In this document: positions 1-64,000 of the stretch, one piece after another
How positions within the stretch are numbered: the stretch's first letter is position 1
Layout: every line of letters begins with the position of its first letter
Source: Candidatus Binataceae bacterium
GTDB lineage: Bacteria > Desulfobacterota > Binatia > Binatales > Binataceae
DNA: 64,000 nucleotides
Assembly: GCA_030041155.1 (NCBI GenBank)
Contig: JASHOJ010000187.1
Location: 1,446-65,445, forward strand
Direction of reading: 5' to 3'
The notes under the pieces: generated by a model
Database searches by the model: none
Seen by the model: only the letters and a program-made list of their open reading frames with translations
Told to the model about the DNA's origin: nothing
Program-made: the position numbers and the translations under genes

Positions 1-582
1 GGCGCGCAGACCTCCATCCAAGGACAGGGCAAATAGCGGAAGCAGCGCTGGACTCCGGCTCGCAGCGGATGCGGCGTAGAGTCGATCCTCATCTTCAGCA
101 GTGAGCGCCTTCCCGACATCCCGCCTCTCCTTAAGCCAATCGACATCTTCCGAGAGGGTGTGCCAGAGACGAAACGTTCTGAGAATTTGCCTGAGGACGC
201 CTATCTCGTAGTTCACGCTCCGAGGGCCGAGGCCTTCTTTGAGGCGCTTTCTCTGCAGTGCTCTGATGTCGGAGATGTCGATGTCGCATACCAGGCGATC
301 CTTGAATTCGACAGTCAAAGACTCAACATATTGCCTGTAATTCCGCAGCGTGCTTTCGCTTTTGCCGATCTTCGCTTCTATCCAATCCTTCGCGGCGACC
401 GGAAACAGCGGCGTGCGCTCCCTCTTTCCGATCCGGTTAATGCCAAGCTCAAGCTCACGCCGGCGAGCGCGTTCCGCCTCCTTCGCGACCGTTTTCGAGT
501 TTGTCTTTGCTGAATCGCGAATGACCTGGCCCTGAAACAGGAATTTGTACCAGTAGACCTGACCTCGTTTGTAAACGCTCAT
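1..582 (-). CDS. int: Tyrosine recombinase / phage-type integrase, N-terminal part (C-terminus lies beyond window start)
   Basis: Reverse-complement of 541-582 starts ATG AGC GTT TAC AAA CGA GGT = MSVYKRGQVYWYKF..., a classic integrase N-terminus (SAM-like domain). The frame stays open to position 1. It is absent from the ORF track because it is partial. Confidence 0.7.
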   Translation of the reverse strand, partial: MSVYKRGQVYWYKFLFQGQVIRDSAKTNSKTVAKEAERARRRELELGINRIGKRERTPLFPVAAKDWIEAKIGKSESTLRNYRQYVESLTVEFKDRLVCDIDISDIRALQRKRLKEGLGPRSVNYEIGVLRQILRTFRLWHTLSEDVDWLKERRDVGKALTAEDEDRLYAASAASRSPALLPLFALSLDGGLRA

Positions 583-612
583 ATGCGCTCTCGATCGAAG
601 CTGTGACGATCT

Positions 613-813
613 TCAGACGGCGCGCTCACTTGCCTCTGCCAAATAGCGACGAACTTCCTCATCGAGAAGTACCACTCTCCTTCCGAGGTGGGCGGCGCGC
701 AATCTACCGCGCTTTATTTCAAGCCGCAGAAAGGGGACGGACACGGTAAGACTCCGCGCGAGTTCTTCGAGCGTCCAACCAAGCTTTGAATCAATGTGAT
801 TGTTCGGCCTCAT
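613..813 (-). CDS. xis: Excisionase / AlpA-like (MerR-superfamily) DNA-binding protein
   Basis: Internal Met of ORF 613..891. 'LGWTLEELARSLTVSVPFLRLEIKRGRLRAAHLGRRVVLLDEEVRRYL' matches the helix-turn-helix of excisionase-family proteins. It sits next to int. Confidence 0.5.
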   Translation of the reverse strand: MRPNNHIDSKLGWTLEELARSLTVSVPFLRLEIKRGRLRAAHLGRRVVLLDEEVRRYLAEASERAV

Positions 814-887
814 ATCGTCACCTTTTAACTGAGCCGCGGCGGGGAAACGTCGGTCCGTCTTCCTCGCCGCAGCAACTCCTGAATAAA

Positions 888-1280
888 TCAAGCCGGAATC
901 TCGGCATCGCCGAGGACGGCTTGATCGGAGGACAGCTCGTCGGCACCTGCATGAGTCGGCGTCCCGAGAAATTGGACTCGCGCGGCTAGTATCTCAGTAC
1001 GCCGGCTCGTTGAACCGTTGCTTTCCCACTCTCGGGTCTGCAGGCGGCCCTCCACAAAAACCTGCCTACCCTTCTTGAGATACTCGTGGCAGGTGAGCGC
1101 GAGCTTTCCCACGACCACGACCCGGTGCCATTCGACCCGCTCCTGGCGCTTGCCATCTTTATCAACGTAGGCCTCGTCGGTGGCGACCGAGAGGTTGACG
1201 ACCGGCATGCCGGCGGGCGTGTAACGAATCTCGGGGTCTTGCCCAAGATGCCCGATGACCATAGCTTTGTTGAGCGACAT
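888..1280 (-). CDS. ssb: Single-stranded DNA-binding protein
   Basis: 'MSLNKAMVIGHLGQDPEIRYTPAG...' is a canonical SSB OB-fold N-terminus. Typical ICE accessory gene. Confidence 0.85.
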   Translation of the reverse strand: MSLNKAMVIGHLGQDPEIRYTPAGMPVVNLSVATDEAYVDKDGKRQERVEWHRVVVVGKLALTCHEYLKKGRQVFVEGRLQTREWESNGSTSRRTEILAARVQFLGTPTHAGADELSSDQAVLGDAEIPA

Positions 1281-1343
1281 GAGATTGACCTCCTGTTGTG
1301 CTCCGTGCCGGGGGTAGCGGCCTCGACACGGAGCTTTTGTTTA

Positions 1344-1532
1344 CTACTCTCTCGAAACCCTGCTCGCGTTCCACGTAGCGTCCTCGGCCGCCGCCTCGCC
1401 GTGCTCCTTCATCAGCTTCGTGAAACAGGTCCAATGGAACACCGCAGTGCTCGCCCAGAGGTGCGCCTTGAGATAGTTCTCGTCGGTCCTCACTTTCTGA
1501 CCACAACGGCCACAATTTCCCTGATACATCAT
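1344..1532 (-). CDS. Small zinc-ribbon protein (hypothetical)
   Basis: 62 aa with CGRCG...C/H motifs. In tandem with the next small Cys-rich ORF. Confidence 0.3.
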   Translation of the reverse strand: MMYQGNCGRCGQKVRTDENYLKAHLWASTAVFHWTCFTKLMKEHGEAAAEDATWNASRVSRE

Positions 1533-1542
1533 CCTTCACTCC

Positions 1543-1758
1543 CTACATCGAAGTATTGTTCTCCTCGTCGAACGCTTGCGATGAAAACTCTTGGCTCGCC
1601 GCCTTACCGCACTCCTCGCCTTCGCAGTAAAGCGAACGATCTTCGGGAAAGTAGAAGGCACGCTCGCCGGTATGAATCGGGCGTTTGCAGCGCACGCACT
1701 CGCCCTCGAACCTGACGTTGATCCAACGCGGATCGCACTTGTAACGAGGCATCGTCAT
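1543..1758 (-). CDS. Small zinc-ribbon protein (hypothetical)
   Basis: Internal Met 'MTMPRYKCDPRW...CVRCKRPIH...YCEGEECGK' (71 aa), four-Cys ribbon. Upstream part of track ORF 1543..1998 is R/P-rich and unlikely to be coding. Confidence 0.3.
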   Translation of the reverse strand: MTMPRYKCDPRWINVRFEGECVRCKRPIHTGERAFYFPEDRSLYCEGEECGKAASQEFSSQAFDEENNTSM

Positions 1759-2025
1759 CTCTCCTTTCGCGCCCGCTTGCCGTAGGCCAGGGCGCAGATG
1801 GCTTGGGCATGGATACCCAGCGCCATCTTTCCCCGCCGCCCTTCTCAGCCGAATCTGGAAGGGCGACGGCGGAAAGGAATTCGATGTGGCGCGCAGCGCC
1901 ACCACCAATGAGCGGTGGCGAAGCCGTGCAATTCCGGCGTGACCGAGCGGAGCGGTCCAGATAGACGGGCGCGACGGAATTGAGCGTAGCCGGCGCAAGG
2001 GGAGGCGTGGTTGCTGGTATCGCTT

Positions 2026-2751
2026 TCATGGCGTTAGCTCCGCACGCCCCGGCGCTGACTCGATTCGGCGCCGATTGTGACGGTCGTGTTTTTTGAAGAG
2101 CCGCAGGCAACGTCGGCAGAGTCCGTTCAGATAGCTCGCGAGCGAGTCTGTGAATGCATCGTCCTGCTCCTCCAGCAACTGCGAGCGAATAGCATGAATC
2201 TCGGGATGGGTTGTGCTCCACGTGTAGCTGTTGGCGGCATAATCGACGGCCGCGATCGCTGTGTGGTCGTAGAGCGGGTTGAGGGCGCGCACAAACGGAG
2301 CGGGAAAGATCAGCCCAATGCTGTTCCCTCGCCTGGCCTGCGGTCTGACTTGGCTGAGCACAAACGAGCGCTCGACGCCGCTGCCCAGTCTTAGTCGCAC
2401 GATGCTTCTGATGATTGGCTGCGTTTCCCTGCCGACGATCGGGTCGCACGGTCCTAGCCGTGGATCGTCCTTTTCCGACCAGATTTTGATGTGAGCCGAG
2501 TGCGCCGCGTCTTGATGGGTGCGGATCTCCAGGAGGGTTCCATTCACGTAGCTGAACGGGACACTCAGGCACCGCTGACGCTCGATCAGGCCGAGAAGAT
2601 GGACTTCGTATTTGAAGGTAAATGAGCGCAGTTCCCCAGCTCGTGGGTACTCGGCCGCCGGCCGACTCGCGGGTCTGAACGCAGGAGATCCGCAAATGCA
2701 GCAGATTTGTTGATCGATCATCCGTGAACCACAACGAGTGCAAAACTTCAT
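2026..2751 (-). CDS. Hypothetical protein with N-terminal zinc ribbon
   Basis: 'MKFCTRCGSRMIDQQICCICGS' N-terminus. 241 aa, directly downstream of the relaxase gene. No family recognised. Confidence 0.4.
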   Translation of the reverse strand: MKFCTRCGSRMIDQQICCICGSPAFRPASRPAAEYPRAGELRSFTFKYEVHLLGLIERQRCLSVPFSYVNGTLLEIRTHQDAAHSAHIKIWSEKDDPRLGPCDPIVGRETQPIIRSIVRLRLGSGVERSFVLSQVRPQARRGNSIGLIFPAPFVRALNPLYDHTAIAAVDYAANSYTWSTTHPEIHAIRSQLLEEQDDAFTDSLASYLNGLCRRCLRLFKKHDRHNRRRIESAPGRAELTP

Positions 2752-2769
2752 TGCGTTTTCCTCCTTGCC

Positions 2770-5553
2770 TCACCAACTGATTCCGCGGCTGCGCTTGACC
2801 TTTTGCTCCGGCCGGATGCCCTGCTTGAGTCGGGCGGCGAACGGGTCTTCGATGTCGATCGGCCTGAACCTCGGCAAGGATCGTCGCTGGGCGGGCGAAA
2901 GATGTTCGAGTGCGGTCGCCTTTAACTGCTCGCGTCCTACTGCGCGGGCCAGCGCTTCGGCACTGTCCGTGTAGATGCGAGCGTCATGTCTCGCGCGGCT
3001 GAGCGAGACGTAGAACTGTCGGCGATTTACCAACCGGACGCCGCGCTCGGTGTCGACGTTGACGATGACACGATCCACGGTCGCGCCCTGAGCAGCGTGC
3101 GAAGTCGACGCGTAGCCGTAGTCGATGTGGCGAAGCCGCGAGCTGGCCGCGGCTATTTCGCGACCCCTGTCGGTGCGGAGGCGAGTTTGAGCGGCGTCGA
3201 TCGCGACGACCGTAGCGAACTGGCCGTTGGCGACCCCGAGCGCCCGGTCCGGCGCGCGAAACTGAATTCGGTCTCCGACGGCAAGCGTACGCGCCTCGGA
3301 GCGGAAGACCTCGATACCCCGCAGGCGGCCAGGACGGTACTCGACGGTCTCACCACTCTCGGTTCTAAGTTTCAGGATGTTGCGCTTGGGATCCGACGCC
3401 TCGACCCTGGAATAGCTGCCGGAGGCGATGCCCAGCTTCGAGCTGCCACGACGAAAGCGAAGCACGTCGCCCACAGCGTAATGGCGCGCATGCCCCCGCT
3501 GCGCGCGGGTCAGATCGAGATTCGACAGCGTGGCGACTTCGATACCCTCACGCGCGATCGCACCACGCCCGACCAGCAGCTCGCGGATGACGCGGTTAAG
3601 CTCGGTGCGCTCCTCGATGGCGGGACTCACAACCAGAGTCGTTTGTCCGGCCCGATGCGAAACCAGATAGTCCTCCGCGATTGCACGGTAGCGGTCGGTG
3701 GCCTGAGGTATCTCGTGGATGCGCGACTGCTGGGAAAGCGCGGCGACGCTCTCGGCAAGCTTTCCAGCCGCCGCAAGCTCAACAGCTTCGCGCAACGCTG
3801 GATCGCGCTGGCGGCGAATCGCGGTAAGCGACGCGACCGTCATTCCCGCCTGCCGCATTTGAAAGAGCGGACGGCCCGCTTCGATTGCATGATGCTGCCG
3901 CTCGTCGCCGACGAAGACTATGCGTTCAACGCCTATTTCTCTGGCGAGATGGAGCAGCCGATTCACCTGGCGGGTGGCGAGCAGGCTCGACTCGTCGACG
4001 ATCCACAATTCCTTGCCCTGCCTTTCAGGCTTCGGATTTTCCAGTAGGCTCGCCACGGTGCGCGCCAGCACACCCGCCTCGTTCAGAGACTTGACGCTGC
4101 CGCTCGTTGGTCCGAAGCCGCGCACGAGGTAGCCGCGTTCTTCGGCCAGTTTGCGGATCGAGCCGACCGTGGTGGTCTTGGCGGCACCGGCGCGTCCTTC
4201 GAGTGCGCTCATCCAGTCACGAGTCGAGAGGGTCGTTTGGGCGACAAGAACCTGGTCGGCTGCGAGACCACGGCGCACAGCCCAGCGCTTCACCTCGTCG
4301 GCGCTCGCAATTGGTTCCGATCTGCCCCGGCCTTCGTGCATAAGCGCGATGTTGTCGCGCTCAAGCACTGCCATCTGCGGTGTGGTGAACGCTCCGATCG
4401 GATGACGATGGTTTGGTGCCAGATCGATTAGCCTGCCATCATTTCTGTGGGCCTCGATGGCGGCACGCACGCCATCTAGTACGCTGCCACCCATCGCGTG
4501 CTGGAGAGTGAAAGTCTCGAGCTCGCGCCGATCCGGCGCGGCGTCGCGCTCAATCGCATGCGCGGTTGCGTGGCGTACCGCCTCACCGAGCTCGGCCTCA
4601 CCTACTTTGGGCACGATCGATTTGCGGTTGAGGGCCGCTTCGGCGAGGCGCGCGAAAGGAATTTCGTAAGCCCCTGCGCGCTCGCGCCATTCAGCCTTGA
4701 GGGCCTGCTCGTCGCGCTGGTCTTTCGAGAGACGCGAGCGATGCGCGGCGATCTGTGCGGCGCTGGCGCCGTTAATGCCGAGCTTAGCAAGCTCGCGCTC
4801 GATCTCCTGGCGACGCAAGGAGAAAGCCATCACCTGCTCGCGTGCGTAACCTTCAAGCTCCCAGCGTCCGTCGCTTCCGGCGATGGTGATCGGGTAGCCC
4901 AGCCTCTGAACTGCGCGCGCGAATTCGGCGCGGTAGACGGCGGTGGCGAATGCTTGCGAGCGGTAGATTTCGACCGGATCGAGTCCGCGCCATGCGCCAT
5001 CTGGACGGCGCGTCATGTTCATCACCACAACGTGGGTATGCAGGTGCGGGTCAGGGCCGTATCCATCATTGGTGGCATCTTCCGTCGGCCTGGCCGCGAT
5101 ATGATCGAAGCGGGCAGCGACAACCTTGCCCGTCGTCACCCACTCCTGACCGCGATGCATGCGCGCCTGGGCAAACCGCTCGAGTTCCTGAAGAGCCGTT
5201 TCGACGGCGCGGCGATGCGCTCCGATGAGGCGTGAATCGTCGCCGACCAGCGCCTGTACGCTCACTGATTTGGGAGCGTTGAAGGTCGCGTCCCAACCTG
5301 CGCGCTTTTGTTCACCCTCGCGCTGCGCCGCCTGGACGATAATCTCGCCGCTCCTCGGGTCGAGGCCGTTTAGCACCGCGCGAAAATTCGCGGTATCGAT
5401 GTCGCCCGCGAGCCCCAGCTCCGCCGCGCCCTTACCGAACCAGCGTCCGATCACGCGCTGCTTCTCGGTGTAGTAGTCGTCGCGGCTGTACTTCTCTTCG
5501 TAGTAGGTCTCGGCCTGACCCGCGCTGAGGGCGCCTTTTGACATCACCAACAT
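2770..5553 (-). CDS. traI: Conjugative relaxase/helicase, TrwC/TraI (MobF) family
   Basis: N-terminal TrwC relaxase domain (..YYTEKQRVIGRWFGKGAAELGL.., HTHVVVMNMT histidine triad). C-terminal RecD-like helicase ('GRAGAAKTTTV' Walker A, 'WIVDESSLL' Walker B). 927 aa. Confidence 0.9.
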   Translation of the reverse strand: MLVMSKGALSAGQAETYYEEKYSRDDYYTEKQRVIGRWFGKGAAELGLAGDIDTANFRAVLNGLDPRSGEIIVQAAQREGEQKRAGWDATFNAPKSVSVQALVGDDSRLIGAHRRAVETALQELERFAQARMHRGQEWVTTGKVVAARFDHIAARPTEDATNDGYGPDPHLHTHVVVMNMTRRPDGAWRGLDPVEIYRSQAFATAVYRAEFARAVQRLGYPITIAGSDGRWELEGYAREQVMAFSLRRQEIERELAKLGINGASAAQIAAHRSRLSKDQRDEQALKAEWRERAGAYEIPFARLAEAALNRKSIVPKVGEAELGEAVRHATAHAIERDAAPDRRELETFTLQHAMGGSVLDGVRAAIEAHRNDGRLIDLAPNHRHPIGAFTTPQMAVLERDNIALMHEGRGRSEPIASADEVKRWAVRRGLAADQVLVAQTTLSTRDWMSALEGRAGAAKTTTVGSIRKLAEERGYLVRGFGPTSGSVKSLNEAGVLARTVASLLENPKPERQGKELWIVDESSLLATRQVNRLLHLAREIGVERIVFVGDERQHHAIEAGRPLFQMRQAGMTVASLTAIRRQRDPALREAVELAAAGKLAESVAALSQQSRIHEIPQATDRYRAIAEDYLVSHRAGQTTLVVSPAIEERTELNRVIRELLVGRGAIAREGIEVATLSNLDLTRAQRGHARHYAVGDVLRFRRGSSKLGIASGSYSRVEASDPKRNILKLRTESGETVEYRPGRLRGIEVFRSEARTLAVGDRIQFRAPDRALGVANGQFATVVAIDAAQTRLRTDRGREIAAASSRLRHIDYGYASTSHAAQGATVDRVIVNVDTERGVRLVNRRQFYVSLSRARHDARIYTDSAEALARAVGREQLKATALEHLSPAQRRSLPRFRPIDIEDPFAARLKQGIRPEQKVKRSRGISW

Positions 5554-5556
5554 GGC

Positions 5557-7425
5557 CTAATCCCACCCTCCGAGAGCCGAGTCTTGTTGTGCTTGTACAT
5601 TCAGCGTCGTGACAGGCTTGGTAGGGTTTCTCTCCGGAGAAACCACGGCTTCGGTGTCTCGTCGCAGAACAAAGGCTGGAGCCGTTCTCTTGGGCTCCGT
5701 CCATTGCAGTGCTACGCGAGCGCGGTCATATCCGGCGATGCACAGGTAGCCTTCGAGAGGTGGAAGTTTCTGGATCTCTGCGGGCAAGACCACTCGCTCC
5801 AGCGTCTGATGAGGTTGCAAGTTAAAGCCGTCGCGATAGAGCGAGGGTCCAGTTAGCGTGGTCATTTGGAGGCGAATCACCTCGCGCTGACCCAGCGTGC
5901 GGCTGGCCCACTCTGCGGTCTCGGCCTCGTCTGACCGCAGAATCAGTTTGGTCGCCGGCGCCGAGAGCAGCGTCACGGTGCGGTCACGTCCGTAGATCGA
6001 CTGAAGCTGCGAGATCGCCTGAAAGCCGAATACCACACAGAGGCCACGCTTGCGCCCGCGTACGACGAGGTTTTCGAGCTGACCCTGATAGTCGAGCGCG
6101 CCCAGCTCGTCGATCACGATCCAGACCTGCTCGCGCGCGCCGTCAAGCTCGGCGGCCAGAAGCTGGCGCACTAGACAGTCGAGCCACACGTTCTGGAGCG
6201 GGAGCGCCGCTGCCCGAGAATCCTCGGTCGAAGTCAGGAACAGCCAACCCCGTCGCTGCCGTACCCATTCAACGGCGCTCCATCTGGTACGACCGGGCAC
6301 CTCGGGCGGCAGGTAGCACAGCGGATTGGTCGCGTTGGTTGCCATCGCGACTATCCCAGCGCCTTGGTCGTGTGCACCTGGATCAATGAGCGCTTCCGCC
6401 GGCGTTCCGGCTAGGGCTTTCTTGAGCTGTTCGCGCGGCAACGTCAGCAGTTGAGTAATCGTTTTCGCGGTTTGTGGCTTGGCAGTCTCCAAAATGCTGA
6501 CCAGCGTGGTGCGCCCCGAGCGACGAAAGAACCGGTCGGCGCCGCTCTGGGCGAAGCTGTTCGGCACGTCCGGGATGAGTGACTGCGCCAGCGCCTCGGC
6601 GTCCATGCAAAAACTTTCCGCTCTCAGCTCAGCCCAGGGCGACCACGACGGGCAGCGGTCATCAAGCGGGTTCAGAACCGCGTCGCCACGTTCTGGCCGA
6701 TAGAATTCCGAAATGTATTCGGCGTCGGGATCGAGCACGACGCCAATCCCGCCGCGCGCCTCTATCTGGCGCAGCATCTGGCGAATGCAGTTCGACTTGC
6801 CCGAGCCGGTTTTGCCTGTAAGCGCAAAATGTTGCGGCTCCAGGTCTGCGGGGATCGACACGTTTGCGATATGGATTGGTCGCACGCCGCTTCCGCTCGT
6901 CGATCGTCGAAGCATCGGGATACGCAATGCTCCGCGCGCGGCAGCATTCTCCATTGCACCACTCAATTCCCGACTGCTGATAAGCTGCAGGCCGCGCACG
7001 AGGTGCGCATCGGTGCTCTTGCGACGAAGCAGCATGACGGCCGCCACGGTGATCAGCAGGGGAGCGACCGCGCCGTAGCGCATATAGTGGACCAGCCATT
7101 CGCCGAACGAGTGCTGATAGAAATGCCTGGCGTTGAGAAACGGATAGAGCACCTCAACCGGATAGCGCCGCTCCATATAGGGCAGTGTCGGATGAAGGAA
7201 CGGGATGCTCAGCTTCGTGAGCAGCCAGGCTGCGAACCACTGCACGAAGAGTTGATGGCCGAAGCTCGGGAAATAACGTCCAGTCCAGAACCAGACGAGT
7301 TCGAGCGTTGTCGCCAGCCATGAAAAGAGGCAGAGCTTAAGCCAGACGATGACGAAGCGCGCGTTCATCCGCGCGCCGGTAGCGTAAGCCTGCCAGCTTG
7401 CAGCCTGTCGTCCGCCCGACCACAT
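5557..7425 (-). CDS. traG: Type IV coupling protein (TraG/TraD/VirD4 family)
   Basis: N-terminal TM helices. 'TGKTGSGKSNCIRQM' Walker A and 'VWIVIDELG' Walker B. 622 aa, directly upstream of the relaxase. Confidence 0.85.
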   Translation of the reverse strand: MWSGGRQAASWQAYATGARMNARFVIVWLKLCLFSWLATTLELVWFWTGRYFPSFGHQLFVQWFAAWLLTKLSIPFLHPTLPYMERRYPVEVLYPFLNARHFYQHSFGEWLVHYMRYGAVAPLLITVAAVMLLRRKSTDAHLVRGLQLISSRELSGAMENAAARGALRIPMLRRSTSGSGVRPIHIANVSIPADLEPQHFALTGKTGSGKSNCIRQMLRQIEARGGIGVVLDPDAEYISEFYRPERGDAVLNPLDDRCPSWSPWAELRAESFCMDAEALAQSLIPDVPNSFAQSGADRFFRRSGRTTLVSILETAKPQTAKTITQLLTLPREQLKKALAGTPAEALIDPGAHDQGAGIVAMATNATNPLCYLPPEVPGRTRWSAVEWVRQRRGWLFLTSTEDSRAAALPLQNVWLDCLVRQLLAAELDGAREQVWIVIDELGALDYQGQLENLVVRGRKRGLCVVFGFQAISQLQSIYGRDRTVTLLSAPATKLILRSDEAETAEWASRTLGQREVIRLQMTTLTGPSLYRDGFNLQPHQTLERVVLPAEIQKLPPLEGYLCIAGYDRARVALQWTEPKRTAPAFVLRRDTEAVVSPERNPTKPVTTLNVQAQQDSALGGWD

Positions 7426-7431
7426 AGCCTG

Positions 7432-7872
7432 CTACTCGCGCCGCCCTTCGCTGTTGGCTTTCGCCGGGCTCTGCCGACGATCAATTTCTGCGTCGAGGCG
7501 GCCAAGATAATCGGTGGCGTCCTTGCGCGAGAGCTGCTGTATTTCCTTCAGCTTCGGACGATCGAGTCCGAAGGTCTCGCTCTGTTCGACCATGTTGTAA
7601 AGCGAGGACCGAGTGCGCGAGATCTCATAGACGGTGTGGCGGAAGCGATCCTCAATCAGGTCGCGAATCCCCCGAATCAACTCCGGCTGCTCGTTCGCTG
7701 CGCTATAGTGTTCGCACACGATCGACCGCACGATCTCGGTCGGACTGACTTCGCGCTCTCGTGCGTCGGTTTCGACGCGAGTTGCGATTTCCGGAGCGAG
7801 TCGCACCAGTACCGCTCGCGGCTGCTCGCTGGTCTCATTGATATCGGCTGATATCTTTTTGTTTTCGGGCAT
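7432..7872 (-). CDS. Putative relaxosome accessory / ribbon-helix-helix-like protein (hypothetical)
   Basis: Internal Met 'MPENKK...'. The segment 'REVSPTEIVRSIVCEHY' resembles CopG/RHH accessory proteins. Position between the coupling protein and traF. Confidence 0.3.
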   Translation of the reverse strand: MPENKKISADINETSEQPRAVLVRLAPEIATRVETDAREREVSPTEIVRSIVCEHYSAANEQPELIRGIRDLIEDRFRHTVYEISRTRSSLYNMVEQSETFGLDRPKLKEIQQLSRKDATDYLGRLDAEIDRRQSPAKANSEGRRE

Positions 7873-8041
7873 TTTCCTCTCCTCCAACTCCTCTTCTGAT
7901 ATCCGTGATAGCGTCCGGATTCCGGGCCCTTTCTGCGAGATTTCCTTCATCGAGGGGATGAGTGACGTGTCAAAGCCTGAAACGCGCGAAGCGCGTCAAC
8001 GGACCTAACGCCACATCTCATACCTGTGGACATGCAGGACC

Positions 8042-8302
8042 TCATCGCATTTCTGAATGGGCAGGGCCGCCGTTCATGTCCGCAACGCTGTTGGAATGGC
8101 GCTTGAGCCACGACTGGAACTTGCGGTCGGACTCCACGAAGTTGCGGACGATCTCGACAATGATTCTGCGGATGCCGATGGCGTCACCGTGGATGTGCTG
8201 GTAGTAGGTGGCGTATCCGTCCAATTCAGCCTTGAGCTTGCCGGGCAAGGTGACGTTGACCTGCGCTGACTTCAGCTGCTGCTCGACTTTGTTGAGCCTC
8301 AT
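8042..8302 (-). CDS. Small conserved ICE protein (DUF2274-like, putative)
   Basis: 86 aa. Position between trbI/traF and traG matches the small conserved ORF of Tn4371-like ICEs. Family assignment is from memory, not a search. Confidence 0.35.
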   Translation of the reverse strand: MRLNKVEQQLKSAQVNVTLPGKLKAELDGYATYYQHIHGDAIGIRRIIVEIVRNFVESDRKFQSWLKRHSNSVADMNGGPAHSEMR

Positions 8303-8972
8303 GGAAACCTCCTGATTGACTTCTGAGTTCGCGTGGAGAGATGAACCGAGCGTAAGCGCTATTCACGATGGCCATCGCAATCAGCATGGCGATGGCCGCG
8401 ATAAACACGATGTAAGCAAAGAGCAGCGCCTGCGAGACCGCTGGGCTTGACCAGACGATGACTGGAATCAGCTGCGAGATGACACTGCTGATCGCAACCG
8501 GACCGAAGTACCGGCTGTCGATCCCGCGCGGATGTTGGGACAAGACCCAGACCTGTCGGGTGCGGACGCGATAATTTCCAAACTGATAGTGCTGGAGGGG
8601 TTGCCCTTCCGCATCACGGTCTAGCGGCGCACTGTCGGGCCAGAGTGTTCCGTCGATGCGTACGCCATGCGCTCCGAGCTGCACCACATCCCCAGCGACT
8701 GCAGCGACGCGTTTGATCAGCGGGATATTGGCGGGGGCATACCGACGGAGGACCAACGCCGTCGGACCTGTAGGCTGCTTCAACCACACCAGGGCTCCGC
8801 GCTCGGCGCCACCCGGGGCAAGGCGGTAGATACCGACCGGCTCGCTTGGCGTCAGATTGAGGCAATACCCGAGCGCTGCTGGCAGCCGATAGCCGATCAG
8901 ACCCGTACCTAGGAGCACGGCGTAGCCTACGGCAACGGTTACGATGCGGAGTGTCCAGCAGCGTTTCTTCAT
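8226..8972 (-). CDS. traF: Conjugal transfer signal peptidase TraF (S26 family)
   Basis: 'LIKRVAAVAGDVVQ' signal-peptidase I-like motif with an N-terminal TM helix. Start overlaps the trbI stop. The ORF runs ~70 aa longer than typical TraF and overlaps 8042..8302. Confidence 0.7.
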   Translation of the reverse strand: MKKRCWTLRIVTVAVGYAVLLGTGLIGYRLPAALGYCLNLTPSEPVGIYRLAPGGAERGALVWLKQPTGPTALVLRRYAPANIPLIKRVAAVAGDVVQLGAHGVRIDGTLWPDSAPLDRDAEGQPLQHYQFGNYRVRTRQVWVLSQHPRGIDSRYFGPVAISSVISQLIPVIVWSSPAVSQALLFAYIVFIAAIAMLIAMAIVNSAYARFISPRELRSQSGGFHEAQQSRAAAEVSAGQRHLARQAQG

Positions 8973-10108
8973 CGCGCGTTCTCCATAGTGTTCGCGGCGT
9001 CCGCATAGGGTCCCGAGAACACCAAGTCACGCGTGACCAGGACGCGGAAGTGATAGCCGGGCCTGATTTGGATCGTGGGAGCGACTTGGATGTTGGCCAT
9101 GTGCCCCATCGCCTGCTGGCCGAGCTGTTGCGCTGCTCCCATTGCGGCCATCTGGCCGGGATTCATCGAGTAGGCACCCGTGCCATACGCTCCGCTGGTC
9201 ATGGTGGGATAGTCCGACATCATCATTCCTGCGGAGATTGCCGACATGAGCAGCGCCGGCGCCCACACTTTGGCGTAGTGATGGTTCACTTGATCCTGAA
9301 AGCCGGCGTAACCCGATGCGTCGCTTCCCGTCAGATCTGGAAGATTGAGTTCGCCGCCGTTGGGAAACACGATGGTGCGCCACTTGACCATCAGGCGCTC
9401 CTGCGACGGAATGAGCTGATTGGAGTAGGAGCCGATGAGCTTGCTGCCCTGGGGAATCAGAACGTATCGTTCGCTCACACTGTCCTTCACGTCTTGGGCC
9501 ACGCGGCCAAGCACGTCGCCGGGTATGTCGGAATTAATTCCGGTCTCGAGCGTGCCGTAGATGACGGTCCCCGTCGTAATGCTGTAAGGCGATGCGGGAT
9601 GCGGGTCGGCGATGATCGGAGCGCCGCTTGGATTGCCGCCTTGTCCCTCCACTGGTTCGCCTCCCGCTGAAACCAGACGGGGCGTTTCCAGCACCTGTGA
9701 CTGTCCCTTCGGTGCCACGAGTAGATCTGATGCGAGCGCCTTCTCATATTCTTCGCGACGATGTTCAGCGGCAGGGTTCGGCGCTGTAGGAGGAACATAG
9801 TTCTGCGCTGGCGGCTGGTACTGCGGGACGGGTGTGGCGACCGCCTGCATAGTCGGGGACGGGCTGGGCGACGCAGCAGAAGCTTCCGCATGCGCGACAC
9901 GGTTGGACTCATGATCGATCCAACTATCGTCGGCCTTCTGATAGCTGACGTTTTTCTTTGGCTGCGTGACCTGTCCCGCGTAGTGGATCGCGAGCACGCC
10001 GCCCAGTGTCCCGACGCCGAGCAATCCTGCGATCGCCAGCCCCCACCAGGGCTTGAGTCTGTGAACGAGTTCCTCGGGCTTGACGGTTCGTGGTTGCGTT
10101 TGATCCAT
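8969..10108 (-). CDS. trbI: TrbI / VirB10
   Basis: N-terminal TM helix, Pro/Gln-rich linker, and a conserved C-terminal VirB10 domain ('TGTVIYGTLETGINSD...RVLVTRDLVF'). Confidence 0.85.
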   Translation of the reverse strand: MDQTQPRTVKPEELVHRLKPWWGLAIAGLLGVGTLGGVLAIHYAGQVTQPKKNVSYQKADDSWIDHESNRVAHAEASAASPSPSPTMQAVATPVPQYQPPAQNYVPPTAPNPAAEHRREEYEKALASDLLVAPKGQSQVLETPRLVSAGGEPVEGQGGNPSGAPIIADPHPASPYSITTGTVIYGTLETGINSDIPGDVLGRVAQDVKDSVSERYVLIPQGSKLIGSYSNQLIPSQERLMVKWRTIVFPNGGELNLPDLTGSDASGYAGFQDQVNHHYAKVWAPALLMSAISAGMMMSDYPTMTSGAYGTGAYSMNPGQMAAMGAAQQLGQQAMGHMANIQVAPTIQIRPGYHFRVLVTRDLVFSGPYADAANTMENAR

Positions 10109-10111
10109 CGC

Positions 10112-10987
10112 TTAGGCTCCCGTCCGTGCAATCGTTATCTGCTGCTGCTCCTTGCCGGTGCCTGATACCAGCACCGCCTCTTTGAAGAGGCGGTCAACAA
10201 CGTAGTAGCGGCCTTTGACCTGGTAGTTGACCAACGCATCGGCGCCGTCCGCATTGACCATCAGCGTGGGTGCATCAGACGCCAGTAAGGTCTGCGGCAT
10301 CTCGATGTAGACGCGCTCGCCATCGTCGAAGGTCTGTACCGGCTTCCATGGAACGTTGGGGCCGGAAACGGTGTAGGCGAAGTTGAGCTTTGCTAGGGGA
10401 GTGGGCGTTGCGGCCTCGCGCGCTTTGCGCTCAAGTTCGCTCTTTCTGTTTGTTTCGGCAGCGATGACCTCCTTGGGATAGTAGAAGGCGATGCGGGGCA
10501 TATATTTCCCGCTGGACTTTAGAGTCAGATGATAGGTATGGCGGCTGGTAAGAATGATGAGGTTGGTCGTGATGCTCGCCGCCTTGGGCTTCACCAGCAC
10601 GCGCCCATCGACCGCCTGGATCATCCAACGCTCGGTATCGCCGGCGGCTGCATCGTCAGCACTCTCACCTGGCGCCAACAGAATCTCCGTGACGCGGAGC
10701 GGTTCGCATAGGACAACGAAATCAGCATCTGCTTCATACGGAAACCGCGTGGTGATGCCTTCGTGAAGCACGGGCGGCTGTCCGCTCCGCTGATAAGTTG
10801 CTATTGCGGTTCGGACATCAGCAGGCTGCTTATCGAGCACGCTTTCGGGCGGGAGCGGCGCTGGTTCGGATTCCAGCAACTTGGCTGGTACTAATTCGAT
10901 CGGCTGGGCAGGTTGCCGTGCCGAGCATCCTGACAGAATTGCTGTGGTTATGATTGCTGCGCTTATAAAGGCCGATTTACATTTCAT
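10112..10987 (-). CDS. trbG: TrbG / VirB9
   Basis: Lipoprotein-type signal 'MKCKSAFISAAIITTAILSGCS' and a VirB9 C-terminal domain. Start at an internal Met that overlaps the trbF stop. Confidence 0.85.
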   Translation of the reverse strand: MKCKSAFISAAIITTAILSGCSARQPAQPIELVPAKLLESEPAPLPPESVLDKQPADVRTAIATYQRSGQPPVLHEGITTRFPYEADADFVVLCEPLRVTEILLAPGESADDAAAGDTERWMIQAVDGRVLVKPKAASITTNLIILTSRHTYHLTLKSSGKYMPRIAFYYPKEVIAAETNRKSELERKAREAATPTPLAKLNFAYTVSGPNVPWKPVQTFDDGERVYIEMPQTLLASDAPTLMVNADGADALVNYQVKGRYYVVDRLFKEAVLVSGTGKEQQQITIARTGA

Positions 10988-11649
10988 GAGCCTTGCTCCT
11001 CGCTCCAGTCGATCTGAGTCACATAAAGGCCGATCGGATTGCTGAGCATGTGATCGGGGTCGGGCGCCGCAAGCTGCACCGCGAGCAAGGCGCGCCAACG
11101 GGCGGTCGACAGCACGTCGCCATTCAGGCTCCGTGTGGTTTCTGTCCAGCGAACCTCGTAGGTGCCGCTAGGCGCACGCAATACCGAATCGACCTCGGCC
11201 TGAATCGTCTCCTTGCTCGCAAGTTCGAATGGCGGGTGGTTGCGATACCAGACCGGCAGTACCGTAGCTGCCTCGCCGCGCGCCATGTCATAAACACGAT
11301 GAAGGGCCGCTTTTTCTTCTGCGCCGTCGCCAAGCACGCTGCGGGCATCGGTGATGAACCGTGCGAGCTCGAACCTGATCACCGCTTCGTTTTCCGATTG
11401 ATCGGCGGCCAATGGCTGTAGGAGGCCGCTGACCTCGCCCGCCTTATCCAGCTCGATGACGTAGGGAACGACGCGCGGTTTGCGGGCGAGATACAGTCCC
11501 AGCGTGGTTGAGAAAAGTAACGCGAGCGCCATTGCGATCATGCTGTGGCGTAGTATCTGGTTGCCGCGTTCGAGACGTTCGTACTCCGACCGGAGTGCAG
11601 CCGACGCAGCGAGATATGGACTGTCTGATTTGGCGTTGAAGGTCGTCAT
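10984..11649 (-). CDS. trbF: TrbF / VirB8
   Basis: '...LAASAALRSEYERLERGNQILRHSMIAMALALLF' N-terminal TM helix plus NTF2-like VirB8 body. 221 aa. Confidence 0.8.
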   Translation of the reverse strand: MTTFNAKSDSPYLAASAALRSEYERLERGNQILRHSMIAMALALLFSTTLGLYLARKPRVVPYVIELDKAGEVSGLLQPLAADQSENEAVIRFELARFITDARSVLGDGAEEKAALHRVYDMARGEAATVLPVWYRNHPPFELASKETIQAEVDSVLRAPSGTYEVRWTETTRSLNGDVLSTARWRALLAVQLAAPDPDHMLSNPIGLYVTQIDWSEEQGS

Positions 11650-11670
11650 ACGAGGGCTCCATGGCAGCGC

Positions 11671-12891
11671 TTACAGCTTGCTTGTTCCTTTGCCGTTGCC
11701 ATTGATGCGGCTCGTGGCTGGCGCCTTGCTACCAAGAGCCGACGTACCCGTTTGGCTGAGAGCTCCGGTTTTCGGCCAATCGTTGTTGAATCCTTGCGTT
11801 TGTGATGTCGATCCAAGAGGTGTGGTGCGTTTGCTCAAGTCCTCAGTGGTGGGAGCCGGAGGCGGTTTCAGCTGATCCTCCCGCTGCTTGTCCCACAAGC
11901 GCATCGCACGGGTCGCGCCTTCGTCGGCAAGATTGATGACACCGTTGAAGGCCTGGCCGCCCAATTTGCCGGCGACCTCAAGCGCCTTGGGTATGGCCTT
12001 GGCGCCGTCGCGGATCGCGCTGGCCAACGTGGTGCCAAGAATGATGTCACCCAACGTGGAGCTTACGGTGTGATCGACGATCTGTGCTGCTTTGGTGGGA
12101 ATCCGCGCGGTGATAACCGCGAGAAGGAAGGCCTCAACCGCCGCTTCGATGCCGTAGTACCAGTTGGTCATCAGCTCTGTGACGTGCCTCCCGCTGTCCA
12201 CTGTCCAGTTTCTGGCGAGCTGCGTGCCGACGCCTACCATCAGGTAAAGGAAGAACAGCCTGACGGCGATTCCGAGTGCCCAGCCGAAGTAGCCTTCGCC
12301 AAAGCGCCAAGTGAACCGGGTACCGGAAGTTGCTACCAGCGCGGTTCCCGCTACGCAGGCGACATAACCTTCGACGAGAGTTTCCAGCAGGATGCAGGCG
12401 ATGATCGCGAAGCACACGAGGATGATGAGAGCGGAGAGAAGTAGGAGGAGCGCATTGAGGGTGGCGCTAGGATGAAATACGGTCCATCCCGACGCGATCG
12501 CCTGCAGAAGGATCAGCGATAACTGAAAGCCCTGCGTCATGACGCCGCCGGGGGTCATCGCGCTAGCCGGCACGTGACCCGCAACTGACGCCCAACCGGT
12601 AAAGCTTAAGATCACGCCGTTCTGCAAAAAGTCGGGGCCGTACTTAAAGAGCGTGAACATCGCCATGACGCCCGCGATAGTTCGCACCAGATCGATCGCA
12701 AGCTGATCGAAGTCGCGTCGAAGCGTGCCGGTGATTCCAACGAGAATGAGTTCGATAGCCGCGAGCATGTAGAAGAGATTGGTTCCGATGCTGTACAGAC
12801 CTCCCAGCCATGTCGCGGTGACCGTCTGGAATTGGGTGAGTACGTCTTGAAAGACGCCGAATTGGGTTGGAGGCATTTTACTGTCCCTCAC
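11671..12891 (-). CDS. trbL: TrbL / VirB6
   Basis: Polytopic membrane protein with a Gly/Thr/Ser-rich C-terminal tail, typical of TrbL. 406 aa. Confidence 0.8.
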   Translation of the reverse strand: MRDSKMPPTQFGVFQDVLTQFQTVTATWLGGLYSIGTNLFYMLAAIELILVGITGTLRRDFDQLAIDLVRTIAGVMAMFTLFKYGPDFLQNGVILSFTGWASVAGHVPASAMTPGGVMTQGFQLSLILLQAIASGWTVFHPSATLNALLLLLSALIILVCFAIIACILLETLVEGYVACVAGTALVATSGTRFTWRFGEGYFGWALGIAVRLFFLYLMVGVGTQLARNWTVDSGRHVTELMTNWYYGIEAAVEAFLLAVITARIPTKAAQIVDHTVSSTLGDIILGTTLASAIRDGAKAIPKALEVAGKLGGQAFNGVINLADEGATRAMRLWDKQREDQLKPPPAPTTEDLSKRTTPLGSTSQTQGFNNDWPKTGALSQTGTSALGSKAPATSRINGNGKGTSKL

Positions 12892-13384
12892 TGCTGAAAT
12901 TCGGATCTGGAATCCCCTTCGGGATCACTGCTCCTGATGGGCACTGCCAGGTGGATGACCCCGGTTTGAGATAACTCGGGTAGTTTGTGGTGCATCCAGC
13001 AGCGTCCATTTCACGGAAAGGCAGCCACTCTTTGCGGACAAAGTCGTACTGGTAGCCACGGTGAAACATTTCATCGTTCTTGGCCGCGGCTCGGTTCCCT
13101 TCCTCAGCTTTTTTGCGCTGATCCGCCCGCATGATGTCGTTGACGGATAGGCAGTTCGGATAGTTGGCAAGTACGGTTTGCCCGCACAGCCGCTTCGCTT
13201 CTCGCCACGCGGAGGTATTCGCGTCGTGTTCGCGTTGCCAGAAGGTCCGGTCAAACTGAGTTGTAGGAATGGTACTGCCCAACGCTGTAATGGCCTCTTG
13301 ACTTTTCGCCGGCGACTCACCAGGCCGGGGTTTGCACGCAGCAAGCACGGTCACCGCAAGCGCGATTGCGAGACTCTTTTTCAA
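12878..13384 (-). CDS. Lipoprotein, putative entry-exclusion TrbK-like
   Basis: 'MKKSLAIALAVTVLAACKP' lipobox. Located between trbJ and trbL, as in Tn4371-like ICEs. Confidence 0.45.
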   Translation of the reverse strand: MKKSLAIALAVTVLAACKPRPGESPAKSQEAITALGSTIPTTQFDRTFWQREHDANTSAWREAKRLCGQTVLANYPNCLSVNDIMRADQRKKAEEGNRAAAKNDEMFHRGYQYDFVRKEWLPFREMDAAGCTTNYPSYLKPGSSTWQCPSGAVIPKGIPDPNFSSEGQ

Positions 13385-14088
13385 GGCTCGACTCCTCCTG
13401 CGTTCAGGAATTGGCTCGCTTGCACGACGCCTTGGGTGTCCGTGCTGAGGCGCGCGCCCCGATCCACCGCTTCCGCGTTGATGAGTGTGATCAACAGCTG
13501 GCGGATGAGCTGAAGCTGCTGTGCCTGGGCGAGGAGGATTTCATTGGTCACCTGCGCCGCCTGAAGCCGCCCGCTCACTGACGCGTTTCTGGATTCCAGC
13601 GCCGTAAGCTGCTGATCCTCATACTGGAAGTGCGCCGCCTGCTGTTGCGCCACGGCCAGTGCGCCGCCCAGTGTGCCGAGGGTTAGCGCGGCGAGCTGCT
13701 GCATATGTTGAGCGGCATTGACCGGCGGCGAAACGGCACCGGGAAAGTCTGCCTTGAACTGCTGCGCCGCATTGGGTGATGCGTAGCAGAGTCCTCCGGA
13801 CTGGCTCATCGTGCTCCCAAGGCCATTCAGGAGTCCTAGTTGCGATTGCCAAAGGCCCGAGTCGCCGGTCGTAGTGTTCTGCGCGGCGAGGTCGGCAATG
13901 CGTGTCTCCTGGCTAAGCTGCTCCGCTTGCCGGCCATACATCTGAGGATCGCTGACGATAACCGGACAACCGCAGGTGCCGCCGAACTGCGCGTGTGATT
14001 GCGGGACTTCGACAACCAAGGCGGCGGCAATAAAAACTAAGCTGGCGATTCGGCGCCGCCTTGCGCGCCGGATAAAGAAAACCTTCAT
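13381..14088 (-). CDS. trbJ: TrbJ / VirB5
   Basis: Internal Met 'MKVFFIRRARRRRIASLVFIAAALV' signal peptide followed by coiled-coil Q/A-rich sequence. Start overlaps the trbE stop. Confidence 0.75.
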   Translation of the reverse strand: MKVFFIRRARRRRIASLVFIAAALVVEVPQSHAQFGGTCGCPVIVSDPQMYGRQAEQLSQETRIADLAAQNTTTGDSGLWQSQLGLLNGLGSTMSQSGGLCYASPNAAQQFKADFPGAVSPPVNAAQHMQQLAALTLGTLGGALAVAQQQAAHFQYEDQQLTALESRNASVSGRLQAAQVTNEILLAQAQQLQLIRQLLITLINAEAVDRGARLSTDTQGVVQASQFLNAGGVEP

Positions 14089-16547
14089 GACTCCTGCTCC
14101 TGCCGTGCGACTCCATCGAGGAAGGATGGAATGGAATTCGTAGCCAAGGGTTTGGAAATCACGTGCGCTCCAAAGTCGGTCAATCCACGATCGGCGAGCC
14201 AAGCCTCTACGAAGTCGTCGGCCCCATGGGCGAGTAGCTCGCGAGCTCGCTGCACATCGCGATGACTGGTCGATCCGCACAGCGCCAGAGCGATTGGGCC
14301 TAGGTCCAGATTGAAAAGCCGGCTTCCGAGCGGCGAGGTGTAGTAGTACTGCGAGCGCGGGGTAGCACGCGCGATGATCTCGATCTGGCGCCGGGTCAGC
14401 CCAAGCTTGAGGTACGAATCTCTGACGTGTTCGCCGCGCGCCTCTGGATTAGGCAGGAAAATCTTCGCCGGACAGCTTTCCAAGAGGAGATTGCAGTTTG
14501 GAGATGATGCGATCTCGGTGAGGCTCTGGGTCGCCATCACGATGCCGGCGTTGCGCTTGCGGAGCGTCCGGAGCGCTCCATAGAACCAGTCGGCGGACAC
14601 CGGGTCGTTAAGCAGCCGCCAGGCCTCGTCAATGAAGATCAGCATCGGTTCGCCGGTGCATTCCCGCTCAATTTCATGCAACAACCATTCGAGCGCGGGT
14701 GCCGCGGCGCGTTCACCCAGTGCCATCAATCCGCGAGTCTCGTAGACGCGGAGGGTGCACTCGCCCAAATTGCCTGGTTCGCCGTCGAAGACTTGGCCCC
14801 AGGGGCCTAGCTCGGTGTACTGGGTGAGAATCCGACGGAGCGCATGAATCTGAACCATGCCTGCCAGATGCCGCATGCGGCGAAGTCTCTGGCTCGCACA
14901 AAGCTCGATTGAGCGCGCAAGCTCTTCCTGGTCCTCAGCACTCAGCGCGGTTTGCCAACGCGCGAACAGACGATCCGAAAATGCCAACAGAAATTGATCT
15001 TCCTCGTCGGATGAACCTGCTCGCTCCAGCGGACAGAGCGCCGGCGTGCCCTCGTTGCCAAGGTCGCGGTAATCCGCCCCAAGCGCGTGTACAGCGGCGA
15101 ACGACGAGTAATCGAAGTCGATCCAGCGGACGCGCGCAGCCTTGAGCGCAGTCCACGCCATCGCGAGCAGTGCCAACAGAACGGACTTTCCGGCTCCAGT
15201 CGGACCGATAACCAACATGTGAAGCAATCCGCCGCCGGAGTGTGGCGGGAGCCAGAAGGGAGCGTGCCCAGCCGAGCAACAGACCAATGGCGCCGGCGTG
15301 TCTGGTGGAAAATGCGGTGAATCGATGGTCGGCGTTCCCGGCCACGGCTCGCTCACCAGCGCGAGATGAGCGAAGTTGATCCCACTTATGAGAGGACGCG
15401 ATACGTCCGACCAACCGTTGCCGGGTTGTGGGCCTTTAAAGGCTTCAACCGCGTTAACATCTTCGACACGCGCGCCGATGCCTGCGTTCTGCAGACGCCT
15501 GACCAGTTCCCGAGCTTGCAGGTCGGCCCGGCGCGCGTCCTCGTCGAAAATCAACGCCCACATGCTGAGAAAGCCGAAGGGAGTTCCGCTTGCGGCGTGG
15601 GCGATCACTTCCTCGGCATCGGCCACCATTTCGTCGGCGTAGCGGTTGGCGCGAGTTCGCGGCACATTCATTGCGGCAAGGATGATCTGCATCAGCCCTT
15701 GGCGCCGCCGCGCCCATTGACCGCGCACTTGGTTGCCGTGGCGTTGACTTGTAACCGCATCAAGCGGAATCCAGCGCAGCGTGAAGCGCATGCGCCCGCG
15801 CTCATTCAGAACGAACCACAAGAGTTGCGGGATGGTCTCGGCCGGATAGCTGTTGATCGCGACCGGCCGAATATGAAGCTGGCCAACTCGGGGATACAGG
15901 CCGCCAAAGAAAGTCTGATCCGCCAGCACTTCATCCAGATGGACCGCAACGGACGGCAGAACGATCGGATGCTCCAGTCCGGTTAGGCACAGGTGCAGAT
16001 CGTGAAACATCTCGGCCGAAGTGAGTCGGCGCACTCGCGCGACTCCTGACAGGGCGTCGCCGAAGGCACGGGCGCGTTCACGAAACCGCTCGATCTCGTA
16101 CTGCCAACTTGATGAACTTTCGGCGCCACGGCCGGCGAAAAAGGCCGATGAGGCTCGCGCTTTGGCCTCCGCCGGAAAATAATGACTCAAGTAAATGCGG
16201 CTGCAAGTAACCCAGTAGCGTTCATTGCCGAACGCAGCCCGCCGCTCCGCGTCGACCAAAGCTGCGGCTCTCGTGGGAAACTCCCGTTCAGGATAGTTCG
16301 GCGCAGGTAGTCGATGATGGACGACGTGGAGCATGTCCATGTCGCCCAACAGGGCGAGCGCGTGTTCGAAGCGCTCGCAGATGGTTTCCACCTCCTCCGC
16401 CGACAGTGACTCGAAATCATCGTGTCGAATTTCCCATGCGACCATCAGGCCGCCGGGCTTGAGGAACGCCTCGCCTTCCGCCAGGAACGCGCTTGCCTGA
16501 ACGATATCCGCCAGCGAATGATCGATGCTCGACTTCCAGAGACTCAT
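14085..16547 (-). CDS. trbE: TrbE / VirB4 ATPase
   Basis: Large VirB4-family ATPase with Walker A 'GPTGAGKS'. Start at an internal Met (MSLWKSSIDHSLADI) that overlaps the trbD stop. Confidence 0.9.
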   Translation of the reverse strand: MSLWKSSIDHSLADIVQASAFLAEGEAFLKPGGLMVAWEIRHDDFESLSAEEVETICERFEHALALLGDMDMLHVVHHRLPAPNYPEREFPTRAAALVDAERRAAFGNERYWVTCSRIYLSHYFPAEAKARASSAFFAGRGAESSSSWQYEIERFRERARAFGDALSGVARVRRLTSAEMFHDLHLCLTGLEHPIVLPSVAVHLDEVLADQTFFGGLYPRVGQLHIRPVAINSYPAETIPQLLWFVLNERGRMRFTLRWIPLDAVTSQRHGNQVRGQWARRRQGLMQIILAAMNVPRTRANRYADEMVADAEEVIAHAASGTPFGFLSMWALIFDEDARRADLQARELVRRLQNAGIGARVEDVNAVEAFKGPQPGNGWSDVSRPLISGINFAHLALVSEPWPGTPTIDSPHFPPDTPAPLVCCSAGHAPFWLPPHSGGGLLHMLVIGPTGAGKSVLLALLAMAWTALKAARVRWIDFDYSSFAAVHALGADYRDLGNEGTPALCPLERAGSSDEEDQFLLAFSDRLFARWQTALSAEDQEELARSIELCASQRLRRMRHLAGMVQIHALRRILTQYTELGPWGQVFDGEPGNLGECTLRVYETRGLMALGERAAAPALEWLLHEIERECTGEPMLIFIDEAWRLLNDPVSADWFYGALRTLRKRNAGIVMATQSLTEIASSPNCNLLLESCPAKIFLPNPEARGEHVRDSYLKLGLTRRQIEIIARATPRSQYYYTSPLGSRLFNLDLGPIALALCGSTSHRDVQRARELLAHGADDFVEAWLADRGLTDFGAHVISKPLATNSIPSFLDGVARQEQES

Positions 16548-16864
16548 GGCATCCACCTCGGGAGCGGAGGGACGGTAGGCTTTGGCTTCTCCGGAGAGCC
16601 CCACGCTCGTCCGTGCGCCAGCCGGATTGCCGGCTCGCGCAGATGACGGAGATAAATGACCGGCCATTCCGGATGACGCTTGGCCGCCGCTCGAAGCGCC
16701 CACTGGACGCTCAGCGCGATGCCGATGGCGAGCACGAGGGTCCACCAGCGAAGCCCGGTCGACAGAATCGCCAGCGCCAGCACCACGTTGATCACCGTGA
16801 GCCGCGGATGACCGCCGCCAAGCAGCGGCGCACGCACCATCGACTGATGAACCGCGGCGCGCAT
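16544..16864 (-). CDS. trbD: TrbD / VirB3
   Basis: 106 aa two-TM protein, placed between the pilin gene and VirB4 with overlapping start/stop codons. Confidence 0.7.
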   Translation of the reverse strand: MRAAVHQSMVRAPLLGGGHPRLTVINVVLALAILSTGLRWWTLVLAIGIALSVQWALRAAAKRHPEWPVIYLRHLREPAIRLAHGRAWGSPEKPKPTVPPLPRWMP

Positions 16865-17166
16865 CAGTTAATCACCGCCGCGAGTCCCAGATAGGTCATG
16901 ATGTTGAGCGCCGCACCGGCGAGCGCGCCGCCCGCAATGACCCCAACCAGCGCCTTGGCCGCCGGGCCGAACTCCTGCCAGAACGTCCAACCTATTCCGG
17001 CGACGATGATCCCGGCCGCGAGCATCGCGTGAGCCAGTCCGCCCTGCATGCCGTTGATCAGAGTGGTCAGGGGTCCATCCCACGGCAGGCCCGTCGGCGT
17101 ATATGCGAGAGCCGAAGTGGCGTACACCAATAGGAATGTCGTGGTAAGAACGATTGACTTGCGCAT
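16864..17166 (-). CDS. trbC: TrbC / VirB2 pilin
   Basis: Internal Met 'MRKSIVLTTTFLLVYATSALA' signal peptide followed by a hydrophobic, Gly/Ala-rich pilin body. Confidence 0.65.
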   Translation of the reverse strand: MRKSIVLTTTFLLVYATSALAYTPTGLPWDGPLTTLINGMQGGLAHAMLAAGIIVAGIGWTFWQEFGPAAKALVGVIAGGALAGAALNIMTYLGLAAVIN

Positions 17167-17402
17167 CACCAACCTCCTGAAAAAGCGGGCGACAAAAGCA
17201 GCGCCGCTTGGATTCCGAACGTCAGAAGCAACAGGACAGTTACGAACATCGCTAAGGGGTAAGGCGCGTCGCTCAGGGCGAAGATGAACCACGCGATTAG
17301 AACCGCCGCTGTGAGCGCCGGCAGCTGGGCAGCATGGAGGGCTGCCAAAAAAATCAGGACCTGATTACCAAGAGCCGCTTCAGTCATTGGTCTCGTCTCC
17401 AT
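17166..17402 (-). CDS. Small two-TM membrane protein (hypothetical)
   Basis: 78 aa, hydrophobic. Its stop overlaps the trbC start, suggesting translational coupling. There is no counterpart in canonical IncP trb operons. Confidence 0.3.
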   Translation of the reverse strand: METRPMTEAALGNQVLIFLAALHAAQLPALTAAVLIAWFIFALSDAPYPLAMFVTVLLLLTFGIQAALLLSPAFSGGW

Positions 17403-17659
17403 AGACCTGAGTAGTTTTGAGCTGTCCCTTCTCCGCTGATGGAGTTAGCGAGGACGCAGCCCAGGCAGAACAGACCGGCGATTACGTAAGCTCCAACTGG
17501 TCCGACGAAGAACGCATGAACGCTCGGGTACTGCAGGAAGGGAACCGGATCGTAGACGCACATAAACTCACCATGGGCGTAAGCGTCGGCCTGCCTCGCG
17601 AGGAGCTTGGCCCATCGCTCAGGCGTGTCGAAGGTTGCGACCCAGCGAAGCACGAGCAT
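17384..17659 (-). CDS. Hypothetical small membrane protein
   Basis: 91 aa with a hydrophobic C-terminal half, located between trbB and trbC. Confidence 0.25.
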   Translation of the reverse strand: MLVLRWVATFDTPERWAKLLARQADAYAHGEFMCVYDPVPFLQYPSVHAFFVGPVGAYVIAGLFCLGCVLANSISGEGTAQNYSGLWRRDQ

Positions 17660-17719
17660 GTCGAGCGAGACGGCAGCGAGCAGAAACGCCGGCGTTCTTC
17701 AATATCCTGGTACAACGCA

Positions 17720-18673
17720 TCAGTCCGCTCTCTCCTTGATCTCTTTCAGCCGATACCCGCCGTTCGGGGCGCAGCCTTCCACCCGCACCATCTCCTCGAT
17801 CCTTCGTGCGCCATCCGGACGGCGAGAAATGAAAATCAGTAAATCGACGCTCTCGGCGATAAGCCGACGACTCGGCGGAACGCCCGCCTCCTCGACCAAG
17901 CTCTCCAGTCTGAGCAACGCGGCAGGCGCACTGTTGGCGTGAATCGTGGTGAAACCGCCGGAATGGCCGGTATTAAACGCCTTCAAGAGGTCCAGCGCTT
18001 CTGCTCCACGAACCTCGCCGACGATGATGCGATCCGGGCGCATGCGCAGCATCTCGCGGACGTGACGGCGCATATCGGCCCGACCGCGTGCAAGCCGGCG
18101 GATCGCATTGTTCGCACTGATCTGAAGTTCCGGTTCGTCCTCGATGATGCCGAGCCTTTCATCGGGCGACGTTTTCAGCAGCTGCGCAACCATTGCGTTA
18201 AGCAGCGTGGTCTTCCCGGCACCGGTGGCGCCAATGGCCACAATGTTGAAACGTCGTCGAATCGCGTTGTCGATAACGTGGAGTTGCCAGGGGGCGGCGA
18301 TGAAGTCACCAAGTGGTCTCACCGCCCGCCAATGCAGGCGAATCGAAAAGGTCGGTCCATCAGATACCGGAGGCAGCGCTGCCGAAAAACGCGCGCCATT
18401 GGGCAGGATCATGTTGATGAACGGGGCATCGCGCTCGATGGTTTTGCCGACACTCGCCGCGAGCAGGCGGATACCCGCCTCGACTTGCGCGGCTGGCAGC
18501 GCAACGCCCAGTGCCCGCATGTCGCCCGCACCTAGGTCCGCAAACAGCGGACAGCTCCGCTCAGCCCTGTCGTAGTTGGCCGAGACCTCCTGGGGCTTGC
18601 CCTGGAGCAACCTCTCGATTTCCAGCAGTTCCGCAGCTTGCCGCCACAGGAACTTATCGTGGCTCTGCATCAT
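17720..18673 (-). CDS. trbB: TrbB / VirB11 ATPase
   Basis: '[18 protein letters not shown]' Walker A and '[11 protein letters not shown]' typical of the VirB11/PulE family. Confidence 0.9.
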
Positions 18674-18771
18674 GACCGGCTTGCCTCATGCTTCGTCGCC
18701 GACCCTCTTACAGCATCCAGAATCCCCGATGAAATAACTCTGAGACTCTGAACTTTTGTAAGTGTGAAATC

Positions 18772-18801
18772 GTTGTATCGAAAAAAAGAGGCACCTGTCA
18801 A
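18772..18801 (-). promoter_or_regulatory. Putative sigma70-like promoter of the trb operon
   Basis: On the minus strand, TTGACA (18801-18796), an 18-nt spacer, then TACAAC (18777-18772), about 100 nt upstream of trbB. The -10 match is weak. Confidence 0.25.
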
Positions 18802-18822
18802 GCGCCTCGACGTCCAAATATT

Positions 18823-19488
18823 TTAGGACAATAGGTATTCGAGCTGGCGCAGGCGCACCCGCGCCGCTTCCGTTGATACCTTAAACAGCTCGCTGGTCCG
18901 CTGGATCAGCAGCTGTTCTTCGATCGAGTGCTCATCAAGCCGGCCTTCCACGCTGCGCTCGGCGCGAAACGCCCCGACGTGCAATTGCATACGGCTCGTG
19001 GGCATCAACATGGCGCCGGAAACGTAGCAGGCGAGCCACTCCATCCAGTCAATGTCGCTGCTTGCGGGTTTGATGTGGGCTCGCAAACACTTGTGCCGTT
19101 CGGTGCGCCTGCAGTAGCGGTCGAATAACCAGGTCTGCCAATGCACGTGCCCATATTCGTGCGTCAACGTGTTGCGTTTGCGGTGCTCGCGCCAGTGCTG
19201 GTACGACAGCTCCCGCGCGATGCTCACGTGGGGTTTGTGACCGGGGAAGAACTCGGTGAGGCCGTGCACCTCCTCACCCTCCCCGCTGAGGTCACAGTAC
19301 AGGTTGAGTTTGGCAGTCTCGCGGTCCAGCAGCTCTACGAGCGCGTCGGTGGGGACGGGAATCGAGTATTGCCCGTACCGGCCCATGAGGAATGACTCCA
19401 TGATGCGCTCGCACTCCTCTTCCAGCTCTTCGATTTCGTAGTATGGCCGTTCGGGAAAGCGGCCGGTCCGGTCCGGAATCATCTTCAT
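18823..19488 (-). CDS. ImmA/IrrE-family metallo-endopeptidase
   Basis: HEXXH motif 'LTHEYGHVHW'. Translationally overlapped by the upstream XRE repressor gene. Positioned directly in front of trbB. Confidence 0.7.
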   Translation of the reverse strand: MKMIPDRTGRFPERPYYEIEELEEECERIMESFLMGRYGQYSIPVPTDALVELLDRETAKLNLYCDLSGEGEEVHGLTEFFPGHKPHVSIARELSYQHWREHRKRNTLTHEYGHVHWQTWLFDRYCRRTERHKCLRAHIKPASSDIDWMEWLACYVSGAMLMPTSRMQLHVGAFRAERSVEGRLDEHSIEEQLLIQRTSELFKVSTEAARVRLRQLEYLLS

Positions 19489-19823
19489 GATTTCTTCCCA
19501 CCTTTCCCCCCTCCTTTGCTCTTGAGCTCGCGCCGGAAAGCTCGATACGCGGCAGTAACCTGCTCTTCGTTTGCCTCCCCCGGGAGGATATCGGGTGGCA
19601 TTCGCTGCGCCCAGAAATAAAACACGTCGCGCTCCACCTTGAGCACATCGGCGAACTGGTCGAGCAGGTAGTCGGGCGGCTTGCCGCGATCGTGTTCGAG
19701 GTAGTTCAGGTAGGTGGCTGAAATCGGCTTACCGTCACGGTTCTTGATTAACGCCGCAAACTCCTTCTGGCTAAGCCCCTGCGCCTTGCGTCTCTCTATC
19801 AGGAATTGTCCCAGCGTCTTCAT
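19485..19823 (-). CDS. XRE-family HTH transcriptional repressor (ImmR-like)
   Basis: Internal Met 'MKTLGQFLIERRKAQGLSQKEFAALI' is a Cro/C1-type HTH. Lys/Gly-rich C-terminus. Confidence 0.65.
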   Translation of the reverse strand: MKTLGQFLIERRKAQGLSQKEFAALIKNRDGKPISATYLNYLEHDRGKPPDYLLDQFADVLKVERDVFYFWAQRMPPDILPGEANEEQVTAAYRAFRRELKSKGGGKGGKKS

Positions 19824-20106
19824 CGTGGCGCCAGACTTCCTCCAGCAGTTGCGTTCGCTCCGCCAGCGGCCTGCACCGCGGCTCCCGGCACCCGTTCGAC
19901 AATTTGCTTCGATGTGATCATACGTTTTGACGTCGGCATCCTGCCGCCTGGCTTGCCGAGACGGTCGTACCGATTCCTCGGTCCGTGCTCCTTTTTGCGC
20001 GCTCTCAACCGCGCCCTTTTCGTAAGACTTCCGCAATTGCAAAAGCGCTGCAAGTCCGTGGCATGCGGTTGTCCAGTGGACCTTCGGTGATCGGACAACT
20101 GGAGAA

Positions 20107-20132
20107 GGCGACCGAGCCATGGCTCGGTCGCC
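20107..20132 (-). terminator. Perfect 26-bp palindrome GGCGACCGAGCCATGGCTCGGTCGCC (hairpin: terminator or operator)
   Basis: Exact reverse-complement symmetry read directly from the sequence, 9 nt 3' of the ardC stop (20141-20143). The downstream minus-strand tract is only moderately U-rich. Confidence 0.35.
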
Positions 20133-20140
20133 GCGCGCAT

Positions 20141-21022
20141 TTATTCGGTGGTGCAAGAACCGTCGAGGATGTAGTCAGCGGCCTTTTGCGCCTTGGCGGC
20201 GGCGATCACGATCAGGCGCTTGTCGCTGCGCACTCGCGCCAACCACCCTTGAAGGTAGGCCGCTTCGTTCTCGATCACCGCCGGCGAAATTCCTGCCTCC
20301 GCGCAGAGATAGGCGGCTGACATTTCCGCGATTAACTCTTCCGCGGCGTATGTCGGCGAACCGAAGGGTGCCGCCTCCGCGATCGATTCACGATTGAGTC
20401 GCTTCGGGTGTCCTGCCGCGTGGGATTCTTCGTGGTTCAGGGTCGCATAAAATTCGGCAGCGCTGCTGAAAAGCTCGCGCGGCGGCAGCGTGATGCGATC
20501 GGCCGTCGGGCTATAGAAAGCTTTCGATCCGCCGAATTCAATAGCCGGCGGGTTCGGCATATTGGCGATGATCCGCTCCGCTGCTTCGATGGGATCGCGC
20601 TGGTACGTCTGAATCTTCGGAAGCCTGTCCAGCACCGCTTGCGGCAGCTCGCACTGCTCTACGTTCCAGAGTCGGTAATAGCGCAGGACGAAGCGTCGGC
20701 GATTCCTCCGGTCCGCTTCCACCTTCTCCAGGTCCGGCTCCGCCTCGGACTGCGATGCGCCATCTACTCGCCAGAACACGACGATTTGGCTTTGCTCGCC
20801 TTTCGGCACCGATCCGCCAAGCTCGTTAGCCTGCCTGAGCGTGAGCCAGTATGGCGACACGTACTTGGTCGCCGACAAAAGAAAGAAGTTCACGCCGCGA
20901 TAGATCTTTTTCGAGACGATGTTGCGCGGTGCTCCAGCCGCGCTCCATGGCCGACGCCACGGAATCACGCCTTGCTCAAGCAGGTTGATGATCCTCTCAG
21001 TCACGATTGCGTAAGTGTTCAT
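20141..21022 (-). CDS. ardC: Antirestriction protein ArdC (ssDNA-binding N-domain plus metalloprotease C-domain)
   Basis: 'MNTYAIVTERIINLLEQGVIPWRRPW' is an ArdC/DUF1738-type N-terminus. 'LNHEESHAAGH' is the HEXXH zinc-protease motif. Confidence 0.8.
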   Translation of the reverse strand: MNTYAIVTERIINLLEQGVIPWRRPWSAAGAPRNIVSKKIYRGVNFFLLSATKYVSPYWLTLRQANELGGSVPKGEQSQIVVFWRVDGASQSEAEPDLEKVEADRRNRRRFVLRYYRLWNVEQCELPQAVLDRLPKIQTYQRDPIEAAERIIANMPNPPAIEFGGSKAFYSPTADRITLPPRELFSSAAEFYATLNHEESHAAGHPKRLNRESIAEAAPFGSPTYAAEELIAEMSAAYLCAEAGISPAVIENEAAYLQGWLARVRSDKRLIVIAAAKAQKAADYILDGSCTTE

Positions 21023-21252
21023 TGTCGCTCCGCTCCTCTTCTGGCGCCCGCTTCCGCGAAAGCGGCAGGGCGCGGCTTGGTTCGTAAACACCCGAACCGT
21101 TTTCCGCCCTCGCGCTCTTCACCCCTGACTGAGAGTGCGAGGGTGGAAAGACTCGCCGCGGAGCGAAGCGGAGCTACCAATGAGCGCGACGGAGCAATTC
21201 AAGGCCGCCGTGACAAGCGCGAGCGGTCTCGGTCAGGGATGGCGCGGCGGCC

Positions 21253-21633
21253 TTGAGCGCAGCCGCGCAAGGCGGAGTGGTGGGCATTGCGGTGTTGCTC
21301 ACGTATGTGACTGCGATATACATTGTCAGGGTGGATTGGGAGGAAAGGCTGGCGAGTTGCGAAGGGTTCCAATGGGATGCCGGCAACGCGGCAAAGATCT
21401 GGGACCGTCATCAGGTGACCCCGGCCGAATGCGAGGAGCTGTTCTTCAATCGGCCTCTAGTGGTGGCCACTGACGAAGAGCACTCCGCAGGCGAAGAACG
21501 GCTCTACGCACTCGGCCAGAGCGATAGTGCAAGGCTGATGTTCGTGGTGTTTACGATTCGTGGGCGGCTGATCCGCGTGATCTCGGCACGCGATATGAGT
21601 CGCAAGGAGCGAAGGATTTACCGATCATCATGA
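21253..21633 (+). CDS. brnT: BrnT-family toxin (DUF497)
   Basis: 'FQWDAGNAAKIWDRHQVTPAECEE' matches the BrnT signature. The true start may be GTG at 21331, which gives ~100 aa. Confidence 0.6.
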   Translation: MSAAAQGGVVGIAVLLTYVTAIYIVRVDWEERLASCEGFQWDAGNAAKIWDRHQVTPAECEELFFNRPLVVATDEEHSAGEERLYALGQSDSARLMFVVFTIRGRLIRVISARDMSRKERRIYRSS

Positions 21634-21902
21634 AAAAGGCACTACCCAAATTCAAAAGTGAAGACGCCGAGCGGGAGTTTTGGGCAACTCACGACTCGAC
21701 CGAATTCGTCAATTGGCGCAAAGCGAAGCGCATGATCCCGCCGAGCCTGAGGCCCTCCTCGCAGACCATCTCACTGCGTCTACCTAAGCCGATGCTCGAT
21801 CGCCTCAAGCTTCTCGCGAACAAACGGGACGTGCCGTATCAATCGCTGTTGAAAATGTTCGTTGCGGAGCGGCTTGAGGCTGAGCTGAAGGGACAGCGAT
21901 GA
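21630..21902 (+). CDS. brnA: BrnA-family antitoxin (CopG-like)
   Basis: ATGA overlap with brnT. 'EREFWATHDSTEFVNW...SLRLPKPMLDRLKLLANKRDVPYQSLLKMFVAERL' is the BrnA/ribbon-helix-helix pattern. Confidence 0.6.
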   Translation: MKKALPKFKSEDAEREFWATHDSTEFVNWRKAKRMIPPSLRPSSQTISLRLPKPMLDRLKLLANKRDVPYQSLLKMFVAERLEAELKGQR

Positions 21903-22126
21903 AGTGCGAGATGAAGTGCGATCAGAATCCGTCGCTGAAGGGGGATAAAAACGCTGGGTGCAGACGCCAAATAGGTGAAAACCCGGCATAGAGTGCACCT
22001 AAGGGAGTGACTGGCAGTCTTACCCCTCGAAAGATCCGGAGTGCCGAGACCGTCCTGGGAGTGGTCCAGGCGTGAGCGCTGATGTGTTTTACCGGAAAAT
22101 CGGTAAGACAGCGCCATACTGTATGC

Positions 22127-22155
22127 TTGACAATCGCTGAAATACGACGTACAGT
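22127..22155 (+). promoter_or_regulatory. Sigma70-type promoter of the DGQHR/SNF2/MTase operon
   Basis: TTGACA (22127-22132), a 17-nt spacer, then TACAGT (22150-22155). The AAGGAG RBS (22174-22179) lies 7 nt before the ATG at 22187. Confidence 0.4.
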
Positions 22156-22186
22156 CTGTGGAGTTTTGACGCAAAGGAGCTATACA

Positions 22187-23308
22187 ATGATCCTTTCATT
22201 TCCGGCGATGCGAGGGCACATGGGCAGGCGGGATTACTTTGTCACGATGGTGAAGCTCAGCCTGGTCCCCAAGCTGTTCAAATTCCGCGACTGGGCAGAG
22301 TTGCCGCCCGAGCAGCGGGCGCAGCGCGTGATCCAGAAGAGCCGTATCCCGGAAATCACCCAGTACATTCTCGATAACGAGGACGGCTATCTGTTCTCCT
22401 CGCTGACAGCCTCCTTCGATTGCGAACCAACTTTCACGCCTGTGAAAGGTCGGGATGATCTAGGCACTCTCGAGGTGCCGTTCGACTCGGATCTCGTGAT
22501 CAACGACGGTCAGCATCGACGCGCGGCGATCGAAGAAGCTCTCACCCAAAATCCGAAACTTGGCGATGAAACAATCTCGGTCGTGCTCTTCCCGTTCGAG
22601 GATTTGGGGCGGATGCAGCAGATGTTTTCCGACCTGAATCGAACCGCGCGCACCACCTCTAAGTCGCTCAACATCCTGTACAACCAGCGCGATCTCATGA
22701 GCCAGATCACGCTGACCGCAACCGAGCGCATCGACGTTTTCAAGGGTCTCGTCGACAAGGACCGCGTATCGCTCGCACTGCGGTCGCCCAAGTTGTTCAC
22801 GCTTGCTGCGATATATGACGCCACCAACGCGCTGCTCGGGTCAGTAGTCGACGCCGACTACGACAATAAGTTAGCGCTGGCGCTTGAGTTCTGGGAGGTC
22901 GTGGCGGAAAACATGCCCGAGTGGGAAAAGGTGAAAAGCGGCGATCTGAGACCGATGGAGCTTCGACAGGAATTCATCCATTCGCATGCCGTCGTGCTAT
23001 GCGCACTCGGTTCGATGGGCCAGACGCTGATTTCCACCTATCCGGATGAATGGAAAGCGCAGCTTCGGGGTCTTCGCAAGATCGATTGGCGCCGAACGAA
23101 CAAGGAATGGCAGGGAATCGCGATGTCCGGAGCGGACGTAGTCAATCGGCGGCAGAACCGGATGGACACTGCGTCCTTTCTTAAGCTCAAGATGGGGTTG
23201 AAGCTGACGCCGGCTGAAGAGCGCTCCATCAAGGGCGCCACCGATATCTCGTTGATCATGAACGACCTGCGCAAGTTTGCGGGCGAGCCTGCGGCAGCGG
23301 AAAACTAA
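22187..23308 (+). CDS. DGQHR-domain protein, DndB-like (ParB/sulfiredoxin-fold)
   Basis: 'DSDLVINDGQHRRAAIEEAL' carries the DGQHR motif (22505-22519). 374 aa, DndB-like size. No dndA/C/D/E genes nearby. Confidence 0.75.
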   Translation: MILSFPAMRGHMGRRDYFVTMVKLSLVPKLFKFRDWAELPPEQRAQRVIQKSRIPEITQYILDNEDGYLFSSLTASFDCEPTFTPVKGRDDLGTLEVPFDSDLVINDGQHRRAAIEEALTQNPKLGDETISVVLFPFEDLGRMQQMFSDLNRTARTTSKSLNILYNQRDLMSQITLTATERIDVFKGLVDKDRVSLALRSPKLFTLAAIYDATNALLGSVVDADYDNKLALALEFWEVVAENMPEWEKVKSGDLRPMELRQEFIHSHAVVLCALGSMGQTLISTYPDEWKAQLRGLRKIDWRRTNKEWQGIAMSGADVVNRRQNRMDTASFLKLKMGLKLTPAEERSIKGATDISLIMNDLRKFAGEPAAAEN

Positions 23309-23323
23309 CTCGGGGGAACTTCG

Positions 23324-23605
23324 GTGGACGACTCAAGCCAGCTTGTCGCACAGTTTGAGAAAAACGCCAAAGAGGAAGTTCGAGTCAGCATCGACGAATT
23401 TCGCGGGCGAAAGATCATCAATATGCGAGTGTATTACCGGTCCGATAGCGGCAAGTGGCTGCCTGGCAAACAGGGGCTTGCGTTGGCTGTTGATCGCTAC
23501 CGTGATCTCGCCGATGCCGTTCTAAGGCTTGGCGAACGGCTGCAGTCGCAAGGCCTGTTGCCAAACGCCTCGATCTCGACCGGCTCACGGACAGAGGGCA
23601 AATAG
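23324..23605 (+). CDS. PC4-like (transcriptional coactivator p15 / YdbC-like) ssDNA-binding protein
   Basis: 'VRVSIDEFRGRKIINMRVYYRSDSGKWLPGKQGLALAVDRYRDLADAV' aligns by eye with human PC4 '[48 protein letters not shown]'. Confidence 0.55.
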   Translation: MDDSSQLVAQFEKNAKEEVRVSIDEFRGRKIINMRVYYRSDSGKWLPGKQGLALAVDRYRDLADAVLRLGERLQSQGLLPNASISTGSRTEGK

Positions 23606-23615
23606 GGGACGGCCT

Positions 23616-26600
23616 GTGCCCAGCAAGCGATCAACAAGCCGCGAAGTCCGTGAGAATCCAACATCTGCGCAACCGGACCGAAAATCGGGCGGCGATGTTC
23701 TCGTCGTCGACAACAGCGACACCGATTGGAAGGTTCGTGACTACCTCCGAGAGTGGACGGAAATTGCTCATACCTTCGACATAGCTACGGGTTTCTTCGA
23801 GATCGGATCATTGCTGATGCTCGACGGCCAATGGCAGAAGCTCGACAAGATTCGCATCCTGATGGGAGACGAGGTATCGAAGCGCACGAAGAAGGCACTC
23901 GTCGATGGACTGATCGCCAAGGTAAAGTCCAAGCTCGACGACAGCATCGAACGTGAGAAGGAGTCTAACGATTTTCTAAGCGGAGTTCCCGCCATTGTTG
24001 ACGCCATCCGAAACCGTAAAATCGAGTGTCGCGCGTACACGAAAGACCGCTTTCACGCCAAGGCCTATATAACCCACGCGAAACTCGCGGTCGTTGGTTC
24101 AGCGGCGCTCGTGGGCTCAAGCAATTTCTCGGCGCCGGGCATCAGCCAGAACGTTGAGCTGAACATTCAACTCCGGCGCGAGGTTGAGCTGCTTCAGGAA
24201 TGGTTCGAGCGTCACTGGAAGGAAGCTGGAGACATTTCTGACGAGATCCTCAAGGTCGTCGAGCGGCAGGTCCGCGAGTACTTGCCGTTCGAGGTCTATG
24301 CGAAAGCCCTACTGGAGTACTTTCGCAACCACGAAATCTCAGCCGGCGAATGGGAACAGCTCCAGTCACGGATGTTCAAAGTCTTGGACCAGTATCAAAA
24401 GGAAGGATACCAAGCGCTCGTCAAGATCGCTCGTCAATACGGCGGAGCGTTTCTCTGCGACGGCGTCGGCCTTGGCAAGACGTTTGTTGGCCTGATGCTG
24501 ATCGAGCGTCTCGTGATGTACGAACGCAAGCGCGTGATGTTGCTCGTGCCCAAGGCCGCCCGCGAGTCTGTCTGGGAAGCCTCACTCAAGCGATACCTGC
24601 CGCATCTTCTTGGTGACTTCAGTAATCTCGTTGTCTTCAATCACACCGACCTTGGCCGAGGCAACGAATTCCCGGAGCGCTTTCAGCGGATGAAGGAACT
24701 CGCCGACGTGATCATCGTCGACGAGGCCCATCATTTCCGAAATCCAGGTGTTCGAGGCGGCGAGGACGCCCGTCCAGGAATTCGCAGGAAGGCAGAGGTC
24801 GCGCCCTCCCGCTACTGGCGCCTTTTCGAGATCGCCGAGGGCAAGACGCTTTTCATGTTGACGGCGACGCCCGTCAATAACAGCTTGCTCGACCTACAGC
24901 ACATGATTGAACTCTTCTCTCGTAGGCAGCCTGATTATTTCAAGGCAGCGCCGCTGGGAATCCATTCGCTTCCGGGGCATTTCAGGAAGATAGAAAACGA
25001 CCTTCTAAAGGCGCTTGGCGCTTCGAAGCCGAAGGACGACGGAGCGACGGAAACTAACGAAGTCGAAGCTGAGCAGGTTCTGTTTAGCGATGAACTGTTC
25101 CGGGCTCTCGTCGTACAACGCAGCCGTGCTTACGTACGCGAGAGTCAGAAGCAAGCCGGCGCCACCGAAGCTATCTTCCCGACGCGTGAAGACCCCAAGG
25201 TGGTGGAGTATTCGGTCAAGAAGACGTACGGGCGGGTCCTTGAAATGGTCGAAGCAGCCTTTTCGAAGAGCAAGCCCCTGTTCTCCTTGGCGATGTACTA
25301 CCCTTTGGCCTACTACAAGGGCGACGATACCACCATCAATCCTTTCGAGGAAAACCGTCAGAAACAGCTGGTGGTATTGATCCGGACCCAGTTCCTGAAG
25401 CGCTTTGAGAGCTCAGCGAAGGCGTTCGAGCTCTCTTGCGAAGCTCTGCTCCTCAAGCTCCTCGCTTTCATGACCAAGAACTCTGTGACCGATTCCGAAA
25501 AGCGTCGGCTTGAGCGATGGCGAGGACAGAACGCGGAGCTTCTCGGCTCGGTCAGACAGCACCAGTTGGAGCTGTTCGAGGAGGAACCGGAGCCCGATGA
25601 GGACGTTATCACCGAAGAAATGCTTGACGATGTCGAGGAGCTGTCTCGCGACGAATATAAGGTCGAAGAGATACTCGACGAGTCCCTCCTCGACATGGAC
25701 CAGATCGCGAAATTCCTTCAGGAACTTCAAAAGCTCAAGCCCGCGCAGGACGATAAGCTGCGAGCGCTGGCGCGTCTCCTCAAGACCGACAAGATTCTCA
25801 AATCCCACAAGGTCTTGATCTTCACCGAATTCATGGCGACTGCGCGATATCTGGCACGCGAGTTGGACAAGGCCGGCTTCGAAGGAGTCGATGAGATTGA
25901 CAGTGCCCGCAAGCGAAACCGTTCCGATGTGATTCGGCAGTTCGCCCCGTACTACAACGGTTCGTCCAGCGCCGAACTCGCGCAAGTCGGTCTTTCCGAG
26001 ACGCGCATCCTAATTTCGACTGACGTACTATCCGAAGGCTTGAACCTGCAGGACGCCGCTCGCCTGATAAATTACGACATCCATTGGAACCCCGTCCGAC
26101 TCATGCAGCGTATCGGTCGCGTCGACCGACGTATGAGCCCAGAAATAGAAGCACAACTCGTCGCCGATCATCCGGAACAAAAGCCGTTAAGAGGACAGGT
26201 CACGTATTGGAATTTTTTGCCGCCGGATGAACTAAATCTTCTGCTCAGCCTGTACAGCACGGTTTCCCACAAGACGCTGCGTATTTCGAAGACCTTTGGA
26301 ATTGAAGGGAAGAAGCTCCTCAAACCCGACGATGATTATGATGCGCTGCGAGACTTTATTCACTCCTACGAAGGTTCGACGACTCCCATCGAGAAGATGC
26401 ACCTTGAATATCAGCGGCTTCTCTCTGACTTTCCCGATTTGAAGGCGCGCCTCGACGTGCTTCCTGGGCGTGTATTCAGTGGAAAGCAGAACCTTAAGCC
26501 CGGAGCGCGAGGGGTGTTTTTCTGCTACGCACTCCCAACGCCGGCCGGTCCAGCCGAGCAGCGCGCAGAGGGCGAAGAGAACGGTTGGTCGGTGGAAAGG

Positions 26601-26840
26601 GGATACACCCGCTGGTTTCTCGCTGATCTCGACAGCGAGAAAATACTGGACGAGCCGTCTGAAATTATCGACTCCATCCGTAGCGATCCCGACACCCCGC
26701 GACGGGCGGTGTTGGACAAGGCTTTGCTTACCGAGACTCGTGTTCGGGTCGAAAAACACATCAAGAACACTTACCTCAAACAGGTACAAGCGCCGGTCGG
26801 AGTTAAGCCGTTGCTGAAAGCATGGATGGAGCTCAACTGA
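23616..26840 (+). CDS. PLD (HKD) nuclease-SNF2-family helicase fusion protein
   Basis: N-terminal 'DRFHAKAYITHAKLAVVGSAALVGSSNFS' HxK(x4)D(x6)GSxN motif at ~24050. SNF2 motifs 'GVGLGKT', 'IIVDEAHHFRN', 'LTATPVNN', 'LISTDVLSEGLNLQ', 'QRIGRVDR'. The track ORF begins at 23529 but overlaps the upstream gene; a GTG at 23616 lies 11 nt after the upstream stop. Start is uncertain. Confidence 0.8.
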   Translation: MPSKRSTSREVRENPTSAQPDRKSGGDVLVVDNSDTDWKVRDYLREWTEIAHTFDIATGFFEIGSLLMLDGQWQKLDKIRILMGDEVSKRTKKALVDGLIAKVKSKLDDSIEREKESNDFLSGVPAIVDAIRNRKIECRAYTKDRFHAKAYITHAKLAVVGSAALVGSSNFSAPGISQNVELNIQLRREVELLQEWFERHWKEAGDISDEILKVVERQVREYLPFEVYAKALLEYFRNHEISAGEWEQLQSRMFKVLDQYQKEGYQALVKIARQYGGAFLCDGVGLGKTFVGLMLIERLVMYERKRVMLLVPKAARESVWEASLKRYLPHLLGDFSNLVVFNHTDLGRGNEFPERFQRMKELADVIIVDEAHHFRNPGVRGGEDARPGIRRKAEVAPSRYWRLFEIAEGKTLFMLTATPVNNSLLDLQHMIELFSRRQPDYFKAAPLGIHSLPGHFRKIENDLLKALGASKPKDDGATETNEVEAEQVLFSDELFRALVVQRSRAYVRESQKQAGATEAIFPTREDPKVVEYSVKKTYGRVLEMVEAAFSKSKPLFSLAMYYPLAYYKGDDTTINPFEENRQKQLVVLIRTQFLKRFESSAKAFELSCEALLLKLLAFMTKNSVTDSEKRRLERWRGQNAELLGSVRQHQLELFEEEPEPDEDVITEEMLDDVEELSRDEYKVEEILDESLLDMDQIAKFLQELQKLKPAQDDKLRALARLLKTDKILKSHKVLIFTEFMATARYLARELDKAGFEGVDEIDSARKRNRSDVIRQFAPYYNGSSSAELAQVGLSETRILISTDVLSEGLNLQDAARLINYDIHWNPVRLMQRIGRVDRRMSPEIEAQLVADHPEQKPLRGQVTYWNFLPPDELNLLLSLYSTVSHKTLRISKTFGIEGKKLLKPDDDYDALRDFIHSYEGSTTPIEKMHLEYQRLLSDFPDLKARLDVLPGRVFSGKQNLKPGARGVFFCYALPTPAGPAEQRAEGEENGWSVERGYTRWFLADLDSEKILDEPSEIIDSIRSDPDTPRRAVLDKALLTETRVRVEKHIKNTYLKQVQAPVGVKPLLKAWMELN

Positions 26841-29800
26841 TGGCCTCTGCCCTGAGTGGTAACGCTAATCGCCTTCGCGACATCAAGACGTTCCCTTCAC
26901 TCGTCAAATACCTGCGCGATGACCTTGACTGGCCGATCGACAGCGATGACTTCGAGGATCTGACGTTCGAATGGGAGCCTGAGGAACTCGGGATCGACCC
27001 AGCAAGCGCGGCGAAGATTCAGGAGATCAAACAGCTTCGTCCTCTCAGCAGCGATCAACCTTGGGGCATCTTCTTCGTGAAGTTCGAGCCCCGGAGACTC
27101 CCAGTTGTCGCGCTGCGGCGGATCTTACGCGCCTTGGTCGTTCGCAAACGCGTTGCCACCGCTAAAGCTCAGCAGAAAACCTGGTCGCTCCACGACTTGC
27201 TGTTCATCTCAAGTTATGGCGAATCCGATCAACGGGAAATCGCTTTTGCTCACTTCGCCGAGGAACCGGAACTTGGAGATCTGGCGACGCTGCGGGTTCT
27301 CGGCTGGGATGAGGACAATGCCGAGGAACGCCTGCAATACACGGACGCAGTGCTGAGAGAGAAGCTTCGATGGCCGGATGACGACCGCGACTTGGATTCG
27401 TGGCGATCGCGATGGTCGGAAGCTTTTACCCTGCGTCCGGGAGAGGTAATTCGAACCGCCAAGGCGATGGCCGAACGTTTGGCGGAACTAGCCGTGAGAA
27501 TCCGTAAGCGGGTCATCGAGGTACTGAACTACGAGCGTGAGCGCGGACAGATGCGAAACCTATATGTCGCGTTCAAGGAGGCGTTGATCCACGACCTGAC
27601 CGAGGACGATTTCGCAGATACATACGCGCAGACCATCTGCTACGGTCTCCTGACCGCCCGCTTCTCCCGTCCGGCAGGCTTGATCGCGGAGAACCTGAAA
27701 GACATGGTGCCACCGAGTACCAATCCCTTCCTCCGGGAATTACTGGGTACCTTTCTCAAGATCGGCGGTCGCAAAGACAAGCTGGATTTCGACGAGCTTG
27801 GCATCACCGAAGTCCTTCAAACTTTGCACGCCGCCAAGATGGAAGAAGTAAGGCGCGACTTCCTCGAGCGGAATCCAGACGAAGACCCGACGATTCGCTT
27901 TTACGAAGATTTTCTCAAACAGTACGACCCCAAGAGGCGCACACAACGCGGGGTCTTTTATACACCACGCCCTGTCGTTTCTTACATCGTCCGCAGCGTC
28001 CACGAACTTCTCCAAAGTGAATTTGGACTTCCTGAAGGTCTAGCTTCGACCACTACCTGGGGCGAGATGGTGAAACGCCATCCCAGCCTGAAAATTCCCG
28101 AAGGAACAGCTCCCAGTTCGCCGTTCGTTCAGATCCTCGACCCGGCAGTTGGTACAGGGACCTTTCTCGTTGAAGTGATCGACATCGTCCACAAAACCAT
28201 GCTGGCCAAATGGGAAAGGGACGGTCGCAAGGCCCTCGAGATTCCGAAACTGTGGAACGAATACGTCTCGAGACATCTTCTTCCACGGCTTCACGGCTAT
28301 GAACTTATGATGGCTCCGTACGCCATTGCCCACATGAAGATTGGCCTGAAACTTCACGAGACCGGCTACCGCTTTGGCAGCGACGAGCGCGCCCGGATTT
28401 ACTTGACAAACTCACTGGAGCCGCCCCACGACTTTTCTGATCGGCTCGCGTTCGACGCTCCCGCACTTGCTCATGAGGCCAAAGCAGTCAACGCGATAAA
28501 GCGCGAACAACGGTTTACGGTAGTTATTGGTAATCCGCCTTATTCGGCTTCAATTTCGGAGCCCGACTGGCTCATGAAGGCACTGGAACAATGGAAGCAA
28601 GGTCTAAACGAAACGAAAATCGATCTTAATCGTGAAGAATGGAAGTTCCTTCGTCTGGGTCAGATCCTGTGTGGTAAAGCATCGCTCGGACTCCTGGGCT
28701 TCGTGATAAATCGTGATTACCTGGACGGCGTCGCGAAGCGAAAGATGCGAGAGAGCCTCCAAGAAAGCTTCCCCTACCGTCTGATTGTGGATCTAAACGG
28801 CGACGTAAAGGGCAACATCGCCGACCAGAACGTATTCGAGATTACGCAGGGTGTTTGCATAACGATCCTTTGCCGCGGCGATGGCGATCAGCATCGATTC
28901 TTTTCCGTTATCGGCAATCGGGACGAGAAATATTCCATTTTGTCGGATAAGGTGGCACTCGATCGGCATCTCATCAGTTTTACGCCAACGCCTCCATATT
29001 TTCGCTGGATTCCTCCCGCCGGACAGCGCTCGGCTGATGCTGAAAACGAGTATTTGCAATGGTATCCGGTCAACGAGCTATTTCAGGTCTACTCTTCCGG
29101 AATCCAAACCAAGCGCGACGGATTGTGTATTCACTTCAGCGAGAAAGATCTCTGGTCAACCGTAACCCGGCTGAATGAGCTCACTGTCGCCGCTGCTCGG
29201 AAAGAGTTTGACCTACCCCCGGACGGCCGAGATTGGACGGTCGCAGCGGCGAAAGCAGACATATCTGCATCCGGGCCGAACAAGCGATATATCACTCGTC
29301 TTCTGTATCGCCCATTTGATATCCGCTTTACCTACTGGACGGGACGCACGAAGGGTTTTGCCGCCTATCCGAGGCGTGAGGTTATGCAGCATGTTGTCGG
29401 CCGACACAATATAGGAATGATTTTCAATCGTCAGGTGGTCGGCGACGGCGTTTCTCACTTCGGGGTATCCCGTTTGCCCATTTGCCATGGCACGTTTTAT
29501 CTGGGGAACAAAGGGCAGGACTATTTCGCTCCTTTATTCATCGTAAGGGACGACCTTATCTCACGGTCAAACCCTCTCCTTGAGCCAAACTTTAGTACGC
29601 AGTTTGCGTCTGCCTTAGCGGACGTATGGAGGCGGACGGCTGATAAGCCAGCTCCTTCTGATGTCTTTAACTATGCCTATGCGGTCTTCCACAGTCCTAT
29701 CTATCGTAGGCGGTATGAAGAATTTCTGAAACGTGATTTTCCACGACTTCCGTTAACGGGGGACGCCAAATTGTTCCAAATTCTCGCGCGGCTCGGAGGC

Positions 29801-30193
29801 GAGCTTGTAGCCTTACATCTTATGGAGTCGGCGCTTCTGAATCGGCATTTGAGTGATTTTCTCGGCAGAAGGAGACCTGAGGTTGAAAGGGTCTCCTACG
29901 ACAACAAGACAATCTGGATCGACAAGGAGCAGGTCTGCGGTTTTCAGGGCGTGCCGGAGGTCGTCTGGGAGTTTCGCGTTGGGGGTTATCGGGTCTGCGA
30001 AAAATGGCTAAAGGACCGCAAGGGTCGCGTACTGTCCACGGAGGACATCGATCACTACCAGCGCATCGTCGTCGCTCTATCCGAGACTATTCGGCTCATG
30101 AAGGAAATCGACAAAGTCATCGAAAAACACGGCGGCTGGCCCGGTGCATTTTCCACTGACAACGTGGATTCGACCAGAAGCGCGAACGCGTAG
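26840..30193 (+). CDS. N6-adenine DNA methyltransferase, gamma-class, PglX/DrmMI/Eco57I-like (MTase plus putative TRD)
   Basis: Motif X 'GVFYTPRPVVSYIV', motif I 'LDPAVGTGTFLVEV', motif IV 'VIGNPPYSA' (NPPY at 28532-28543). N-terminal aromatic helix 'TYAQTICYGLLTARF' as in PglX. TGATG overlap with the upstream stop; an alternative ATG at 26822. Confidence 0.8.
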   Translation: MASALSGNANRLRDIKTFPSLVKYLRDDLDWPIDSDDFEDLTFEWEPEELGIDPASAAKIQEIKQLRPLSSDQPWGIFFVKFEPRRLPVVALRRILRALVVRKRVATAKAQQKTWSLHDLLFISSYGESDQREIAFAHFAEEPELGDLATLRVLGWDEDNAEERLQYTDAVLREKLRWPDDDRDLDSWRSRWSEAFTLRPGEVIRTAKAMAERLAELAVRIRKRVIEVLNYERERGQMRNLYVAFKEALIHDLTEDDFADTYAQTICYGLLTARFSRPAGLIAENLKDMVPPSTNPFLRELLGTFLKIGGRKDKLDFDELGITEVLQTLHAAKMEEVRRDFLERNPDEDPTIRFYEDFLKQYDPKRRTQRGVFYTPRPVVSYIVRSVHELLQSEFGLPEGLASTTTWGEMVKRHPSLKIPEGTAPSSPFVQILDPAVGTGTFLVEVIDIVHKTMLAKWERDGRKALEIPKLWNEYVSRHLLPRLHGYELMMAPYAIAHMKIGLKLHETGYRFGSDERARIYLTNSLEPPHDFSDRLAFDAPALAHEAKAVNAIKREQRFTVVIGNPPYSASISEPDWLMKALEQWKQGLNETKIDLNREEWKFLRLGQILCGKASLGLLGFVINRDYLDGVAKRKMRESLQESFPYRLIVDLNGDVKGNIADQNVFEITQGVCITILCRGDGDQHRFFSVIGNRDEKYSILSDKVALDRHLISFTPTPPYFRWIPPAGQRSADAENEYLQWYPVNELFQVYSSGIQTKRDGLCIHFSEKDLWSTVTRLNELTVAAARKEFDLPPDGRDWTVAAAKADISASGPNKRYITRLLYRPFDIRFTYWTGRTKGFAAYPRREVMQHVVGRHNIGMIFNRQVVGDGVSHFGVSRLPICHGTFYLGNKGQDYFAPLFIVRDDLISRSNPLLEPNFSTQFASALADVWRRTADKPAPSDVFNYAYAVFHSPIYRRRYEEFLKRDFPRLPLTGDAKLFQILARLGGELVALHLMESALLNRHLSDFLGRRRPEVERVSYDNKTIWIDKEQVCGFQGVPEVVWEFRVGGYRVCEKWLKDRKGRVLSTEDIDHYQRIVVALSETIRLMKEIDKVIEKHGGWPGAFSTDNVDSTRSANA

Positions 30194-30228
30194 TTCGGCC
30201 AGAACTTATCTGCTCGCAGGTTAAGCCG

Positions 30229-33200
30229 ATGCCAACCCCCTACGTTCGTCATGTCTCAGTCCGAGTTCCCTGGCAGGATGCCGTGTGGAATGGTCACGTG
30301 TGCGATGATCCCTTGGCTAACAGTTCCTGTCTCGCCCTGCGGTTGATCGCCGAGAATCGAGACGACGAGGTCGAGCAAGGACTCGCGAAGGAAGCATTTG
30401 ACGGACTCTCGCCGGAGCAGATGCCGCCTTGTCTTAGGAGCAGTGCCGCGTTCCTGTCCCCTCACTCGTACACGTTTAAGAGTGTGATGGAGTACTCAAA
30501 ATGGAGCCGCGACCACAAGCACATTCTGCCGCGTTCGGTTCATCTTCCGGCGTTTGGAGCACTGCTGATCCCTTATCGTTGGATGCTAAAGGAGAGCGGG
30601 TTTCAAATTGCCGAGAGTCTCGAACTGGACGCACACGCGGAGCGCGAGCCAAATAGACCATCCTGGCTGGTGAACACGAGCTGGGTTCAGCACCAGGACA
30701 ATCAACGAACCCTCCTCGATGCGTTCGCGAAGCCGCTCTTAGAAGATGAAACGCTAGTGTTCTTCTACGCGCCACGAACGCCACTTTGCGATGACGAGCG
30801 CCGGGCGCTTCTCGGAGTTGCTCTCCTCCAGAAGAAGTCCGACCTAGTTGAGTATCCCTACGAAGGTGGCAATCCAAACGGCCGCCTTCAGGCGATGGTA
30901 TGGGAACGGCCCATTCAGCATTCGTTGCGGCCACGACGGAAGAAGGGGACGGGATTCAGCGGAGGTTTCGTGATGCCGTATCACGAAGTCCTGGCGCTCG
31001 CAGAGCGCGACCGAACGGTCGATCCCGCCGAATTCGTGGCGTTTGTTCCTAACGACGTGCGCGTGCAGTTCTCCTATGGCAGCGAGCATGTTTCCCATGG
31101 TGTGGCGGCAACCGTTTTGACCGCTTCGAGGAATGCGCTGGAAAAGATTGGAACAAAGCTTGAAGGGCCATGGACTAGCTACATCAGTTGGATTGACGAA
31201 CGCCTCTCTCGCCTTTGGCGCCTACAAGGTCCCGCGCCAGGACTTGGTGTGACGTTGTCGGCGCTCCATAAGGGGTTCAATGGAACATTGTTCGCGGTCG
31301 CACTCTCGGATGTTCTCGGCGAAAACGAAGATCCATGGTCGGTCGTAGATAGGGTCCTATCGGGAGCACAGGACGCACCGCCCGGAGCACCGAAGATTAC
31401 GACAGTTCTTCGCCGACGCTGGGCTAACGTCAAAACCGATCCAAAGAGACTCGCGGCGCTGAAACTCCTCGCGCGCTTCGAACTGACAAATGATCAAGCT
31501 GATCGAGCTGTGAACGATTCTGAGCCTGCAAGGCTGTTGGGCAACCCTTACGTGTTATACGAGGACGATCGCAAAAGTTTCGACAGGGTGTCCTTTGCGA
31601 CGATCGATCGTGGTCTTTACCCAGGTGCTGAAATCGCCGCCGCGCATCCGCTATCTGCGGAATGCGACCGCAGTCTCGACGAACCGGACAATCCACTCCG
31701 CCTACGGGCCGCTTGTGTCCATATTCTCGAAGAGGCCGCTGCCCAGGGAGACACTATTCTACCTGCGGACCGTGTCAAAGATGCATGCGAGAAGCTGACT
31801 CTTTCCCGGCCGTTGCCTCTCGACGGCGAGTTGCTCGATATATTCCGAGACGATTTCAGGCCCGTAATTCAGGTCGGCGGTGAAAGGACGAAGCCGACCG
31901 CTCAACTGGAGCGATACGTTCACTATCGTGAAATCATCGAGCAGGCGGTCAAAAGCCGCCTCAAATCCAAGCCGAAGAGAGTCGTCGTCGACTGGAAAGC
32001 CTCTTTAATCCGCAAATTCGGGAAGCCCAGGCCGGGCGACGTCGATGAACTGCGCGCACGGCAGGAGAAAGAGGTTGCATTGGATCGGCTTACCGCAAGC
32101 CGAATCGCCACTTTGGTTGGCCCGGCGGGCACGGGTAAAACGACTGTCCTTGAGCTCTTGCTCCAGCAGGATGCGGTGGTCGGTACTCGGGTTCATCTTC
32201 TGGCGCCGACTGGGAAAGCCCGTGTCCGTCTCGCTCAGGAGACTAACCGACCCGGAGAGGGCGAAACCATAGCGCAATTTTTGTTGGCCTTGGAACGGTA
32301 CGACAAAGTGACGGGCCGCTATTTTCCCAATCCTTCAGCCGCTAAAGCCGAAGCGACGACCTGCATCGTCGATGAATCTTCGATGATGACCGAAGACATG
32401 CTGGCGGCCATCACCGATGCAATACCTGATAGTTGTCGTCTGATCTTGGTTGGAGACCCGTATCAGCTTCCCCCGATCGGCGCGGGGTGCCCGTTCGTGG
32501 ACATTATTGAGTTTCTCCGCCACAACCATGCGGAGGCCATAGGTGAACTAACAGTACCAAGACGGCAGGACACCAGCTCGCAAGACGGCCGTCGAACGAC
32601 CCCGCTAGAGCGATCGGACGTTCAACTCGCTGCGATCTTCTCTGGACGTGCGCTCCTTCCAGGTGAAGATGAAATCGCCGCTCGAATATTGACTTCTGCT
32701 GATGACGAATTTGTGAAGTGTCGCCGATGGGATCAGACGGCCGAGCTGCCGAGCCTTCTCAGAACGATCTTCAAAAAAGAATTCAGTGCGAACGATGACA
32801 CCCTACAGAGCAAGTTTGAAGAATTCCTTGGTGCAGTCACAAACCAGAAGGGATACCTCAACTTTGAAAATGGTTGTTCCGACGGGGCGTCCGATTGGCA
32901 GATCCTGTGCGTTACCAAAACTCAGCCCGGTGGCTCCATCCACCTGAACCGCCACATTAAGGAGACATACCGCAGCGAATGGCTAGAGAAAGCGATCGAA
33001 TCAAATCACGTTCCACACTTTCGAGATTGGTTTAGATTCATTAAGCCGCGGGGCCCGGAGCAAATCACATACGGCGACAAGGTGATTTGCGTGCGAAACC
33101 ATTTTCGGGGTCCTTGGATATATGCTGAGAGAACGAGAGGTCCCGAAGATGAATATATAGCCAACGGCGAAACCGGCATAGTGGTTGGACAGTGCGCCTA

Positions 33201-34017
33201 TGGTAAAAGCAATCCTCGCTTTACGCACGTGGAGTTCTCCGGGCGACCTGATCGCTCGTTCAGCTTTGGCCCTGGCGCCTTCCGCGAAGAAGGGCAGCCA
33301 TATCTTGAACTTGCTTACGCGATAACTGTCCACAAAGCACAAGGTAGCGACTTTGACACAGTGATTCTTGTGCTGCCGATGCAAAGCAGGTTGCTCTCTC
33401 GAGAGATGCTATACACGGCGCTGACCCGACAGAAGAGAAGAATCTGGATCCTGCATCAGGGGCCACTTGATAGCCTGTTGGCTTACCGCCATTACTCGTT
33501 CTCCGATATTGCAGCACGCTTCACGAACCTCCTACGCGAGCATCGACCACAGCAAGTGCCCAACCCAGTCGGCCTCCCGTCGGGTCTCCTGTCATTAAGC
33601 AGAGGGTTCCTCGAAGAACGCCTAGTCCATAGAACAGTTCGCGGTGAGATGGTTAGCTCTAAGTCGGAGCTCGCGATTGCCAATATTTTGTACTTACTCG
33701 AACGAGAGGGGCATTTGACATACGTAGTGGAGCCTCCATTGCCTTTTGCTGATAACGCAAAAGGCCGTTGGGCGGACTTTCAGATTAAATGTCGCAGCGG
33801 GACCTGGTATTGGGAGCACTGCGGAATGATGGATCACGAGAGCTATCGGCGGCGTTGGAAGCGGAAGGAGAGGCTATACCAGGAGAACGGCTTCACGCGT
33901 TACTCCGACGAGAATCCGTCTGGACACCTGATAGTCACAGAGGACGGATCGGGCCAGGGTCTGGACTCGCAGGCTATCGCCCTTCTGGCGCGCAAGCTCT
34001 TTGTCTCAGCGGATTAG
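30229..34017 (+). CDS. SF1 (RecD/Dda-like) helicase with unknown N-terminal domain and C-terminal DUF559/Vsr-like endonuclease fold
   Basis: Walker A 'LVGPAGTGKTTVLE', Walker B 'CIVDESSMM', 'YAITVHKAQGSDFDTVILVL' (SF1 motif VI region). C-terminal 'ELAIANILYLLEREGHLTYVVEP...ADFQIKCRSGTWYWEHCG' resembles DUF559/very-short-patch-repair nuclease domains. Confidence 0.7.
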   Translation: MPTPYVRHVSVRVPWQDAVWNGHVCDDPLANSSCLALRLIAENRDDEVEQGLAKEAFDGLSPEQMPPCLRSSAAFLSPHSYTFKSVMEYSKWSRDHKHILPRSVHLPAFGALLIPYRWMLKESGFQIAESLELDAHAEREPNRPSWLVNTSWVQHQDNQRTLLDAFAKPLLEDETLVFFYAPRTPLCDDERRALLGVALLQKKSDLVEYPYEGGNPNGRLQAMVWERPIQHSLRPRRKKGTGFSGGFVMPYHEVLALAERDRTVDPAEFVAFVPNDVRVQFSYGSEHVSHGVAATVLTASRNALEKIGTKLEGPWTSYISWIDERLSRLWRLQGPAPGLGVTLSALHKGFNGTLFAVALSDVLGENEDPWSVVDRVLSGAQDAPPGAPKITTVLRRRWANVKTDPKRLAALKLLARFELTNDQADRAVNDSEPARLLGNPYVLYEDDRKSFDRVSFATIDRGLYPGAEIAAAHPLSAECDRSLDEPDNPLRLRAACVHILEEAAAQGDTILPADRVKDACEKLTLSRPLPLDGELLDIFRDDFRPVIQVGGERTKPTAQLERYVHYREIIEQAVKSRLKSKPKRVVVDWKASLIRKFGKPRPGDVDELRARQEKEVALDRLTASRIATLVGPAGTGKTTVLELLLQQDAVVGTRVHLLAPTGKARVRLAQETNRPGEGETIAQFLLALERYDKVTGRYFPNPSAAKAEATTCIVDESSMMTEDMLAAITDAIPDSCRLILVGDPYQLPPIGAGCPFVDIIEFLRHNHAEAIGELTVPRRQDTSSQDGRRTTPLERSDVQLAAIFSGRALLPGEDEIAARILTSADDEFVKCRRWDQTAELPSLLRTIFKKEFSANDDTLQSKFEEFLGAVTNQKGYLNFENGCSDGASDWQILCVTKTQPGGSIHLNRHIKETYRSEWLEKAIESNHVPHFRDWFRFIKPRGPEQITYGDKVICVRNHFRGPWIYAERTRGPEDEYIANGETGIVVGQCAYGKSNPRFTHVEFSGRPDRSFSFGPGAFREEGQPYLELAYAITVHKAQGSDFDTVILVLPMQSRLLSREMLYTALTRQKRRIWILHQGPLDSLLAYRHYSFSDIAARFTNLLREHRPQQVPNPVGLPSGLLSLSRGFLEERLVHRTVRGEMVSSKSELAIANILYLLEREGHLTYVVEPPLPFADNAKGRWADFQIKCRSGTWYWEHCGMMDHESYRRRWKRKERLYQENGFTRYSDENPSGHLIVTEDGSGQGLDSQAIALLARKLFVSAD

Positions 34018-34152
34018 TGCGGTTTAGTAAATAGGATCTCGTCAGAGAATCAGAGGACCGGCACGGCCGCCGCACAGTCCTTCGCGACATGGTGAAAAAG
34101 CTTTTGTTGTTCAAGTGATTCACGCGTCAGGACTGCAACTCGAGGCGCAGCT

Positions 34153-35298
34153 ATGGGGATTGCGAGCTATCAAGAAGACGATTTTGAGCGCTATACAGAC
34201 GCTCACTGGCGGGAGCTTAAATCCGCGCCCCAGGACCGACTTTATTTCTGCGATGTCTGTCGGGCTGAGTTCGCGAGCGAAGAGCAACGTGATCTACACC
34301 GGAGCGAGGTGCACTTGGCCGCGATTCCGCTGCTGCTGCTTGGAAATGTGGCGGCCCCCCACGAAATCCGGATCCGCAATCACAAGATGGCGGAGCAAGT
34401 CGGATTTCAAAACTGTCGCAAGCTTTCGGTTGCTCGCGACGGCCTTAGGCCGGTGCCCTACACCCCGACCCGACTGAAAGCCGAACTCGCGAAGGCCAAC
34501 CAGAGCCACTACCTGGTCCGTCCAGATGGTAGCGATGAGGAATACGTGATCTCCGTCCAGATTCCGGAAGCAGCGGTGCTGCGCGAAATTGATAGGACAT
34601 TCGTCGAATTGCTAGCAGTCGAAGCGCCGCGCGTTCAGGACATTGCCCGCTTCCGCGAAGTTGCCGCATCCATCGGTCGGGTCGGCGAATACAGCGGTGC
34701 GTTAGCTGATTACGTTATGGGCACGATCATCAAGGATCGGGATCACGCGCGCGGCGCCACGCTCGATTTTAATGAGTACAAGCCGAAGTACGAGTCCGCG
34801 CGCGCCATCCTTTTTGATTATGTGAAGGACGAGAGCCACCGCCCACCCGTCCCAGAGGCGGTCTGCGCGTCCATCAATTTTGGTCTTAACCAGTTTGACG
34901 GAACCTATCGTCCCGTCGGGATTCGGCTTCTCGACGACTGTGTCAGGTTTCTACTGCCACTTCTCGGTCCGACTACCAAGCTGCCAGACTTCACGCTCGT
35001 GTCACCCAGCCGGCATGGTGCCCCGATCTGTCCGCTCGATGGTGGCACGCATCATGTGCTGCAGGCCTTCGAGCGGATCAGCCTCAGCTCCGGTCGGTCA
35101 TTAGACGTGCTTCGGGAAGAGGCGGAAAAGGCCGAAAGCACCCTGCTTTCCGAGTATGACCGTGCGAAGCTTTACACGTTTACGGCGGTGGGACTTTTAA
35201 AGGCGGGCGATCGCAGCTCCTCTAAAAAGATACTCGCGCATCTCGTGAACGATTTTACTTTTAGCCGATGGGCCGAAGCTCAACTCTATTCCGCATGA
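34153..35298 (+). CDS. Hypothetical protein with N-terminal C2H2-type zinc finger
   Basis: 'YFCDVCRAEFASEEQRDLHRSEVH' is a perfect C-x2-C-x12-H-x4-H pattern. 381 aa, first gene of a coupled trio. Confidence 0.5.
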   Translation: MGIASYQEDDFERYTDAHWRELKSAPQDRLYFCDVCRAEFASEEQRDLHRSEVHLAAIPLLLLGNVAAPHEIRIRNHKMAEQVGFQNCRKLSVARDGLRPVPYTPTRLKAELAKANQSHYLVRPDGSDEEYVISVQIPEAAVLREIDRTFVELLAVEAPRVQDIARFREVAASIGRVGEYSGALADYVMGTIIKDRDHARGATLDFNEYKPKYESARAILFDYVKDESHRPPVPEAVCASINFGLNQFDGTYRPVGIRLLDDCVRFLLPLLGPTTKLPDFTLVSPSRHGAPICPLDGGTHHVLQAFERISLSSGRSLDVLREEAEKAESTLLSEYDRAKLYTFTAVGLLKAGDRSSSKKILAHLVNDFTFSRWAEAQLYSA

Positions 35299-36407
35299 AT
35301 GACAAGAATATCCAGCAAAACGCTGCTGAAAAGACGGCTGCCGGCACCCGAGACAGCTCGCAGGCACACGATGATAGCTCTCACGCCGAAGGACCGTCAT
35401 CCCCCAGGCTGAATCAATCGGATGTCGGGGGTGCCCACATTCCTTCGGGACCGAGCCCAATGTCGGCTCCATCGCTTACAGGTTATTACTCAGCGCGGCG
35501 CGGCCAGCCGGGGGCCCTCGTTAAGGCGCTTCGCCTGGGACCCGGCACAGGGTTTCCGGATACCGAGCGACAAACAATTCTCGCCGATATCAGCCGACTT
35601 GATCCGTATCTAGCGAAGTCTGTCACTCTGGCCCAAGCTGCAACGGACGTGGCAAAAGATCGGGCCGTCTTTGATTGGATCGGTGAACTCGTCGTTTACG
35701 AACTCCGAGGTCATTGGGCGCCGGAAGCGGGCCTCTCCGCCGCAGAAACGTTCGATGAGATCTCCCGCTCGATACGCGCCCAGATGCAGCGAAAGGAAGC
35801 TCGCAAAAAGGGCTTCAACCTGCTGCTAACCGCACTCGCCTGGCTTGCGCCTCGCGGCCTCCAGCCCGAGGACGCTCTGAGAGCGATCGAACACGCTCTC
35901 ACCGTTGCCAAGCGGAGCAGCATTACAAGCGACGAGCGGCAGCGCCAAGCGATGGCAGAGCTGGTGAAGATCAAAGCCAGCCCCAAGCTTCTCAAGGCGT
36001 TGCTCCAGATTCTCGCTCCCTGGCGCACGCGTACTCTCGAGGTCGAAGCACAAGCCGCCGCGCACCGCGAAGAAGTGGCCGCCCTAAATTCCCGAATACA
36101 AGCGTTGGAAGGACGCGTTACGGAATCCAGGGAACTGACGACAAATCTCGAGGCGCGACTGGCGGATCACGGCCGTCTGCTTGAAGACCGTGAGCGTAGG
36201 CTAAGCACACAGCACAATCTTGCCCAATCGCAGCTGGCCCTTACTAGGGGAACGATTAACGGTTGGCTCGAAAACGAAGTGCGACCGCGCCTGGCAGATG
36301 CATTGGATGCGGTCGAGTGCGAGCCCCCGCGCCACGAGGTCTTGCGCGAGCGCTTAAAGGCGGTCCTGGCTTTGCTTGATCAGAAAAAAGGGGGGCACTG
36401 GGGATGA
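35295..36407 (+). CDS. Hypothetical protein, disordered N-terminus plus long C-terminal coiled coil
   Basis: ATGA overlap with the upstream stop. The C-terminal ~150 aa have heptad-like spacing (..AALNSRIQALEGRVTESRELTTNLEARLADHGRLLEDRERRL..). Confidence 0.45.
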   Translation: MNDKNIQQNAAEKTAAGTRDSSQAHDDSSHAEGPSSPRLNQSDVGGAHIPSGPSPMSAPSLTGYYSARRGQPGALVKALRLGPGTGFPDTERQTILADISRLDPYLAKSVTLAQAATDVAKDRAVFDWIGELVVYELRGHWAPEAGLSAAETFDEISRSIRAQMQRKEARKKGFNLLLTALAWLAPRGLQPEDALRAIEHALTVAKRSSITSDERQRQAMAELVKIKASPKLLKALLQILAPWRTRTLEVEAQAAAHREEVAALNSRIQALEGRVTESRELTTNLEARLADHGRLLEDRERRLSTQHNLAQSQLALTRGTINGWLENEVRPRLADALDAVECEPPRHEVLRERLKAVLALLDQKKGGHWG

Positions 36408-38260
36408 TTTTCGGCCTCGACTTTGGAACCACGAATTCGCTGGTGGCTCTGGTACAGGGTGACCGCGTAATCCATTTTCTGGACGGCAACGAGCCACATC
36501 CATCCGTAGTGTGGTACCGAAGCGGTGACGCTACTGTCGTTGGCCGGATCGCAAAAGAAAACCTGGGGTCGCGCCAGAGTGGCGTCATCGGTGACTTTGT
36601 GCGGTCGCCGAAATTCAATCTGGGAAAGGGCCATCCGGTGTATGTAGCTGGCCGGAACTTAGCGGCCAGCGATGTTGTGTCAGAAATTTTAGCGTTTCTA
36701 CGCAATGACGTAATGCGAGAAGAGCGCGGCCTGAAGGATATCAGTTTCGAGCGCGCCGTGGTCACAATTCCAGTCACCATGCATGGTCCGGCTCGGCAAG
36801 AATTACGCGAAGCCGCGCACAAGGCCGGACTTCGAATCCACCAGTTCGTTCACGAACCGCTCGCCGCTCTTTATGGCCATCTCCGCGCGCATCCTGATTT
36901 CAGACGCCGAATCGCCGAGCTCGAGAACAAAGTTGCTCTGGTTTTCGATTGGGGCGGTGGCACTTTGGATCTGACGCTCTGCAAGTTCATGCGCGGCAGT
37001 TTGGTACAGATCGCGAATCGTGGTGATACCGACGTAGGAGGCGACCGGTTCGACGAGGCAATCGCCGATTGGGTGCGTGAACGCCACAGAAGGCAACACT
37101 CCTTGCAGTCTGGCCGAGAGGACACCGAACTCGCCAAGGCCCGATTGATCGAGCAGTGTGAGCTCGCAAAAAAACAGCTTTCAATTCAAAACAGTACATT
37201 CATCTTTGTCAGAGACTTCATTCAGCGGTCTAGTCCAGAACACACACTCCAGGTAGCCATAACGGCCGACGACCTGAGCACTATTAGCGATCGCCTCGTC
37301 ACTCAGGGTCTCGAAAATATCGACAAGCTTCTGTCTTCGGCCGGCTATGATCAAAGGTCAATTGCATTTTGTCTGGCGACCGGAGGAATGTGCCGCGTTC
37401 CCTTTATTCAGCGGCGTCTTCAAGAAAAATTTGGCTTCGACCGTGTTGAAGCTCCGGAACATGCCGAATGGCTTATCGCCGACGGCGCAGCCTGGATCGC
37501 TCATGATGGCCTTCCCCTGGAACTGGCCAAGCCTTTCGAGCTTTATCACGCGGACAACACATACGTGCCGATACTGCACGACAAGCGAAGACTCCCAATC
37601 GAGAACGTCCAAGAATCGCCGGTATCGCTCCAGGTCTATTGCGTCGACCCGAGAGACGGTCTCGCTAAGCTCCAATTTGCGCGCCCAACCTGGCCGGGTC
37701 GCACGTCGCCTTCTGATCCGCGCCAGATCTATACGACCCAGACTCTCAAGGTCGACCCCAATGCTCCGCCATTTGTCGAACGAATCATGCTCGACATCAC
37801 GATCGATCACAACCTGGTTGTCAGCGTTCGCGCCAGATCTGGTGAGGACGACAAACTTACTGAGGTGCATGACCTGGAATTCGGCTTGCATCTCGGCCCA
37901 GCGTCAAACGCGGGGTCGTCCGATCGGGCCGGAGGAGGTTCGTCCAGTAACGACCCGCTACCCACTGCAAGCAATCAGACCATAGGGGCGGTCCGGATTC
38001 GATCCAACGTCCTTCTTCAGAGTCATGAAATAAATGGCGGTTATCGCTGGGACTTGGTTCCAGGTGACATTGTCGAGCAATACTCTCCTCGCTACTGGCC
38101 AATCGTCCTTAACGCGCGCCAAATAGGCGAGAAAATGTATTACGTCCCGTGTGCATTGTGTCACCAAGGAATCTACGAAATTATGCTTCGAGGATGCAGC
38201 GAACCACGATGTCCGGAGAGCCGCAGATCCCATCCCACGACCCAGTCGGCGCGGCACTAA
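36404..38260 (+). CDS. Hsp70/DnaK-like actin-fold ATPase (non-canonical, 618 aa)
   Basis: 'MIFGLDFGTTNSLVAL' phosphate-1 motif, 'LVFDWGGGTLDLTL' (DLGGGTFD-like), 'FCLATGGMCRVPFIQ' adenosine motif. The C-terminal 230 aa are unlike a DnaK substrate-binding domain. ATGA overlap with the upstream gene. Confidence 0.75.
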   Translation: MIFGLDFGTTNSLVALVQGDRVIHFLDGNEPHPSVVWYRSGDATVVGRIAKENLGSRQSGVIGDFVRSPKFNLGKGHPVYVAGRNLAASDVVSEILAFLRNDVMREERGLKDISFERAVVTIPVTMHGPARQELREAAHKAGLRIHQFVHEPLAALYGHLRAHPDFRRRIAELENKVALVFDWGGGTLDLTLCKFMRGSLVQIANRGDTDVGGDRFDEAIADWVRERHRRQHSLQSGREDTELAKARLIEQCELAKKQLSIQNSTFIFVRDFIQRSSPEHTLQVAITADDLSTISDRLVTQGLENIDKLLSSAGYDQRSIAFCLATGGMCRVPFIQRRLQEKFGFDRVEAPEHAEWLIADGAAWIAHDGLPLELAKPFELYHADNTYVPILHDKRRLPIENVQESPVSLQVYCVDPRDGLAKLQFARPTWPGRTSPSDPRQIYTTQTLKVDPNAPPFVERIMLDITIDHNLVVSVRARSGEDDKLTEVHDLEFGLHLGPASNAGSSDRAGGGSSSNDPLPTASNQTIGAVRIRSNVLLQSHEINGGYRWDLVPGDIVEQYSPRYWPIVLNARQIGEKMYYVPCALCHQGIYEIMLRGCSEPRCPESRRSHPTTQSARH

Positions 38261-38303
38261 ACCTTTGATCGCAATAATAGTGACTGCCCTTGAGTCATAG
38301 GCA

Positions 38304-39119
38304 ATGCCAGCTACAACACCGAATATCCGTCGGGAGCTTGCTCGTCGCTACCGTGACTGTCCAATCGATTGTCCGATGTTTCAAGACGAGCTGATTTCCA
38401 CGCTGAGCGATTTCTTCGGTGTGTTTCACTCTTTGTTGGAGCCAGACAAAGTGTTTTGGTTTCGAGGCCATCCACGACTGACGCATTCACTCGCCCCTTC
38501 AGCGCTTCGATACACCGAGCAAGAGAAGAGGGATACGGCGCTCCGTCTCGTAGCTGATATGAAGCGCTTCCTGGACATGAAGTTAGGCCGCCCGCCGGCT
38601 CCCGACGATGACCTCGGGTGGATTCAGGTTGCGCAGCATTATGGACTACCCACACGACTGTTAGACTGGACTCAGAATGCAGCGGTGGCACTCTTTTTCT
38701 CGTGCAGCAAAGACATCGATTCGGATGGCTTGGTCGTAATCCTTAATCCTATCGAACTCAATCAAAGTGCCGATCCTCGCTCGCCACGCGTGTTCAATAT
38801 GGAACGAGATGCCAGAATCATCAGACCATACTTGAAGCTCGACGGCAGAATACGACCTTCGGGCAAGCGCACAATCGCAATCAACCCAACCTGGAACACC
38901 GAAAGAATCGCTCTACAGCAAGGTGTCTTTACTCTCCACGGTTCGCGAACCTTTGCGTTGGATCGCGGTCAGGCAAGCTCCCTCCTATACGTACCTATAT
39001 TGCGCGAGCACAAAAGCGCTCTATTAAACGAGTTGGAGCGTGTTGGTATCGGTGAGATGTTCATTTTTCCGGAACCGGAACATGTGTGCTCTCACCTCCG
39101 GCGAGGTGCCGGATTGTAA
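38304..39119 (+). CDS. FRG-domain protein
   Basis: 'KVFWFRGHPRLTHSLAPSALR' is the FRG signature. 271 aa. Confidence 0.6.
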   Translation: MPATTPNIRRELARRYRDCPIDCPMFQDELISTLSDFFGVFHSLLEPDKVFWFRGHPRLTHSLAPSALRYTEQEKRDTALRLVADMKRFLDMKLGRPPAPDDDLGWIQVAQHYGLPTRLLDWTQNAAVALFFSCSKDIDSDGLVVILNPIELNQSADPRSPRVFNMERDARIIRPYLKLDGRIRPSGKRTIAINPTWNTERIALQQGVFTLHGSRTFALDRGQASSLLYVPILREHKSALLNELERVGIGEMFIFPEPEHVCSHLRRGAGL

Positions 39120-39127
39120 GGACAGTA

Positions 39128-40297
39128 ATGGCGGAGCAAATTCCATTTATAACGAGCGACGACACGGCGAGAATCACGCGAAGATTTTATGCGGACTCGG
39201 AAATAGTGCGGATCCCAATAGACCGAGCCACAAGCCTGCTTCCACTTTTGCGCCCGGCCTTCAGAATATGGCTGGACCCTTGCGTCGATGGTATGGACGA
39301 TATTGACTCACGTCGCGACCGACCATGGTTCGCTTTCATGAAGCGCTTTCCAAGATTCGAGGATGTCGGGAAGCCGCCATTCCAAGCAAAACCCGTCGCG
39401 TCAGAAGTGGAGGCTTTCGTTGACGCCATTTTAGACAACTGCGCGTCACAGAAGCCGGCATGGATCACTGTTCCGCAGATGCCGTTAATAACGAATTCTG
39501 ATCGCAACAAAATCAATCGAGCGCTGGCCGCCGCCACCGGCAAGTGGAAAAGCCGTAAGGGATTTGCCGGGAAGCTTATTTTGCCTGTGATATTTACGCA
39601 TCAGGAACAAGTGAACGGTAAGACCGCAAGGAACCCCAAAATACAGCAGGCTGAGAAGTGTTACCACGATGCTCAGGCAGACGGACTTTGGGTCGTCGAA
39701 AGGAGCTTGGTCGACGACAGCGGGTCAGCGACTCTCAGAAACAGACGTCTGCCGGGAATTGTTGCCTTGCATCAGGAACTCAATGAACGAATCGCATCCA
39801 GAATCCGTATAGCGGGACCGTACTGGGGCCTAAATCTAGTACTGTGGTCGAAAGGTCTAGTGGAATACCCTGCGATTGGAGTTGGTTCTGGATACCAATA
39901 TTTTCTAGCAGGTGGCCACATAACGCAGGCGAGCGTGAAAATCGTAATGCCCTCACTCAGACGCCGGGTTGGTGTTAGTGTTCAACTCAGAGGCTGGCTC
40001 GATGCGGCACTTGCCAAACTAGCCACGATGCATCCGGCATTTGCAGAGCTCAACGATATTAAGAAGCAGTACAGCAGCCTGAGTTCGCCCGATGCCTCGC
40101 GTGAGCAAGTTGCTGCGTTTTACAAAAATTGGCTTGACCTTATTGCCAATGCGCCCAGATCTGGGCGGTCGATGGCTCTGTTTCAAGATTTGTCCGCTGC
40201 ATATGCACTAGGCAAGTCGCTTCCCGACCTACCGAATGAGGGGACAGCACGGCGTCCCGAAGCCGTGGCCGAGCCACTGATGCTTAGTTGCCTTTGA
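39128..40297 (+). CDS. Hypothetical protein, partner of FRG-domain gene
   Basis: Starts 9 nt after the FRG stop, behind an AAGGACAG RBS. 389 aa, no family recognised. An upstream in-frame ATG exists at 39086. Confidence 0.45.
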   Translation: MAEQIPFITSDDTARITRRFYADSEIVRIPIDRATSLLPLLRPAFRIWLDPCVDGMDDIDSRRDRPWFAFMKRFPRFEDVGKPPFQAKPVASEVEAFVDAILDNCASQKPAWITVPQMPLITNSDRNKINRALAAATGKWKSRKGFAGKLILPVIFTHQEQVNGKTARNPKIQQAEKCYHDAQADGLWVVERSLVDDSGSATLRNRRLPGIVALHQELNERIASRIRIAGPYWGLNLVLWSKGLVEYPAIGVGSGYQYFLAGGHITQASVKIVMPSLRRRVGVSVQLRGWLDAALAKLATMHPAFAELNDIKKQYSSLSSPDASREQVAAFYKNWLDLIANAPRSGRSMALFQDLSAAYALGKSLPDLPNEGTARRPEAVAEPLMLSCL

Positions 40298-40985
40298 CCT
40301 GGCTTCTCCAGAACTTTTCCACACAATACAGCTGAGCAGCCTTATCCCTCCATTGCTCGGTTTTCTTGGGTGCGATCATGACTTGACATCGGCTATGCGT
40401 CACGCTGAGCAAGCCCACGCCAGCCGAGAAGAACGTTGACCAACGCGATGGTGTAGACTCGACACGTTTGGCATTATCGGCCGGCAACGCAACATATGAT
40501 TCGTCGGCAAACGCTAGATTGTTCAGCGCTTGCCGCATGGCCTCCTCCACTCTAGAGAGCTTTAATTCCACAGCGATCAGGCGGTCCTGAAGTGGCATCC
40601 AGCCGTTGATCTTCTGCAGCCTGGTCTTTGAGGAAAGGATCACGAACCGATCAGCGATGAGTCTTTCGGTCTCCTTTCGAACGGCTTCCTCAGGTACCCA
40701 GCCTGTCCAACGCCGCAATAACTTCTCGAACGTAAGGGATCTCCCAGTTTCCACGTCCGGAATCTGAAGGAGAATCATTGCGCGGGTGATTGATGTAACC
40801 GGACGTGTCTGCTTGAGCTGAATGCGCCGGGCGACATTTTGCGAATTGAAGCGCAGACCGACGAGATCGCACGCGCCCCACGGCGTGACGAATTCCGCCT
40901 TGGCCGTCAAGCCTTCGGCTCTCATCCACCGCGCCACGGTCGGCGTCATATCACATTCCTTCAGAAACATCGTCCCTCTCAGCAT
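40284..40985 (-). CDS. Hypothetical protein, possible PD-(D/E)xK (Hjc/NucS-like) nuclease fold
   Basis: 'VTPWGACDLVGLRF...RRIQLKQT' and 'RLIAVELKLS' resemble D...(E/Q)xK nuclease cores. Convergent with the upstream plus-strand genes. Weak assignment. Confidence 0.3.
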   Translation of the reverse strand: MLRGTMFLKECDMTPTVARWMRAEGLTAKAEFVTPWGACDLVGLRFNSQNVARRIQLKQTRPVTSITRAMILLQIPDVETGRSLTFEKLLRRWTGWVPEEAVRKETERLIADRFVILSSKTRLQKINGWMPLQDRLIAVELKLSRVEEAMRQALNNLAFADESYVALPADNAKRVESTPSRWSTFFSAGVGLLSVTHSRCQVMIAPKKTEQWRDKAAQLYCVEKFWRSQVKGN

Positions 40986-41511
40986 CTACTCGCGCTTGCT
41001 CTCGCCGCTCCGTTCAAGCGAGGCGATGCTACGCGAAGCGCGTGTTGAACTCCAGACACGGCCAGTTCCTGCGTTCAACGTCTCAGTTTTTCGGCGGGAA
41101 GTGAGCGCTCCGCCGGTCACTATGGCGGGCTCGCTCGCGGGCTGATTCGGTCTCGGCTGTTCGCCAGGGTCCTCGCGGGTCGCTCCGAGTAGAACCAGAT
41201 CCGTCGGACTCCTCGAACCGTCAAACCGCGGTCTATCCAGCCCGTCCAACGTGGCCGCTAAACACGATCGCTTAGCCCTCGACAACATTCTATCACGCCT
41301 TTTGGCTGGACGGCATCCCTGGATCAGAACGCGAGGCGAACGCCCGAGTTAAGCTCCGGCTTTCGTTGCCCAAAAGAGGTCAGTATCCGAGCGCCTTTGC
41401 GTTGGCGGCACCTGCGATGTCCCGGGAAACCGAAGCCGCCGTGGCGTTGATCCGGTCGAGGGCGACGAGTGCGTTGCCACCCGGTTTCAAGGAGGATGTC
41501 ACGAGCGGGGT

Positions 41512-41540
41512 TTGACGAAGTGGTAAGGCCACCCTAAACT
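41512..41540 (+). promoter_or_regulatory. Putative promoter of second MTase operon
   Basis: TTGACG (41512-41517), a 17-nt spacer, then TAAACT (41535-41540), 35 nt upstream of the TTG start at 41575. Confidence 0.3.
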
Positions 41541-41574
41541 GGGGTTAGCCCCAACCTGTATGGGGTAAATCAAC

Positions 41575-42042
41575 TTGAATTATACGCTTCAGCAGCTTCG
41601 GGACATTGTCGGTATTTCGGTGGAAACGTTCCGACATTGGCAGCGGGTAATCCCCGCTTTCTCTGCTCGAAAAGGACGTCGGGCGCGTTTTTCAACGGGC
41701 GATCTTATCGCCGCCGCGATAATTCGAGTCCTCACCGACGACTGCGGAATAAAAATTGGCCGACTGAAGGCAGCGAATCAGATCGTCTCGCTGTGCAATG
41801 ATAAATCATGGGCTCTTGATCGCAAGACCCTGGTGGTGAACCCAGCCGAAGGTAGTTGCCAGGTCGTTGGAGATCGGGGCGCTGGGGGCGACGGCTTCGT
41901 TGTCCTCTGCCCTCTCAAACCCATAATGAGCGAGCTGCGAGGCAAACTGTTGGACTCCGAAACGACCCGGGCACAGCGAGCCCTCGCCTTTCCAGTGATC
42001 GAGGTGAAGAGGAAAAACCAGACCTGGAGACGCGGACCATGA
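41575..42042 (+). CDS. MerR/AlpA-like HTH protein (putative regulator)
   Basis: TTG start. 'YTLQQLRDIVGISVETFRHWQR' resembles MerR-superfamily HTHs. ATGA overlap with the downstream MTase. Confidence 0.45.
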   Translation: MNYTLQQLRDIVGISVETFRHWQRVIPAFSARKGRRARFSTGDLIAAAIIRVLTDDCGIKIGRLKAANQIVSLCNDKSWALDRKTLVVNPAEGSCQVVGDRGAGGDGFVVLCPLKPIMSELRGKLLDSETTRAQRALAFPVIEVKRKNQTWRRGP

Positions 42043-45000
42043 ATGGCAGGCATCTCCTGTCCGACGAGTGGAAGGTGCGGCTGGGTCTTTTGAGTCGCTC
42101 CGCCGCTGAATTCTACGAGGAGAACGAATCCGTCGGCGACGTACCATATGCGGGAGCTATCCGTACCGCACTCCGGGAGTTGAACCTCTCGGGATTGTTC
42201 TGCGTGCAGGGCGTTCCGACGATCGTCTTCCTTTCCTTGGATGAATACGACCCGGAGAAGCTCATTGCCGTACATGCCGCTCTCTGGAACCAAGGGCTTG
42301 CGAGCTTGCTTATGGTCGCAAGCGGCGACACACTGCGAGCCTTTTCGTTGGCGAAGAAGCCACTCAGAGAAACTGGTGACGAGTTCGAAAAGCGCTGTCT
42401 GGTGGAAACGCTGGAGGCAGTCGTTGATGTTCTCAGGATACAGAGCGTCTTGTCCGCAGCTGAGTCCGGCAGGCTGTGGCAAGACGAGCCGGAATATTTT
42501 CAGCCGAAGGAACGGGTCGACCAAGTCTTGCTCGACAACCTGACAGAATCCCACCGTCAGCTGTGTGACTTGAGTCTGCCATCTCAAGCCGCTCAAGCTC
42601 TCCTCATACAGGCGATGTTTATCGCCTACTTGGAAGATCGCGGCATAACGTCCCGAGAGTATTTTGCTAGGGGCACTGGCGGTATGGCAGACACCTTCCT
42701 TGAGCTGCTTCGGACCGGGAAGGTTAGCTCACTCAGCTCGCTCTTCGGAAAACTTCGAGAAGACTTCAATGGCGACCTGTTCGTGGCGCCCTGTTCTTTC
42801 GATAGCGGCGCCAAGGCTCCGGCATTGAACAGCGCACATCTTGATGTACTTTCACGGTTCCGCAGCGGTGAGGAGGAAATGGTCGGTGGCCAGCGCAGAT
42901 TTTGGGGATACGACTTCAAATACATCCCGATAGAACTCATCAGTGCTGTCTACGATCGCTTTCTTGAGGAGGAAAAGCAGGAGCGCCGCGAGCAGGGAGC
43001 CTACTACACTCCGATGTTCCTCGCGGATGCAATTGTTTCCCAGGTCTGGGAACTTCTGCCCACAGAATTGAAGGTTAAGTGCACAGTCCTCGATCCCGCA
43101 TGCGGTTCTGGGGTCTTCCTTGTACGGTTTTTTCAAAGATCCTGCGAGTTTTGGCGTTCGACTCACCAAACGAAAACCATCCGGTGGGACGTCCTGCGCT
43201 CAATCTTAGATCGAATCAATGGTTGGGACGTGAACGAGAACGCGGTGCGGGTCGCAGTCTTCTCTCTATATGTGGCGCTAATGGAGGAGGTATCTCCGCC
43301 AGATCTTCAGCTGCTCCTGAAACGAGGAAGAATCCTGCCGGGGCTATGGACTCGAACCATGGTGTGCCAGGACTTCTTCTCAGTACGTGAAGATCGCACG
43401 AATAATTTCGACGTTATTGTTGGCAATCCTCCGTGGAGCAGCCGTCAAGGCTCGGAACGCAGCCACGTGAAGTGGTCCGAAGCGGCGCAGCTCCCGCTAC
43501 CCGCCAAGGAAGCGGCGTGGGCTTTTGCATGGAAAAGCCTTCGTCACATATCACAGGCCGGTATTGTCGGTTTGCTACTTCCCGCCATGGGATTCCTCCA
43601 CAACCAAGCGGAGGACGCGATCGAAGCGCGCAATCAATTCCTAGTAGATGCGCGGATCCGGCGAATCGTCAACTTTGCTGACCTGCGTTTTTTGCTTTTC
43701 GACAAAGCGCAACGAGCAGCCGCGCTCTTAGTCTTCGCGCAAAACTCTGAGTCGAAGCCTGTGTATCGTATTGAATACTGGGTGCCTAAGGCGCGCCCGG
43801 GTCTGTTTATAAAGCGTGTTATTCTGGTAAGTACCGCCGACAAGGCGTCGTTTACCTCCGAGGAAGCCGTTGCTGATCCACTGCTGTTTACAAGGAGAAT
43901 GTGGATGCACGATTCGGAGGCGAAGCTTTTCAACTATTTGAGGCACCTGACACCGCTGAGCCGCTTGGTGAAGGAACATCGCGAGGCACGAACGGAAGAA
44001 CCGTCCACCGGCCTATGGATAATCGGCCAAGGGTTTCAGCCTTTCAACGAGCCCACGAAAAGCGCTCCCAAAGCCAAGGAGAGCGACTATGTAGGCAAGG
44101 TCCCCGATCTGCCGGTAAAACGAATGACCCGGCTCGCGCAGTCAGCAACGGGATTGGCTCCGTGGAGAGATAATTTAGTTCGTAGAAAAGGCTACGAGCG
44201 GGGATTCCACGGGCCCCGTGTGTTGGTCTCTCGCGCAGTTGAAGTCTCGGACAGCAGATTGCGAGCTTCGTATGTAGAGGCGCCGCTGACCTTCCAGGAT
44301 ATCATTCAGGCAATCGCCGTTCCGATAGATGATGTCCCTCGCGCCAAGGTTCTCGCGGCTTTCCTGAATAGTCGGCTTGCAACCTGGTTTGCGTTTCACG
44401 GAACTTCGTCGTTCTCTTCCGATCGTCAGGAAGTCAAGGAAAATCAACTACTGACTTTGCCGTTCCCAGCTGCAGATGAAGTAGAGAAGCCCCAACGGGC
44501 TAGAGCCGCGGCTCAAGGGTTAATCAGTCTCGTCGATGCTTATTTCGGAGACGGGAACACCAGTTTCCGACTCGTCGGTGAGGACAACCCGATTCCTACC
44601 GAATTGGACGACCTTACGTACGACTACTTCGGTCTATCCAAAATCGAGCGAACTCTCGTTGACGACGTTGTTGCGAACATAATCCCGGGGATCCAACCTA
44701 CCCGGACTCGATACCCGGACCTATGGAGGCCCGCTGACGTCTCGGACCGACACCAGTACGCGAGTCTCCTTCTGAGCTTACTCAGAGAGTGGTTCGATCA
44801 AACCTGCGTTGTCGGCGCAAAGTTAGTGGCCAGAAATTCAGACTTGGCAATTTTGAAGCTGTCGCTCGAAAGCAGGAATGGAACTCCAGAGTACACCGAA
44901 GAGGCTGGCGACTCGTTCACCGATGTGCTCACGCGGCTTTCGCGAGAGGTAAACCAGCCGTTGGATCGCAATTTTCAGGTAGTTCCGAATTTCCGGATTT

Positions 45001-45128
45001 TCATCGGCAGAGACCTCTATCTTATCAAGCCGACGCAGAAGCGATATTGGCTAAAGTCCACCGCGATAGCTGACTCGGATTCGATCGCGATGGATCTGCA
45101 GACCGGCGCGGAATTACACCTCGAGTAA
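42039..45128 (+). CDS. N6-adenine DNA methyltransferase, gamma-class, PglX/Type IIG-like (second copy)
   Basis: 'GAYYTPMFLADAIVSQV' (motif X), 'LDPACGSGVFLVRF' (motif I), 'VIVGNPPWSS' (motif IV at 43425-43436). ~560 aa C-terminal putative TRD. Internal Met start at 42039; the track ORF starts at 41856. Confidence 0.8.
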   Translation: MNGRHLLSDEWKVRLGLLSRSAAEFYEENESVGDVPYAGAIRTALRELNLSGLFCVQGVPTIVFLSLDEYDPEKLIAVHAALWNQGLASLLMVASGDTLRAFSLAKKPLRETGDEFEKRCLVETLEAVVDVLRIQSVLSAAESGRLWQDEPEYFQPKERVDQVLLDNLTESHRQLCDLSLPSQAAQALLIQAMFIAYLEDRGITSREYFARGTGGMADTFLELLRTGKVSSLSSLFGKLREDFNGDLFVAPCSFDSGAKAPALNSAHLDVLSRFRSGEEEMVGGQRRFWGYDFKYIPIELISAVYDRFLEEEKQERREQGAYYTPMFLADAIVSQVWELLPTELKVKCTVLDPACGSGVFLVRFFQRSCEFWRSTHQTKTIRWDVLRSILDRINGWDVNENAVRVAVFSLYVALMEEVSPPDLQLLLKRGRILPGLWTRTMVCQDFFSVREDRTNNFDVIVGNPPWSSRQGSERSHVKWSEAAQLPLPAKEAAWAFAWKSLRHISQAGIVGLLLPAMGFLHNQAEDAIEARNQFLVDARIRRIVNFADLRFLLFDKAQRAAALLVFAQNSESKPVYRIEYWVPKARPGLFIKRVILVSTADKASFTSEEAVADPLLFTRRMWMHDSEAKLFNYLRHLTPLSRLVKEHREARTEEPSTGLWIIGQGFQPFNEPTKSAPKAKESDYVGKVPDLPVKRMTRLAQSATGLAPWRDNLVRRKGYERGFHGPRVLVSRAVEVSDSRLRASYVEAPLTFQDIIQAIAVPIDDVPRAKVLAAFLNSRLATWFAFHGTSSFSSDRQEVKENQLLTLPFPAADEVEKPQRARAAAQGLISLVDAYFGDGNTSFRLVGEDNPIPTELDDLTYDYFGLSKIERTLVDDVVANIIPGIQPTRTRYPDLWRPADVSDRHQYASLLLSLLREWFDQTCVVGAKLVARNSDLAILKLSLESRNGTPEYTEEAGDSFTDVLTRLSREVNQPLDRNFQVVPNFRIFIGRDLYLIKPTQKRYWLKSTAIADSDSIAMDLQTGAELHLE

Positions 45129-45138
45129 AGGTAAGACA

Positions 45139-45801
45139 ATGCCGGTGGGAGATGCCGAGGAGTGGCGGAAGCGATTCATAAGAATGGACGAGCGCCTACT
45201 CGCACGCATTTCCGAAATCTGGCCGTCGTGCCTGGCAACACTGCGCGGGCAACCTGAAGAGAACACGATAACGATGACCTTAGTGGACGTACTGTCCCGC
45301 GACATCGTCGCTCGTCGAATTGCCTACTTTGAGTACCAGTTTGAACCGTTCGGATACAGGCCGGACGGAGTCGTCTTCAGCAAAGGAAAGGTGGATTTGG
45401 CTGCGATTCTAGATCAGGACCGCAACAAATACTTGGCCTACGAGTGCAAGCGATTGAACGTCATCTATAGCGGCACCACGCGCTTGCTCGCGGCTGACTA
45501 CGTGAAAGATGGCACCATGCGATTTGTGACCGAGCAATACGCTGATGGGCTTCCGCTCGGTGGTATGCTGGGTTACGTTCTGAACGGCGACACGCAGTCT
45601 GCAATCGATGGCGTAAAAAAGGCAATCACCAAGAAGCGCGCGCGGCTCGGTCTTCGGTCCGGACCCCGGGAGATACCACCTATAGCCGGACTTAAAAGAT
45701 TCTCAACGGGACATGCTCGGCCCGCGGGCTCTACGATTGAACTCTTACACACTTTTCTGCCGTTTTCGGCATCGAAAGGCGAGCTAACAATCGGCTATTA
45801 A
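45139..45801 (+). CDS. Putative PD-(D/E)xK restriction-endonuclease-like protein
   Basis: 'YRPDGVVFSKGKVDLAAILDQDRNKYLAYECKRL' has a PD...D...ECK arrangement. Starts 11 nt after the MTase stop. Confidence 0.45.
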   Translation: MPVGDAEEWRKRFIRMDERLLARISEIWPSCLATLRGQPEENTITMTLVDVLSRDIVARRIAYFEYQFEPFGYRPDGVVFSKGKVDLAAILDQDRNKYLAYECKRLNVIYSGTTRLLAADYVKDGTMRFVTEQYADGLPLGGMLGYVLNGDTQSAIDGVKKAITKKRARLGLRSGPREIPPIAGLKRFSTGHARPAGSTIELLHTFLPFSASKGELTIGY

Positions 45802-46052
45802 CCGTCCAGTCGAATCCGGTTCGGCGCCAATAAGGCCTTGACATTGAACATCACCTTGGGGTTCACCCTGCCCTTCGGTTGACGACTATGTGGGATTTTT
45901 GTGGGGGCTCAAAAATTAAGCGATCTTACTTATGAATGCGCACAACTTGGGTGCACACCAACGCCAACACTATTCGGCCTATCTAAGACGTCGCTAAAGG
46001 GAGGCGCCGCCCCGGCCGCAGTCAGAGAGACCGGGTTTGTTGACATAGTCAC

Positions 46053-47126
46053 ATGACAGACCTGCAGATGCCGACGCTCAATTTCATGCCGTGGTGTCGG
46101 CTCGATCGAGAATATCGCGTGGGAGCGGTTGCGCTCATCCCGTATTCGCGCGAACATCCGCCGGTTGATCTCGATCCCGACCATACCCGCGCCGTTAACA
46201 CGATCCTCGCCGACTTCATTTACGTTAACGGGCGTCCGATCGATCGGTGCACACTCATAACCCTCGAAAACCGCTTGTTAATAGAGGGTTGGGACAACCC
46301 CAACGCATTCGAGACAACATACGGCCACGCGCAGATGGCGTGTCTCTCGTCACTCGAGGGCCGCGACTATTTTGGTAGCGCGGAACCGTACAGCAACGCG
46401 GAATGCTTCGCGCTCTATTCACGGCAATACCGTGAAGGGAGGGCCGTCGCGGCGCCGATTTTCAGGCGGGATAGTACTCCGTTGGGGCTCGCCGGACCTG
46501 CCCTGCGGGTTCACATACCTGCGCAGGCAATAGCCGTTCCGAAGCTCCCATTCAATGAGCCGCTCTATCGCGCGCTCACGGCGCTGCGTCGTCGATGGCT
46601 CGACGCGGGGCGGACGGGCGACTGGGCGATCTGGGCCGAGTCTATCTATTCCTTCAATCTAGCGAATACCGACCAGGAGAGTTTCGGCAGGGACTTGGAG
46701 TGGGTGCTCATGTGTTCGGCCATGCAGCGCCTTTTGGGAGCCCGCTCTTCAGCGGCGGATACAGCTAGCAAACTCGCAGCCGCCTTAACATCCGACGGCT
46801 CGCTCGGTCCGTCAGCATCAGAGACTGTCCAGGACTGGGCGAAAGAGTTTTACCGCCTGCGCAACGACTTTGCGCATGGGAAATTGCGGACGCGGCAGCC
46901 GCGCATGTGGCACCAACCCTATCACCTGCTACTCGCCGCCATCGTCTTTCCTCTGCTCGTCAAAAAGCTTCTGGAACGGGAGGCATTCTACCAATCGACC
47001 GAAACCGATCGGGTGGAGGTCGCGGCGTTCGTGCGTTTCGCCGCCGATCTCCGCGACACCGGCTCTCCGCGCAAGAGTTGGCACCGCTATGTGCGCGAGG
47101 AGCAGGAGCAGGCGCGGGTCCCATAG
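46053..47126 (+). CDS. HEPN-motif protein (putative RNase / abortive-infection effector)
   Basis: 'EFYRLRNDFAHGKL' is the R-x4-H HEPN motif (46860-46877). The N-terminal ~250 aa are unassigned. Confidence 0.5.
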   Translation: MTDLQMPTLNFMPWCRLDREYRVGAVALIPYSREHPPVDLDPDHTRAVNTILADFIYVNGRPIDRCTLITLENRLLIEGWDNPNAFETTYGHAQMACLSSLEGRDYFGSAEPYSNAECFALYSRQYREGRAVAAPIFRRDSTPLGLAGPALRVHIPAQAIAVPKLPFNEPLYRALTALRRRWLDAGRTGDWAIWAESIYSFNLANTDQESFGRDLEWVLMCSAMQRLLGARSSAADTASKLAAALTSDGSLGPSASETVQDWAKEFYRLRNDFAHGKLRTRQPRMWHQPYHLLLAAIVFPLLVKKLLEREAFYQSTETDRVEVAAFVRFAADLRDTGSPRKSWHRYVREEQEQARVP

Positions 47127-47646
47127 GTCGAGCCGTGGCGCTACTGCCAGGCCATCGGCCGCACAGGCGAGACGCGTGTCGGTCGTCTAACCGCGCTCGT
47201 TCATATGCGGTACTTCTTTATATCGACCGTGTTTGGAATTGCCGCCTCTGCTGTCGCCGTCGCCGTTACGACGATCGAGATGTATCCGCCCGCGCTGGCG
47301 CGCGCCGTTTTTTGATTACGGTGGGTCGTCCTGAAAGGGTGAAATCCGGTCAATTCCGAGGAAGAAATGCCATCAGAGTTTGATCGCGAAGGCGGTCGGC
47401 TCGTTCTTCCTAGAGCGTGAGACATTTGTGAGAAACGCGGCTTCAAGCGAGAAATCGACGTGGCCGATTCTGTGCCACCGCCGTGCCCACAATTTGGGCC
47501 GTTTCACCGTTTCATGTCGACATTTCTGGCGTCTTTCGCGCTCGACAGCCTCAATTGACAACCTTGAGCAACGAGTGGGATACAGCAAAGGGTAGGGGTC
47601 ACAATAGGGCGCGGCGTAAAGTCCACAAAGGAGGAGGGCAATAGAA

Positions 47647-48753
47647 TTGCCGATCTCGGAAGAAATCATCGGAGAGGCGACTGCTCGCTATGAGCGGGAG
47701 CGTGACCGCTATCTCAAACTCGCCGCCCGGGTTGCTGACATTTGTCGGTCTGAAATCGTGGAGGCGAACGCAATACGCGCTCAAGTCACCTGGCGCGCGA
47801 AGAGTGCAAAAAGTTTTGCAGACAAGCTCAGACGTTTTTCAAAAAGGCCCGAAAAGAAATGCGAGACCGTCGACAAAGTTTTCGTTATGGTTAGCGACTT
47901 GGCTGGTGTTCGCATCGCGACCTACCAGCCAGAGACGGAATCGCGCGTCACACAGGAGATTCAAAAGCGCTTTCGAGGGACAGATGGACTTGATGTTAAG
48001 CCGGAAAAAAAAGACAAGGTTGCACAAGGCGGATTTTATCGTGCGACGCACTGTCAGGTGGTGCTTCCAGATGACGACCTGGTGGGGACCTATGAAAACC
48101 TAAAGGCCACGAGTTGTGAAATCCAAGTCTGCTCCATGATGGCGCATGTCTGGAATGAAATTGAGCACGACATCGGCTACAAACCCGAGGGAACGGGCCC
48201 TCAAGAGAAAGAGCACGGCCTTCTTCAAGCACTTGGCCACCTGACTCGTTCGGGCGATGAGATCATCACACGGCTGCTGGAAGCCAATACGGAACGTCTA
48301 CAAGAGCAGCAGGGCGAATTTGAAGATGTGTTTGAGTTTGTCGCCAGGCTCAAACCGCACTTCCCAGATACTGACTTCACTCTATACTCCGGACAGCTCT
48401 TCGATGAGGCGCAGGCGCTTGGATTGTCCTCTTTCGAGAAGTTGAAGGCGGCGCTGGGAGGAGATGCGAACTTCACTCCGGAAGTCGCCAGGAAGAAGCT
48501 GGCAGAATTCAACGACTATCTGACGAAGCGCCAGGAACCAGAGTGGCTTCTCAACGAAGAATCATCAGATGTCGTGCTGATTTTGCTTCTCGAGAAGTTT
48601 GCAAAGCAGATAGAAGAGAACCACCCGGCCGGCCGCGGCATGGGTCGTCCTCCAAGAATCAGAAGCATTGCGACGCGGTACCGACAGTACCGCAACGATC
48701 TCGAGCAAATCACTGTGGCTTCTGACGGAGTCGCCGAGCCTCACCCCGGATGA
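47647..48753 (+). CDS. RelA/SpoT-domain protein, fused toxSAS-antitoxin (CapRel-like) candidate
   Basis: TTG start after an AAGGAGGAGGG RBS. 'DLAGVRIATY', 'GFYRATHCQVVLP', 'EIQVCSMMAHVWNEIEHDIGYK' are synthetase-domain motifs of small alarmone synthetases. 368 aa with a ~190 aa C-terminal extension. Confidence 0.6.
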   Translation: MPISEEIIGEATARYERERDRYLKLAARVADICRSEIVEANAIRAQVTWRAKSAKSFADKLRRFSKRPEKKCETVDKVFVMVSDLAGVRIATYQPETESRVTQEIQKRFRGTDGLDVKPEKKDKVAQGGFYRATHCQVVLPDDDLVGTYENLKATSCEIQVCSMMAHVWNEIEHDIGYKPEGTGPQEKEHGLLQALGHLTRSGDEIITRLLEANTERLQEQQGEFEDVFEFVARLKPHFPDTDFTLYSGQLFDEAQALGLSSFEKLKAALGGDANFTPEVARKKLAEFNDYLTKRQEPEWLLNEESSDVVLILLLEKFAKQIEENHPAGRGMGRPPRIRSIATRYRQYRNDLEQITVASDGVAEPHPG

Positions 48754-49002
48754 TTGGCCAGCAAGAGGCCAGCTGTTTAGGAGGCGACTCTCGAGGCGGC
48801 AATAGTGTCCGATCCGATTCCGGCTGGCCGTGCTAAAAGGGCAGCGGGATCCGAACGGACACGACTGAAATTGAGTTCAATGCGCCGGTATTTGAGAATC
48901 GAACTGTCGTAGTCTGGCTACGATTCGACGAAAGAAACCAAACGAATCAAGCGAGAGGACTGCCTCGGAACGCCTCTCAGCGATTCTAATTCCGCGCGGA
49001 TC

Positions 49003-49046
49003 GCTGTGCCCGATTTTGTGCCCTGCTGTGCCCAAAATTGTGCCCT
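49003..49046 (+). repeat. Two tandem 22-bp direct repeats (4 x TGTGCCC at 12/10/12-bp spacing)
   Basis: GCTGTGCCCGATTTTGTGCCCT / GCTGTGCCCAAAATTGTGCCCT, read directly from the sequence, ~150 bp inside the tRNA fragment. Confidence 0.5.
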
Positions 49047-49196
49047 TACTGTTTACCGCTGCCGATCACTCGATGGCGCTCGGTGGGATCTATGAAAGCG
49101 TCTGAAGTCCCTCTCCGCCAAAGGTTTTGGTGACCTCAAGTGTCAAGAAAGGATACCGGTTACTCCCGACGCTTCGGAACCTGAATAGAATTCGTA

Positions 49197-49235
49197 ATCA
49201 GCAGGTCGTCGGTTCGAATCCGACGGGTGGCTCCA
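49197..49235 (+). other. 3' tRNA fragment (variable region + T-arm + acceptor 3' strand + CCA); putative attR of the ICE
   Basis: T-stem GTCGG, loop TTCGAAT, stem CCGAC, then GGGTGGC T CCA. No complementary 5' acceptor strand (GCCACCC) or anticodon arm lies upstream, so it is not a full tRNA. Confidence 0.5.
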
Positions 49236-49299
49236 AAAAACCCAATAAAATCATGCACTTTTGACGGCGATCGGCTAGCTGAATTGACAATAAGCATTT

Positions 49300-49320
49300 T
49301 GTGTCACCACTGTGTCACCA
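49300..49320 (+). repeat. Tandem duplication TGTGTCACCA(C)TGTGTCACCA just outside the tRNA fragment
   Basis: Read directly from the sequence. Confidence 0.4.
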
Positions 49321-49450
49321 TCCGGTGTGTGAGTCCCCGTCTTCAGCTAAGGGAGGGAGCGCGCAGGCGATTCAAGGCTGCCAGGCAATCAGAATAGAGT
49401 GCCTGCACATCCCCGTCGGGCAGCATTCGGAACCAGAAGTGCGATAAGAA

Positions 49451-50494
49451 GTGCTCAATCGGCGCGGGCCAACAAGACCGGGCGAAAAGAGCCCCAGCTA
49501 CTGGGGACCTCCGGCTCCCCGGTGCTACAATTGGTTTGATGTGGATTTACTAAAGAATGCCATCAGCTCCATAAAAGTCGGGGTCGAAGATTCCCAATCG
49601 ACTGAACACGAGCGTTTACTCTCGGCAGTTCGCAACATCTACGCCGGCATCCTCCTTCTTTACAAAGAGAAGTTGCGCCGACTCTCGCCTCCAAACAGCG
49701 ACGAGGCCTTACTCAAAGCGATAATCCTTCCCAGGCTGGACGCCGACGGCAAGGTAATCTTCATGGGCCGAGGAAGGAAGACGGTTGACGTGCAGCAGAT
49801 GAAGGAGCGTTTCGCTTCGCTCGGAATCGCAACCGACTGGGGCCGGTTCGACCGCATCAGCGGAGTCCGGAACGATCTCGAACATTACTATGCGAACGTC
49901 AGCGAGGCTCAACTAAGGGGACTGATCTCTGATGCATTTGTCCTGGTACGCGACTTCGTGGTCAGCCAGCTAGACGAGGATCCGAGAGCGCTCCTAGGCG
50001 AAGACGCTTGGCAGGAGATGCTCGCCGTTTCTGAAGTTTTCGAGAAAGAGCGCAGAGAGTGTCAAGAATTGCTGGAGTCGATCGAGTGGGCGTCCGATGC
50101 TCTATGTCGTGGAGTGCTAAGCTTAGCATGCGAGAATTGTGGCTCTCCCCTGCTTCGAGCTGGCCCCGCAGCAGCGGCCCAGCAGGATGAGGTCGGGTTG
50201 GAGTGTCGTGCCTGCGGAGAGCGCGAAGAACGAGAATCTTTTGTGCCGCGGGCCATCGCCTCAGCTTTGGAAAATGAACTGTACCTGTCGCACTCGGACG
50301 GTAACGAGACGCCTTACGTCGCGTGCCCCGAATGCTCCGTTGAAGCGTATGTTATCGAAGAAGGCCGCTGCGCGCTCTGCGGGCATGAGGCCGACCATTC
50401 ATGCTCGAGTTGCGGTGGTAACATTCCACCCGAGGAGTTGGACTCCTCTCCGCTTTGCGGCTGGTGCGCACACATGATGTCGAAGGACGATTAG
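49451..50494 (+). CDS. Hypothetical protein with HEPN-like R-x4-H motif and C-terminal zinc ribbons
   Basis: GTG start. 'RISGVRNDLEHYY' (49868-49885). C-terminal CENCG...CRACG...CPECS...CALCG...CSSCGG...CGWC clusters. Confidence 0.4.
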   Translation: MLNRRGPTRPGEKSPSYWGPPAPRCYNWFDVDLLKNAISSIKVGVEDSQSTEHERLLSAVRNIYAGILLLYKEKLRRLSPPNSDEALLKAIILPRLDADGKVIFMGRGRKTVDVQQMKERFASLGIATDWGRFDRISGVRNDLEHYYANVSEAQLRGLISDAFVLVRDFVVSQLDEDPRALLGEDAWQEMLAVSEVFEKERRECQELLESIEWASDALCRGVLSLACENCGSPLLRAGPAAAAQQDEVGLECRACGEREERESFVPRAIASALENELYLSHSDGNETPYVACPECSVEAYVIEEGRCALCGHEADHSCSSCGGNIPPEELDSSPLCGWCAHMMSKDD

Positions 50495-50688
50495 TTGTAC
50501 TCCGAGTCATCGCGCAACACCCCACCTCCGACGATTCAGCCCTAACACAACAATCGCTGTTCGTTGATTCAAATCCGTCATTGCGACGTGGTTTCCCTCA
50601 ACAGTGGCGCGAGAATTGCTGATGCTCAGAACTCAGCGAGCACGAATTTCACAACACGTGCTCGATAGTTCAGCAGCGAGGCGTCGGC

Positions 50689-50830
50689 ATGGAAGGCAGC
50701 GTCTACCTCAAAGCGCGGCAGGAATGGGACGAGCGTTACGCTGATCTGGTTCTCGGCAAACGCAACTGGCAGATCGCCGCCGGCTGCTCGCTCGTTATCA
50801 GTCTCATGCTCGAGGCGGCATCTGGGCGGC
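50689..50830 (+). pseudogene. trbF/virB8 5' fragment (remnant of another conjugative element)
   Basis: 'YLKARQEWDERYADLVLGKRNWQIAAGCSLVISLMLEAA' matches the TrbF N-terminus and TM helix, then degenerates. It abuts the end of a convergent gene. Confidence 0.4.
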
Positions 50831-50836
50831 AATCTC

Positions 50837-51964
50837 TCAGTCGGGTTTTCGCGCCGGACTTTCGGCTGAATCCTCGTCTACATCGTCAAAGCCGGGCGGA
50901 AGTGCGGACTCGCGCTCCCGATCTTGTGCAGACCGCCGATTTCTCAGACGTTCGATAAGGCCGCGCCTCATTGAAGTCAGTTCCGCAGGCAGATTGTTCA
51001 CAGCCTCATCCTCGAAGCTTAGGTTCAGGTAATCCAACGCCAGGCTGGCCACTGCCTCGCCTTGACGGAAATCGCGCTTTCGTTTCATCGGGTCGCGCGT
51101 CGGATGCGTCGAAAGCCAGAGTTTGTGCAGGGCAAAAACACGCGGGTCCGGGACGACGAATCGTACCGGGTAACCATTTTCCGCGATTACAACTTGCGTC
51201 GTTCGTGGCGCGTCGGCTATCCAGTCCAACCCCTGCAAGGGTTCCGGTACGAGGTCTTCATTGCTGCCGAGACTCATAGCTGGCCGATTCTCTGAGAGCG
51301 GCGCACGGATGAGGTCGACCATGAAGCCCTTGTTGTTCACGGCGCGGAAAGAACGTTGGCGCGCGGGGCGAAAGGTCTTATCGACCTTTTGAATCAACCC
51401 CAGCAGTCCGGAACTTCGAACGTCACCAGCGATCTCAAGCTCCGATTTTGTGTGTAGGAGCGTATCGAGGTCGTTCGTTTGAAGAAGGCCGGCCTTAAGC
51501 TGAACGCCGGCAGCCATCTCGTAGGCATAAATGGCGTGGCTGCCGAGGACGATCAGGTGTGTGCCCAAGACGCCCTTGGAGTCGAGCAGTCTTACGATAT
51601 CGGCGGCGATCCTCGGAACGCGATTGACCCCAGCCGCGACGCAGAACTTGGATCGCGCAGCGATCTCGCCTTCGAGGGCTTTGATCTGCTCTCTAAGTTC
51701 GTTCTTCCTTGCGGTGAACCGCTGAAGGACTTCCTCCGTTTTCGCCGAGCGCGGGCCCAGCGACTGTTGGTGCCCCTCGCGGTCGAGCGTCTTTACCAGA
51801 TACTCTTTGGAGCCAACCCGCTTCCAATGGAGGCCACCCCTGAATTTCGCGTACTCTTGTTGGAGATCAGTGAAGTGTTGATAGAGCTGGACAGCATCGA
51901 CCGCTACCCTCCGCTGCTCCGCAGTTAATTCCTTGAATTTCAGGAGTTTTCCTCTCCAAATCAA
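50837..51964 (-). CDS. Nucleotidyltransferase-fold protein (AbiEii/GSU2403-like, putative)
   Basis: 'LIVLGSHAIYAYE...LLQTNDLDTLL' fits the GS...DxD minimal nucleotidyltransferase pattern. Family placement is tentative. Confidence 0.35.
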   Translation of the reverse strand: MIWRGKLLKFKELTAEQRRVAVDAVQLYQHFTDLQQEYAKFRGGLHWKRVGSKEYLVKTLDREGHQQSLGPRSAKTEEVLQRFTARKNELREQIKALEGEIAARSKFCVAAGVNRVPRIAADIVRLLDSKGVLGTHLIVLGSHAIYAYEMAAGVQLKAGLLQTNDLDTLLHTKSELEIAGDVRSSGLLGLIQKVDKTFRPARQRSFRAVNNKGFMVDLIRAPLSENRPAMSLGSNEDLVPEPLQGLDWIADAPRTTQVVIAENGYPVRFVVPDPRVFALHKLWLSTHPTRDPMKRKRDFRQGEAVASLALDYLNLSFEDEAVNNLPAELTSMRRGLIERLRNRRSAQDRERESALPPGFDDVDEDSAESPARKPD

Positions 51965-52097
51965 AAATACCTACGACTGAAAGGAAAATCAAGCTGCGGA
52001 GCGGTATATTATGCATCTGCGGGACCCGTTGAGTGGCTGTTTCCTTTAAAAAGTACGTGGTTAATGATTTGAAAGGAAGGGCCACCCATTTTGAGTC

Positions 52098-53192
52098 CTA
52101 CGCGGCGCGGTTGAGGACCATGTAGTGCAGGCCCTTGGAAATCGGCGCAAGCCCGCTGGCAATCAGCGACCAGGTTTCGCCGCCGTCGTCGGTCGCGAAC
52201 ACCTCGCCCGAGGTCGTGCCGGCAAACACCGAGAATGAATCGTCCCACTCCTCGAGAGTCATCGCCTCGACCGCGGATCGCCACTGCTCGGGAGCGGGCA
52301 GACCTCCACTCAGAATTTTCCAGGTCCGGCCATGGTCGCGGCTGAGACCGATTCGCGATCCGGCAAACGCCGTTTGCATCCAGGTAAACGGATTTCCGCG
52401 AGCGCCCGATGCGACCAGCACCTCCGGGTTGCTCGGCAAATACGTAAGCTGATCCGGATAGCCGCCGATCGGCGATTTCGTGTCGCTGTAGCGAGTCCAG
52501 CTCTTACCTCGATCGTCGCTGACGCACAGACCCGTGCCGCCCATCATGTAGAGGCGCGCCGGTGACTTCGGATGGATCACCAACCGGTGCACATCGAAGT
52601 CGAAATCTCCCTCGAAGCCGGAAATCTCGCGCCAGCTTTCACCACCGTCGGTGCTGCGAAGAAGGTCTCCCTGCTCGATGCTGGCATAGATGGTTGCGGG
52701 ATCGTCGGGCGCGACCGTAATCACTTTGACGTGCGCCTGATGCGGCGGTCCCGGGAAAGTCCATCGCGCCACGCCTGCGCCGGATCGGAGCGATGGGCTC
52801 TCGCGCCACGTCTCGCCGAGGTCGTCGCTCAAGTAGAAGTGCGCGGGTTCGGTCCCCGCAAACAACCTGAGTTTGCCGTTCAATGACGTAGCGCCGAGGC
52901 TGTAAACGTCGTTGTGCGCGATTCCGGCATCGCGATGCTCCCAGGTTTTGCCGTCGTCCCGGCTCATCATGACGCCGCCGTGATAAATCGCCGCCAGCAT
53001 CAGGCCCGCCTGCGGCATGATCATCGAGCTGATATGCGCGCCCTTAAGTGTTTGCTCGCCAACTCGCCATCCGTGAAGCTCTTTTGTGCGTTCAAGCCTC
53101 ACTACTCCGTCGGCCGTGCCGACCAGGAGCTCGCGCGAAGGCCGATCAGACGCATAAACCGAGGTACCGCTGTGGGTCAGGGTAATTGCCAT
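52098..53192 (-). CDS. BNR/Asp-box repeat protein (sialidase/Ycf48-like beta-propeller)
   Basis: Six S-x-D-x-G-x-T/S-W repeats (SRDDGKTW, SDDLGETW, STDGGESW, SDDRGKSW, SRDHGRTW, TDDGGETW). Confidence 0.7.
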   Translation of the reverse strand: MAITLTHSGTSVYASDRPSRELLVGTADGVVRLERTKELHGWRVGEQTLKGAHISSMIMPQAGLMLAAIYHGGVMMSRDDGKTWEHRDAGIAHNDVYSLGATSLNGKLRLFAGTEPAHFYLSDDLGETWRESPSLRSGAGVARWTFPGPPHQAHVKVITVAPDDPATIYASIEQGDLLRSTDGGESWREISGFEGDFDFDVHRLVIHPKSPARLYMMGGTGLCVSDDRGKSWTRYSDTKSPIGGYPDQLTYLPSNPEVLVASGARGNPFTWMQTAFAGSRIGLSRDHGRTWKILSGGLPAPEQWRSAVEAMTLEEWDDSFSVFAGTTSGEVFATDDGGETWSLIASGLAPISKGLHYMVLNRAA

Positions 53193-53467
53193 GATCGTTC
53201 TCCTTGAGAAGGGCGCTGGACAGCACGATTGTGCGTCCGCCTCTGCCGAAACGCAAAGGCGATAGAACCAGCCGCTCAGGTCTCGGGGAGCGACTCCGAC
53301 AGCCGCCCCGCAATACTCGGCGCATTCAGCGTCGCCTGCTCCGTGAAAACCTTAACCATCCTTGATGAATTTCCGTTAATCGTCGCGCCGCGGCCCGGCT
53401 TCCCATATGGATCGCTGCTGCTTGGTGAAACGAACCCGGCTCGGATTCCGTCTGAGGATTAGGAGGT

Positions 53468-53683
53468 TTGGTCATGAAAATAATGATCTCGGCAATCGCA
53501 GCGTTCTTCATGCTGTTCATGATGATCATGCCAATAAGCGCTTCCGCTGATTCGACCGTCACACCCCAGAATCCGCCTGCTGCTTACGGGCAGATTTACC
53601 AAACGGCTTACTGGGGACATCACTACGGCGGCGCCTGCCGCAACCCGCGCTTCCGCCATCATCATCGGTGGCTCTGCTGGTAG
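53468..53683 (+). CDS. Small secreted His/Cys-rich peptide (hypothetical)
   Basis: Signal peptide 'MKIMISAIAAFFMLFMMIMPISASA', then 'AYWGHHYGGACRNPRFRHHHRWLCW'. A terminator-like hairpin lies downstream. Confidence 0.3.
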   Translation: MVMKIMISAIAAFFMLFMMIMPISASADSTVTPQNPPAAYGQIYQTAYWGHHYGGACRNPRFRHHHRWLCW

Positions 53684-53742
53684 AAACCCGAAGGTGAACG
53701 CGCTGTAATTCGACTGACGCAAATCGAAAAGGCTAATCGAAG

Positions 53743-53778
53743 GGGTGGAAGCGTTAATTGCTGCCACCCTTTTCTGTT
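53743..53778 (+). terminator. Putative rho-independent terminator
   Basis: GGGTGG, a 15-nt loop, CCACCC, then TTTTCTGTTT. Confidence 0.35.
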
Positions 53779-53903
53779 TATTGCGGTTGAGACTCCGGCA
53801 AGTGTTGTGCGAGGTGCTTGAGCCAGCCCCTCGTCGAGTTTCGTCTGGATAGCGCTACGGATGGATCGCGCTACGAAGCCCCGTTTGTTATAGCTTCTCG
53901 GCA

Positions 53904-55466
53904 ATGTCAACGGACAAGAACGATGGCGAGAATGGTTCGGTGTTGGCTCGAACTGCGCGCGAGGCCGTCATCTATGCGGTGCTGCTGAGCGCGGCGGTCG
54001 GCATCTACCTGATCATCCACTACTACGGCGAGCGAATTCCGATGCCCACGCGTCCGGCCGCACAACTCGGCCTCGTGGGCGGTCCGGCAACTGGTCATGA
54101 TGCTGACGTGATGCTCCACGTCCTGATCGCGCTCTCGCTAATAGTTGCGGTCGCGCGGGTAGGCGGAATCGTCTTTCACTTCCTTAGACAGCCAGCGGTA
54201 ATCGGCGAGATCGTCGCCGGCATCATGCTCGGTCCTTCCCTCCTGGGATACGTCTGGCCGAGTGCATTCAACTACTTGTTGCCTCCGATGGTCGCGCCTT
54301 TCCTGGACGTGTTGGCGCAGCTCGGGATCATTCTTTACATGTTCCTGGTCGGACTCGAACTCGATCCGCGCGCGGTCGCCAAGAATGGGCAGGCAGCGGT
54401 CGCGATTTCGCACGCGAGCATTGTGGTGCCCTTCCTGCTCGGAACCGCGCTGGCGCTGGTGCTTTATCCCGAGATCGCCGCGCAGGGCATCCCTTTCACC
54501 GGCTTTTCTCTGTTCATGGGTATCTCGATGTCGGTGACGGCGTTTCCCGTGCTGTCGCGCATTCTGACCGACCTCGGCTACAACAAGACGCCGCTGGGCA
54601 CGACGGTGCTCACTTGCGCGGCGGTTGATGACGTGACCGCCTGGTGCCTGCTGGCAGTTGTAGTAGGCGTGGTCGAAGCCCGCGGCACCGGCAGCATCAT
54701 CACGATAGTGATGGCAATCACTTACATCATTCTGATGATCGTCCTGGTGCGTCCAACAATGGTGCGGCTGAGCCTGCATCAGGAGGGTCGCGAGCGCCTG
54801 ACCCAGGGCATCATCGCGATCGTCTTCATCCTGCTGCTGATCTCGGCACTGACGACGGAACTGATCGGCATCCATGCGATGTTCGGTGCGTTCGCGATCG
54901 GCGCAATCATTCCCTCCGACAGCAAGATGGCGCACGAAATGACCGACCGGCTCGAAGATGTGCTGGTGGTTCTGCTCCTGCCGACCTTCTTCGCACTGAC
55001 CGGCCTGCGGACTCGCATCGGCCTGGTCAGCGGGCAGGAAGCATGGATTATGTGCGGACTCACTATTCTGGTGGCGTCGGTCGGAAAATTCGGCGGCAGC
55101 TTCATCGCGGCTCGTCTTACCGGGATGAAGTCGCGCGACGCGTCGACGCTCGGCGTGCTTATGAACACGCGCGGTCTGGCCGAGTTGATCGTGCTGAATA
55201 TCGGGCTCCAGTTGCGCGTCCTCAATCCCAAGGTTTTTGCGATGCTGGTGGTAATGTCGCTGGTGACCACCCTCGCAACCTCTCCGATTCTTTACTTGAT
55301 AAGGCGCGACGAGTTGAACGCGATGCGCACCGAGCAAGGCGCTTTTCCGGTTGCATGGTTTCAGCGCGCAATATTCAAGCATGTGGAGCTGCGCAGACGC
55401 GGAGCGCTGTCTAAGTCCGCTGATTCAAGCACGGGGGCGATAGAAGCGGCAACGCAGGACCGCTAG
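53904..55466 (+). CDS. Monovalent cation:proton antiporter-2 (CPA2, Kef/NapA-type)
   Basis: 'QPAVIGEIVAGIMLGPSLLG' and 'GLELDPR' signatures with ~12 TM segments. 520 aa. Confidence 0.8.
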   Translation: MSTDKNDGENGSVLARTAREAVIYAVLLSAAVGIYLIIHYYGERIPMPTRPAAQLGLVGGPATGHDADVMLHVLIALSLIVAVARVGGIVFHFLRQPAVIGEIVAGIMLGPSLLGYVWPSAFNYLLPPMVAPFLDVLAQLGIILYMFLVGLELDPRAVAKNGQAAVAISHASIVVPFLLGTALALVLYPEIAAQGIPFTGFSLFMGISMSVTAFPVLSRILTDLGYNKTPLGTTVLTCAAVDDVTAWCLLAVVVGVVEARGTGSIITIVMAITYIILMIVLVRPTMVRLSLHQEGRERLTQGIIAIVFILLLISALTTELIGIHAMFGAFAIGAIIPSDSKMAHEMTDRLEDVLVVLLLPTFFALTGLRTRIGLVSGQEAWIMCGLTILVASVGKFGGSFIAARLTGMKSRDASTLGVLMNTRGLAELIVLNIGLQLRVLNPKVFAMLVVMSLVTTLATSPILYLIRRDELNAMRTEQGAFPVAWFQRAIFKHVELRRRGALSKSADSSTGAIEAATQDR

Positions 55467-55522
55467 CGAGTCTCGCGCGCGTTGGGAGTCCCGTTATCTC
55501 CAAAGACCCGGCGTCTGGATTC

Positions 55523-57592
55523 TCAAGGTAGACAGACGTTATGACCATTAATTAGGCATTGTTGGGGCGGCGTCATTACCGGCGCCGCCAAGCCTATTAT
55601 CTCGCTGACGCTGTTGCTGAGTCCGTTCGTCAGAAAAACGTTGCCTGAAGCATCCAAAGCCAGCCCGTTGATGTTGTCAAACGGTGCGCCCGAGGGAGCG
55701 AAGTTATATCCAGTAGCGTAGTTGCTGGCGCCAGTCAGCTCGGCCACGCTGTTGCTGGCGAGATTCGCGACGAAGACATTGGCAGAACTGTCTACCACCA
55801 ACCATCTGGGATCGTCGAAAGCCGCTCCTGCGGGGGCGAAGTTGAGTCCGGTGGCATAGCTGCTGGCGGCAGTCAGCTCGCTCACGCTATTGCCGATGAC
55901 GTTCGCAACGAAAATGTCGCCCGCCGCATCCAACGCGAGCGATGCAGGATAATCAAACGCGGCGCTCGACGGAGCGAAGTTGAGTCCGGTGGCATAGCCG
56001 CTGGCGGCAGTCAATTCGCTCACGCTAAATGGGGGGTTAGCGTAGTTTACGACAAAGGCGTTGTTAGAGGCGTCTAACGCTAGCGATAGAGGATAGTCAA
56101 TATATGCGGCTGAAGGAGTGAAGTTGAGTCCACTGGTATAGCCGCTGATGGCGGTCAACTCGCTGACGCTGTTCGTGTCAAGATTTGCGACGAAAAGGTT
56201 GCCGGAAGTATCCAACCCCATCATGTCAGGAAGATTCATGGCTGCGCCAGACGGAGTGAAGTTGAGTCCGCTGGCATAGCCGCTGGCGGCGGTTAACTCG
56301 CTCACGCTGTTACTAGTAGAGTTAGTCAAAAAAAGGTCATCCGAAATATCGATTACCAGGTACTGTACATTGTCCAAGGCTGCGTCTGAAGGAGCGAAGC
56401 TTAATCCGACTGTATAGCTGCTGGCCGCGGTCAGCTCGCTGACAGTGTTAGTGGCGAGATTCCCTGTGAAAAGGTTGCCGGCGTTATCCATAGCCAGTGG
56501 GCCGGGGTACTGCAGATTCGCACCCGAAGGCGCGAAGTTGAGCACCAACTCCCAATTATCGGGAGCCGCGGAGAGCGCGGGTGCGAGCAAGCTCAGACCC
56601 GTTGGCGGTGTGACTCCGAAGATCGTGCTCACGTTGGAGCCTGGGTTGGCTACTATCGCGTGAACCGCCGCCAAAGTGTCAGATATCGCGGGCGTGGCTG
56701 AGCAATTAGTGCCGTTCCAACTGGCTCCGGCCGTGGCCCCACAAAAAAGCTGCGCGCATTGATTCGATGATGGTCCGGCGGTGTTGATACACGAGGCGAC
56801 GATGTTGGCCAGCGTGTTCAGCCGCTCCAGCGCGTCGCAATTGATCGGCGGTGATCCACCCTCGCAATCCGCCGCCGTGGGCAGAAAGCTGGCCGGGACT
56901 CCGCTGTCGCTCGCGCTGGTGCCCACGCTGGTTACCAGGTCGTTCATTGACTGGTTGATCGCCTTGCTGAAACCCGCGGCATTAGTCGAGGATGTGCCCA
57001 ATTGTGTTCCGGTAGTATCGATGAATTGAGTCAGAGCCCATTGCGCGGCCACCGTGGTCAGTCCATTTACAGTCACATAAGTAGTTCGGCTGAGGTTGTT
57101 ACAGGGTCCGGCTAGCGCCATCAGGCCGATTGCAGAGTTGTTTCCACTGCCGGGATTTCCGCCGCTGGCAACTATGTAAGTAGCCACCGCTTCATTGCCT
57201 GCTGGACAGGTGTACTCAAGGTTGAAATCGCCGGAGGAGTCTGAAGAGCTAGTCCCCAGAGCCATCGCGCCAGCTCCGTAACATGACGAGCCTGAGCAGC
57301 TATTGGCAGGGCCGGCGGCGTAGAGCGTCACCATTGCGCCGGCTATGCCGCCGGCACCACCTTGGACGGAGCCGGAAATCGAAAGTGGAGTCGGAGTTGG
57401 AGTCGAGGTAGGAGTGGGGGTTGGGCTCGCACTCGGCGATCGCGAACCGCTGCTGCCACAGCCGTACACCGTGGCAAGGCTCGCGGTCAGGATCATGGTG
57501 AATAGCACCTGCAGATTTACCCGGCTTGTGAACGGCCGCCATACGATTTTTTGAAAACGAGCGTCGCACCCCTTCGCCATTTTCCACCTCAC
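55523..57592 (-). CDS. Secreted NHL-repeat beta-propeller protein with Pro/Thr linker
   Basis: N-terminal signal/lipoprotein-like segment and a 'PTPTPTSTPTPTP' linker. About 7 tandem ~46-aa repeats (..GLALDASGNLFVAN..NSVSELTAASGY..). The start may be the internal Met at 57496. Confidence 0.65.
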   Translation of the reverse strand: MRWKMAKGCDARFQKIVWRPFTSRVNLQVLFTMILTASLATVYGCGSSGSRSPSASPTPTPTSTPTPTPLSISGSVQGGAGGIAGAMVTLYAAGPANSCSGSSCYGAGAMALGTSSSDSSGDFNLEYTCPAGNEAVATYIVASGGNPGSGNNSAIGLMALAGPCNNLSRTTYVTVNGLTTVAAQWALTQFIDTTGTQLGTSSTNAAGFSKAINQSMNDLVTSVGTSASDSGVPASFLPTAADCEGGSPPINCDALERLNTLANIVASCINTAGPSSNQCAQLFCGATAGASWNGTNCSATPAISDTLAAVHAIVANPGSNVSTIFGVTPPTGLSLLAPALSAAPDNWELVLNFAPSGANLQYPGPLAMDNAGNLFTGNLATNTVSELTAASSYTVGLSFAPSDAALDNVQYLVIDISDDLFLTNSTSNSVSELTAASGYASGLNFTPSGAAMNLPDMMGLDTSGNLFVANLDTNSVSELTAISGYTSGLNFTPSAAYIDYPLSLALDASNNAFVVNYANPPFSVSELTAASGYATGLNFAPSSAAFDYPASLALDAAGDIFVANVIGNSVSELTAASSYATGLNFAPAGAAFDDPRWLVVDSSANVFVANLASNSVAELTGASNYATGYNFAPSGAPFDNINGLALDASGNVFLTNGLSNSVSEIIGLAAPVMTPPQQCLINGHNVCLP

Positions 57593-58129
57593 CTTTCACC
57601 TGCGCACACCCCATCGAAGCTCGGGTGAATCACGCTTCTCGATTAAGATGACGACAGACGCTACATAACCAGATACGTTGCACGTCCCACGATTGACCTA
57701 ACCGCCTGAGCATGGAATGCCTTATTATCGCGAGCTTCGTTTGCTTTACAGCACTCGCGCTGCATAAGTCTACATCTGTGCCGCTTTTTTCCTGACAATC
57801 GCGGACTCCGCTGAACCTTTACCAGGTCAATCAGCACGATCAGGCAACGCCCGCCTTGCGCGCTCCGGAAAAGGAAATCTGGTGTCGCTCTGTCCTGCCG
57901 TGGGCGATGAATCTACCTGCGATCGAAAAAACGCGGCCGCCAGTGAGAGCGCCAGTCTTGAGGGCAATGTCCGCCGCGCTATCGATGTTCACGAGGAGAT
58001 TGACGAAGGTGCATTCAAGGCTCTCATCCGAGCGGCGGTAGCGCTGAACAAATCGTTGTCCCGTCGCAAGTAACGGGAACGAGTCCAAGGATTCGGCACA
58101 TCCAATCGCACCGGCGTATCGAGCCAGCC

Positions 58130-58555
58130 TTAACTTGCGAGTGACGCCGAGTTCGTCCACGAGCTGCCGTACAGCCCGCCCCGACGCCCTGATCGCGCGG
58201 CCCAAGCTGCGGTAACGCGCGGTGCAAATATAGGCGAACGGAACTTTCGTGGTTGGGTTCCAGATGAAATCCCGGAACGTTCGTCCGACCGCACCGGCTC
58301 TCGTGTCGCTATGATCCGGCCACGCTCGTCGAGAACGAAAGCGGCATAGCGACAACTAGTGGCACACCACCTGATATCGGTCCAATGCCGCGCGACCGCG
58401 AAATCCACATCGTGTGCTCGGGTCCCTAGGGACGGGTTCGCTCGTCTGGCTTCCTCTTTAGAAGGTCTGATCAGCGTGAACTTTCCGCAGTGCTTCGCGA
58501 ACTGCACTCCTCGATTCGATTTGGTTTGAACAGTGAGTATGATATCTATCTCCAA
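58130..58555 (-). pseudogene. Possible C-terminal fragment of a Bcp-type peroxiredoxin (truncated)
   Basis: 'GVQFAKHCGKFTLIRPSKEEARRA...AAFVLDERGRIIATREP' resembles the C-terminal half of thiol peroxidases. There is no N-terminal catalytic-Cys region and it overlaps the nikR upstream region. Weak. Confidence 0.2.
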
Positions 58556-58588
58556 ACATCATACCAGACCAAAGAAAGAGAGGGGCTG

Positions 58589-59071
58589 ATGCAACGCGTA
58601 ACAATAACGCTCGACGATGATCTGGTGGCGCAGCTTGATCGGTTTATCAACGGTCGCGGCTATCAGAATCGTTCCGAAGCGATCCGCGACCTGGCTCGTG
58701 CGGGTGTTCAACTGGCAACGGAACAAGCTTATCCAGAAGCGCAATGCGCGGCGGCAGTAATTTACGTTTATGATCATGAGACCCGCGAGCTCCCGAAGCG
58801 GCTGACCCGCAGTTATCACAACCATAGCGACCTTTCGGTGGCGACCTTTCATATCCATTTGAATCGCGAGAGCTGTATGGAAGTGACGGCGCTAAGAGGA
58901 CGCACCGGCGAGGTGCGGCATTTCGCCGAACATGTTATTGCAGAGCGTGGGGTGCGGCACGGCAACATCGTCCTTGTGCCAATGCCATCCGGAAAACGCG
59001 CGCATCGAAATGGCGCGAAAGGGATTTTCGCTTCGAAATCCCTCAGCCACCGGATAGTGCGAACCGCCTGA
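58589..59071 (+). CDS. nikR: Nickel-responsive regulator NikR
   Basis: 'MQRVTITLDDDLVAQLDRFINGRGYQNRSEAIRDLAR' ribbon-helix-helix domain. C-terminal 'YHNHSDL...CMEV' is a metal-site-like pattern. RBS AGAGAGGGG. Confidence 0.7.
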   Translation: MQRVTITLDDDLVAQLDRFINGRGYQNRSEAIRDLARAGVQLATEQAYPEAQCAAAVIYVYDHETRELPKRLTRSYHNHSDLSVATFHIHLNRESCMEVTALRGRTGEVRHFAEHVIAERGVRHGNIVLVPMPSGKRAHRNGAKGIFASKSLSHRIVRTA

Positions 59072-59099
59072 GGCGGTCGCCGCGCGCATCTCAGTAGCC

Positions 59100-60926
59100 A
59101 TGAGAAAAAAGCCTTTGCCAACGGAAAGGCGCATCTTGCGGCCCGGTCCACCCAACAGAGACATCAGGGATCAGGTTAGCCTTGACGTGTGGGGATTTTG
59201 CGACACGCATTTCGAATTCAAGTCTTCGGGCGCGGTCGAACTTGCTGGAGATCGTTACGCTCTCAGCGGGCACGAGCTTCCAGCTTTGAAACCTTGGATG
59301 TCCGGAATTCTGGGTGTTCCGCTGGACGGCAGCTCGCGGTTTGCGCCGGTATACCCGCCGGAGATTCCGGAGCCGATCCGTTCGTCGAATTTCTTGAAGG
59401 AGATAAATGGGTTCCTGACGGCAGACCAGCTCTCTGAGGATCCTGAAATCAGACTGCGTCACGGCCATGGCCACACGCAAGAAGAAATGTATGAGATCAA
59501 GCACGGACGACTTGACCGAATTCCAGACATCGTAGTCTTCCCGAGCGATGATAGGCAGGTGCGTCTGCTGGTCGAAGCAGCCGTTCGCCACAACGTATGC
59601 CTAATTCCCTACGGTGGAGGCACCAACGTTACAGGCGCGTTGCGATGTCCGTTGACCGAATCCCGAACCATCGTGTCAGTCGATATGGAGCGGATGAATC
59701 GCATTCTCTGGATCGATCCAATCAACAGAATGGCGCAAATCCAGGCGGGTGCTATCGGCCGTCAACTCGCCGCGCAACTTGCGGAGCACGGTTTCACGAT
59801 GGGCCACGAGCCTGACAGCATTGAATTTTCAACGCTGGGTGGATGGATAGCGACCAACGCCAGCGGCATGAAAAAGAATAAGTACGGCAATATTGAAGAT
59901 TTGGTGCTCGCTGTCGACGTCGTTACAGCGATGGGCGAGCTTAAAAGGACTTCCGTCCCTCCTCGCGAGTCCGTTGGGCCCGATCTCCGTCGCTCGATTT
60001 TCGGATCAGAGGGCAACTTTGGAATCATTACGTCGGCAGCGGTAAAAGTCTTTCCGTTGCCCGAGGTTCAGCTCTACGGCTCGGTCATCTTTCCATCGTT
60101 CGAAGAAGGATTCGATTTTTTGTACGAGCTGACTCAGCAAGGGGATCTACCTGCGAGCGTCCGCTTGGTTGACAATTTGCAATTCCAATTCAGCCAGGCC
60201 CTCAAACCGCGCGCCGCGGGATGGAAAGCCTATAAGAGTGCTGCCGAGCGACTCTTTGTCACGCGCATAAAACGATTTGACCCGGCGCGGATGGTGGCGT
60301 GCACTCTGGTGTTTGAGGGCACGAAGGACGAGGTCCAAAGACAACAGAATCTCGTCTATAGTCTTGCTCGCCGGCACGGCGGAATGGCAGCAGGAAGTGA
60401 AAATGGCGAGCGCGGCTATCAGCTCACCTTCAGCATCGCCTATATCCGCGACTTCGTGATGAACCACTACATCATAGCCGAGTCGTTCGAGACCTCAGTC
60501 GCTTGGAGCGACGCATTAAGGCTCTGCGAGAACGTCAAACGACGCGTCACCGAAGAACACCGGCGACGCGCGCTGCCTGGCAACCCGTTTATTACGTGCC
60601 GCATCACTCAACTCTACCAGACCGGAGTATGCGTCTATTTCTACTTCGCATTCTACTTCAAAGGCATAGAAAGACCGGCGCAAGTCTATCTTGACATCGA
60701 AGATGCCGCTCGCGATGAGATACTGAAGTCGGGAGGGTCCCTTTCCCATCATCACGGCATCGGCAAGCTCAGAAGAAAGTTCGTGCCGCGGATAATGTCG
60801 GCGCCCTCGCTTTACTGGAATTCCGAGCTCAAGAGGGCGATTGATCCAACCAACGTGTTTGGATGCGGCAATTTGGATCCGGCGCCGACGAAAGACGAGC
60901 TTGCAAGCTCGGCCCGTCAACTTTAA
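59100..60926 (+). CDS. FAD-linked oxidase, alkyl-dihydroxyacetonephosphate synthase (AGPS)-like
   Basis: 608 aa with a ~130 aa N-terminal extension before the PCMH FAD domain ('IPYGGGTNVTGAL'). C-terminal 'HHHGIGKLRRKF' as in AGPS. Adjacent to an acyltransferase. Confidence 0.55.
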   Translation: MRKKPLPTERRILRPGPPNRDIRDQVSLDVWGFCDTHFEFKSSGAVELAGDRYALSGHELPALKPWMSGILGVPLDGSSRFAPVYPPEIPEPIRSSNFLKEINGFLTADQLSEDPEIRLRHGHGHTQEEMYEIKHGRLDRIPDIVVFPSDDRQVRLLVEAAVRHNVCLIPYGGGTNVTGALRCPLTESRTIVSVDMERMNRILWIDPINRMAQIQAGAIGRQLAAQLAEHGFTMGHEPDSIEFSTLGGWIATNASGMKKNKYGNIEDLVLAVDVVTAMGELKRTSVPPRESVGPDLRRSIFGSEGNFGIITSAAVKVFPLPEVQLYGSVIFPSFEEGFDFLYELTQQGDLPASVRLVDNLQFQFSQALKPRAAGWKAYKSAAERLFVTRIKRFDPARMVACTLVFEGTKDEVQRQQNLVYSLARRHGGMAAGSENGERGYQLTFSIAYIRDFVMNHYIIAESFETSVAWSDALRLCENVKRRVTEEHRRRALPGNPFITCRITQLYQTGVCVYFYFAFYFKGIERPAQVYLDIEDAARDEILKSGGSLSHHHGIGKLRRKFVPRIMSAPSLYWNSELKRAIDPTNVFGCGNLDPAPTKDELASSARQL

Positions 60927-60947
60927 CGTCGGACCTTCAGGAGATTC

Positions 60948-62435
60948 ATGGAACCGTCCGGACGCGGCGCCTCGACTCTCACACGTATGGAAGCCCTTGA
61001 CGAAGCAAACTCGAGAGAAACGTGTATTGGCGGTCGTTCCGCGCCGAAACCGCGGGGCATCAGTTGGGCAATCCGGCAGCCCAATGGAACGGCTGTTATC
61101 CGGCTCTTTGGTTATGTCGTCGCGAAGGTGCTTCGCCGCGCCGCGGATTCGGTAACCGTCGACTTGGCCTCATTTGAATCAGCTTTGACGCGAGTTCCCG
61201 AGGGAACGCTAGTGGTTATCGCACCGTCCCATCGAAGCTACATGGATTTTCTGCTGTGCTCGTATCTCTTCTTCGATCAGCCGCAATTGGGCGTTGCGAT
61301 ACCCCACATCGCTGCTGCGGAAGAGTTCTCGCGCATACCCGTCATTGGCCGGCTTTTTGAGAAGGCTCAGGCGTTTTTCGTCAAGCGCGGCATGCGGCGC
61401 AAGGATTACGCAGAATTGAGAGAGCGCATCGCCGACCTGGTTAAACGTCGCCAGACATTGCAGGTGTTCATAGAAGGTACGCGAAGCCGCTCTCGTCAAT
61501 TCTTACGGCCGAAGCACGGCCTTCTTAGATGCCTTCAGGAAACCGGACAGCCCGCGACGATTCTGCCGGTAGCGCTCAGCTATGACCGTGTAACGGAAGA
61601 GGCAAGTTTCCTTCGCGAACTTGCGGGCCGCTCGAAGCCAAAGATGAGACTTCGCACCCTCTCGATATGGACCACTCGTCTAATGCGAGGAAAGATAAAG
61701 ATTGGGCGCGTTCACATCGCATGCGGTACACCGATCATGTTGGACGAGTTTGCCCGACTGAGAGATGTCGCCGAAGCAATCAACGGTCAACTTCAAGCGC
61801 AAACAGTGACCACCACGCTTCATCTCGGGTCTTTTCTCAAGGCTAATCAAATTGACGGCGACTTGGACTGGCTCTCATCAATGCTCAAGCTAAGGGGTGG
61901 ACAGGTCCTAACAAGCGAAAGCGATTTCGGCCGGGCCATTTCGCCTCTGCTTGAAAGATGTATGAGATACCATTGGATTCACCTGTTCTATGCAGAAGCT
62001 CGCACCCTATTTCCCGACAACGCTGCAATCCAGCATCATATTTCCCTGAATGGTTATCTCCAAAGCCCAGCCTTGACCGAACTACCACCTTCCGCTGATC
62101 CGCGGGTTCTCCAGTTGTTGCACGCACTGTTCGAGCCGATCTGCCAGAATTACGTGATGGTCATCGACAGCCTGGGAAAGCCTGGCGATTCGTTAGAGGG
62201 CATCAACGCCGCCAGTGTCCTTTTGAAAAATCCTTCTTCCTTTCTGCCCGACATAGAAGCTGCGTTTGATGCCCTGGTGAAGCGCAGAATTCTAGCGCAT
62301 GCGCAAGAACCGCGGAGCTACCGATGGGGCCGATGCGCCCCAGAGCTCGCGGACTTCAGACGCTCTTGCGTGTTCCGCTATCCCTTGATGGCGGTGGACG
62401 GTGCTCCTCGCCAGACGGAGGAATCCGAAGCCTAG
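60948..62435 (+). CDS. Glycerol-3-phosphate/DHAP acyltransferase family protein (PlsB/GNPAT-like)
   Basis: Motif I 'VIAPSHRSYMDF' (H-x4-D) and motif III 'VFIEGTRSRS'. 495 aa. Confidence 0.6.
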   Translation: MEPSGRGASTLTRMEALDEANSRETCIGGRSAPKPRGISWAIRQPNGTAVIRLFGYVVAKVLRRAADSVTVDLASFESALTRVPEGTLVVIAPSHRSYMDFLLCSYLFFDQPQLGVAIPHIAAAEEFSRIPVIGRLFEKAQAFFVKRGMRRKDYAELRERIADLVKRRQTLQVFIEGTRSRSRQFLRPKHGLLRCLQETGQPATILPVALSYDRVTEEASFLRELAGRSKPKMRLRTLSIWTTRLMRGKIKIGRVHIACGTPIMLDEFARLRDVAEAINGQLQAQTVTTTLHLGSFLKANQIDGDLDWLSSMLKLRGGQVLTSESDFGRAISPLLERCMRYHWIHLFYAEARTLFPDNAAIQHHISLNGYLQSPALTELPPSADPRVLQLLHALFEPICQNYVMVIDSLGKPGDSLEGINAASVLLKNPSSFLPDIEAAFDALVKRRILAHAQEPRSYRWGRCAPELADFRRSCVFRYPLMAVDGAPRQTEESEA

Positions 62436-63471
62436 ACTGAAGTTGTGCGCTGAGGGTCCGCAGAGTATGTGGCGATGAGGGCCGCCCTTTCTGCTCGATC
62501 TGTCTCACCGCTTCGACAATACCTTCGTTGATTGGAGTAGAACATCCGCGCTGTATTCCGCGGCGAACAATCTCACCATTTAGGTAGTCGATCTCGATCG
62601 GCCGTCCCCGTTCAATCGCGTAGAGCATCGATGATCGCATGCGCCGGAATTTGAAGCCGACCGCAAGCAGAGCTGCGTGCTTGAGCAAGAGCGACAATGC
62701 GAACCGAGCGCTCCTCTCGCGTGGTTTCATAGCAACCTTGTCGATTGCTAGCGTTCCGGCGACTGGTTGCATCTCAATCCCCTCAAGCCGGGCAATTTGG
62801 GCAACCTCGGCGAATACTTCTAATGCTAATCGACGCACGCTCGCGTACCTGAGCAATCTGCCAAGTGCTTCGCCACCAATTGCTCCGAACGGACTCGTAA
62901 CGCAGTTGATCGCAAGCTTGGACCATCGAACACCGCGCAAGTCGTCTACAACTTCAACTTCCGAGACCGCGCGCAGAACTTCGGCGATCCTTTCCGGTGA
63001 GGGACACGAAGCCGACGTCCCGCCGATCTGGAGGCGGCCCTTCGACGTACGCCGATAGCGGCCCGGCTGATCCATCGCGGCACCCCATCCGACGACGCAG
63101 CCGATAACGCGCTCGCCGGCTATCGCGATCGCGCGTTCCTCGGCCAGGCCGTTCTGGCATGTAACCACGATGCCGTCCGGTGCCAGCGTCGGCAGTACGT
63201 CCCGAAGCGAGGTTTCCAGCGCGATCGCGGGCGTGGCTGAGATCACAAGGTCGAACGGCGCAGTGGCTTGTTGCGGAGTCGCGATTGGCGCCTGGCAAGG
63301 TGAGATCGTCTCTGCGGGGCCATCAAGCTCCGCCAGGCGGAAGCCCTCGCGTTGCAGTGCTGTCTCTATATTTGGGTTTTTGACGATCGGGGTAATGTCA
63401 TAGCCCGCGCGAGTCAGCCGCGCGGCAATCACTCCTCCGACCGCACCGCACCCAAGAACCGCTATTCGCAT
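62356..63471 (-). CDS. panE: 2-dehydropantoate 2-reductase (ketopantoate reductase, PanE/ApbA family)
   Basis: 'MRIAVLGCGAVGGVIAARLTRAGYD' Rossmann N-terminus (internal Met of ORF 62356..63675). The C-terminal ~60 aa are low-complexity and overlap the convergent gene, so the true stop is unclear. Confidence 0.6.
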   Translation of the reverse strand: MRIAVLGCGAVGGVIAARLTRAGYDITPIVKNPNIETALQREGFRLAELDGPAETISPCQAPIATPQQATAPFDLVISATPAIALETSLRDVLPTLAPDGIVVTCQNGLAEERAIAIAGERVIGCVVGWGAAMDQPGRYRRTSKGRLQIGGTSASCPSPERIAEVLRAVSEVEVVDDLRGVRWSKLAINCVTSPFGAIGGEALGRLLRYASVRRLALEVFAEVAQIARLEGIEMQPVAGTLAIDKVAMKPRERSARFALSLLLKHAALLAVGFKFRRMRSSMLYAIERGRPIEIDYLNGEIVRRGIQRGCSTPINEGIVEAVRQIEQKGRPSSPHTLRTLSAQLQSRLRIPPSGEEHRPPPSRDSGTRKSV

Positions 63472-63698
63472 CAGATTGGTGCAGGTTAGCCCTCGGCCGC
63501 CTGCAATGGAATCAAGAACGACGCCTCTTCGATCGAGGTGAATCGCTCGCTCCATCTCGCGCAGCGCGCAGCCGCCCGGCGCGCAACAAGGAGACGGGTT
63601 CGAAGTTGATTTGAGAAGCGTTGGAGCAGGCAATCTGTTACTTGAAGTACCAGTTGTCGTGCCATGAAGGCTCATCGTGCGTGGGATGATGTAACCCC

Positions 63699-64000
63699 CT
63701 AATCAAGGCCGCGAGTGGCGATCACTTCCTTAGCCGGCGAGCGGTCTCCGGTGCAGTTGATCATCCGCGGCGCATCGATAAGACGAAGGCGGAATCCTAG
63801 CTCTCTGTAGAGCAGGATAATCCTATCGGTTGCTTGATTGGAAAGGACCGCGGGGCCTTTATGCCGCGCTATTCACTCGGCCAGGCGAACCTGATCCTTC
63901 CAGTCGAATCTTTCTTTCGAGTAAGACCTGAATTCCACGTCATAAGGCGGGTCAGCATAGATGAAGTCGTCTGGCAAGGTCACAAGCTTATCGAAGTCGC
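63699..64000 (-). pseudogene. Dam-like N6-adenine DNA methyltransferase, 3' part, with in-frame TGA stop (N-terminus beyond window)
   Basis: Minus-strand translation 'DFDKLVTLPDDFIYADPPYDVEFRSYSKERFDWKDQVRLAE*IARHKGPAVLSNQATDRIILLYRELGFRLRLIDAPRMIN...' has the DPPY motif and a Dam C-terminus. An in-frame TGA lies at plus-strand 63873-63875. Confidence 0.55.

Follow-up and report, generated by a model that had tools for sequence, protein, structure and literature searches.

ICEclc and ICEMlSym are integrative and conjugative elements (ICEs) that reside in tRNA genes, and tandem accretion of ICEs and CIMEs is described for ICESt1/ICESt3 of Streptococcus thermophilus. In the L5 system, neighbouring arm sites are paired, and the core coincides in part with the 3′ portion of a tRNA gene. 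Genomic islands integrated in tRNA genes are catalogued in Islander (PMC4383910). The locus described here lies in a stretch of 64,000 nucleotides from Candidatus Binataceae bacterium (GCA_030041155.1), referred to as the window, of which positions 1–49,235 very probably form the larger part of an ICE of about 49.8 kb that an uncultivated bacterium of Binatia type carries in a tRNA-Thr(CGT) gene. This segment contains a complete conjugation gene set and an Xis-like gene, and about 27 kb of it is defence cargo. The element is ordinary but well delimited and, because its mechanism is textbook, it is of use for annotation and comparison more than as a source of new concepts. It nonetheless provides an ICE with clear limits, and a family of such elements, for Binatia-type soil bacteria, for which a full-text literature search combining “Binatia” with “integrative and conjugative” found no paper.

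The traits that the element shares with ICEclc, ICEMlSym, and the Islander islands are (i) an integrase beside a (here predicted) regenerated tRNA, (ii) a displaced 3′ tRNA fragment at the far end, and (iii) cargo that separates the conjugation module from the distal end. It differs from them in its uncultivated Binatia-type host, in an integrase that is not of the P4 type (no PF13356), in the predicted convergence of the integrase gene with the tRNA, the open reading frame (ORF) running into an arm dyad, and in cargo that is entirely defence-related. The transfer genes resemble those of R388-type systems (MOBF, MPF-T), which likewise have a TrwC relaxase-helicase, TrwB, and VirB2–B11 homologs. 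Unlike R388, the system is chromosomally integrated, and the best plasmid matches of its relaxase are annotated MobF relaxases from Acidobacteria with 35–38% identity.

With the lambda, L5, and P4/HPI-type integrases, the window integrase appears to share an N-terminal domain of three strands and a helix, with the core-binding and catalytic domains behind it, and these systems also carry short direct repeats at helical-turn spacing on both attP arms. Paired arm sites and a core that overlaps the 3′ part of a tRNA gene are shared with L5. On the other hand, identity to lambda Int is only ~18% (Foldseek), and the TGTGCCC motif, its 4 + 2 copies, and the rigid 144-nt and ~50-nt spacings of the presumed binding sites are the family's own.

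Gene content and right end of the element

The conjugation genes all lie on the minus strand and comprise a MOBF (TrwC-type) relaxase-helicase (2770–5553; PF08751, E = 2.8e-84, plus AAA_30), a type IV coupling protein of the TrwB/VirD4 type (5557–7425; PF10412, E = 2e-94), and type IV secretion (mating-pair formation) genes that span 8226–18,673. Pfam identifies the latter as a TraF-like S26 peptidase (8226–8972), VirB10 (8969–10,108), VirB9 (10,112–11,098), VirB8 (10,984–11,649), VirB6 (11,671–12,891), an 886-aa VirB4 with a weak match (14,085–16,745; CagE_TrbE_VirB, 22.1 bits), a VirB2 pilin (16,864–17,292), and VirB11 (17,720–18,673). Every conjugation ORF in the window is long and free of interruptions. 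A minus-strand gene for a single-strand DNA-binding protein (SSB; 888–1280; PF00436, E = 4e-33) adjoins the integrase region, as it does in relatives. Also on the minus strand are a 221-aa protein homologous to an M78-peptidase-like gene of relatives (18,823–19,488), an HTH_3 regulator (19,485–20,156), and an ArdC-like anti-restriction protein (20,141–21,091); the first two might have an ImmR/ImmA-like regulatory role.

The plus-strand cargo (21,253–48,753; Pfam, PADLOC) consists of a BrnT/BrnA toxin-antitoxin pair and a defence island, whose members are a DndB-like protein, an HKD+Snf2 helicase, two Type IIG restriction-modification enzymes, a PDC-S68 helicase, an Hsp70-like three-gene cluster, an FRG protein, and a RelA/SpoT-domain protein. 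An element that would move so large an anti-phage block bears on the spread of defence islands in uncultivated soil lineages.

The right end is marked by the attR core (49,190–49,235, plus strand), a displaced 3′ part of tRNA-Thr(CGT) that extends over 46 nt (ATTCGTAATCAGCAGGTCGTCGGTTCGAATCCGACGGGTGGCTCCA) from the anticodon loop to the CCA. These nucleotides are identical at 46/46 positions to positions 31–76 of the intact tRNA-Thr(CGT) in the related locus L007 and also match fragments in L003 and L004. The first-pass annotation, which had reported a tRNA 3′ fragment with CCA at 49,197–49,235, was right about the fragment but set its start 7 nt too far to the right. Positions 31–76 alone are present rather than a complete cloverleaf; ARAGORN reports no tRNA in the window, and Rfam nothing in 48,900–49,500. 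The fragment has no second copy in the window, where a 32-mer with up to three mismatches gives one match against zero expected, and a chance tRNA-like sequence is ruled out by the 46/46 identity against zero expected. The genes of the right flank look like housekeeping genes.

The integrase and the predicted left junction

The integrase had been placed at 1–582, and it is indeed there, on the minus strand and with only its N-terminal 194 aa. Its ORF starts at 582 (MSVYKRGQVYWY...) and runs off the window start, leaving ~220 codons outside. Its homologs of 290–415 aa carry PF00589, which identifies the portion in the window as the N-terminal half of a tyrosine integrase; matches to tyrosine integrases reach up to 90% identity (E = 9e-108). 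The AF2 model, with a pLDDT of 84–88 across the three-strand sheet and helix, places strands at residues 3–6, 9–16, and 19–24 and a helix at 30–48, followed by a helical domain, which correspond to an arm-binding-like domain (aa 1–50) and a SAM-like core-binding domain (aa ~60–137). Top Foldseek matches are full-length lambda Int (1z1b_A, 5j0n_F, and 1z1g_B; 188–194 columns), and the arm-binding domains 3rmp (3rmp_C) and 3jtz are matched as well. The N-terminus therefore resembles, at the level of the model, the lambda-Int-like arm-binding domain by which heterobivalent integrases are recognized. No Pfam arm-binding family matches. Among homologs, residues 1–50 have a mean identity of 76% and the core-binding domain one of 51%. 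One integrase fragment with 96% identity (P0111) is a truncated relic in a different context and was set aside; truncated integrase copies exist at other loci, such as L133.

Next to the integrase, 613–891 on the minus strand encodes a small Xis/AlpA-like HTH protein, a likely recombination directionality factor, whose match to PF12728 (HTH_17, E = 2e-5) falls just under the curated cut-off. Relatives have a gene of 66–67 aa at this position, and the true start is probably internal, giving a protein of ~66 aa.

The left junction can be predicted from relatives. In L007, whose integrase is 84% identical, an intact tRNA-Thr(CGT) is convergent with the integrase gene and its CCA end lies 1,178 nt from the integrase start, while L003/L004 (90%) and L008 (81%) have tRNA-Thr(CGT) 3′ sequence at the matching place, ~1,175 nt from the start. 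Relatives with 57–60% integrase identity are likewise placed beside tRNA-Val(TAC) or tRNA-Pro(GGG), and TrwB and TrwC homologs occur upstream of the integrase in L007, L008, and L012–L016. Since the integrase–tRNA distance is constant in the closest relatives, the regenerated intact tRNA of the present element should lie ~600 bp beyond the left edge of the window, in convergent orientation to the integrase gene; the ~1,175-nt spacing combined with the 46-nt match to L007 yields the predicted length of ~49.8 kb. Exact-protein look-ups for the SSB, a BNR protein, and a Na/H exchanger, intended to extend the locus leftwards, returned Logan contigs of at most 2.5 kb or nothing.

The reading of the locus as an ICE is supported by a recombinase at one end, a relaxase and coupling protein, and a mating-pair formation set, with attR present on the right and attL predicted from relatives, and the proposed tRNA-integrated element of at least 49 kb is borne out by the conjugation genes, the right-end fragment, and the tRNA-Thr(CGT) context of relatives. 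The suggestion that attL and the intact tRNA lie beyond the window start draws its support from L003/L004, L007, and L008. The recommended comparison with related genomes places the tRNA beside the integrase in those relatives, but it did not reveal an empty site: the contexts of BNR-protein homologs (78–79% identical) in related genomes are non-syntenic and without a tRNA.

A rightly delimited element may still be a fossil that can no longer excise or transfer, for example through a broken integrase. The integrase C-terminal half lies outside the window, the 90%-identical integrase of L003/L004/L005 has an in-frame TAG at codon 293, truncated copies are known, and the family is rich in tandem arrays and degenerate fragments, all of which would suit such decay. 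It is nevertheless unlikely in view of the uninterrupted conjugation ORFs, an attR core that still matches the tRNA throughout, and intact arm repeats.

TGTGCCC repeats on both arms

Just inside the right end, 49,003–49,046 (plus strand) holds two adjacent dyads of the form TGTGCCC-N5-TGTGCCC, candidate arm-type sites for the integrase on the integrase-distal (P) arm. The two 22-nt copies (49,003–49,024 and 49,025–49,046), correctly described in the first-pass annotation, are 86% identical and constitute the top-scoring tandem repeat of the window, with TGTGCCC starting at 49,005, 49,017, 49,027, and 49,039 (spacing 12/10/12 nt). TGTGCCC occurs 10 times in the window against 6.5 expected, so the four copies within 41 bp are a real cluster; the element has no other internal block. 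The rest of the P arm (49,047–49,189, plus strand) is a spacer of 143–144 nt between arm sites and core that is partly conserved in the tRNA-Thr-targeting relatives compared (L105, L115, L081, L092, and L086).

A four-copy TGTGCCC block with an inter-dyad gap of 2–3 nt was found in 48 metagenome loci. These were chosen by the repeat pattern itself, and the independent evidence is confined to their association with tRNA fragments; a tight pattern was used for the scan because a looser one retrieved 61 unrelated 12-nt-period arrays on viral contigs. The tRNA T-arm starts exactly 162–163 nt downstream of the block in 31 of the 45 loci with enough flank. The fragments derive from Thr, Val(TAC), Val(CAC), and Ala(GGC) tRNAs and begin at the anticodon loop, and none of the 48 loci has an intact tRNA within 600 nt of the block. 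With its tRNA fragment 144 nt past the repeats, the window shares the spacing of dozens of related element ends.

On the other side of the core, a proximal dyad (TGTGCCCAATTTTGTGCCC) is found ~45–55 nt from the tRNA end in seven of eight intact-tRNA loci, all selected by protein alone, and with one mismatch in the eighth (L009). The dyad falls within coding sequence in L003 and L007, read in a different frame in each, and is non-coding in L012, which indicates conservation at the DNA level. Arm repeats consequently flank the core on both sides, distally in the window and proximally in relatives. In L079 the order is P arm, core, P′ arm, integrase, which could represent attP or a tandem array.

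The TGTGCCC repeats probably behave like integrase arm-type sites, as the first-pass annotation had suggested, because both arms carry them, in one orientation and at fixed distances, and they persist among integrases that differ in tRNA target. The integrase would then be heterobivalent in the manner of lambda and L5 Int. Cutting inside the tRNA-like core, probably in the anticodon loop, would fall to its catalytic and core-binding domains, while the conserved N-terminal domain would bind four sites (two dyads) on the distal arm, 144 nt from the core, and two (one dyad) on the proximal arm, at ~50 nt. Such contacts could assemble the attP intasome for integration and, together with the Xis-like protein, the attL × attR complex for excision, after which the circle would be transferred via the relaxase, coupling protein, and secretion system.

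The same repeats had also been called iteron-like, a misleading label, as nothing ties them to replication. Their neighbours are the RelA/SpoT-domain protein and cargo rather than an initiator or origin, no Pfam Rep-family match occurs among the scanned ORFs beside them, and they track the att core at a fixed distance, so a replication origin is rejected. More broadly, TGTGCCC might be bound by an Xis-like protein, a regulator, or a replication initiator instead of the integrase. The evidence linking motif to integrase is indirect, the repeats recur roughly once per helical turn, and in lambda the P arm has direct repeats that are bound by Xis. This is improbable, however: lambda Xis sites are on one arm only, whereas TGTGCCC is found on the two arms in a single orientation; a change of tRNA target leaves the motif unaltered, and the N-domain is the most conserved part of the integrase; and where the integrase belongs to another lineage, a different dyad occupies this position. 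Least probable is the accretion of independently inserted island(s) (~22–49 kb) onto an ICE of ~1–21 kb at the same tRNA, which would accommodate the fall in GC from ~0.60–0.65 to 0.52–0.58 beyond ~22 kb, where no sharp boundary is seen, and the frequent tandem accretion in related loci, but not a P arm with this integrase's motif at 49,003 instead of ~21 kb, nor an interior without a TGTGCCC block or tRNA fragment. A Pfam scan of the interior ORFs found no second integrase, and no second att copy was found in the window, which argues for a single element.

In a wider, tentative reading, somewhat more doubtful than not, the family keeps one arm code (dyads of TGTGCCC, a distal spacer held rigidly at ~144 nt, and a proximal one of ~50 nt), while its core specificity has shifted between no fewer than five tRNA genes (Thr-CGT, Val-TAC, Val-CAC, Ala-GGC, and Pro-GGG). 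Different dyads serve the sister lineages at these tRNAs, namely GTGCCA, TGACAGCCA, TAGGTAGCA, AGGTGCCTA, TGTCCGAA, and TGTGTCACCA. If correct, this would be a natural modular series on the independent evolution of arm and core specificity in tyrosine integrases and would reveal what keeps tandem elements that share a tRNA from cross-reacting. The att-site map itself (4 + 2 TGTGCCC, fixed spacings, proximal box, and predicted anticodon-loop crossover) allows automatic annotation of the ends of related elements in metagenomes and supports direct binding experiments.

A probable orphan arm outside the element

Immediately beyond attR, 49,236–49,330 (plus strand) resembles an integrase-proximal (P′) arm. 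It contains the box AATCATGCACTTTT (49,249–49,262) and two exact copies of the dyad TGTGTCACCA (49,300–49,309 and 49,311–49,320), all on the plus strand. The first-pass annotation had noted this tandem pair at 49,300–49,320 as a candidate integrase/excisionase arm site; the pair is present and exact, yet its position outside the element, in what looks like an orphan arm of another one, excludes such a role for the window integrase. No integrase remnant or pseudogene, second tRNA fragment, or second P arm was found right of 49,235, and the related loci examined contain no TGTGTCACCA dyads. The box has 21 matches in the 1.07 Mb compared, all but three located 4 nt after a tRNA CCA, while the window's copy lies 13 nt after one. 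Other loci have lineage-specific dyads in the corresponding position, followed by other integrases. The most likely source of the TGTGTCACCA pair is an older neighbouring element at the same tRNA, whose arm-site dyad it would be and whose integrase has been lost.

This arrangement recalls the accretion seen with ICESt1/ICESt3, where an integrase-less relic with att-arm sequences directly adjoins a complete ICE at the same target. In the window the far end of the presumed relic was not found, and its dyad differs from the ICE's own, so the ICE integrase would not obviously act on it.

An integrative element at a tRNA-Thr gene

Conjugation genes, a tRNA-Thr fragment, and the geometry of related loci jointly support the interpretation in the first-pass annotation of a tRNA-integrated integrative and conjugative element (ICE), which occupies window positions 1–49,235. 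Its anatomy matches that of tRNA-integrated ICEs and islands (PMC4383910) and that of systems with heterobivalent integrases, lambda and L5 among them. The element is an ICE of established type and of modest general interest; the by-product of greatest use is a precise map of attachment (att) sites in a widespread family of soil ICEs. A full-text literature search combining Binatia with integrative and conjugative elements found no paper in the collection searched.

The integrase assigned to positions 1–582 proved to be a minus-strand open reading frame (ORF; beginning MSVYKRGQVYWY) that runs from 582 and exits the window start, leaving 194 aa inside the window. Its database homologs are annotated as integrases, and the full-length ones (290–415 aa) carry the PF00589 tyrosine-recombinase catalytic domain. 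At the other end, the tRNA 3′ fragment is present as described, but its true start lies 7 nt further left: the 46 nt at 49,190–49,235 are identical to positions 31–76 of the complete tRNA-Thr(CGT) in L007, a locus of a related genome. The fragment occurs once within the window, in which ARAGORN detects no tRNA gene, and Rfam has no match around 49,200. Inside the element, neither a further integrase nor another tRNA fragment or TGTGCCC block is present.

The left end, which lies beyond the window, was predicted from relatives in a protein-based scan, restricted to one genome per species, that yielded ten loci, all in Binatia-type MAGs. In L007 (integrase 84% identical), the intact tRNA-Thr(CGT) is convergent with the integrase, and 1,178 nt separate its CCA end from the start of the integrase. 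Loci L003 and L004 (integrase 90% identical) and L008 (81%) have an identical tRNA 3′ sequence at an equal distance, and integrase relatives at 57–60% identity share this geometry beside tRNA-Val(TAC) or tRNA-Pro(GGG). TrwB and TrwC homologs lie upstream of the integrase in most of the relatives' loci, which marks them as an ICE family. Transfer of the relatives' spacing of 1,175–1,178 nt would place the tRNA 3′ end of the window element ~596 nt left of position 1, for a predicted element length of ~49.8 kb.

TGTGCCC repeats and the integrase arm-binding domain

The 22-bp repeat reported at 49,003–49,046 is the top-scoring tandem repeat of the window; it comprises two dyads (two motif copies each) and holds four of the ten window copies of TGTGCCC. 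Two independent sequence comparisons support a function of these repeats at the attachment site. The first uses eight intact-tRNA loci picked by protein alone, independently of the repeat: one copy of the TGTGCCCAATTTTGTGCCC dyad lies 45–55 nt from the tRNA 3′ end in seven of the eight, with one mismatch in L009. This proximal dyad is oriented as in the window irrespective of the tRNA used; the frame in which it is read differs between L003 and L007, and in L012 it lies outside coding sequence, which argues that it is conserved as DNA. The second is a metagenome scan in which loci were chosen by the block pattern, the tRNA fragment and fixed offset playing no part in selection. It returned 48 loci with the four-copy block, their dyads 2–3 nt apart as in the window. 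No intact tRNA lies within 600 nt of the block in any of the 48, and of the 45 loci whose sequence extends far enough, 31 have a tRNA T-arm that starts exactly 162–163 nt past it. These fragments begin at the anticodon loop and represent Thr(CGT), Val(TAC), Val(CAC), and Ala(GGC); the Val(CAC) and Ala(GGC) assignments come from reading the loops. Several further loci have degenerate fragments. The label "iteron-like" is dropped, since the repeats instead track the att site.

We infer that the TGTGCCC repeats are putative arm-type sites for a heterobivalent integrase resembling those of lambda and L5; this integrase would engage four sites in the distal (P) arm, 144 nt from the tRNA-like core, and two in the proximal (P′) arm on the integrase side, ~50 nt from the core. 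The earlier reading of 49,003–49,046 as presumptive arm sites thus gains support from the dyads near the relatives' tRNAs, the fixed-offset fragments, and the lambda-like N-terminal domain. In the AlphaFold model of the 194 residues (mean pLDDT 84), residues 3–48 fold into a three-strand sheet and a helix, and a helical domain comes next. The top Foldseek matches in the PDB are full-length lambda integrase chains (188–194 columns aligned), and structures of the arm-binding domain alone, from P4-like and HPI integrases, match too. Among 21 homologs, mean identity is 76% across residues 1–50 versus 51% in the core-binding domain, the pattern expected under constant arm specificity and changing core (tRNA) specificity.

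The 415-aa integrase ORF of L007 (10,001–11,248) spans the proximal dyad and enters the convergent tRNA-Thr gene by 70 nt, and attL there overlaps the integrase 3′ end. The integrase of L003 (197–1,459; 90% identical) has an in-frame TAG at codon 293, as do those of L004 and L005, the contigs coming from three samples; past the TAG, the frame reads on through the catalytic motifs, TGTGCCC dyad, and tRNA fragment. In metagenome locus L079 (oriented, 1,884–3,500), the distal arm, a Val(TAC) core, the proximal box, a TGTGCCC dyad, and an integrase 91–95% identical to that of L011 are contiguous, which could reflect either assembly of the attP from an excised circle or copies of one element arrayed in tandem. 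Dozens of ~30–70 kb IMG/VR viral contigs (L018–L078), mostly from sample 3300045988, carry TGTGCCC arrays at a 12-nt period, e.g., GTGTGAAATCTGTGCCCTAGATTGTGCCCTTGGCTGTGCCCC; these arrays have no relation to the ICE att site and may represent coding repeats or phage iterons.

An outer repeat pair beyond the attachment site

The TGTGTCACCA pair at 49,300–49,320 does consist of exact copies, but it is better read as part of a putative arm of an older element than as an arm site of the window integrase. In the ICE family of the window element, a box (AATCA-N-S-S-AC-W-W-T) trails the integrase-side tRNA end and is followed 30–36 nt later by a dyad; the box has 21 matches in 1.07 Mb of examined sequence, all but three of them 4 nt past a CCA end. 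Where another element succeeds a distal-arm junction, the dyad varies by lineage: GTGCCA in L084, TGACAGCCA in L095/L100, TAGGTAGCA in L086, AGGTGCCTA in L105, and TGTCCGAA in L087/L118. A tyrosine integrase of a different lineage follows the dyad in L084 and L095/L100, and an ICE backbone 75–79% identical to that of the window lies ~3.7 kb past the dyad in L105. The window has a box at 49,249–49,262, 13 nt past CCA, and two TGTGTCACCA copies 37 nt past the box. The simplest reading of this order of motifs is, as a hypothesis, that the pair belongs to an orphan proximal arm left at this tRNA by an older element. An integrase remnant, a second tRNA fragment, and a matching distal arm are all absent right of the window's attachment site, and no living element with a TGTGTCACCA dyad was found among the relatives' and metagenome loci.

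Locus L105 (6,458–14,800) has two distal-arm blocks separated by 440 nt. A decayed core comes after the first; the second is succeeded by a Thr fragment, the AGGTGCCTA dyad, and the ICE backbone (SSB 79% and TrwC 75% identical to the window's), in which no intact integrase ORF was found. This layout points to swapping of modules and to accretion at tRNA-Thr.

Right of 49,450, the window genes appear chromosomal (BNR protein, Na/H exchanger, NikR, FAD oxidase, acyltransferase, and ketopantoate reductase). These housekeeping-like genes are separated from the orphan arm by two others, at 49,451–51,964: a 347-aa ORF, which has no Pfam match and whose Cys-rich C-terminus resembles a zinc ribbon, is convergent with an NTP_transf_8 nucleotidyltransferase gene. 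The two could be cargo left behind by the older element.

Conjugation genes and defence cargo

Rightward of the integrase, minus-strand genes encode (i) an Xis/AlpA-like HTH protein and SSB, (ii) a conserved 390-aa protein, (iii) a TrwC-type MOBF relaxase and TrwB-type coupling protein, (iv) a TraF-like peptidase, (v) VirB10, B9, B8, B6, B4, B2, and B11, in left-to-right order, and (vi) an HTH regulator paired with an M78-like protein, then ArdC. The conjugation genes are R388-like yet distant, the relaxase being 35–38% identical to the closest plasmid MobF proteins. On the plus strand, a BrnT/BrnA pair precedes ~27 kb of defence genes that include two Type IIG restriction-modification enzymes and an FRG protein.

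A four-gene block within this plus-strand cargo (22,082–34,017) encodes a DndB-like protein (PADLOC DndB, E 9e-125), an HKD+Snf2 helicase, a Type IIG/ISP-like restriction-modification enzyme, and a 1262-aa PDC-S68 helicase (1341 bits); the occurrence of a DndB homolog without other Dnd genes beside a Type ISP-like enzyme is an unusual pairing. The co-directional plus-strand three-gene cluster at 34,153–38,260 encodes two ~380-aa proteins without a Pfam or PADLOC match, then a 618-aa Hsp70-like ATPase; the cluster lies within a defence island and may be an uncatalogued Hsp70-centred conflict system. The final gene before the attachment site (47,647–48,753, plus strand) encodes a product of 368 aa that has a RelA/SpoT nucleotidyltransferase domain at its N-terminus and gives no PADLOC match; its length and location suggest a defence protein of the toxic small-alarmone-synthetase type.

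In six relatives (L006–L009, L012, and L013), the HTH regulator/M78-like pair sits immediately upstream of xis-int; it lies ~7 kb upstream in L014 and L016, and ~18 kb away, beyond the secretion genes, in the window (18,823–20,156). The backbone has been rearranged.

Follow-up and report, generated by a model that had tools for sequence, protein, structure and literature searches.

A putatively composite defence locus joins a DndB-PC4 gene pair, a split Type ISP-like restriction-modification core and a candidate helicase-nuclease in a Candidatus Binataceae bacterium

The window, by which we mean the whole 64,000-nt stretch of DNA analysed, carries a five-gene defence locus at positions 22187-34017 that is neither DISARM nor Dnd, as the sequence-only reading had maintained. 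We lean, by a modest degree, towards regarding this locus as a composite in which a DndB+PC4 pair, a split Type ISP-like R-M core and a stand-alone helicase-nuclease share one promoter here. What the analysis shows is the domain content, where the modules divide by co-occurrence, that the catalytic motifs are conserved and that the palindrome is enriched. The sequence-only reading had treated the five genes as one system without a name. The DndB-PC4-PLD/SNF2-MTase order does recur elsewhere, but comparative loci divide the five genes into three modules, and the lack of a name needs qualification: PADLOC already models four of the five proteins (DndB, C3a139 'HKD+Snf2', REase_MTase_IIG and PDC-S68). 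The domain calls were all borne out except for Vsr/DUF559 in the fifth product and a PglX-like part of the fourth.

All five genes lie on the + strand. g1 (22187-23308, 373 aa) encodes a DndB-family protein, g2 (23324-23605, 93 aa, GTG start) a PC4/Sub1-like ssDNA-binding protein, g3 (23616-26840, 1074 aa, GTG start) a predicted R subunit in which a single-HKD PLD nuclease is fused to an SNF2-type SF2 ATPase/translocase, g4 (26840-30193, 1117 aa) a predicted M/S subunit in which an N-terminal alpha/beta domain precedes a gamma-class N6-adenine MTase and a TRD of Type ISP type, and g5 (30229-34017, 1262 aa) an SF1B RecD-like helicase with a further N-terminal domain and, at the C-terminus, a conserved nuclease-like motif set. 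The ORF coordinates agree with the spacing proposed earlier (15, 10, -1 and 35 nt, the third being a TGATG overlap), and the products of g1, g2, g4 and g5 are identical, residue for residue, to the NCBI gene calls. The predicted sigma-70-type promoter TTGACA-17-TACAGT (22127-22155, + strand), also proposed earlier, matches the consensus at 10 of 12 positions; it is the top sigma-70 match in the region and the better of only two promoter-like sites in 21800-34400, against an average of 5.2 in shuffled sequences. No terminator-like site was found in any intergenic gap of g1-g5. The five are real genes, probably co-transcribed, and we infer that this one promoter serves them all.

The g1 product is a DndB by Pfam (6e-114), by PADLOC (1e-124) and by the NCBI equivalog TIGR03233, whose cut-off of 328 bits it passes with 399, and it shows 46% identity with DndB of a P. 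aeruginosa dndBCDE operon. Its ParB/Srx-like domain carries the DGQHR motif that had been picked out by eye (residues 107-111, positions 22505-22519), and the C-terminal region that follows bears an R-x6-H motif; both motifs are kept across 62 sequences. The reported absence of dndC/D/E was confirmed in the window: tblastn queries with DndC/D/E of P. aeruginosa gave only E>0.5, and Pfam scans of the flanking ORFs found none, those below ~11.6 kb being covered by tblastn only. The PC4-like nature of g2 is evident from Pfam (PC4, 1.8e-13, 50 bits against a cut-off of 25) and from PDB matches to MoSub1 (3e-7), human PC4 and bacterial BPSL1147. Moreover, in all 53 loci where DndB is 70% identical or more and the sequence leaves space for a further gene, PC4 lies 14-103 nt downstream; look-ups by PC4 homologue (two proteins, five places) led in every case to a contig on which DndB immediately precedes it, and contigs found via a DndB homologue likewise show the pair. 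g2 is an obligate partner of the g1 clade of DndB. In the literature searched, no mention of DndB together with PC4 was found. For Shedu, a domain of PC4/Whirly fold has been put forward as a nucleic-acid sensor of infection (bioRxiv 10.1101/2023.08.10.552793). DndB-PC4 looks like an undescribed regulator of bacterial immunity.

What follows the pair varies by locus. In 33 of 36 loci the first gene of 150 aa or more behind it is co-directional. The cargo seen comprises g3/g4 orthologues, an Eco57I-like 1350-aa MTase with a distant PLD-SNF2, pAgo (PADLOC, 1634 bits), Wadjet JetA (615 bits), PDC-S06 (605 bits), NACHT, E2-ThiF-JAB, and GHKL with a helicase. The upstream side carries palindromes. 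Candidate operator site 1 for g1, CATACTGTATG (22115-22125, + strand), abuts the -35 hexamer and contains an exact TACWGTA core read from the sequence, and candidate site 2, ACGTACAGTCTGT (22147-22159, + strand), overlaps the -10 hexamer and matches the consensus palindrome of related loci at 11 of 13 positions. Of 61 non-redundant DndB loci, 22 carry the palindrome family ACGTACWGTACGT / CATACWGTATG 40-70 nt ahead of the DndB start, with a 23rd exact TACWGTA core at -82; the core reaches 2.83 per kb in DndB upstream regions against 0.07 per kb across whole loci, an enrichment of about 40-fold. A TTGAC-type -35 beside the palindrome is kept in related DndB loci, and other DndB sub-clades have different repeated upstream motifs, e.g. 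GAGCTC. The promoter and its operators are candidates called from consensus and enrichment only. We read DndB-PC4 as a portable, autoregulated leader or controller ahead of many different defence systems. By analogy with canonical DndB on dndBCDE, g1 would bind the palindromes flanking and overlapping the -35 and -10 and repress itself and the downstream genes; g2 would bind ssDNA or melted DNA and tie the level of repression to ssDNA arising in conjugative entry, phage replication or DNA damage.

Some points count against this reading. DGQHR and the HEPN-like R-x6-H are conserved, and enzymes occur among DndB-like proteins, DpdB having been reported as an ATPase. MTase+PLD-SNF2 cargo of three distinct lineages follows the pair in ~22 of 36 resolved loci, a bias that a purely generic regulator does not predict. 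In L173 and L174, the pair stands at the end of a small mobilisable element with no co-directional cargo, where a mere repressor would be left with little role. The latter observation, in two different insertion contexts, favours a further explanation that we consider improbable, namely that the two genes work on their own as an effector or exclusion module: an ssDNA binder would direct a nuclease/NTPase of ParB/Srx type, bearing the HEPN-like R-x6-H motif, against incoming ssDNA or invader transcripts, and the presence of the pair beside other systems, in defence islands and the leading regions of ICEs, would be mere clustering. The conservation of DGQHR and R-x6-H fits such a role, as do the ArdC/SSB-type ICE genes close to the pair both in the window and in L171. 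A part in plasmid conflict is on record for ParB/Srx proteins that have nuclease/ATPase activity (Maindola 2014, as cited in PMC10853773), and Rakesh et al. bring up DndB as a possible effector (PMC10853773). However, the pair keeps a strict 5' position, co-directional with its cargo at gaps that are often below 100 nt or with overlapping codons, its own promoter bears clade-specific palindromes, and the repressor role of canonical DndB was shown by experiment (PMC4507180).

The PLD-SNF2 fusion called in g3 is seen in Pfam (PLDc_2, SNF2-rel_dom/SNF2, ResIII and Helicase_C) and in PADLOC (C3a139 'HKD+Snf2', 1e-52), and HxK/GSSN and all helicase motifs, among them Walker A, DEAH and motif VI, are conserved in 32 orthologues. 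g4 matches Type_ISP_C (2e-74), N6_Mtase and Eco57I in Pfam. Among PDB entries it matches LlaBIII and LlaGI best, over residues 276-1057, a stretch that runs from the pre-MTase helical region through the whole TRD, in line with the earlier suggestion of a split Type ISP enzyme with PLD replacing Mrr. The gamma-class adenine MTase call for g4 is sound, but the PglX-like N-terminus finds no support; PglX models score ~13 bits and match inside the MTase core (426-568) instead. Among orthologues the TRD (~600-950) is hypervariable, and the motifs FYTP, DPAVGTGTF and NPPY of the MTase do not vary. Among 30 g3 orthologues of 46-80% identity (Acidobacteriota, Gemmatimonadota, Chloroflexota, Actinomycetota, Planctomycetota, Verrucomicrobiota, Pseudomonadota and others), a g4 orthologue lies no more than 1.5 kb away in 28, and in most of these no more than 50 nt. 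That g4 almost never occurs without g3 directly upstream fits obligate subunits. We describe g3+g4 as a split Type ISP-like R-M core. It is quite improbable that g4 is instead a self-sufficient Type IIG/IIL restriction-methylase with g3 as an accessory or separate PLD-helicase defence protein. PADLOC does assign g4 to REase_MTase_IIG (PDLC03610, a REBASE-derived name; 3e-165, 550 bits, listed stretch 586-1093), and D119, E128 and R132 are conserved within its N-terminal alpha/beta domain (residues 1-275); but a conserved D...(D/E)xK triad was not found in that domain, nor did its 275 residues have a sequence match in the PDB, and the linkage to g3 also speaks against it. As two subunits, g3+g4 might work as an ATP-dependent R-M enzyme acting like a split Type ISP: the TRD of g4 would recognise a specific, probably asymmetric, site for adenine methylation of host DNA, and g3 would be recruited to unmethylated sites, move along dsDNA via its SNF2 motor and cleave when two PLD domains meet, since one HKD motif is half an active site. 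All of these biochemical activities, as well as DNA binding by g1, ssDNA sensing by g2 and a g3-g4 complex, we infer.

The loci sampled were the best 80 of 593 confirmed in genomes and the best 80 of 243 in metagenomes. Chance juxtaposition is ruled out, as the DndB-PC4-PLD/SNF2-MTase order with g3/g4 orthologues was found in at least 12 metagenomic loci, five of which show a 4-nt stop/start codon overlap at the PC4/g3 junction. These loci would fit an integrated system, close to the sequence-only reading, in which DndB and PC4 work mechanistically as subunits, together with PLD-SNF2 and MTase, of one methylation-linked machine. DndB as a ParB-like NTPase/clamp and PC4 as an ssDNA binder might, for instance, load or license the translocase-nuclease, with g5 as a further effector. 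The pair also precedes two other, distant (25-28% identity) MTase+PLD-SNF2 architectures, one locus (L012) has a PC4-domain gene after the MTase, and DGQHR is conserved in DndB. Nevertheless, we hold an integrated system to be unlikely. The g3+g4 pair occurs without DndB or PC4 in 28 genomes of many phyla (DndB lies upstream in none of 28 orthologous loci with at least 2 kb of upstream sequence), and DndB-PC4 heads pAgo, Wadjet, NACHT, E1/E2/JAB and PDC-S06 cargo that has no component in common with g3/g4. g5 is a separately catalogued single-gene candidate found in unrelated islands elsewhere; a homologue is present in only 1 of the 80 g3 loci sampled and in no other DndB locus, save a C-terminal fragment upstream of DndB in L093. 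These results argue against one obligate five-gene system.

g5 has the SF1 helicase domains that had been called (AAA_30/AAA_19 and UvrD_C_2 in Pfam; RecD2/RecD in NCBIfam and the PDB), but the DUF559/Vsr nuclease found no Pfam match at E<=0.01, and the C-terminal residues E..D-F..W-E-H-C-G are invariant among homologues. Homologues of 56-62% identity occur in three unrelated neighbourhoods: after a BREX locus (Mesorhizobium), in a SACS/nSTAND island (Paraburkholderia) and beside unrelated genes (JGI contigs). g5 may be a stand-alone single-gene defence system, a candidate by sequence, acting as an independent helicase-nuclease in the same island that would be read through from the g1 promoter. 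It matches PADLOC PDC-S68 end to end (1341 bits), a model with candidate status for which the literature search found no publication; unlike that single-gene entry, g5 is joined here to an operon by a 35-nt gap.

With DISARM class 1 the locus has in common a parts list of SNF2 helicase, PLD nuclease and adenine MTase, but that identity was rejected, because the DrmD equivalog models give 126 and 99 bits where 610 and 950 are required, DrmC 21.6 against 133 and DrmMI 14 bits, and no DrmA/DrmB (DUF1998) is present in the neighbourhood. The DUF499-centred BREX-related Type-2 (Hma) and PbeABCD/CxC systems combine an N-terminal HKD nuclease and a Swi2/Snf2 or SF2 helicase with an N6-MTase (PMC12839542, PMC10853773). 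g3+g4 also pair an HKD-helicase with an N6-MTase, and g3 partially matches HmaA (59.6 bits) and PbeA (59.5 bits), whereas the DUF499 ATPase and DUF3780 of the former and the CxC ABC-ATPase and DndE of the latter are absent from the operon and the scanned flanks. Canonical DndB, an autorepressor modulated by ATP, binds to palindromes of the form TACGN10CGTA, as in Salmonella (PMC4507180; restated in PMC12704722). g1 resembles it in equivalog score, identity, DGQHR and a palindrome-bearing promoter, but its palindrome sequence differs, dndC/D/E are absent beside 79 of the 80 nearest g1 homologues as they are in the window, and members of its clade are invariably accompanied by a PC4-like gene, one that is missing from the canonical operon inspected. 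As a putative controller of mobile defence cargo, DndB-PC4 would be comparable by analogy to R-M C-proteins or BrxR/CapW. C-proteins and the WYL-type BrxR/CapW are small regulators found 5' of many unrelated defence operons, with palindromes on their own promoters, and DndB-PC4 is similarly placed; it differs in being a two-gene unit of ParB/Srx-DndB and PC4, families unrelated to HTH or WYL. From the Type ISP enzymes LlaGI and LlaBIII, g3+g4 differ in being two polypeptides, in a single-HKD PLD nuclease instead of Mrr/PD-(D/E)xK, in an SNF2-like motor and in the additional 275-residue N-terminal domain of g4, which has no solved relative. They share with them a homologous pre-MTase helical region, gamma-class adenine MTase and TRD in g4, an SF2 ATPase and nuclease encoded immediately upstream in g3 and, likely, the sequence of site recognition, ATP-driven translocation and cleavage.

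Direct reading of the sequence and an ORF listing both bear out the five co-directional + strand genes of the sequence-only reading, namely gene 1 (22187-23308), gene 2 (23324-23605), gene 3 (23616-26840), gene 4 (26840-30193) and gene 5 (30229-34017), with intergenic gaps of 15, 10, -1 (TGATG) and 35 nt. The products of genes 1, 2, 4 and 5 are identical to gene calls on an NCBI contig, and their nearest named relatives are from Candidatus Binataceae MAGs. The promoter proposed in that reading, TTGACA-17-TACAGT (22127-22155), is indeed the strongest sigma-70-like site in 21800-34400. Because this site lies upstream of the genes and no terminator-like hairpin was found in any of the intergenic gaps, it is plausible from the sequence that genes 1-5 share a single transcript. 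HMM searches uphold the main domain calls: gene 1 encodes a full-length DndB (Pfam, 6e-114; NCBI equivalog TIGR03233, 399 bits against a cut-off of 328); gene 2 a PC4 protein (Pfam, 1.8e-13, 50.2 bits against a gathering cut-off of 25), with PDB matches to MoSub1, human PC4 and bacterial BPSL1147; gene 3 a PLD-SNF2 protein (PLDc_2, SNF2/ResIII and Helicase_C); gene 4 a gamma-class MTase (N6_Mtase/Eco57I, and Type_ISP_C at 2.4e-74 across the full model); and gene 5 an SF1 helicase (AAA_30/AAA_19 and UvrD_C_2). A sequence search of the PDB returned no solved relative of gene 1. Two finer calls did not hold, as no Pfam DUF559/Vsr model matches the C-terminal domain of gene 5 and the PglX-like N-terminus of gene 4 is unsupported.

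There is partial support for the view that these genes form one undescribed five-gene system. The locus is a composite of three parts, a DndB-PC4 leader (genes 1 and 2), a putative split Type ISP-like restriction-modification (R-M) pair (genes 3 and 4) and the candidate system PDC-S68 (gene 5), and these modules also occur apart. PADLOC models exist for genes 1, 3, 4 and 5, so that the parts are already catalogued.

The DndB-PC4 leader is the new-looking part of the locus and the source of most of its interest. No mention of DndB together with PC4 was found in open-access papers and bioRxiv preprints, and the pair is not described in two recent comparative studies of Dnd and BREX. Among the best 80 of 243 relatives of gene 1 kept from a metagenome scan, a PC4 homologue lies 14-103 nt 3' of DndB in all 53 loci where DndB is at least 70% identical and there is room for the gene, and in just 2 of the 20 loci with room where DndB is below 70% identity. 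A contig look-up via two PC4 homologues and one DndB homologue also gave DndB with PC4 immediately after it at every place. The first gene after the pair that encodes 150 aa or more runs in its direction in 33 of 36 loci, at a distance of -4 to a few hundred nt. DndB-PC4 recurs with gene 3/4 orthologues in at least 12 loci, but both pairs are also found apart. Other cargo comprises a ~1350-aa Eco57I-like MTase (PADLOC REase_MTase_IIG, 942 bits) beside a distant PLD-SNF2 protein (25-28% identity to gene 3), with or without STAND-like and Mrr_N genes; a distant PLD-SNF2 with an MmeI-like MTase; a Schlafen-PIWI pAgo (1634 bits); Wadjet JetA with an SbcC-like protein (615 bits); a ResIII helicase with PDC-S06 (605 bits); an RNaseH-SF1 helicase; an E2-ThiF-JAB protein; a 2209-aa NACHT protein; and a UvrD-like protein with AAA_21. 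At the three loci L102, L105 and L106 (11975-17351) the cargo includes a second, divergent paralogue of DndB (Pfam DndB, 1e-29) together with an MzaB-like GHKL ATPase, a PbeA-like ResIII helicase and a 179-aa protein, and L106 also carries DndD/DndE homologues inside the locus. In L173 and L174, the DndB-PC4 genes (7856-9288; 89% identity to gene 1) are the last pair of a small mobilisable element carrying Mob_Pre and RepB-primase fragments, and the two contigs are identical to ~9.9 kb and then diverge, which indicates that DndB-PC4 travels without downstream cargo.

DndB homologues are also found without a PC4 neighbour. Three of them, at 62-64% identity (L137, L146 and L152), are ORFs of 513-555 aa with small genes after them and ATAAACA-type repeats upstream; those of L146 and L152 bear a C-terminal extension of 150-180 residues without a Pfam match, and the L137 ORF is longer at both ends. 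An orphan DndB (46% identity) with GAGCTC repeats upstream is located on the 15-kb plasmid NZ_CP025514.1 of Neorhizobium sp. SOG26 (6839-13355), where CopG and two N6-MTase genes come after it, without PC4 or dndCDE; this is a further case of DndB recruitment to a methylase system. DndB matches in plasmids reach at most 46% identity and belong either to a canonical dndBCDE operon (P. aeruginosa) or to the Neorhizobium orphan. Since tblastn of gene 2 against plasmids gave only two weak matches, neither adjoining DndB, the DndB-PC4 pair looks essentially environmental. Automated annotation names such proteins 'DNA sulfur modification protein DndB' though no phosphorothioation genes are nearby, and phosphorothioation could thus be over-predicted in metagenomes.

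The 130 nt 5' of DndB were aligned for 61 non-redundant loci. A palindrome, ACGTAC(A/T)GTACGT with the variant CATAC(A/T)GTATG, lies next to or between the promoter hexamers; its 7-nt core is present in 23 of the 61 upstream regions, at a rate of 2.83 per kb upstream of DndB versus 0.07 per kb over the whole loci. The gene 1 promoter has two candidate operator sites, CATACTGTATG (22115-22125), which abuts the -35 hexamer, and ACGTACAGTCTGT (22147-22159), which matches the consensus at 11 of 13 positions and overlaps the -10 hexamer. A second exact core at 56360 was discarded, as it is inside an unrelated gene and within chance expectation. Upstream motifs differ by DndB sub-clade, with GAGCTC in the 50% clade and the Neorhizobium orphan and ATAAACA in the 62-64% clade. 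In Salmonella, DndB is an autorepressor acting on two TACGN10CGTA palindromes of the dnd promoter (PMC4507180). By analogy, and given the palindromes at the promoter, the simplest inference is that the gene 1 product would bind these sites and repress the operon. The PC4 fold binds ssDNA, and in a by-eye comparison F and Y positions of gene 2 align with what we take to be the aromatic DNA-contact residues of PC4. A domain of PC4/Whirly fold is also the proposed sensor of infection in Shedu (bioRxiv 10.1101/2023.08.10.552793).

Taking the presumed repression by DndB, the PC4 fold of gene 2 and the Shedu proposal together, we propose that DndB-PC4 may be a portable controller cassette tying defence-gene expression to ssDNA. 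A ParB/HEPN-like DNA binder of the DndB type, exapted from phosphorothioation systems, would pair with a PC4-like ssDNA sensor, and the two would gate transcription of the split Type ISP-like R-M genes, other MTase and PLD-SNF2 genes, pAgo, Wadjet, NACHT or ubiquitin-like conjugation genes, with ssDNA from conjugative entry, phage replication or DNA damage as the trigger. That DndB-PC4 is an unrecognised and widespread two-gene sensor/regulator cassette, gating downstream defence cargo on an ssDNA trigger, is a tentative proposal to which we give somewhat less than even credence. The pair may instead have an enzymatic or effector role, and three observations keep this alternative in play: the cargo is biased to MTase with PLD-SNF2 (roughly 22 of the 36 DndB-PC4 loci), which a purely generic controller would not predict; in L173 and L174 the pair ends its element with no cargo to control; and all 62 DndB sequences in the comparison share the DGQHR and R-x6-H motifs, the C-terminal region of DndB being called HEPN by Makarova et al. 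(PMC3632139). DndB is absent from a HEPN survey (PMC3710099). If, as we propose, DndB-PC4 does control defence operons, it would be a portable immune regulator beside the R-M C-proteins and WYL regulators (BrxR/CapW), possibly a third regulator family and the first ssDNA-binding PC4 fold tied to defence control, and it would help to explain the silencing and then induction of costly systems borne on ICEs and plasmids.

Genes 3 and 4 form a pair of their own. A scan with gene 3 over one genome per GTDB species yielded 36 orthologues among the best 80 of 593 relatives, with 46-80% identity and from many phyla. A gene 4 orthologue is within 1.5 kb of gene 3 in 28 of the 30 loci with a complete gene 3 and downstream sequence, mostly within 50 nt. 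Upstream of gene 3, phmmer gave no DndB homologue even at E<1 in any of the 28 orthologous loci where 2 kb or more of sequence is available there. Among the gene 3 orthologue loci, a gene 5 homologue is present only in L002 and a PC4-domain gene only in L012, a locus without DndB, where a 204-aa PC4-like protein (16507-17121; phmmer 5e-5 to gene 2) is encoded 3' of the MTase, directly after the gene 4 orthologue. Across 32 orthologues, gene 3 retains the PLD motif HAK...GSSN (one HKD copy), Walker A GLGKT, DEAH and the SNF2-type motifs III, V and VI. Gene 4, compared over 16 orthologues, retains FYTP, DPAVGTGTF and NPPY, and conserved columns are almost absent at ~600-950, a pattern that would be expected of a specificity domain under diversification. 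The closest solved relatives of gene 4 are the Type ISP enzymes LlaBIII (4xqk) and LlaGI (5ffj), which cover residues 276-1057 by phmmer and profile search; it is a profile of the N-terminal 430 residues that pushes this homology back to residue 276, and residues 1-275 have no solved relative by sequence. In this N-terminal domain D119, E128 and R132 are conserved and a canonical (D/E)xK was not found, and it may be a docking domain or an atypical nuclease. Many of its homologues are short proteins of 240-490 aa (P0125, P0133, P0138 and others), and some of these lie on contigs of 60-950 kb. It may be that the domain also stands alone as an ORF of its own, or that frameshifts are common in such genes. 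From the adjacency in 28 of 30 loci, the conserved motifs, the homology with LlaBIII and LlaGI and the variable region at ~600-950, we conclude that genes 3 and 4 are predicted to encode an R-M enzyme of two subunits that resembles Type ISP, with PLD in place of Mrr and a motor of the SNF2 type, much as the sequence-only reading had suggested. The pair is widespread and apparently uncharacterised. It could show how translocating R-M operates with the nuclease and motor on a separate subunit, and as an enzyme whose nuclease would have to dimerise it offers a tractable two-subunit case for comparison.

Gene 5 matches PADLOC PDC-S68 along its full length (1341 bits; residues 5-1258 on profile positions 4-1219 of 1221). 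At E<=1e-30 its relatives number 462, and many are ~1250 aa long. The neighbourhoods of three homologues with 56-62% identity were compared: one follows a BREX-like PglZ/SNF2 cluster in Mesorhizobium, one, in Paraburkholderia and close to an integrase, lies between a giant SACS/SNF2 gene and an nSTAND gene, and one is beside unrelated genes in JGI contigs; DndB, PC4, gene 3 and gene 4 were not found near any of them. The helicase core is RecD/RecD2-like, and invariant E, D-F and W-E-H-C-G positions in the C-terminal 130 residues suggest a restriction-endonuclease-like site, which no Pfam model confirms. No mention of PDC-S68 was found in open-access papers and bioRxiv preprints. Gene 5 is best seen as an uncharacterised helicase-nuclease in its own right, which became part of the transcription unit incidentally.

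The minus-strand region 1-21100 carries the conjugation genes TrbL (11671-12891), VirB4-like (14085-16745) and VirB11-like (17720-18673), followed by an HTH protein (19485-20156) and an ArdC-type anti-restriction protein (ArdC-N and zincin; 20141-21091), and a BrnT/BrnA toxin-antitoxin pair (21253-21902) is directly 5' of the operon. An ArdC-type neighbourhood near DndB-PC4 is also seen in L135 and L171. Downstream on the + strand are three overlapping genes of an Hsp70-like cluster (34153-38260), encoding two ~380-aa proteins without a family match and a 618-aa Hsp70/actin-fold ATPase (HSP70, 2e-43; far under the DnaK cut-offs), which may be a further uncharacterised defence cluster; Hsp70-like genes are also close to the gene 3/4 loci L005, L022 and L073. 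Then come an FRG-domain protein (38304-39119; PADLOC PDC-S15, 5e-46), a second Type IIG-like MTase (41856-45128; PDLC03623, 2.5e-80), a RelA/SpoT-like nucleotidyltransferase (47647-48753) and, on the minus strand, an NTP_transf_8 protein (50837-51964); the island extends to about 52 kb of the window. The conjugation genes upstream and the defence-like genes downstream place the operon in a defence island borne by an ICE or conjugative plasmid. A megablast of the whole operon against PLSDB plasmids gave no match.

Among known systems, Dnd (DndABCDE) is represented by gene 1 alone, which scores as a DndB-family member and shares 46% identity with the canonical DndB of the P. aeruginosa plasmid dndBCDE operon. 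As the sequence-only reading had noted, dnd partner genes are missing: the DndC sulfurtransferase, DndD ABC-ATPase and DndE were not found by tblastn of the P. aeruginosa proteins against the whole window (all E>0.5) or by scanning the window ORFs between ~11.6 kb and 63.7 kb with Pfam, and Dnd membership was rejected. Among the best 80 of 243 related DndB loci, DndD/E is within 10 kb in one and a dndBCDE operon in none. DISARM class 1, which that reading had also doubted, fails on DrmD (gene 3, NF038317 126 bits against a cut-off of 610; NF038318 99 against 950), DrmA/B, DrmMI (gene 4, 14 bits in PADLOC) and DrmC; the sole DrmA match is the generic helicase C-lobe of gene 3 (60 bits), and neither DUF1998 (DrmB) nor a full DrmA was matched among the five genes and 20 flanking ORFs. 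BREX-related Type-2 (Hma) requires a DUF499 AAA+ ATPase and DUF3780 with an HKD-SNF2 helicase and N6-MTase (PMC12839542). The locus has the idea of HKD-SNF2 with an MTase in common with it, but HmaA matches only the gene 3 helicase C-lobe (59.6 bits) and Pfam DUF499 and DUF3780 have no match in the operon or its flanks, and Hma was rejected. PbeABCD/CxC combines a CxC ABC-ATPase and its cognate DndE with an HKD and SF2 helicase and a methylase (PMC10853773); it was rejected since no ABC-ATPase or DndE is in the operon, PbeA matching only residues 34-326 of gene 3. Gene 2 belongs to the PC4/Sub1 family, and gene 5 matches PDC-S68 at full length. Type IIG enzymes have their endonuclease domain in the MTase/TRD polypeptide; in gene 4 the N-terminal domain, with D119, E128 and R132 conserved and no canonical (D/E)xK, may be such a nuclease of atypical kind or a docking domain. 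Gene 4 has the domain order of Type ISP, a gamma-class adenine MTase and then a target-recognition domain (the Type_ISP_C match); a Type ISP enzyme is a single polypeptide with an Mrr-family nuclease and ATPase N-terminal to the MTase, which translocates with ATP, cleaves when complexes collide and hemimethylates its site, whereas here the nuclease (PLD) and ATPase (SNF2-like) are on the separate gene 3. Although it differs in being one polypeptide and in its Mrr nuclease, Type ISP is the closest mechanistic model for genes 3 and 4.

Follow-up and report, generated by a model that had tools for sequence, protein, structure and literature searches.

Two adjoining genes on the forward strand of the window (as we call the entire 64,000-nucleotide stretch analyzed here) probably encode a two-subunit, ATP-dependent restriction-modification (R-M) system that might be termed a "split Type ISP" or Type III-like enzyme, assembled from different parts. 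The first gene, 23616-26840, encodes a Res-like protein in which a PLD (HKD) nuclease is joined to an SNF2-type ATPase, and the second, 26840-30193, a Mod-like methyltransferase (MTase) with a target recognition domain (TRD). This R-M function is predicted from sequence: the domains can be identified and their catalytic motifs are intact, the two genes are strictly conserved as a pair and coupled stop to start, the TRD is hypervariable, and the N-terminal domain of the Mod-like subunit co-segregates with the helicase.

The nuclease-motor subunit

The Res-like gene comprises the following features.
23616..26840, forward strand: gene for the Res-like subunit, PLD/HKD nuclease plus SNF2 ATPase; 1074 aa, GTG start, TGA stop, single open reading frame
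23697..24260, forward strand: PLD/HKD nuclease domain, single copy, about residues 28-215; Pfam PLDc_2 above the gathering score
24054..24164, forward strand: catalytic motif H147-x-K149-x4-H154 ... G167-S168-S169-N170 ... E181-x-N183, from the translation
24381..26165, forward strand: SNF2-type ATPase, recognized by Pfam, solved relatives and invariant motifs
about residues 256-440: SNF2 lobe 1, with Walker A GLGKT at 24468-24482 and DEAH at 24720-24731
residues 441-700: long helical/acidic insert between the SNF2 lobes
residues 701-850: SNF2 lobe 2, with motif VI QRIGRVDR
26166..26837, forward strand: conserved C-terminal domain, residues 851-1074; mean pairwise identity 63%

In the list of open reading frames, 23529..26840 is open without an internal stop. 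The preliminary description had preferred the GTG at 23616 over the start at 23529, a choice borne out by a public protein entry identical to the 1074-aa product (P0001, 100% identity) and by the homologues, which begin about 10 residues ahead of the conserved LFIVDNS block. This GTG is the sole in-frame start found 5' of the conserved block; it follows the TAG of the PC4-like gene (23603-23605) after 10 nt and has GGGGA 6 nt upstream, and the 29 codons between 23529 and 23616 are kept in none of the homologues compared.

The nuclease and the motor lie in one reading frame, as had been proposed: the same uninterrupted product matches PLDc_2 (34.2 bits against a cutoff of 27), SNF2-rel_dom (34 bits against 24.9), ResIII, Helicase_C and, weakly, RE_NgoFVII in Pfam, and the full-length homologues are colinear with it. 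In 27 such homologues from different phyla, H147, K149, H154, G167-S168, N170, E181 and N183 are all kept, as are helicase motifs I, II, III and VI, so that the conservation of the domains goes beyond chance; the residues of the PLD catalytic motif are invariant in these 27 locus-derived and in 36 database homologues. Given that no frameshift between the two parts was found and that the catalytic H, K, S, N and E are invariant on alignment, neither of the flaws that might have undone the fusion, a sequencing artifact or a degenerate nuclease, applies. The AlphaFold model of the subunit is poor (mean pLDDT 58).

The HKD stretch, DRFHAKAYITHAKLAVVGSAALVGSSNFSAPGISQNVELN (24045-24170, with the H147 codon at 24054), shows the hallmarks of the PLD/HKD superfamily, namely HxK, a downstream GSxN and a conserved acidic residue, E181, along with profile matches to 7e0m (1.5e-7), the PLD domain of SauUSI (8.9e-6) and BfiI (3.8e-5). 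Nuc, PLD4 and Zucchini-like chains are matched as well, the matches of the domain include a phospholipase, and its mean pairwise identity is 72%. The place of the canonical D in HxK(x)4D is occupied by a conserved histidine, His154; SauUSI has E at the same position (PMC7913695). The assignment as a PLD domain, comparable with BfiI and Nuc, is upheld. The domain is indeed PLD instead of Mrr or PD-(D/E)xK; with SauUSI (PMC7913695) and CglI/NgoAVII (PMC5861437), however, there is precedent for restriction enzymes that pair a PLD nuclease with a helicase, so that this is less unusual than first implied.

From the HKD histidine, it is 138 aa to Walker A and 222 aa to DEAH, so that the initial figure of about 150 aa to the SNF2 DEAH-box core fits the start of the core and is loose for the DEAH itself. 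The motor is of the SNF2 type, as had been suggested: GLGKT, DEAHH, LTATP and QRIGRVDR are invariant among the homologues, and the best solved relatives are RapA, SsoRad54, Snf2, BRG1 and Ino80. The C-terminal domain (851-1074), which has no match in Pfam and no sequence match in the PDB, is proposed to contact the MTase subunit.

The methylase subunit and the conserved gene pair

The second gene and its junction with the first are laid out as follows.
26838..26842, forward strand: TGATG, in which the Res stop TGA (26838-26840) overlaps the Mod ATG (26840-26842)
26840..30193, forward strand: gene for the Mod-like subunit, N-terminal putative adaptor domain plus gamma-class N6-adenine MTase plus Type ISP-type TRD; 1117 aa, ATG start
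26840..27439, forward strand: N-terminal alpha/beta domain, about residues 1-200; proposed docking module for the helicase subunit
28940..30190, forward strand: TRD, residues about 701-1117, with a hypervariable core at 701-940

An identical 1117-aa MTase starting at 26840 is present in the public protein collection (P0121). The protein matches Type_ISP_C (2.4e-74), N6_Mtase and Eco57I in Pfam and, in the PDB, the Type IIL enzyme DrdV (3.5e-52) and the Type ISP enzymes LlaBIII (1.3e-47) and LlaGI (5.7e-41), all three of which are homologous to its MTase and target-recognition parts; MTase motif I, DPAxGTGTFL, and NPPY are invariant among its homologues. The resemblance of a separate MTase/TRD subunit to Type ISP, which had been pointed out initially, is thus substantiated. 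The TRD aligns with those of LlaBIII, LlaGI and DrdV; its core has a mean pairwise identity of 41%, with a minimum of 18%, where the remainder of the protein reaches about 61%, as expected of diversifying R-M specificity.

The N-terminal domain of the Mod-like subunit was found downstream of 38 of the 40 helicase 3' ends. Two other classes of MTase that lie behind close-family helicases have it as well (31% identity; E 2e-18, 1e-15), one of the MmeI/Eco57I type (L083) and one of the Eco57I+Schlafen type (L003). It is missing from the MTase of the distant family and from the second MTase of the window. Since it follows the helicase even where the MTase class is swapped, this ~200-aa domain is likely a docking module for the helicase subunit and an apparent adaptor through which one motor-nuclease would serve different methylase classes. 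In its AF2 model, 10-residue blocks average 60-92 pLDDT over residues 1-100 and 46-87 over residues 100-200, and a Foldseek search with it gave no structural match at E <= 1e-3, to a nuclease or any other fold.

The TGATG overlap noted at the outset is real and recurs in L014, L027 and L081-L086; elsewhere, a gap of 3-5 nt separates the genes, with GAGG inside the last helicase codons before it. The proposed translational coupling is supported across the family, the junction being at most 10 nt in 30 of the 34 measurable related loci and overlapping in 13; insertions of 0.6-2.7 kb separate the genes in a few loci. Across 36 close genome loci, the recurrent gene families are the helicase (36) and the MTase (25 with an intact reading frame), and no other neighbor is conserved in more than two. 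About 6000 database relatives (E <= 1e-20), all about 1050 aa long, come from many phyla, and 1330 representatives at 50% identity were obtained at E <= 1e-30, a count that takes in fragments and more distant HKD-SNF2 relatives. The PLD-SNF2 fusion is ancestral to the family, and the spread over phyla at 55-80% identity is typical of mobile defense genes. Among the best 150 cluster representatives, all at most 1085 aa, there is no single-chain Res-Mod fusion.

DndB and PC4-like genes in the conjugative element

In the window, the pair lies in a defense island on a conjugative element, within a tight, same-strand row of genes for DndB, a PC4-like protein, Res, Mod and an SF1 helicase, with gaps of 10-35 nt. 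The upstream part of the row contains these features.
22127..22158, forward strand: promoter-like site TTGACA-17-TACAGT, a consensus match only, with a flanking inverted repeat plus TACGACGTA, upstream of dndB
22187..23308, forward strand: DndB-family ParB-like protein; ATG at 22187 with AAGGAG, mechanical reading frame from 22082
23324..23605, forward strand: PC4-like small protein of ssDNA-binding fold, 93 aa; Pfam PC4 1.8e-13

The promoter-like site is likely the start of a transcription unit in this element, and the palindrome GACGTACnGTACGTC is kept upstream of DndB homologues, which align from residue 36. DndB is recognized by TIGR03233 (399 bits against a cutoff of 328) and by Pfam (8e-114). 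A Dnd phosphorothioation system, which would have dndCDE (with dndA or iscS) beside dndB, was rejected, no DndC/D/E domain having been found in the larger reading frames of the window that were scanned or downstream of the DndB homologues examined.

DndB is missing from the 36 genome loci carrying the Res-Mod pair and accompanies the pair in L083, L084, L086, L124, L133 and L137; in L135-L140 and L142, it lies ahead of a close-family helicase, with no MTase on the available contig. The five-gene row is found again in L086 and, rearranged, in L083, with ArdC and SSB alongside. DndB is a lineage-specific accessory gene outside the core pair, and the DndB and PC4-like genes probably control or accompany the pair without belonging to the core system.

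The PC4-like gene is the constant partner of this DndB clade, following DndB in nearly all loci where DndB is at least 65% identical. Elsewhere, the two precede many different defense cassettes, including a second HKD-SNF2 family, a Wadjet-like system, a Schlafen-Piwi Argonaute, a MORC-like GHKL ATPase plus helicase, and a large MTase plus STAND NTPase. A broader reading, which we put forward only tentatively and regard as doubtful, is that DndB-PC4 (22187-23605) would act as a portable control or sensor module that is autoregulated, heads a cargo slot in a family of conjugative elements and drives whichever defense cassette sits behind it, with the R-M pair as a modular PLD-SNF2 "engine" that takes interchangeable MTase/TRD subunits via the 200-aa adaptor domain.

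Proposed mechanism, known systems and rival explanations

In the mechanism we propose, the Mod-like subunit would read a short asymmetric DNA sequence through its TRD and mark self DNA by adenine (N6) methylation, and the Res-like subunit would dock on it, probably with its C-terminal domain against the ~200-aa N-terminal domain of the partner, a contact suggested by co-occurrence. At an unmethylated site, the SNF2 motor would hydrolyze ATP and move the complex, or reel DNA, along the duplex. A single Res chain has just one HKD half-site, so that the PLD active center would have to be assembled from two chains. They could come together in a constitutive Res dimer, the arrangement known from SauUSI and BfiI, or through the meeting of two translocating complexes, as happens with Type I enzymes and with Type ISP enzymes, which cleave when two of them collide after translocating from head-to-head sites; foreign DNA would be cut at a distance from the recognition site. 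Dimerization through the PLD domain is suggested by analogy with BfiI and with SauUSI, an ATP-driven SF2 translocase whose dimer is held by the PLD domains and whose active site is built of HxK from two protomers (PMC7913695); in CglI, likewise, a PLD nuclease works with a helicase motor (PMC5861437). Against the R-M explanation, we count the His154 in place of the canonical Asp, the insertions that part the two genes in a few loci and the order of the genes, restriction ahead of methylase and co-translated, with no obvious delay of restriction on entering a new host. Moreover, given that the PLD protein DrmC is dispensable for defense in DISARM (bioRxiv 10.1101/2021.12.28.474362), a PLD domain beside a methylase is no proof of an effector role.

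Type ISP enzymes (LlaGI, LlaBIII) resemble the pair in having a gamma-class N6-adenine MTase with a TRD of the same family behind it, in the order nuclease, SF2 ATPase, MTase, TRD and, by prediction for the pair, in an asymmetric site methylated on one strand. They are single polypeptides with a Mrr-type PD-(D/E)xK nuclease, whereas here there are two, the nuclease is PLD/HKD, the motor is of the SNF2 and not the Type I/ISP type and has no sequence match to that of LlaBIII/LlaGI, and a ~335-aa N-terminal region of Mod replaces the short coupler; a true Type ISP system was rejected on the two genes and the PLD nuclease, although the MTase and TRD are of that type. The Type III recognition sites are asymmetric, too. 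Type III systems (EcoP15I) likewise consist of Mod, which carries the specificity, and Res, an SF2 ATPase plus nuclease, but were rejected on gene order (res-mod here, mod-res there), nuclease type and position (N-terminal PLD against C-terminal PD-(D/E)xK), MTase class (gamma against beta) and TRD position (C-terminal against internal). In CglI/NgoAVII, also ATP-dependent with a PLD-family nuclease and an SF2 helicase-like translocase (PMC5861437), these two are divided between an R and an H subunit, R also recognizes the DNA, and methylation is left to a distinct m5C enzyme.

The HKD-helicase architecture, for which computational work predicts a place in Type I/III-like restriction (PMC10853773, PMC12839542), is shared, with an N-terminal HKD, by PADLOC C3a139 ("HKD+Snf2"), PbeA of PbeABCD and the Type-2 BREX-related helicase. 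These fusions are only 25-30% identical to the window protein, their partners are different (Eco57I/TaqI_C MTase plus SMC-like ATPase; CxC ABC-ATPase plus DndE; DUF499 plus DUF3780), and their MTases are devoid of the N-terminal adaptor domain. The window protein matches the C3a139 profile with 177.7 bits over positions 27-728 of 948, and the 25-30% identical family scores 428 bits over the full length (L041); the window protein probably belongs to a sister family of C3a139, not to the same cluster. An SNF2-like ATPase, a PLD domain and an N6-adenine methylase also occur together in Class 1 DISARM (DrmD, DrmMI, DrmC), and DrmD is the top NCBIfam match of the ATPase lobe, but the window pair has PLD fused to SNF2 and an MTase that does not resemble DrmMI. 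DISARM is defined by the core genes drmA, drmB (DUF1998) and drmC (bioRxiv 10.1101/2021.12.28.474362) and was rejected: DrmA and DrmB gave no match in the larger reading frames of the window that were scanned or among the recurrent neighbors in 36 loci. The initially suggested comparison with DrmC and DrmD yields a distant resemblance, with scores far below the family cutoffs (DrmD, 126 bits against a curated 610; DrmC_I, 21.6 against 133).

These shared components leave room for a BREX- or DISARM-style methylation-based defense, in which the methylase marks self and the SNF2 protein blocks or remodels invading DNA without classical translocate-and-cut, the PLD domain being auxiliary or serving another role. 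The best NCBIfam match and several PADLOC matches of the ATPase lobes are DrmD, BrxHI/II and DpdE, DrmC is dispensable as noted above, and HKD-helicase fusions are known in BREX-related and PbeABCD systems (PMC12839542; PMC10853773). Nevertheless, we deem this explanation unlikely, considering the low DISARM scores, the strictly conserved PLD catalytic residues and the finding that no DrmA, DrmB, BrxC, PglZ, DUF499 or ABC-ATPase partner occurs in the window or is conserved in the 36 loci. Quite unlikely, too, is that the 1117-aa MTase is a self-contained Type IIG/IIL enzyme like MmeI and DrdV, with its own N-terminal nuclease and a separate or auxiliary PLD-SNF2 protein. It does match the REBASE-derived PADLOC model "Type IIG restriction enzyme-methyltransferase" at 3.4e-165, its best solved relative by profile is DrdV, and its N-terminal 200 aa form an alpha/beta domain without assigned function. 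However, the DrdV homology begins at DrdV residue 282, past the nuclease and linker, and Mod residues 1-335 contain no conserved PD-(D/E)xK-like acidic/lysine triad (of the acidic residues, D119 alone is invariant, and conservation does not extend to the FEPK stretch). The N-terminal domain, for which Foldseek found no nuclease fold, tracks the helicase, not the MTase class, and the strict gene pairing would be left unexplained.

Less probable still is that the PLD-SNF2 protein is a modification-dependent, SauUSI-like Type IV nuclease beside a methylase that is an unrelated neighbor or protects against something else. SauUSI, the best characterized match of the PLD domain, has the same N-terminal single-HxK PLD nuclease directly before an SF2 ATPase, but its target is modified DNA, an SRA-type TRD is part of the protein itself, and it works without a methylase partner. 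In the window pair, with its SNF2-type motor, recognition is delegated to the separate MTase/TRD subunit, Pfam finds no SRA/DUF3427-type domain in the Res C-terminus, the helicase almost never occurs without a methylase gene bearing the N-terminal domain (38 of 40 loci), and the stop/start coupling is a signature of R-M pairs, not of Type IV. We would give as little credence to a non-defense role in the conjugative element, with DndB, PC4, PLD-SNF2, MTase and SF1 helicase acting jointly as a plasmid module, for instance in DNA processing or in establishment once transferred. The tight five-gene row, its recurrence and the adjacent ArdC and SSB speak for it, yet dozens of chromosomal loci have the PLD-SNF2/MTase pair but neither DndB nor PC4 nor the SF1 helicase, many other cargos are found together with DndB-PC4, and a hypervariable TRD suits defense better than housekeeping.

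The two genes thus look like a widespread two-subunit bacterial R-M system, here on a conjugative element. If confirmed, they would represent another architecture among the ATP-dependent restriction enzymes, with a chromatin-remodeler-type SNF2 motor, a half-site PLD nuclease and a separately encoded Type ISP-like methylase/reader. Defense censuses probably misclassify this family because, to current pipelines, the nuclease-motor is just a generic helicase and the methylase a "Type IIG" or "type ISP" enzyme; a Type IIG label would create the wrong expectation of cleavage, which should depend on ATP and take place far from the site. The DndB/PC4 observation points to a regulator or anchor for defense cargo on conjugative elements that had not been recognized before. 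The adaptor domain, if confirmed, would be a concrete example of the recombination of R-M modules, and the system bears on the idea that eukaryotic SNF2 remodelers descended from bacterial restriction motors.

The PLD-SNF2 fusion protein

The fusion of a PLD (HKD) nuclease with an SNF2 ATPase (hereafter Res) is real and conserved. In the ORF listing of the window, a single reading frame opens at 23529 and continues without interruption up to its TGA (26838-26840), and the single product contains four Pfam domains, PLDc_2 (residues 130-201, 34.2 bits against a cutoff of 27), SNF2-rel_dom (34 bits against 24.9), ResIII, and Helicase_C, so that the frameshift between the PLD and SNF2 portions that the preliminary description had considered as a possible refutation is not there.

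Motifs of Res and genes of its same-strand row
22187-23308, + strand: DndB; 15 nt to the next gene
23324-23605, + strand: PC4-like protein, 93 aa; 10 nt to the next gene
23616-26840, + strand: Res, 1074 aa; overlaps the methylase gene
24054-24125, + strand: HKD stretch singled out in the preliminary description
24468-24482, + strand: Walker A motif, GLGKT
24720-24731, + strand: DEAH motif
26840-30193, + strand: coupled N6-adenine methylase (Mod), 1117 aa; 35 nt to the next gene
30229-34017, + strand: RecD-like (RecD/TraA-like) SF1 helicase, 1262 aa; last gene of the row

Given these coordinates, the PLD histidine precedes Walker A by 138 residues and DEAH by 222, so the distance of about 150 aa originally estimated between the HKD motif and the SNF2 DEAH-box core holds for the start of the core and is loose for the DEAH box itself. 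The start codon question is settled for GTG 23616, as initially favoured: this codon is preceded by GGGGA at a distance of 6 nt, lies 10 nt past the end of the preceding gene, and is the only in-frame start ahead of the conserved block. The N-termini of the homologues fall about 10 residues ahead of the conserved LFIVDNS block, and exactly the 1074-aa Res (P0001) and the 1117-aa methylase (P0121) are present in a public protein collection.

A search of 5.8 billion proteins yielded 5956 matches to Res at E <= 1e-20; the best 120 of these, from Nitrospirota, Verrucomicrobiota, Bacteroidota, Desulfobacterota, and other phyla, are all 1040-1156 aa long, share the four Pfam domains, and are 65-82% identical to Res. 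When 1.84 billion cluster representatives were searched exhaustively with HMMER, 1330 matched at E <= 1e-30. The full-length close relatives among them all measure 1010-1085 aa, and their alignments begin near query residue 24-30, so that the PLD domain is never missing; none of the 150 best representatives, all of 1085 aa or less, was long enough for a methylase-fused Res.

Aligned homologues, 27 of them drawn from the loci and 36 from databases, share invariant H147, K149, H154, G167, S168, N170, E181, and N183 along with helicase motifs I (GLGKT), II (DEAHHFRN), III (LTATP), and VI (QRIGRVDR); the PLD catalytic residues, the loss of which had also been envisaged as a refutation, are thus intact. 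There is a single HKD motif per Res chain, and a conserved His occupies the position of the Asp in the textbook HxK(x)4D motif, where SauUSI has Glu (PMC7913695). Compared with solved proteins, the N-terminal domain profile matches 7e0m, a phospholipase (1.5e-7), the SauUSI structure 7clg in its PLD nuclease domain (8.9e-6), and BfiI (2c1l, 3.8e-5), with weaker matches to Nuc, PLD4, and a Zucchini-like hydrolase. The closest solved relatives of the motor are RapA, Sulfolobus Rad54, Snf2, BRG1, and Ino80; Type I and Type ISP motors are not among the best. The AlphaFold2 model of whole Res (36-sequence alignment, 65-82% identity; mean pLDDT 58, pTM 0.39) was of insufficient quality for fold searching and for assessing domain packing, and was therefore left unused.

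The coupled methylase

Translated from the ATG at 26840, Mod (1117 aa) combines N6_Mtase/Eco57I signatures with a full-length Type_ISP_C specificity domain (Pfam, 2.4e-74). Its profile matches DrdV (Type IIL, 3.5e-52) as well as two Type ISP enzymes, LlaBIII (1.3e-47) and LlaGI (5.7e-41), across the methyltransferase and target recognition domain (TRD), about query residues 340-1060. The SAM-binding motif and NPPY are invariant in the homologues, some of which are already named "type ISP restriction/modification enzyme" by NCBI; the REBASE-derived "Type IIG" model of PADLOC matches Mod at 3.4e-165.

The overlap between the TGA of Res and the ATG of Mod (26840-26842) was read correctly from the outset. 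Among 80 genome loci gathered with the helicase as the probe, 36 are close (46-80% identity), and in these the methylase directly follows the helicase wherever downstream DNA is present; clustering of the neighbouring ORFs recovered only these two recurrent families, all others occurring in at most 2 loci. With the junction taken as the distance between the helicase stop and the start codon that fits the methylase N-terminus, 30 of 34 loci have <=10 nt (median 3.5 nt). The genes overlap in 13 loci, TGATG being found also in the subclade nearest to the window, and most of the non-overlapping loci carry GAGG some 8 nt ahead of the ATG, still within the final codons of the helicase gene. In five loci (L011, L028, L124, L133, and L137), 0.6-2.7 kb with one or two extra ORFs separates the helicase stop from the methylase start.

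The TRD core (residues 701-940) has a mean pairwise identity of 41% (minimum 18%), compared with about 61% for the rest of the methylase and 63-74% for the helicase domains, the pattern expected of diversifying specificity. Five homologues (P0139, P0145, P0147, P0166, and P0227; 1284-1497 aa) carry an additional C-terminal Peptidase_S24 (LexA-like) domain, an unusual fusion for a restriction-modification (R-M) methylase. In the closest chromosomal relative (L081 8972-17302, 82% identity), the pair is flanked by two 150-aa PNPOx_N paralogues and the methylase is split into three ORFs, which may reflect either insertion with decay or long-read indel errors.

Residues 1-335 of Mod have no counterpart in DrdV, LlaBIII, or LlaGI, yet are well conserved. 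Two loci with a close-family helicase have a methylase of another class downstream of it, namely, a 1000-aa MmeI_Mtase/Eco57I-type protein (L083) and a 1416-aa Eco57I protein with a Schlafen-AlbA_2-type domain (L003), and both share the first ~200 residues of Mod (31% identity, E 2e-18 and 1e-15). This domain is absent from the methylase of a distant HKD-SNF2 family and from the second large methylase of the window (41856-45128); of the 40 helicase genes for which sufficient downstream sequence is available, 38 are followed by a gene beginning with the domain. Foldseek with a model of Mod residues 1-420 gave no match at E <= 1e-3, and the homologue search with the 200-aa domain found only short fragmentary ORFs, with no domain annotation.

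Genomic surroundings of the pair

The window is a conjugative element, with genes for a TrwC relaxase, a coupling protein, a VirB-type T4SS, and ArdC.

Other features of the window
1-21902: conjugative-element backbone, including VirB6/9/10/4/11-like genes
2770-5553: TrwC relaxase-helicase
5557-7425: TrwB/VirD4 coupling protein
20141-21091: ArdC with a zincin peptidase domain
21253-21902: BrnT/BrnA toxin-antitoxin pair; defence island beyond
22115-22158: predicted promoter-like TTGACA-17-TACAGT upstream of dndB (consensus match)
34153-38260: pair of genes without annotation (381 and 379 aa), then an Hsp70/MreB-like ATPase (618 aa)
38304-39119: FRG-domain protein, PDC-S15 match
41856-45128: second large Type IIG-like N6-adenine methylase
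47647-48753: RelA/SpoT-domain protein
49451-50494: PDC-S64 match

The row of five genes from DndB to the SF1 helicase recurs in L086, with an SSB nearby, and is rearranged in L083, adjoining ArdC in both; ArdC lies upstream of DndB also in L087, L091, and L141. The SF1 helicase, the first ~480 residues of which are without annotation, scores 1341 bits against PDC-S68, a single-gene candidate of PADLOC. Outside the window, it accompanies the pair in only three loci: L086 (87% identity), L083 (38%, upstream), and L002 (40%). In L081, L082, L085, and 36 genome loci, the pair occurs without DndB, the PC4-like gene, and the SF1 helicase. Megablast of 22000-34100 found no match among PLSDB plasmids, and tblastn found only two distant (27%) cyanobacterial plasmid matches to the helicase. 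The trio at 34153-38260 is found in the same order in L083 (71, 59, and 82% identity), possibly as a three-gene defence-island unit, and further defence-island content occupies 38304-50494.

DndB (399 bits against a cutoff of 328 on TIGR03233) is an orphan, with none of dndCDE in the larger window ORFs scanned or downstream of the DndB homologues examined, and a Dnd system was rejected for the absence of these genes. In the 80 metagenome loci collected with DndB as the probe (L087-L142 among those compared), the PC4-like gene follows nearly every DndB that is >=65% identical, and the genes beyond differ from locus to locus. In some loci, this cargo is the close PLD-SNF2 helicase, then the methylase where the contig is long enough (L124, L133, and L137), and in others it is the distant HKD-SNF2 family. 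It can also be a 1359-aa Eco57I-type methylase together with a STAND NTPase, a set of the Wadjet-like kind (DUF2397...SbcC), a MORC-like GHKL ATPase with a DEAD helicase, a protein combining Schlafen-AlbA2 and Piwi, or a ResIII helicase with an AAA_13 ATPase. The promoter and terminator consensus scan gave fewer matches than shuffled controls and was uninformative except for the promoter-like site upstream of dndB, which contains the palindrome TACGACGTA and has the inverted repeat CATACTGTA/TACAGTCTG on either side; the palindrome GACGTACnGTACGTC occupies the equivalent place in many of the loci L083-L166. These palindromes recall the operator TACG-N10-CGTA bound by Salmonella DndB, an autoregulatory repressor (PMC4507180). 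Given the varied cargo, the palindromes, and this precedent, DndB and the PC4-like protein may be a conserved regulator of a defence-cargo slot in these conjugative elements, or just its conserved flank.

Function of the pair and relation to known systems

The anatomy described here, with domains identified, motifs intact, and the two genes consistently paired and coupled, makes it fairly likely that Res and Mod are the two subunits of a split ATP-dependent R-M enzyme. In such a complex, Mod, comprising the putative N-terminal adaptor, the gamma-class methyltransferase, and the ISP-type TRD, would recognise an asymmetric site and methylate one adenine, and Res, with its PLD, SNF2, and C-terminal domains, would dock onto Mod. 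At an unmethylated site, the SNF2 motor would spend ATP to travel along the DNA, and cleavage would require two HKD halves to form the PLD active centre.

The methylase might instead be a self-sufficient Type IIG/IIL methylase-nuclease with the helicase as an accessory; we consider this quite unlikely because the DrdV homology of Mod begins past the nuclease of DrdV, no nuclease signature was recognised in Mod, and its N-terminal domain tracks the helicase. A DISARM- or BREX-like mechanism with an effector other than the PLD also seems unlikely, if a little less so: the best NCBIfam match is DrmD, and DrmC is dispensable in DISARM, but the scores are far under the cut-offs (126 against 610 and 21.6 against 133), and DrmA/DrmB and all other BREX and DISARM core genes are absent from the larger window ORFs scanned and from the recurrent neighbours in the 36 loci. 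That Res is a SauUSI-like Type IV enzyme unrelated to the methylase is highly improbable, given that it lacks an SRA-type domain and that the obligatory coupled methylase does not fit. There is similarly very little to be said for a plasmid DNA-processing module, as many of the two-gene loci are chromosomal.

Assignments to named systems were rejected as well: DISARM for the lack of DrmA/DrmB, Hma because the HmaA match is partial only and the close family has no ATPase partner, Type-2 BREX-related systems for the absence of DUF499 and DUF3780, and PbeABCD for that of the CxC ABC-ATPase and DndE.

As a split R-M enzyme, the pair would operate along the lines of Type ISP or Type III, yet it belongs to neither. 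Type ISP enzymes are a single chain, whereas Res and Mod are two; the nuclease of both types is Mrr/PD-(D/E)xK rather than PLD, and the known Type ISP motor is Type I-like rather than SNF2. The differences from Type III are the res-mod gene order and a gamma-class Mod with a C-terminal TRD. The choice of a PLD nuclease is not unprecedented because SauUSI (PMC7913695) and CglI/NgoAVII (PMC5861437) have been shown experimentally to pair one with an SF2 motor. Computational work has also pointed to HKD-helicase fusions as components of Type I/III-like restriction, in PbeABCD/CxC systems (PMC10853773) and in Type-2 BREX-related systems (PMC12839542). The sister HKD-SNF2 family, 25-30% identical to Res, corresponds to the PADLOC cluster C3a139, a name that originates in a survey of Type III CRISPR neighbours (PMC6546367). 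In loci L037-L080, it belongs to a three-gene unit whose other members are an Eco57I/TaqI_C methylase of ~1300 aa and an SMC/AAA_23-like ATPase of ~550 aa (for example, L041 9968-18826 and L078 9977-18948). In the open-access literature, we found no paper on a pair of a PLD-SNF2 protein and an ISP-type methylase; the family is abundant and uncharacterised, and is probably mislabelled as Type IIG.
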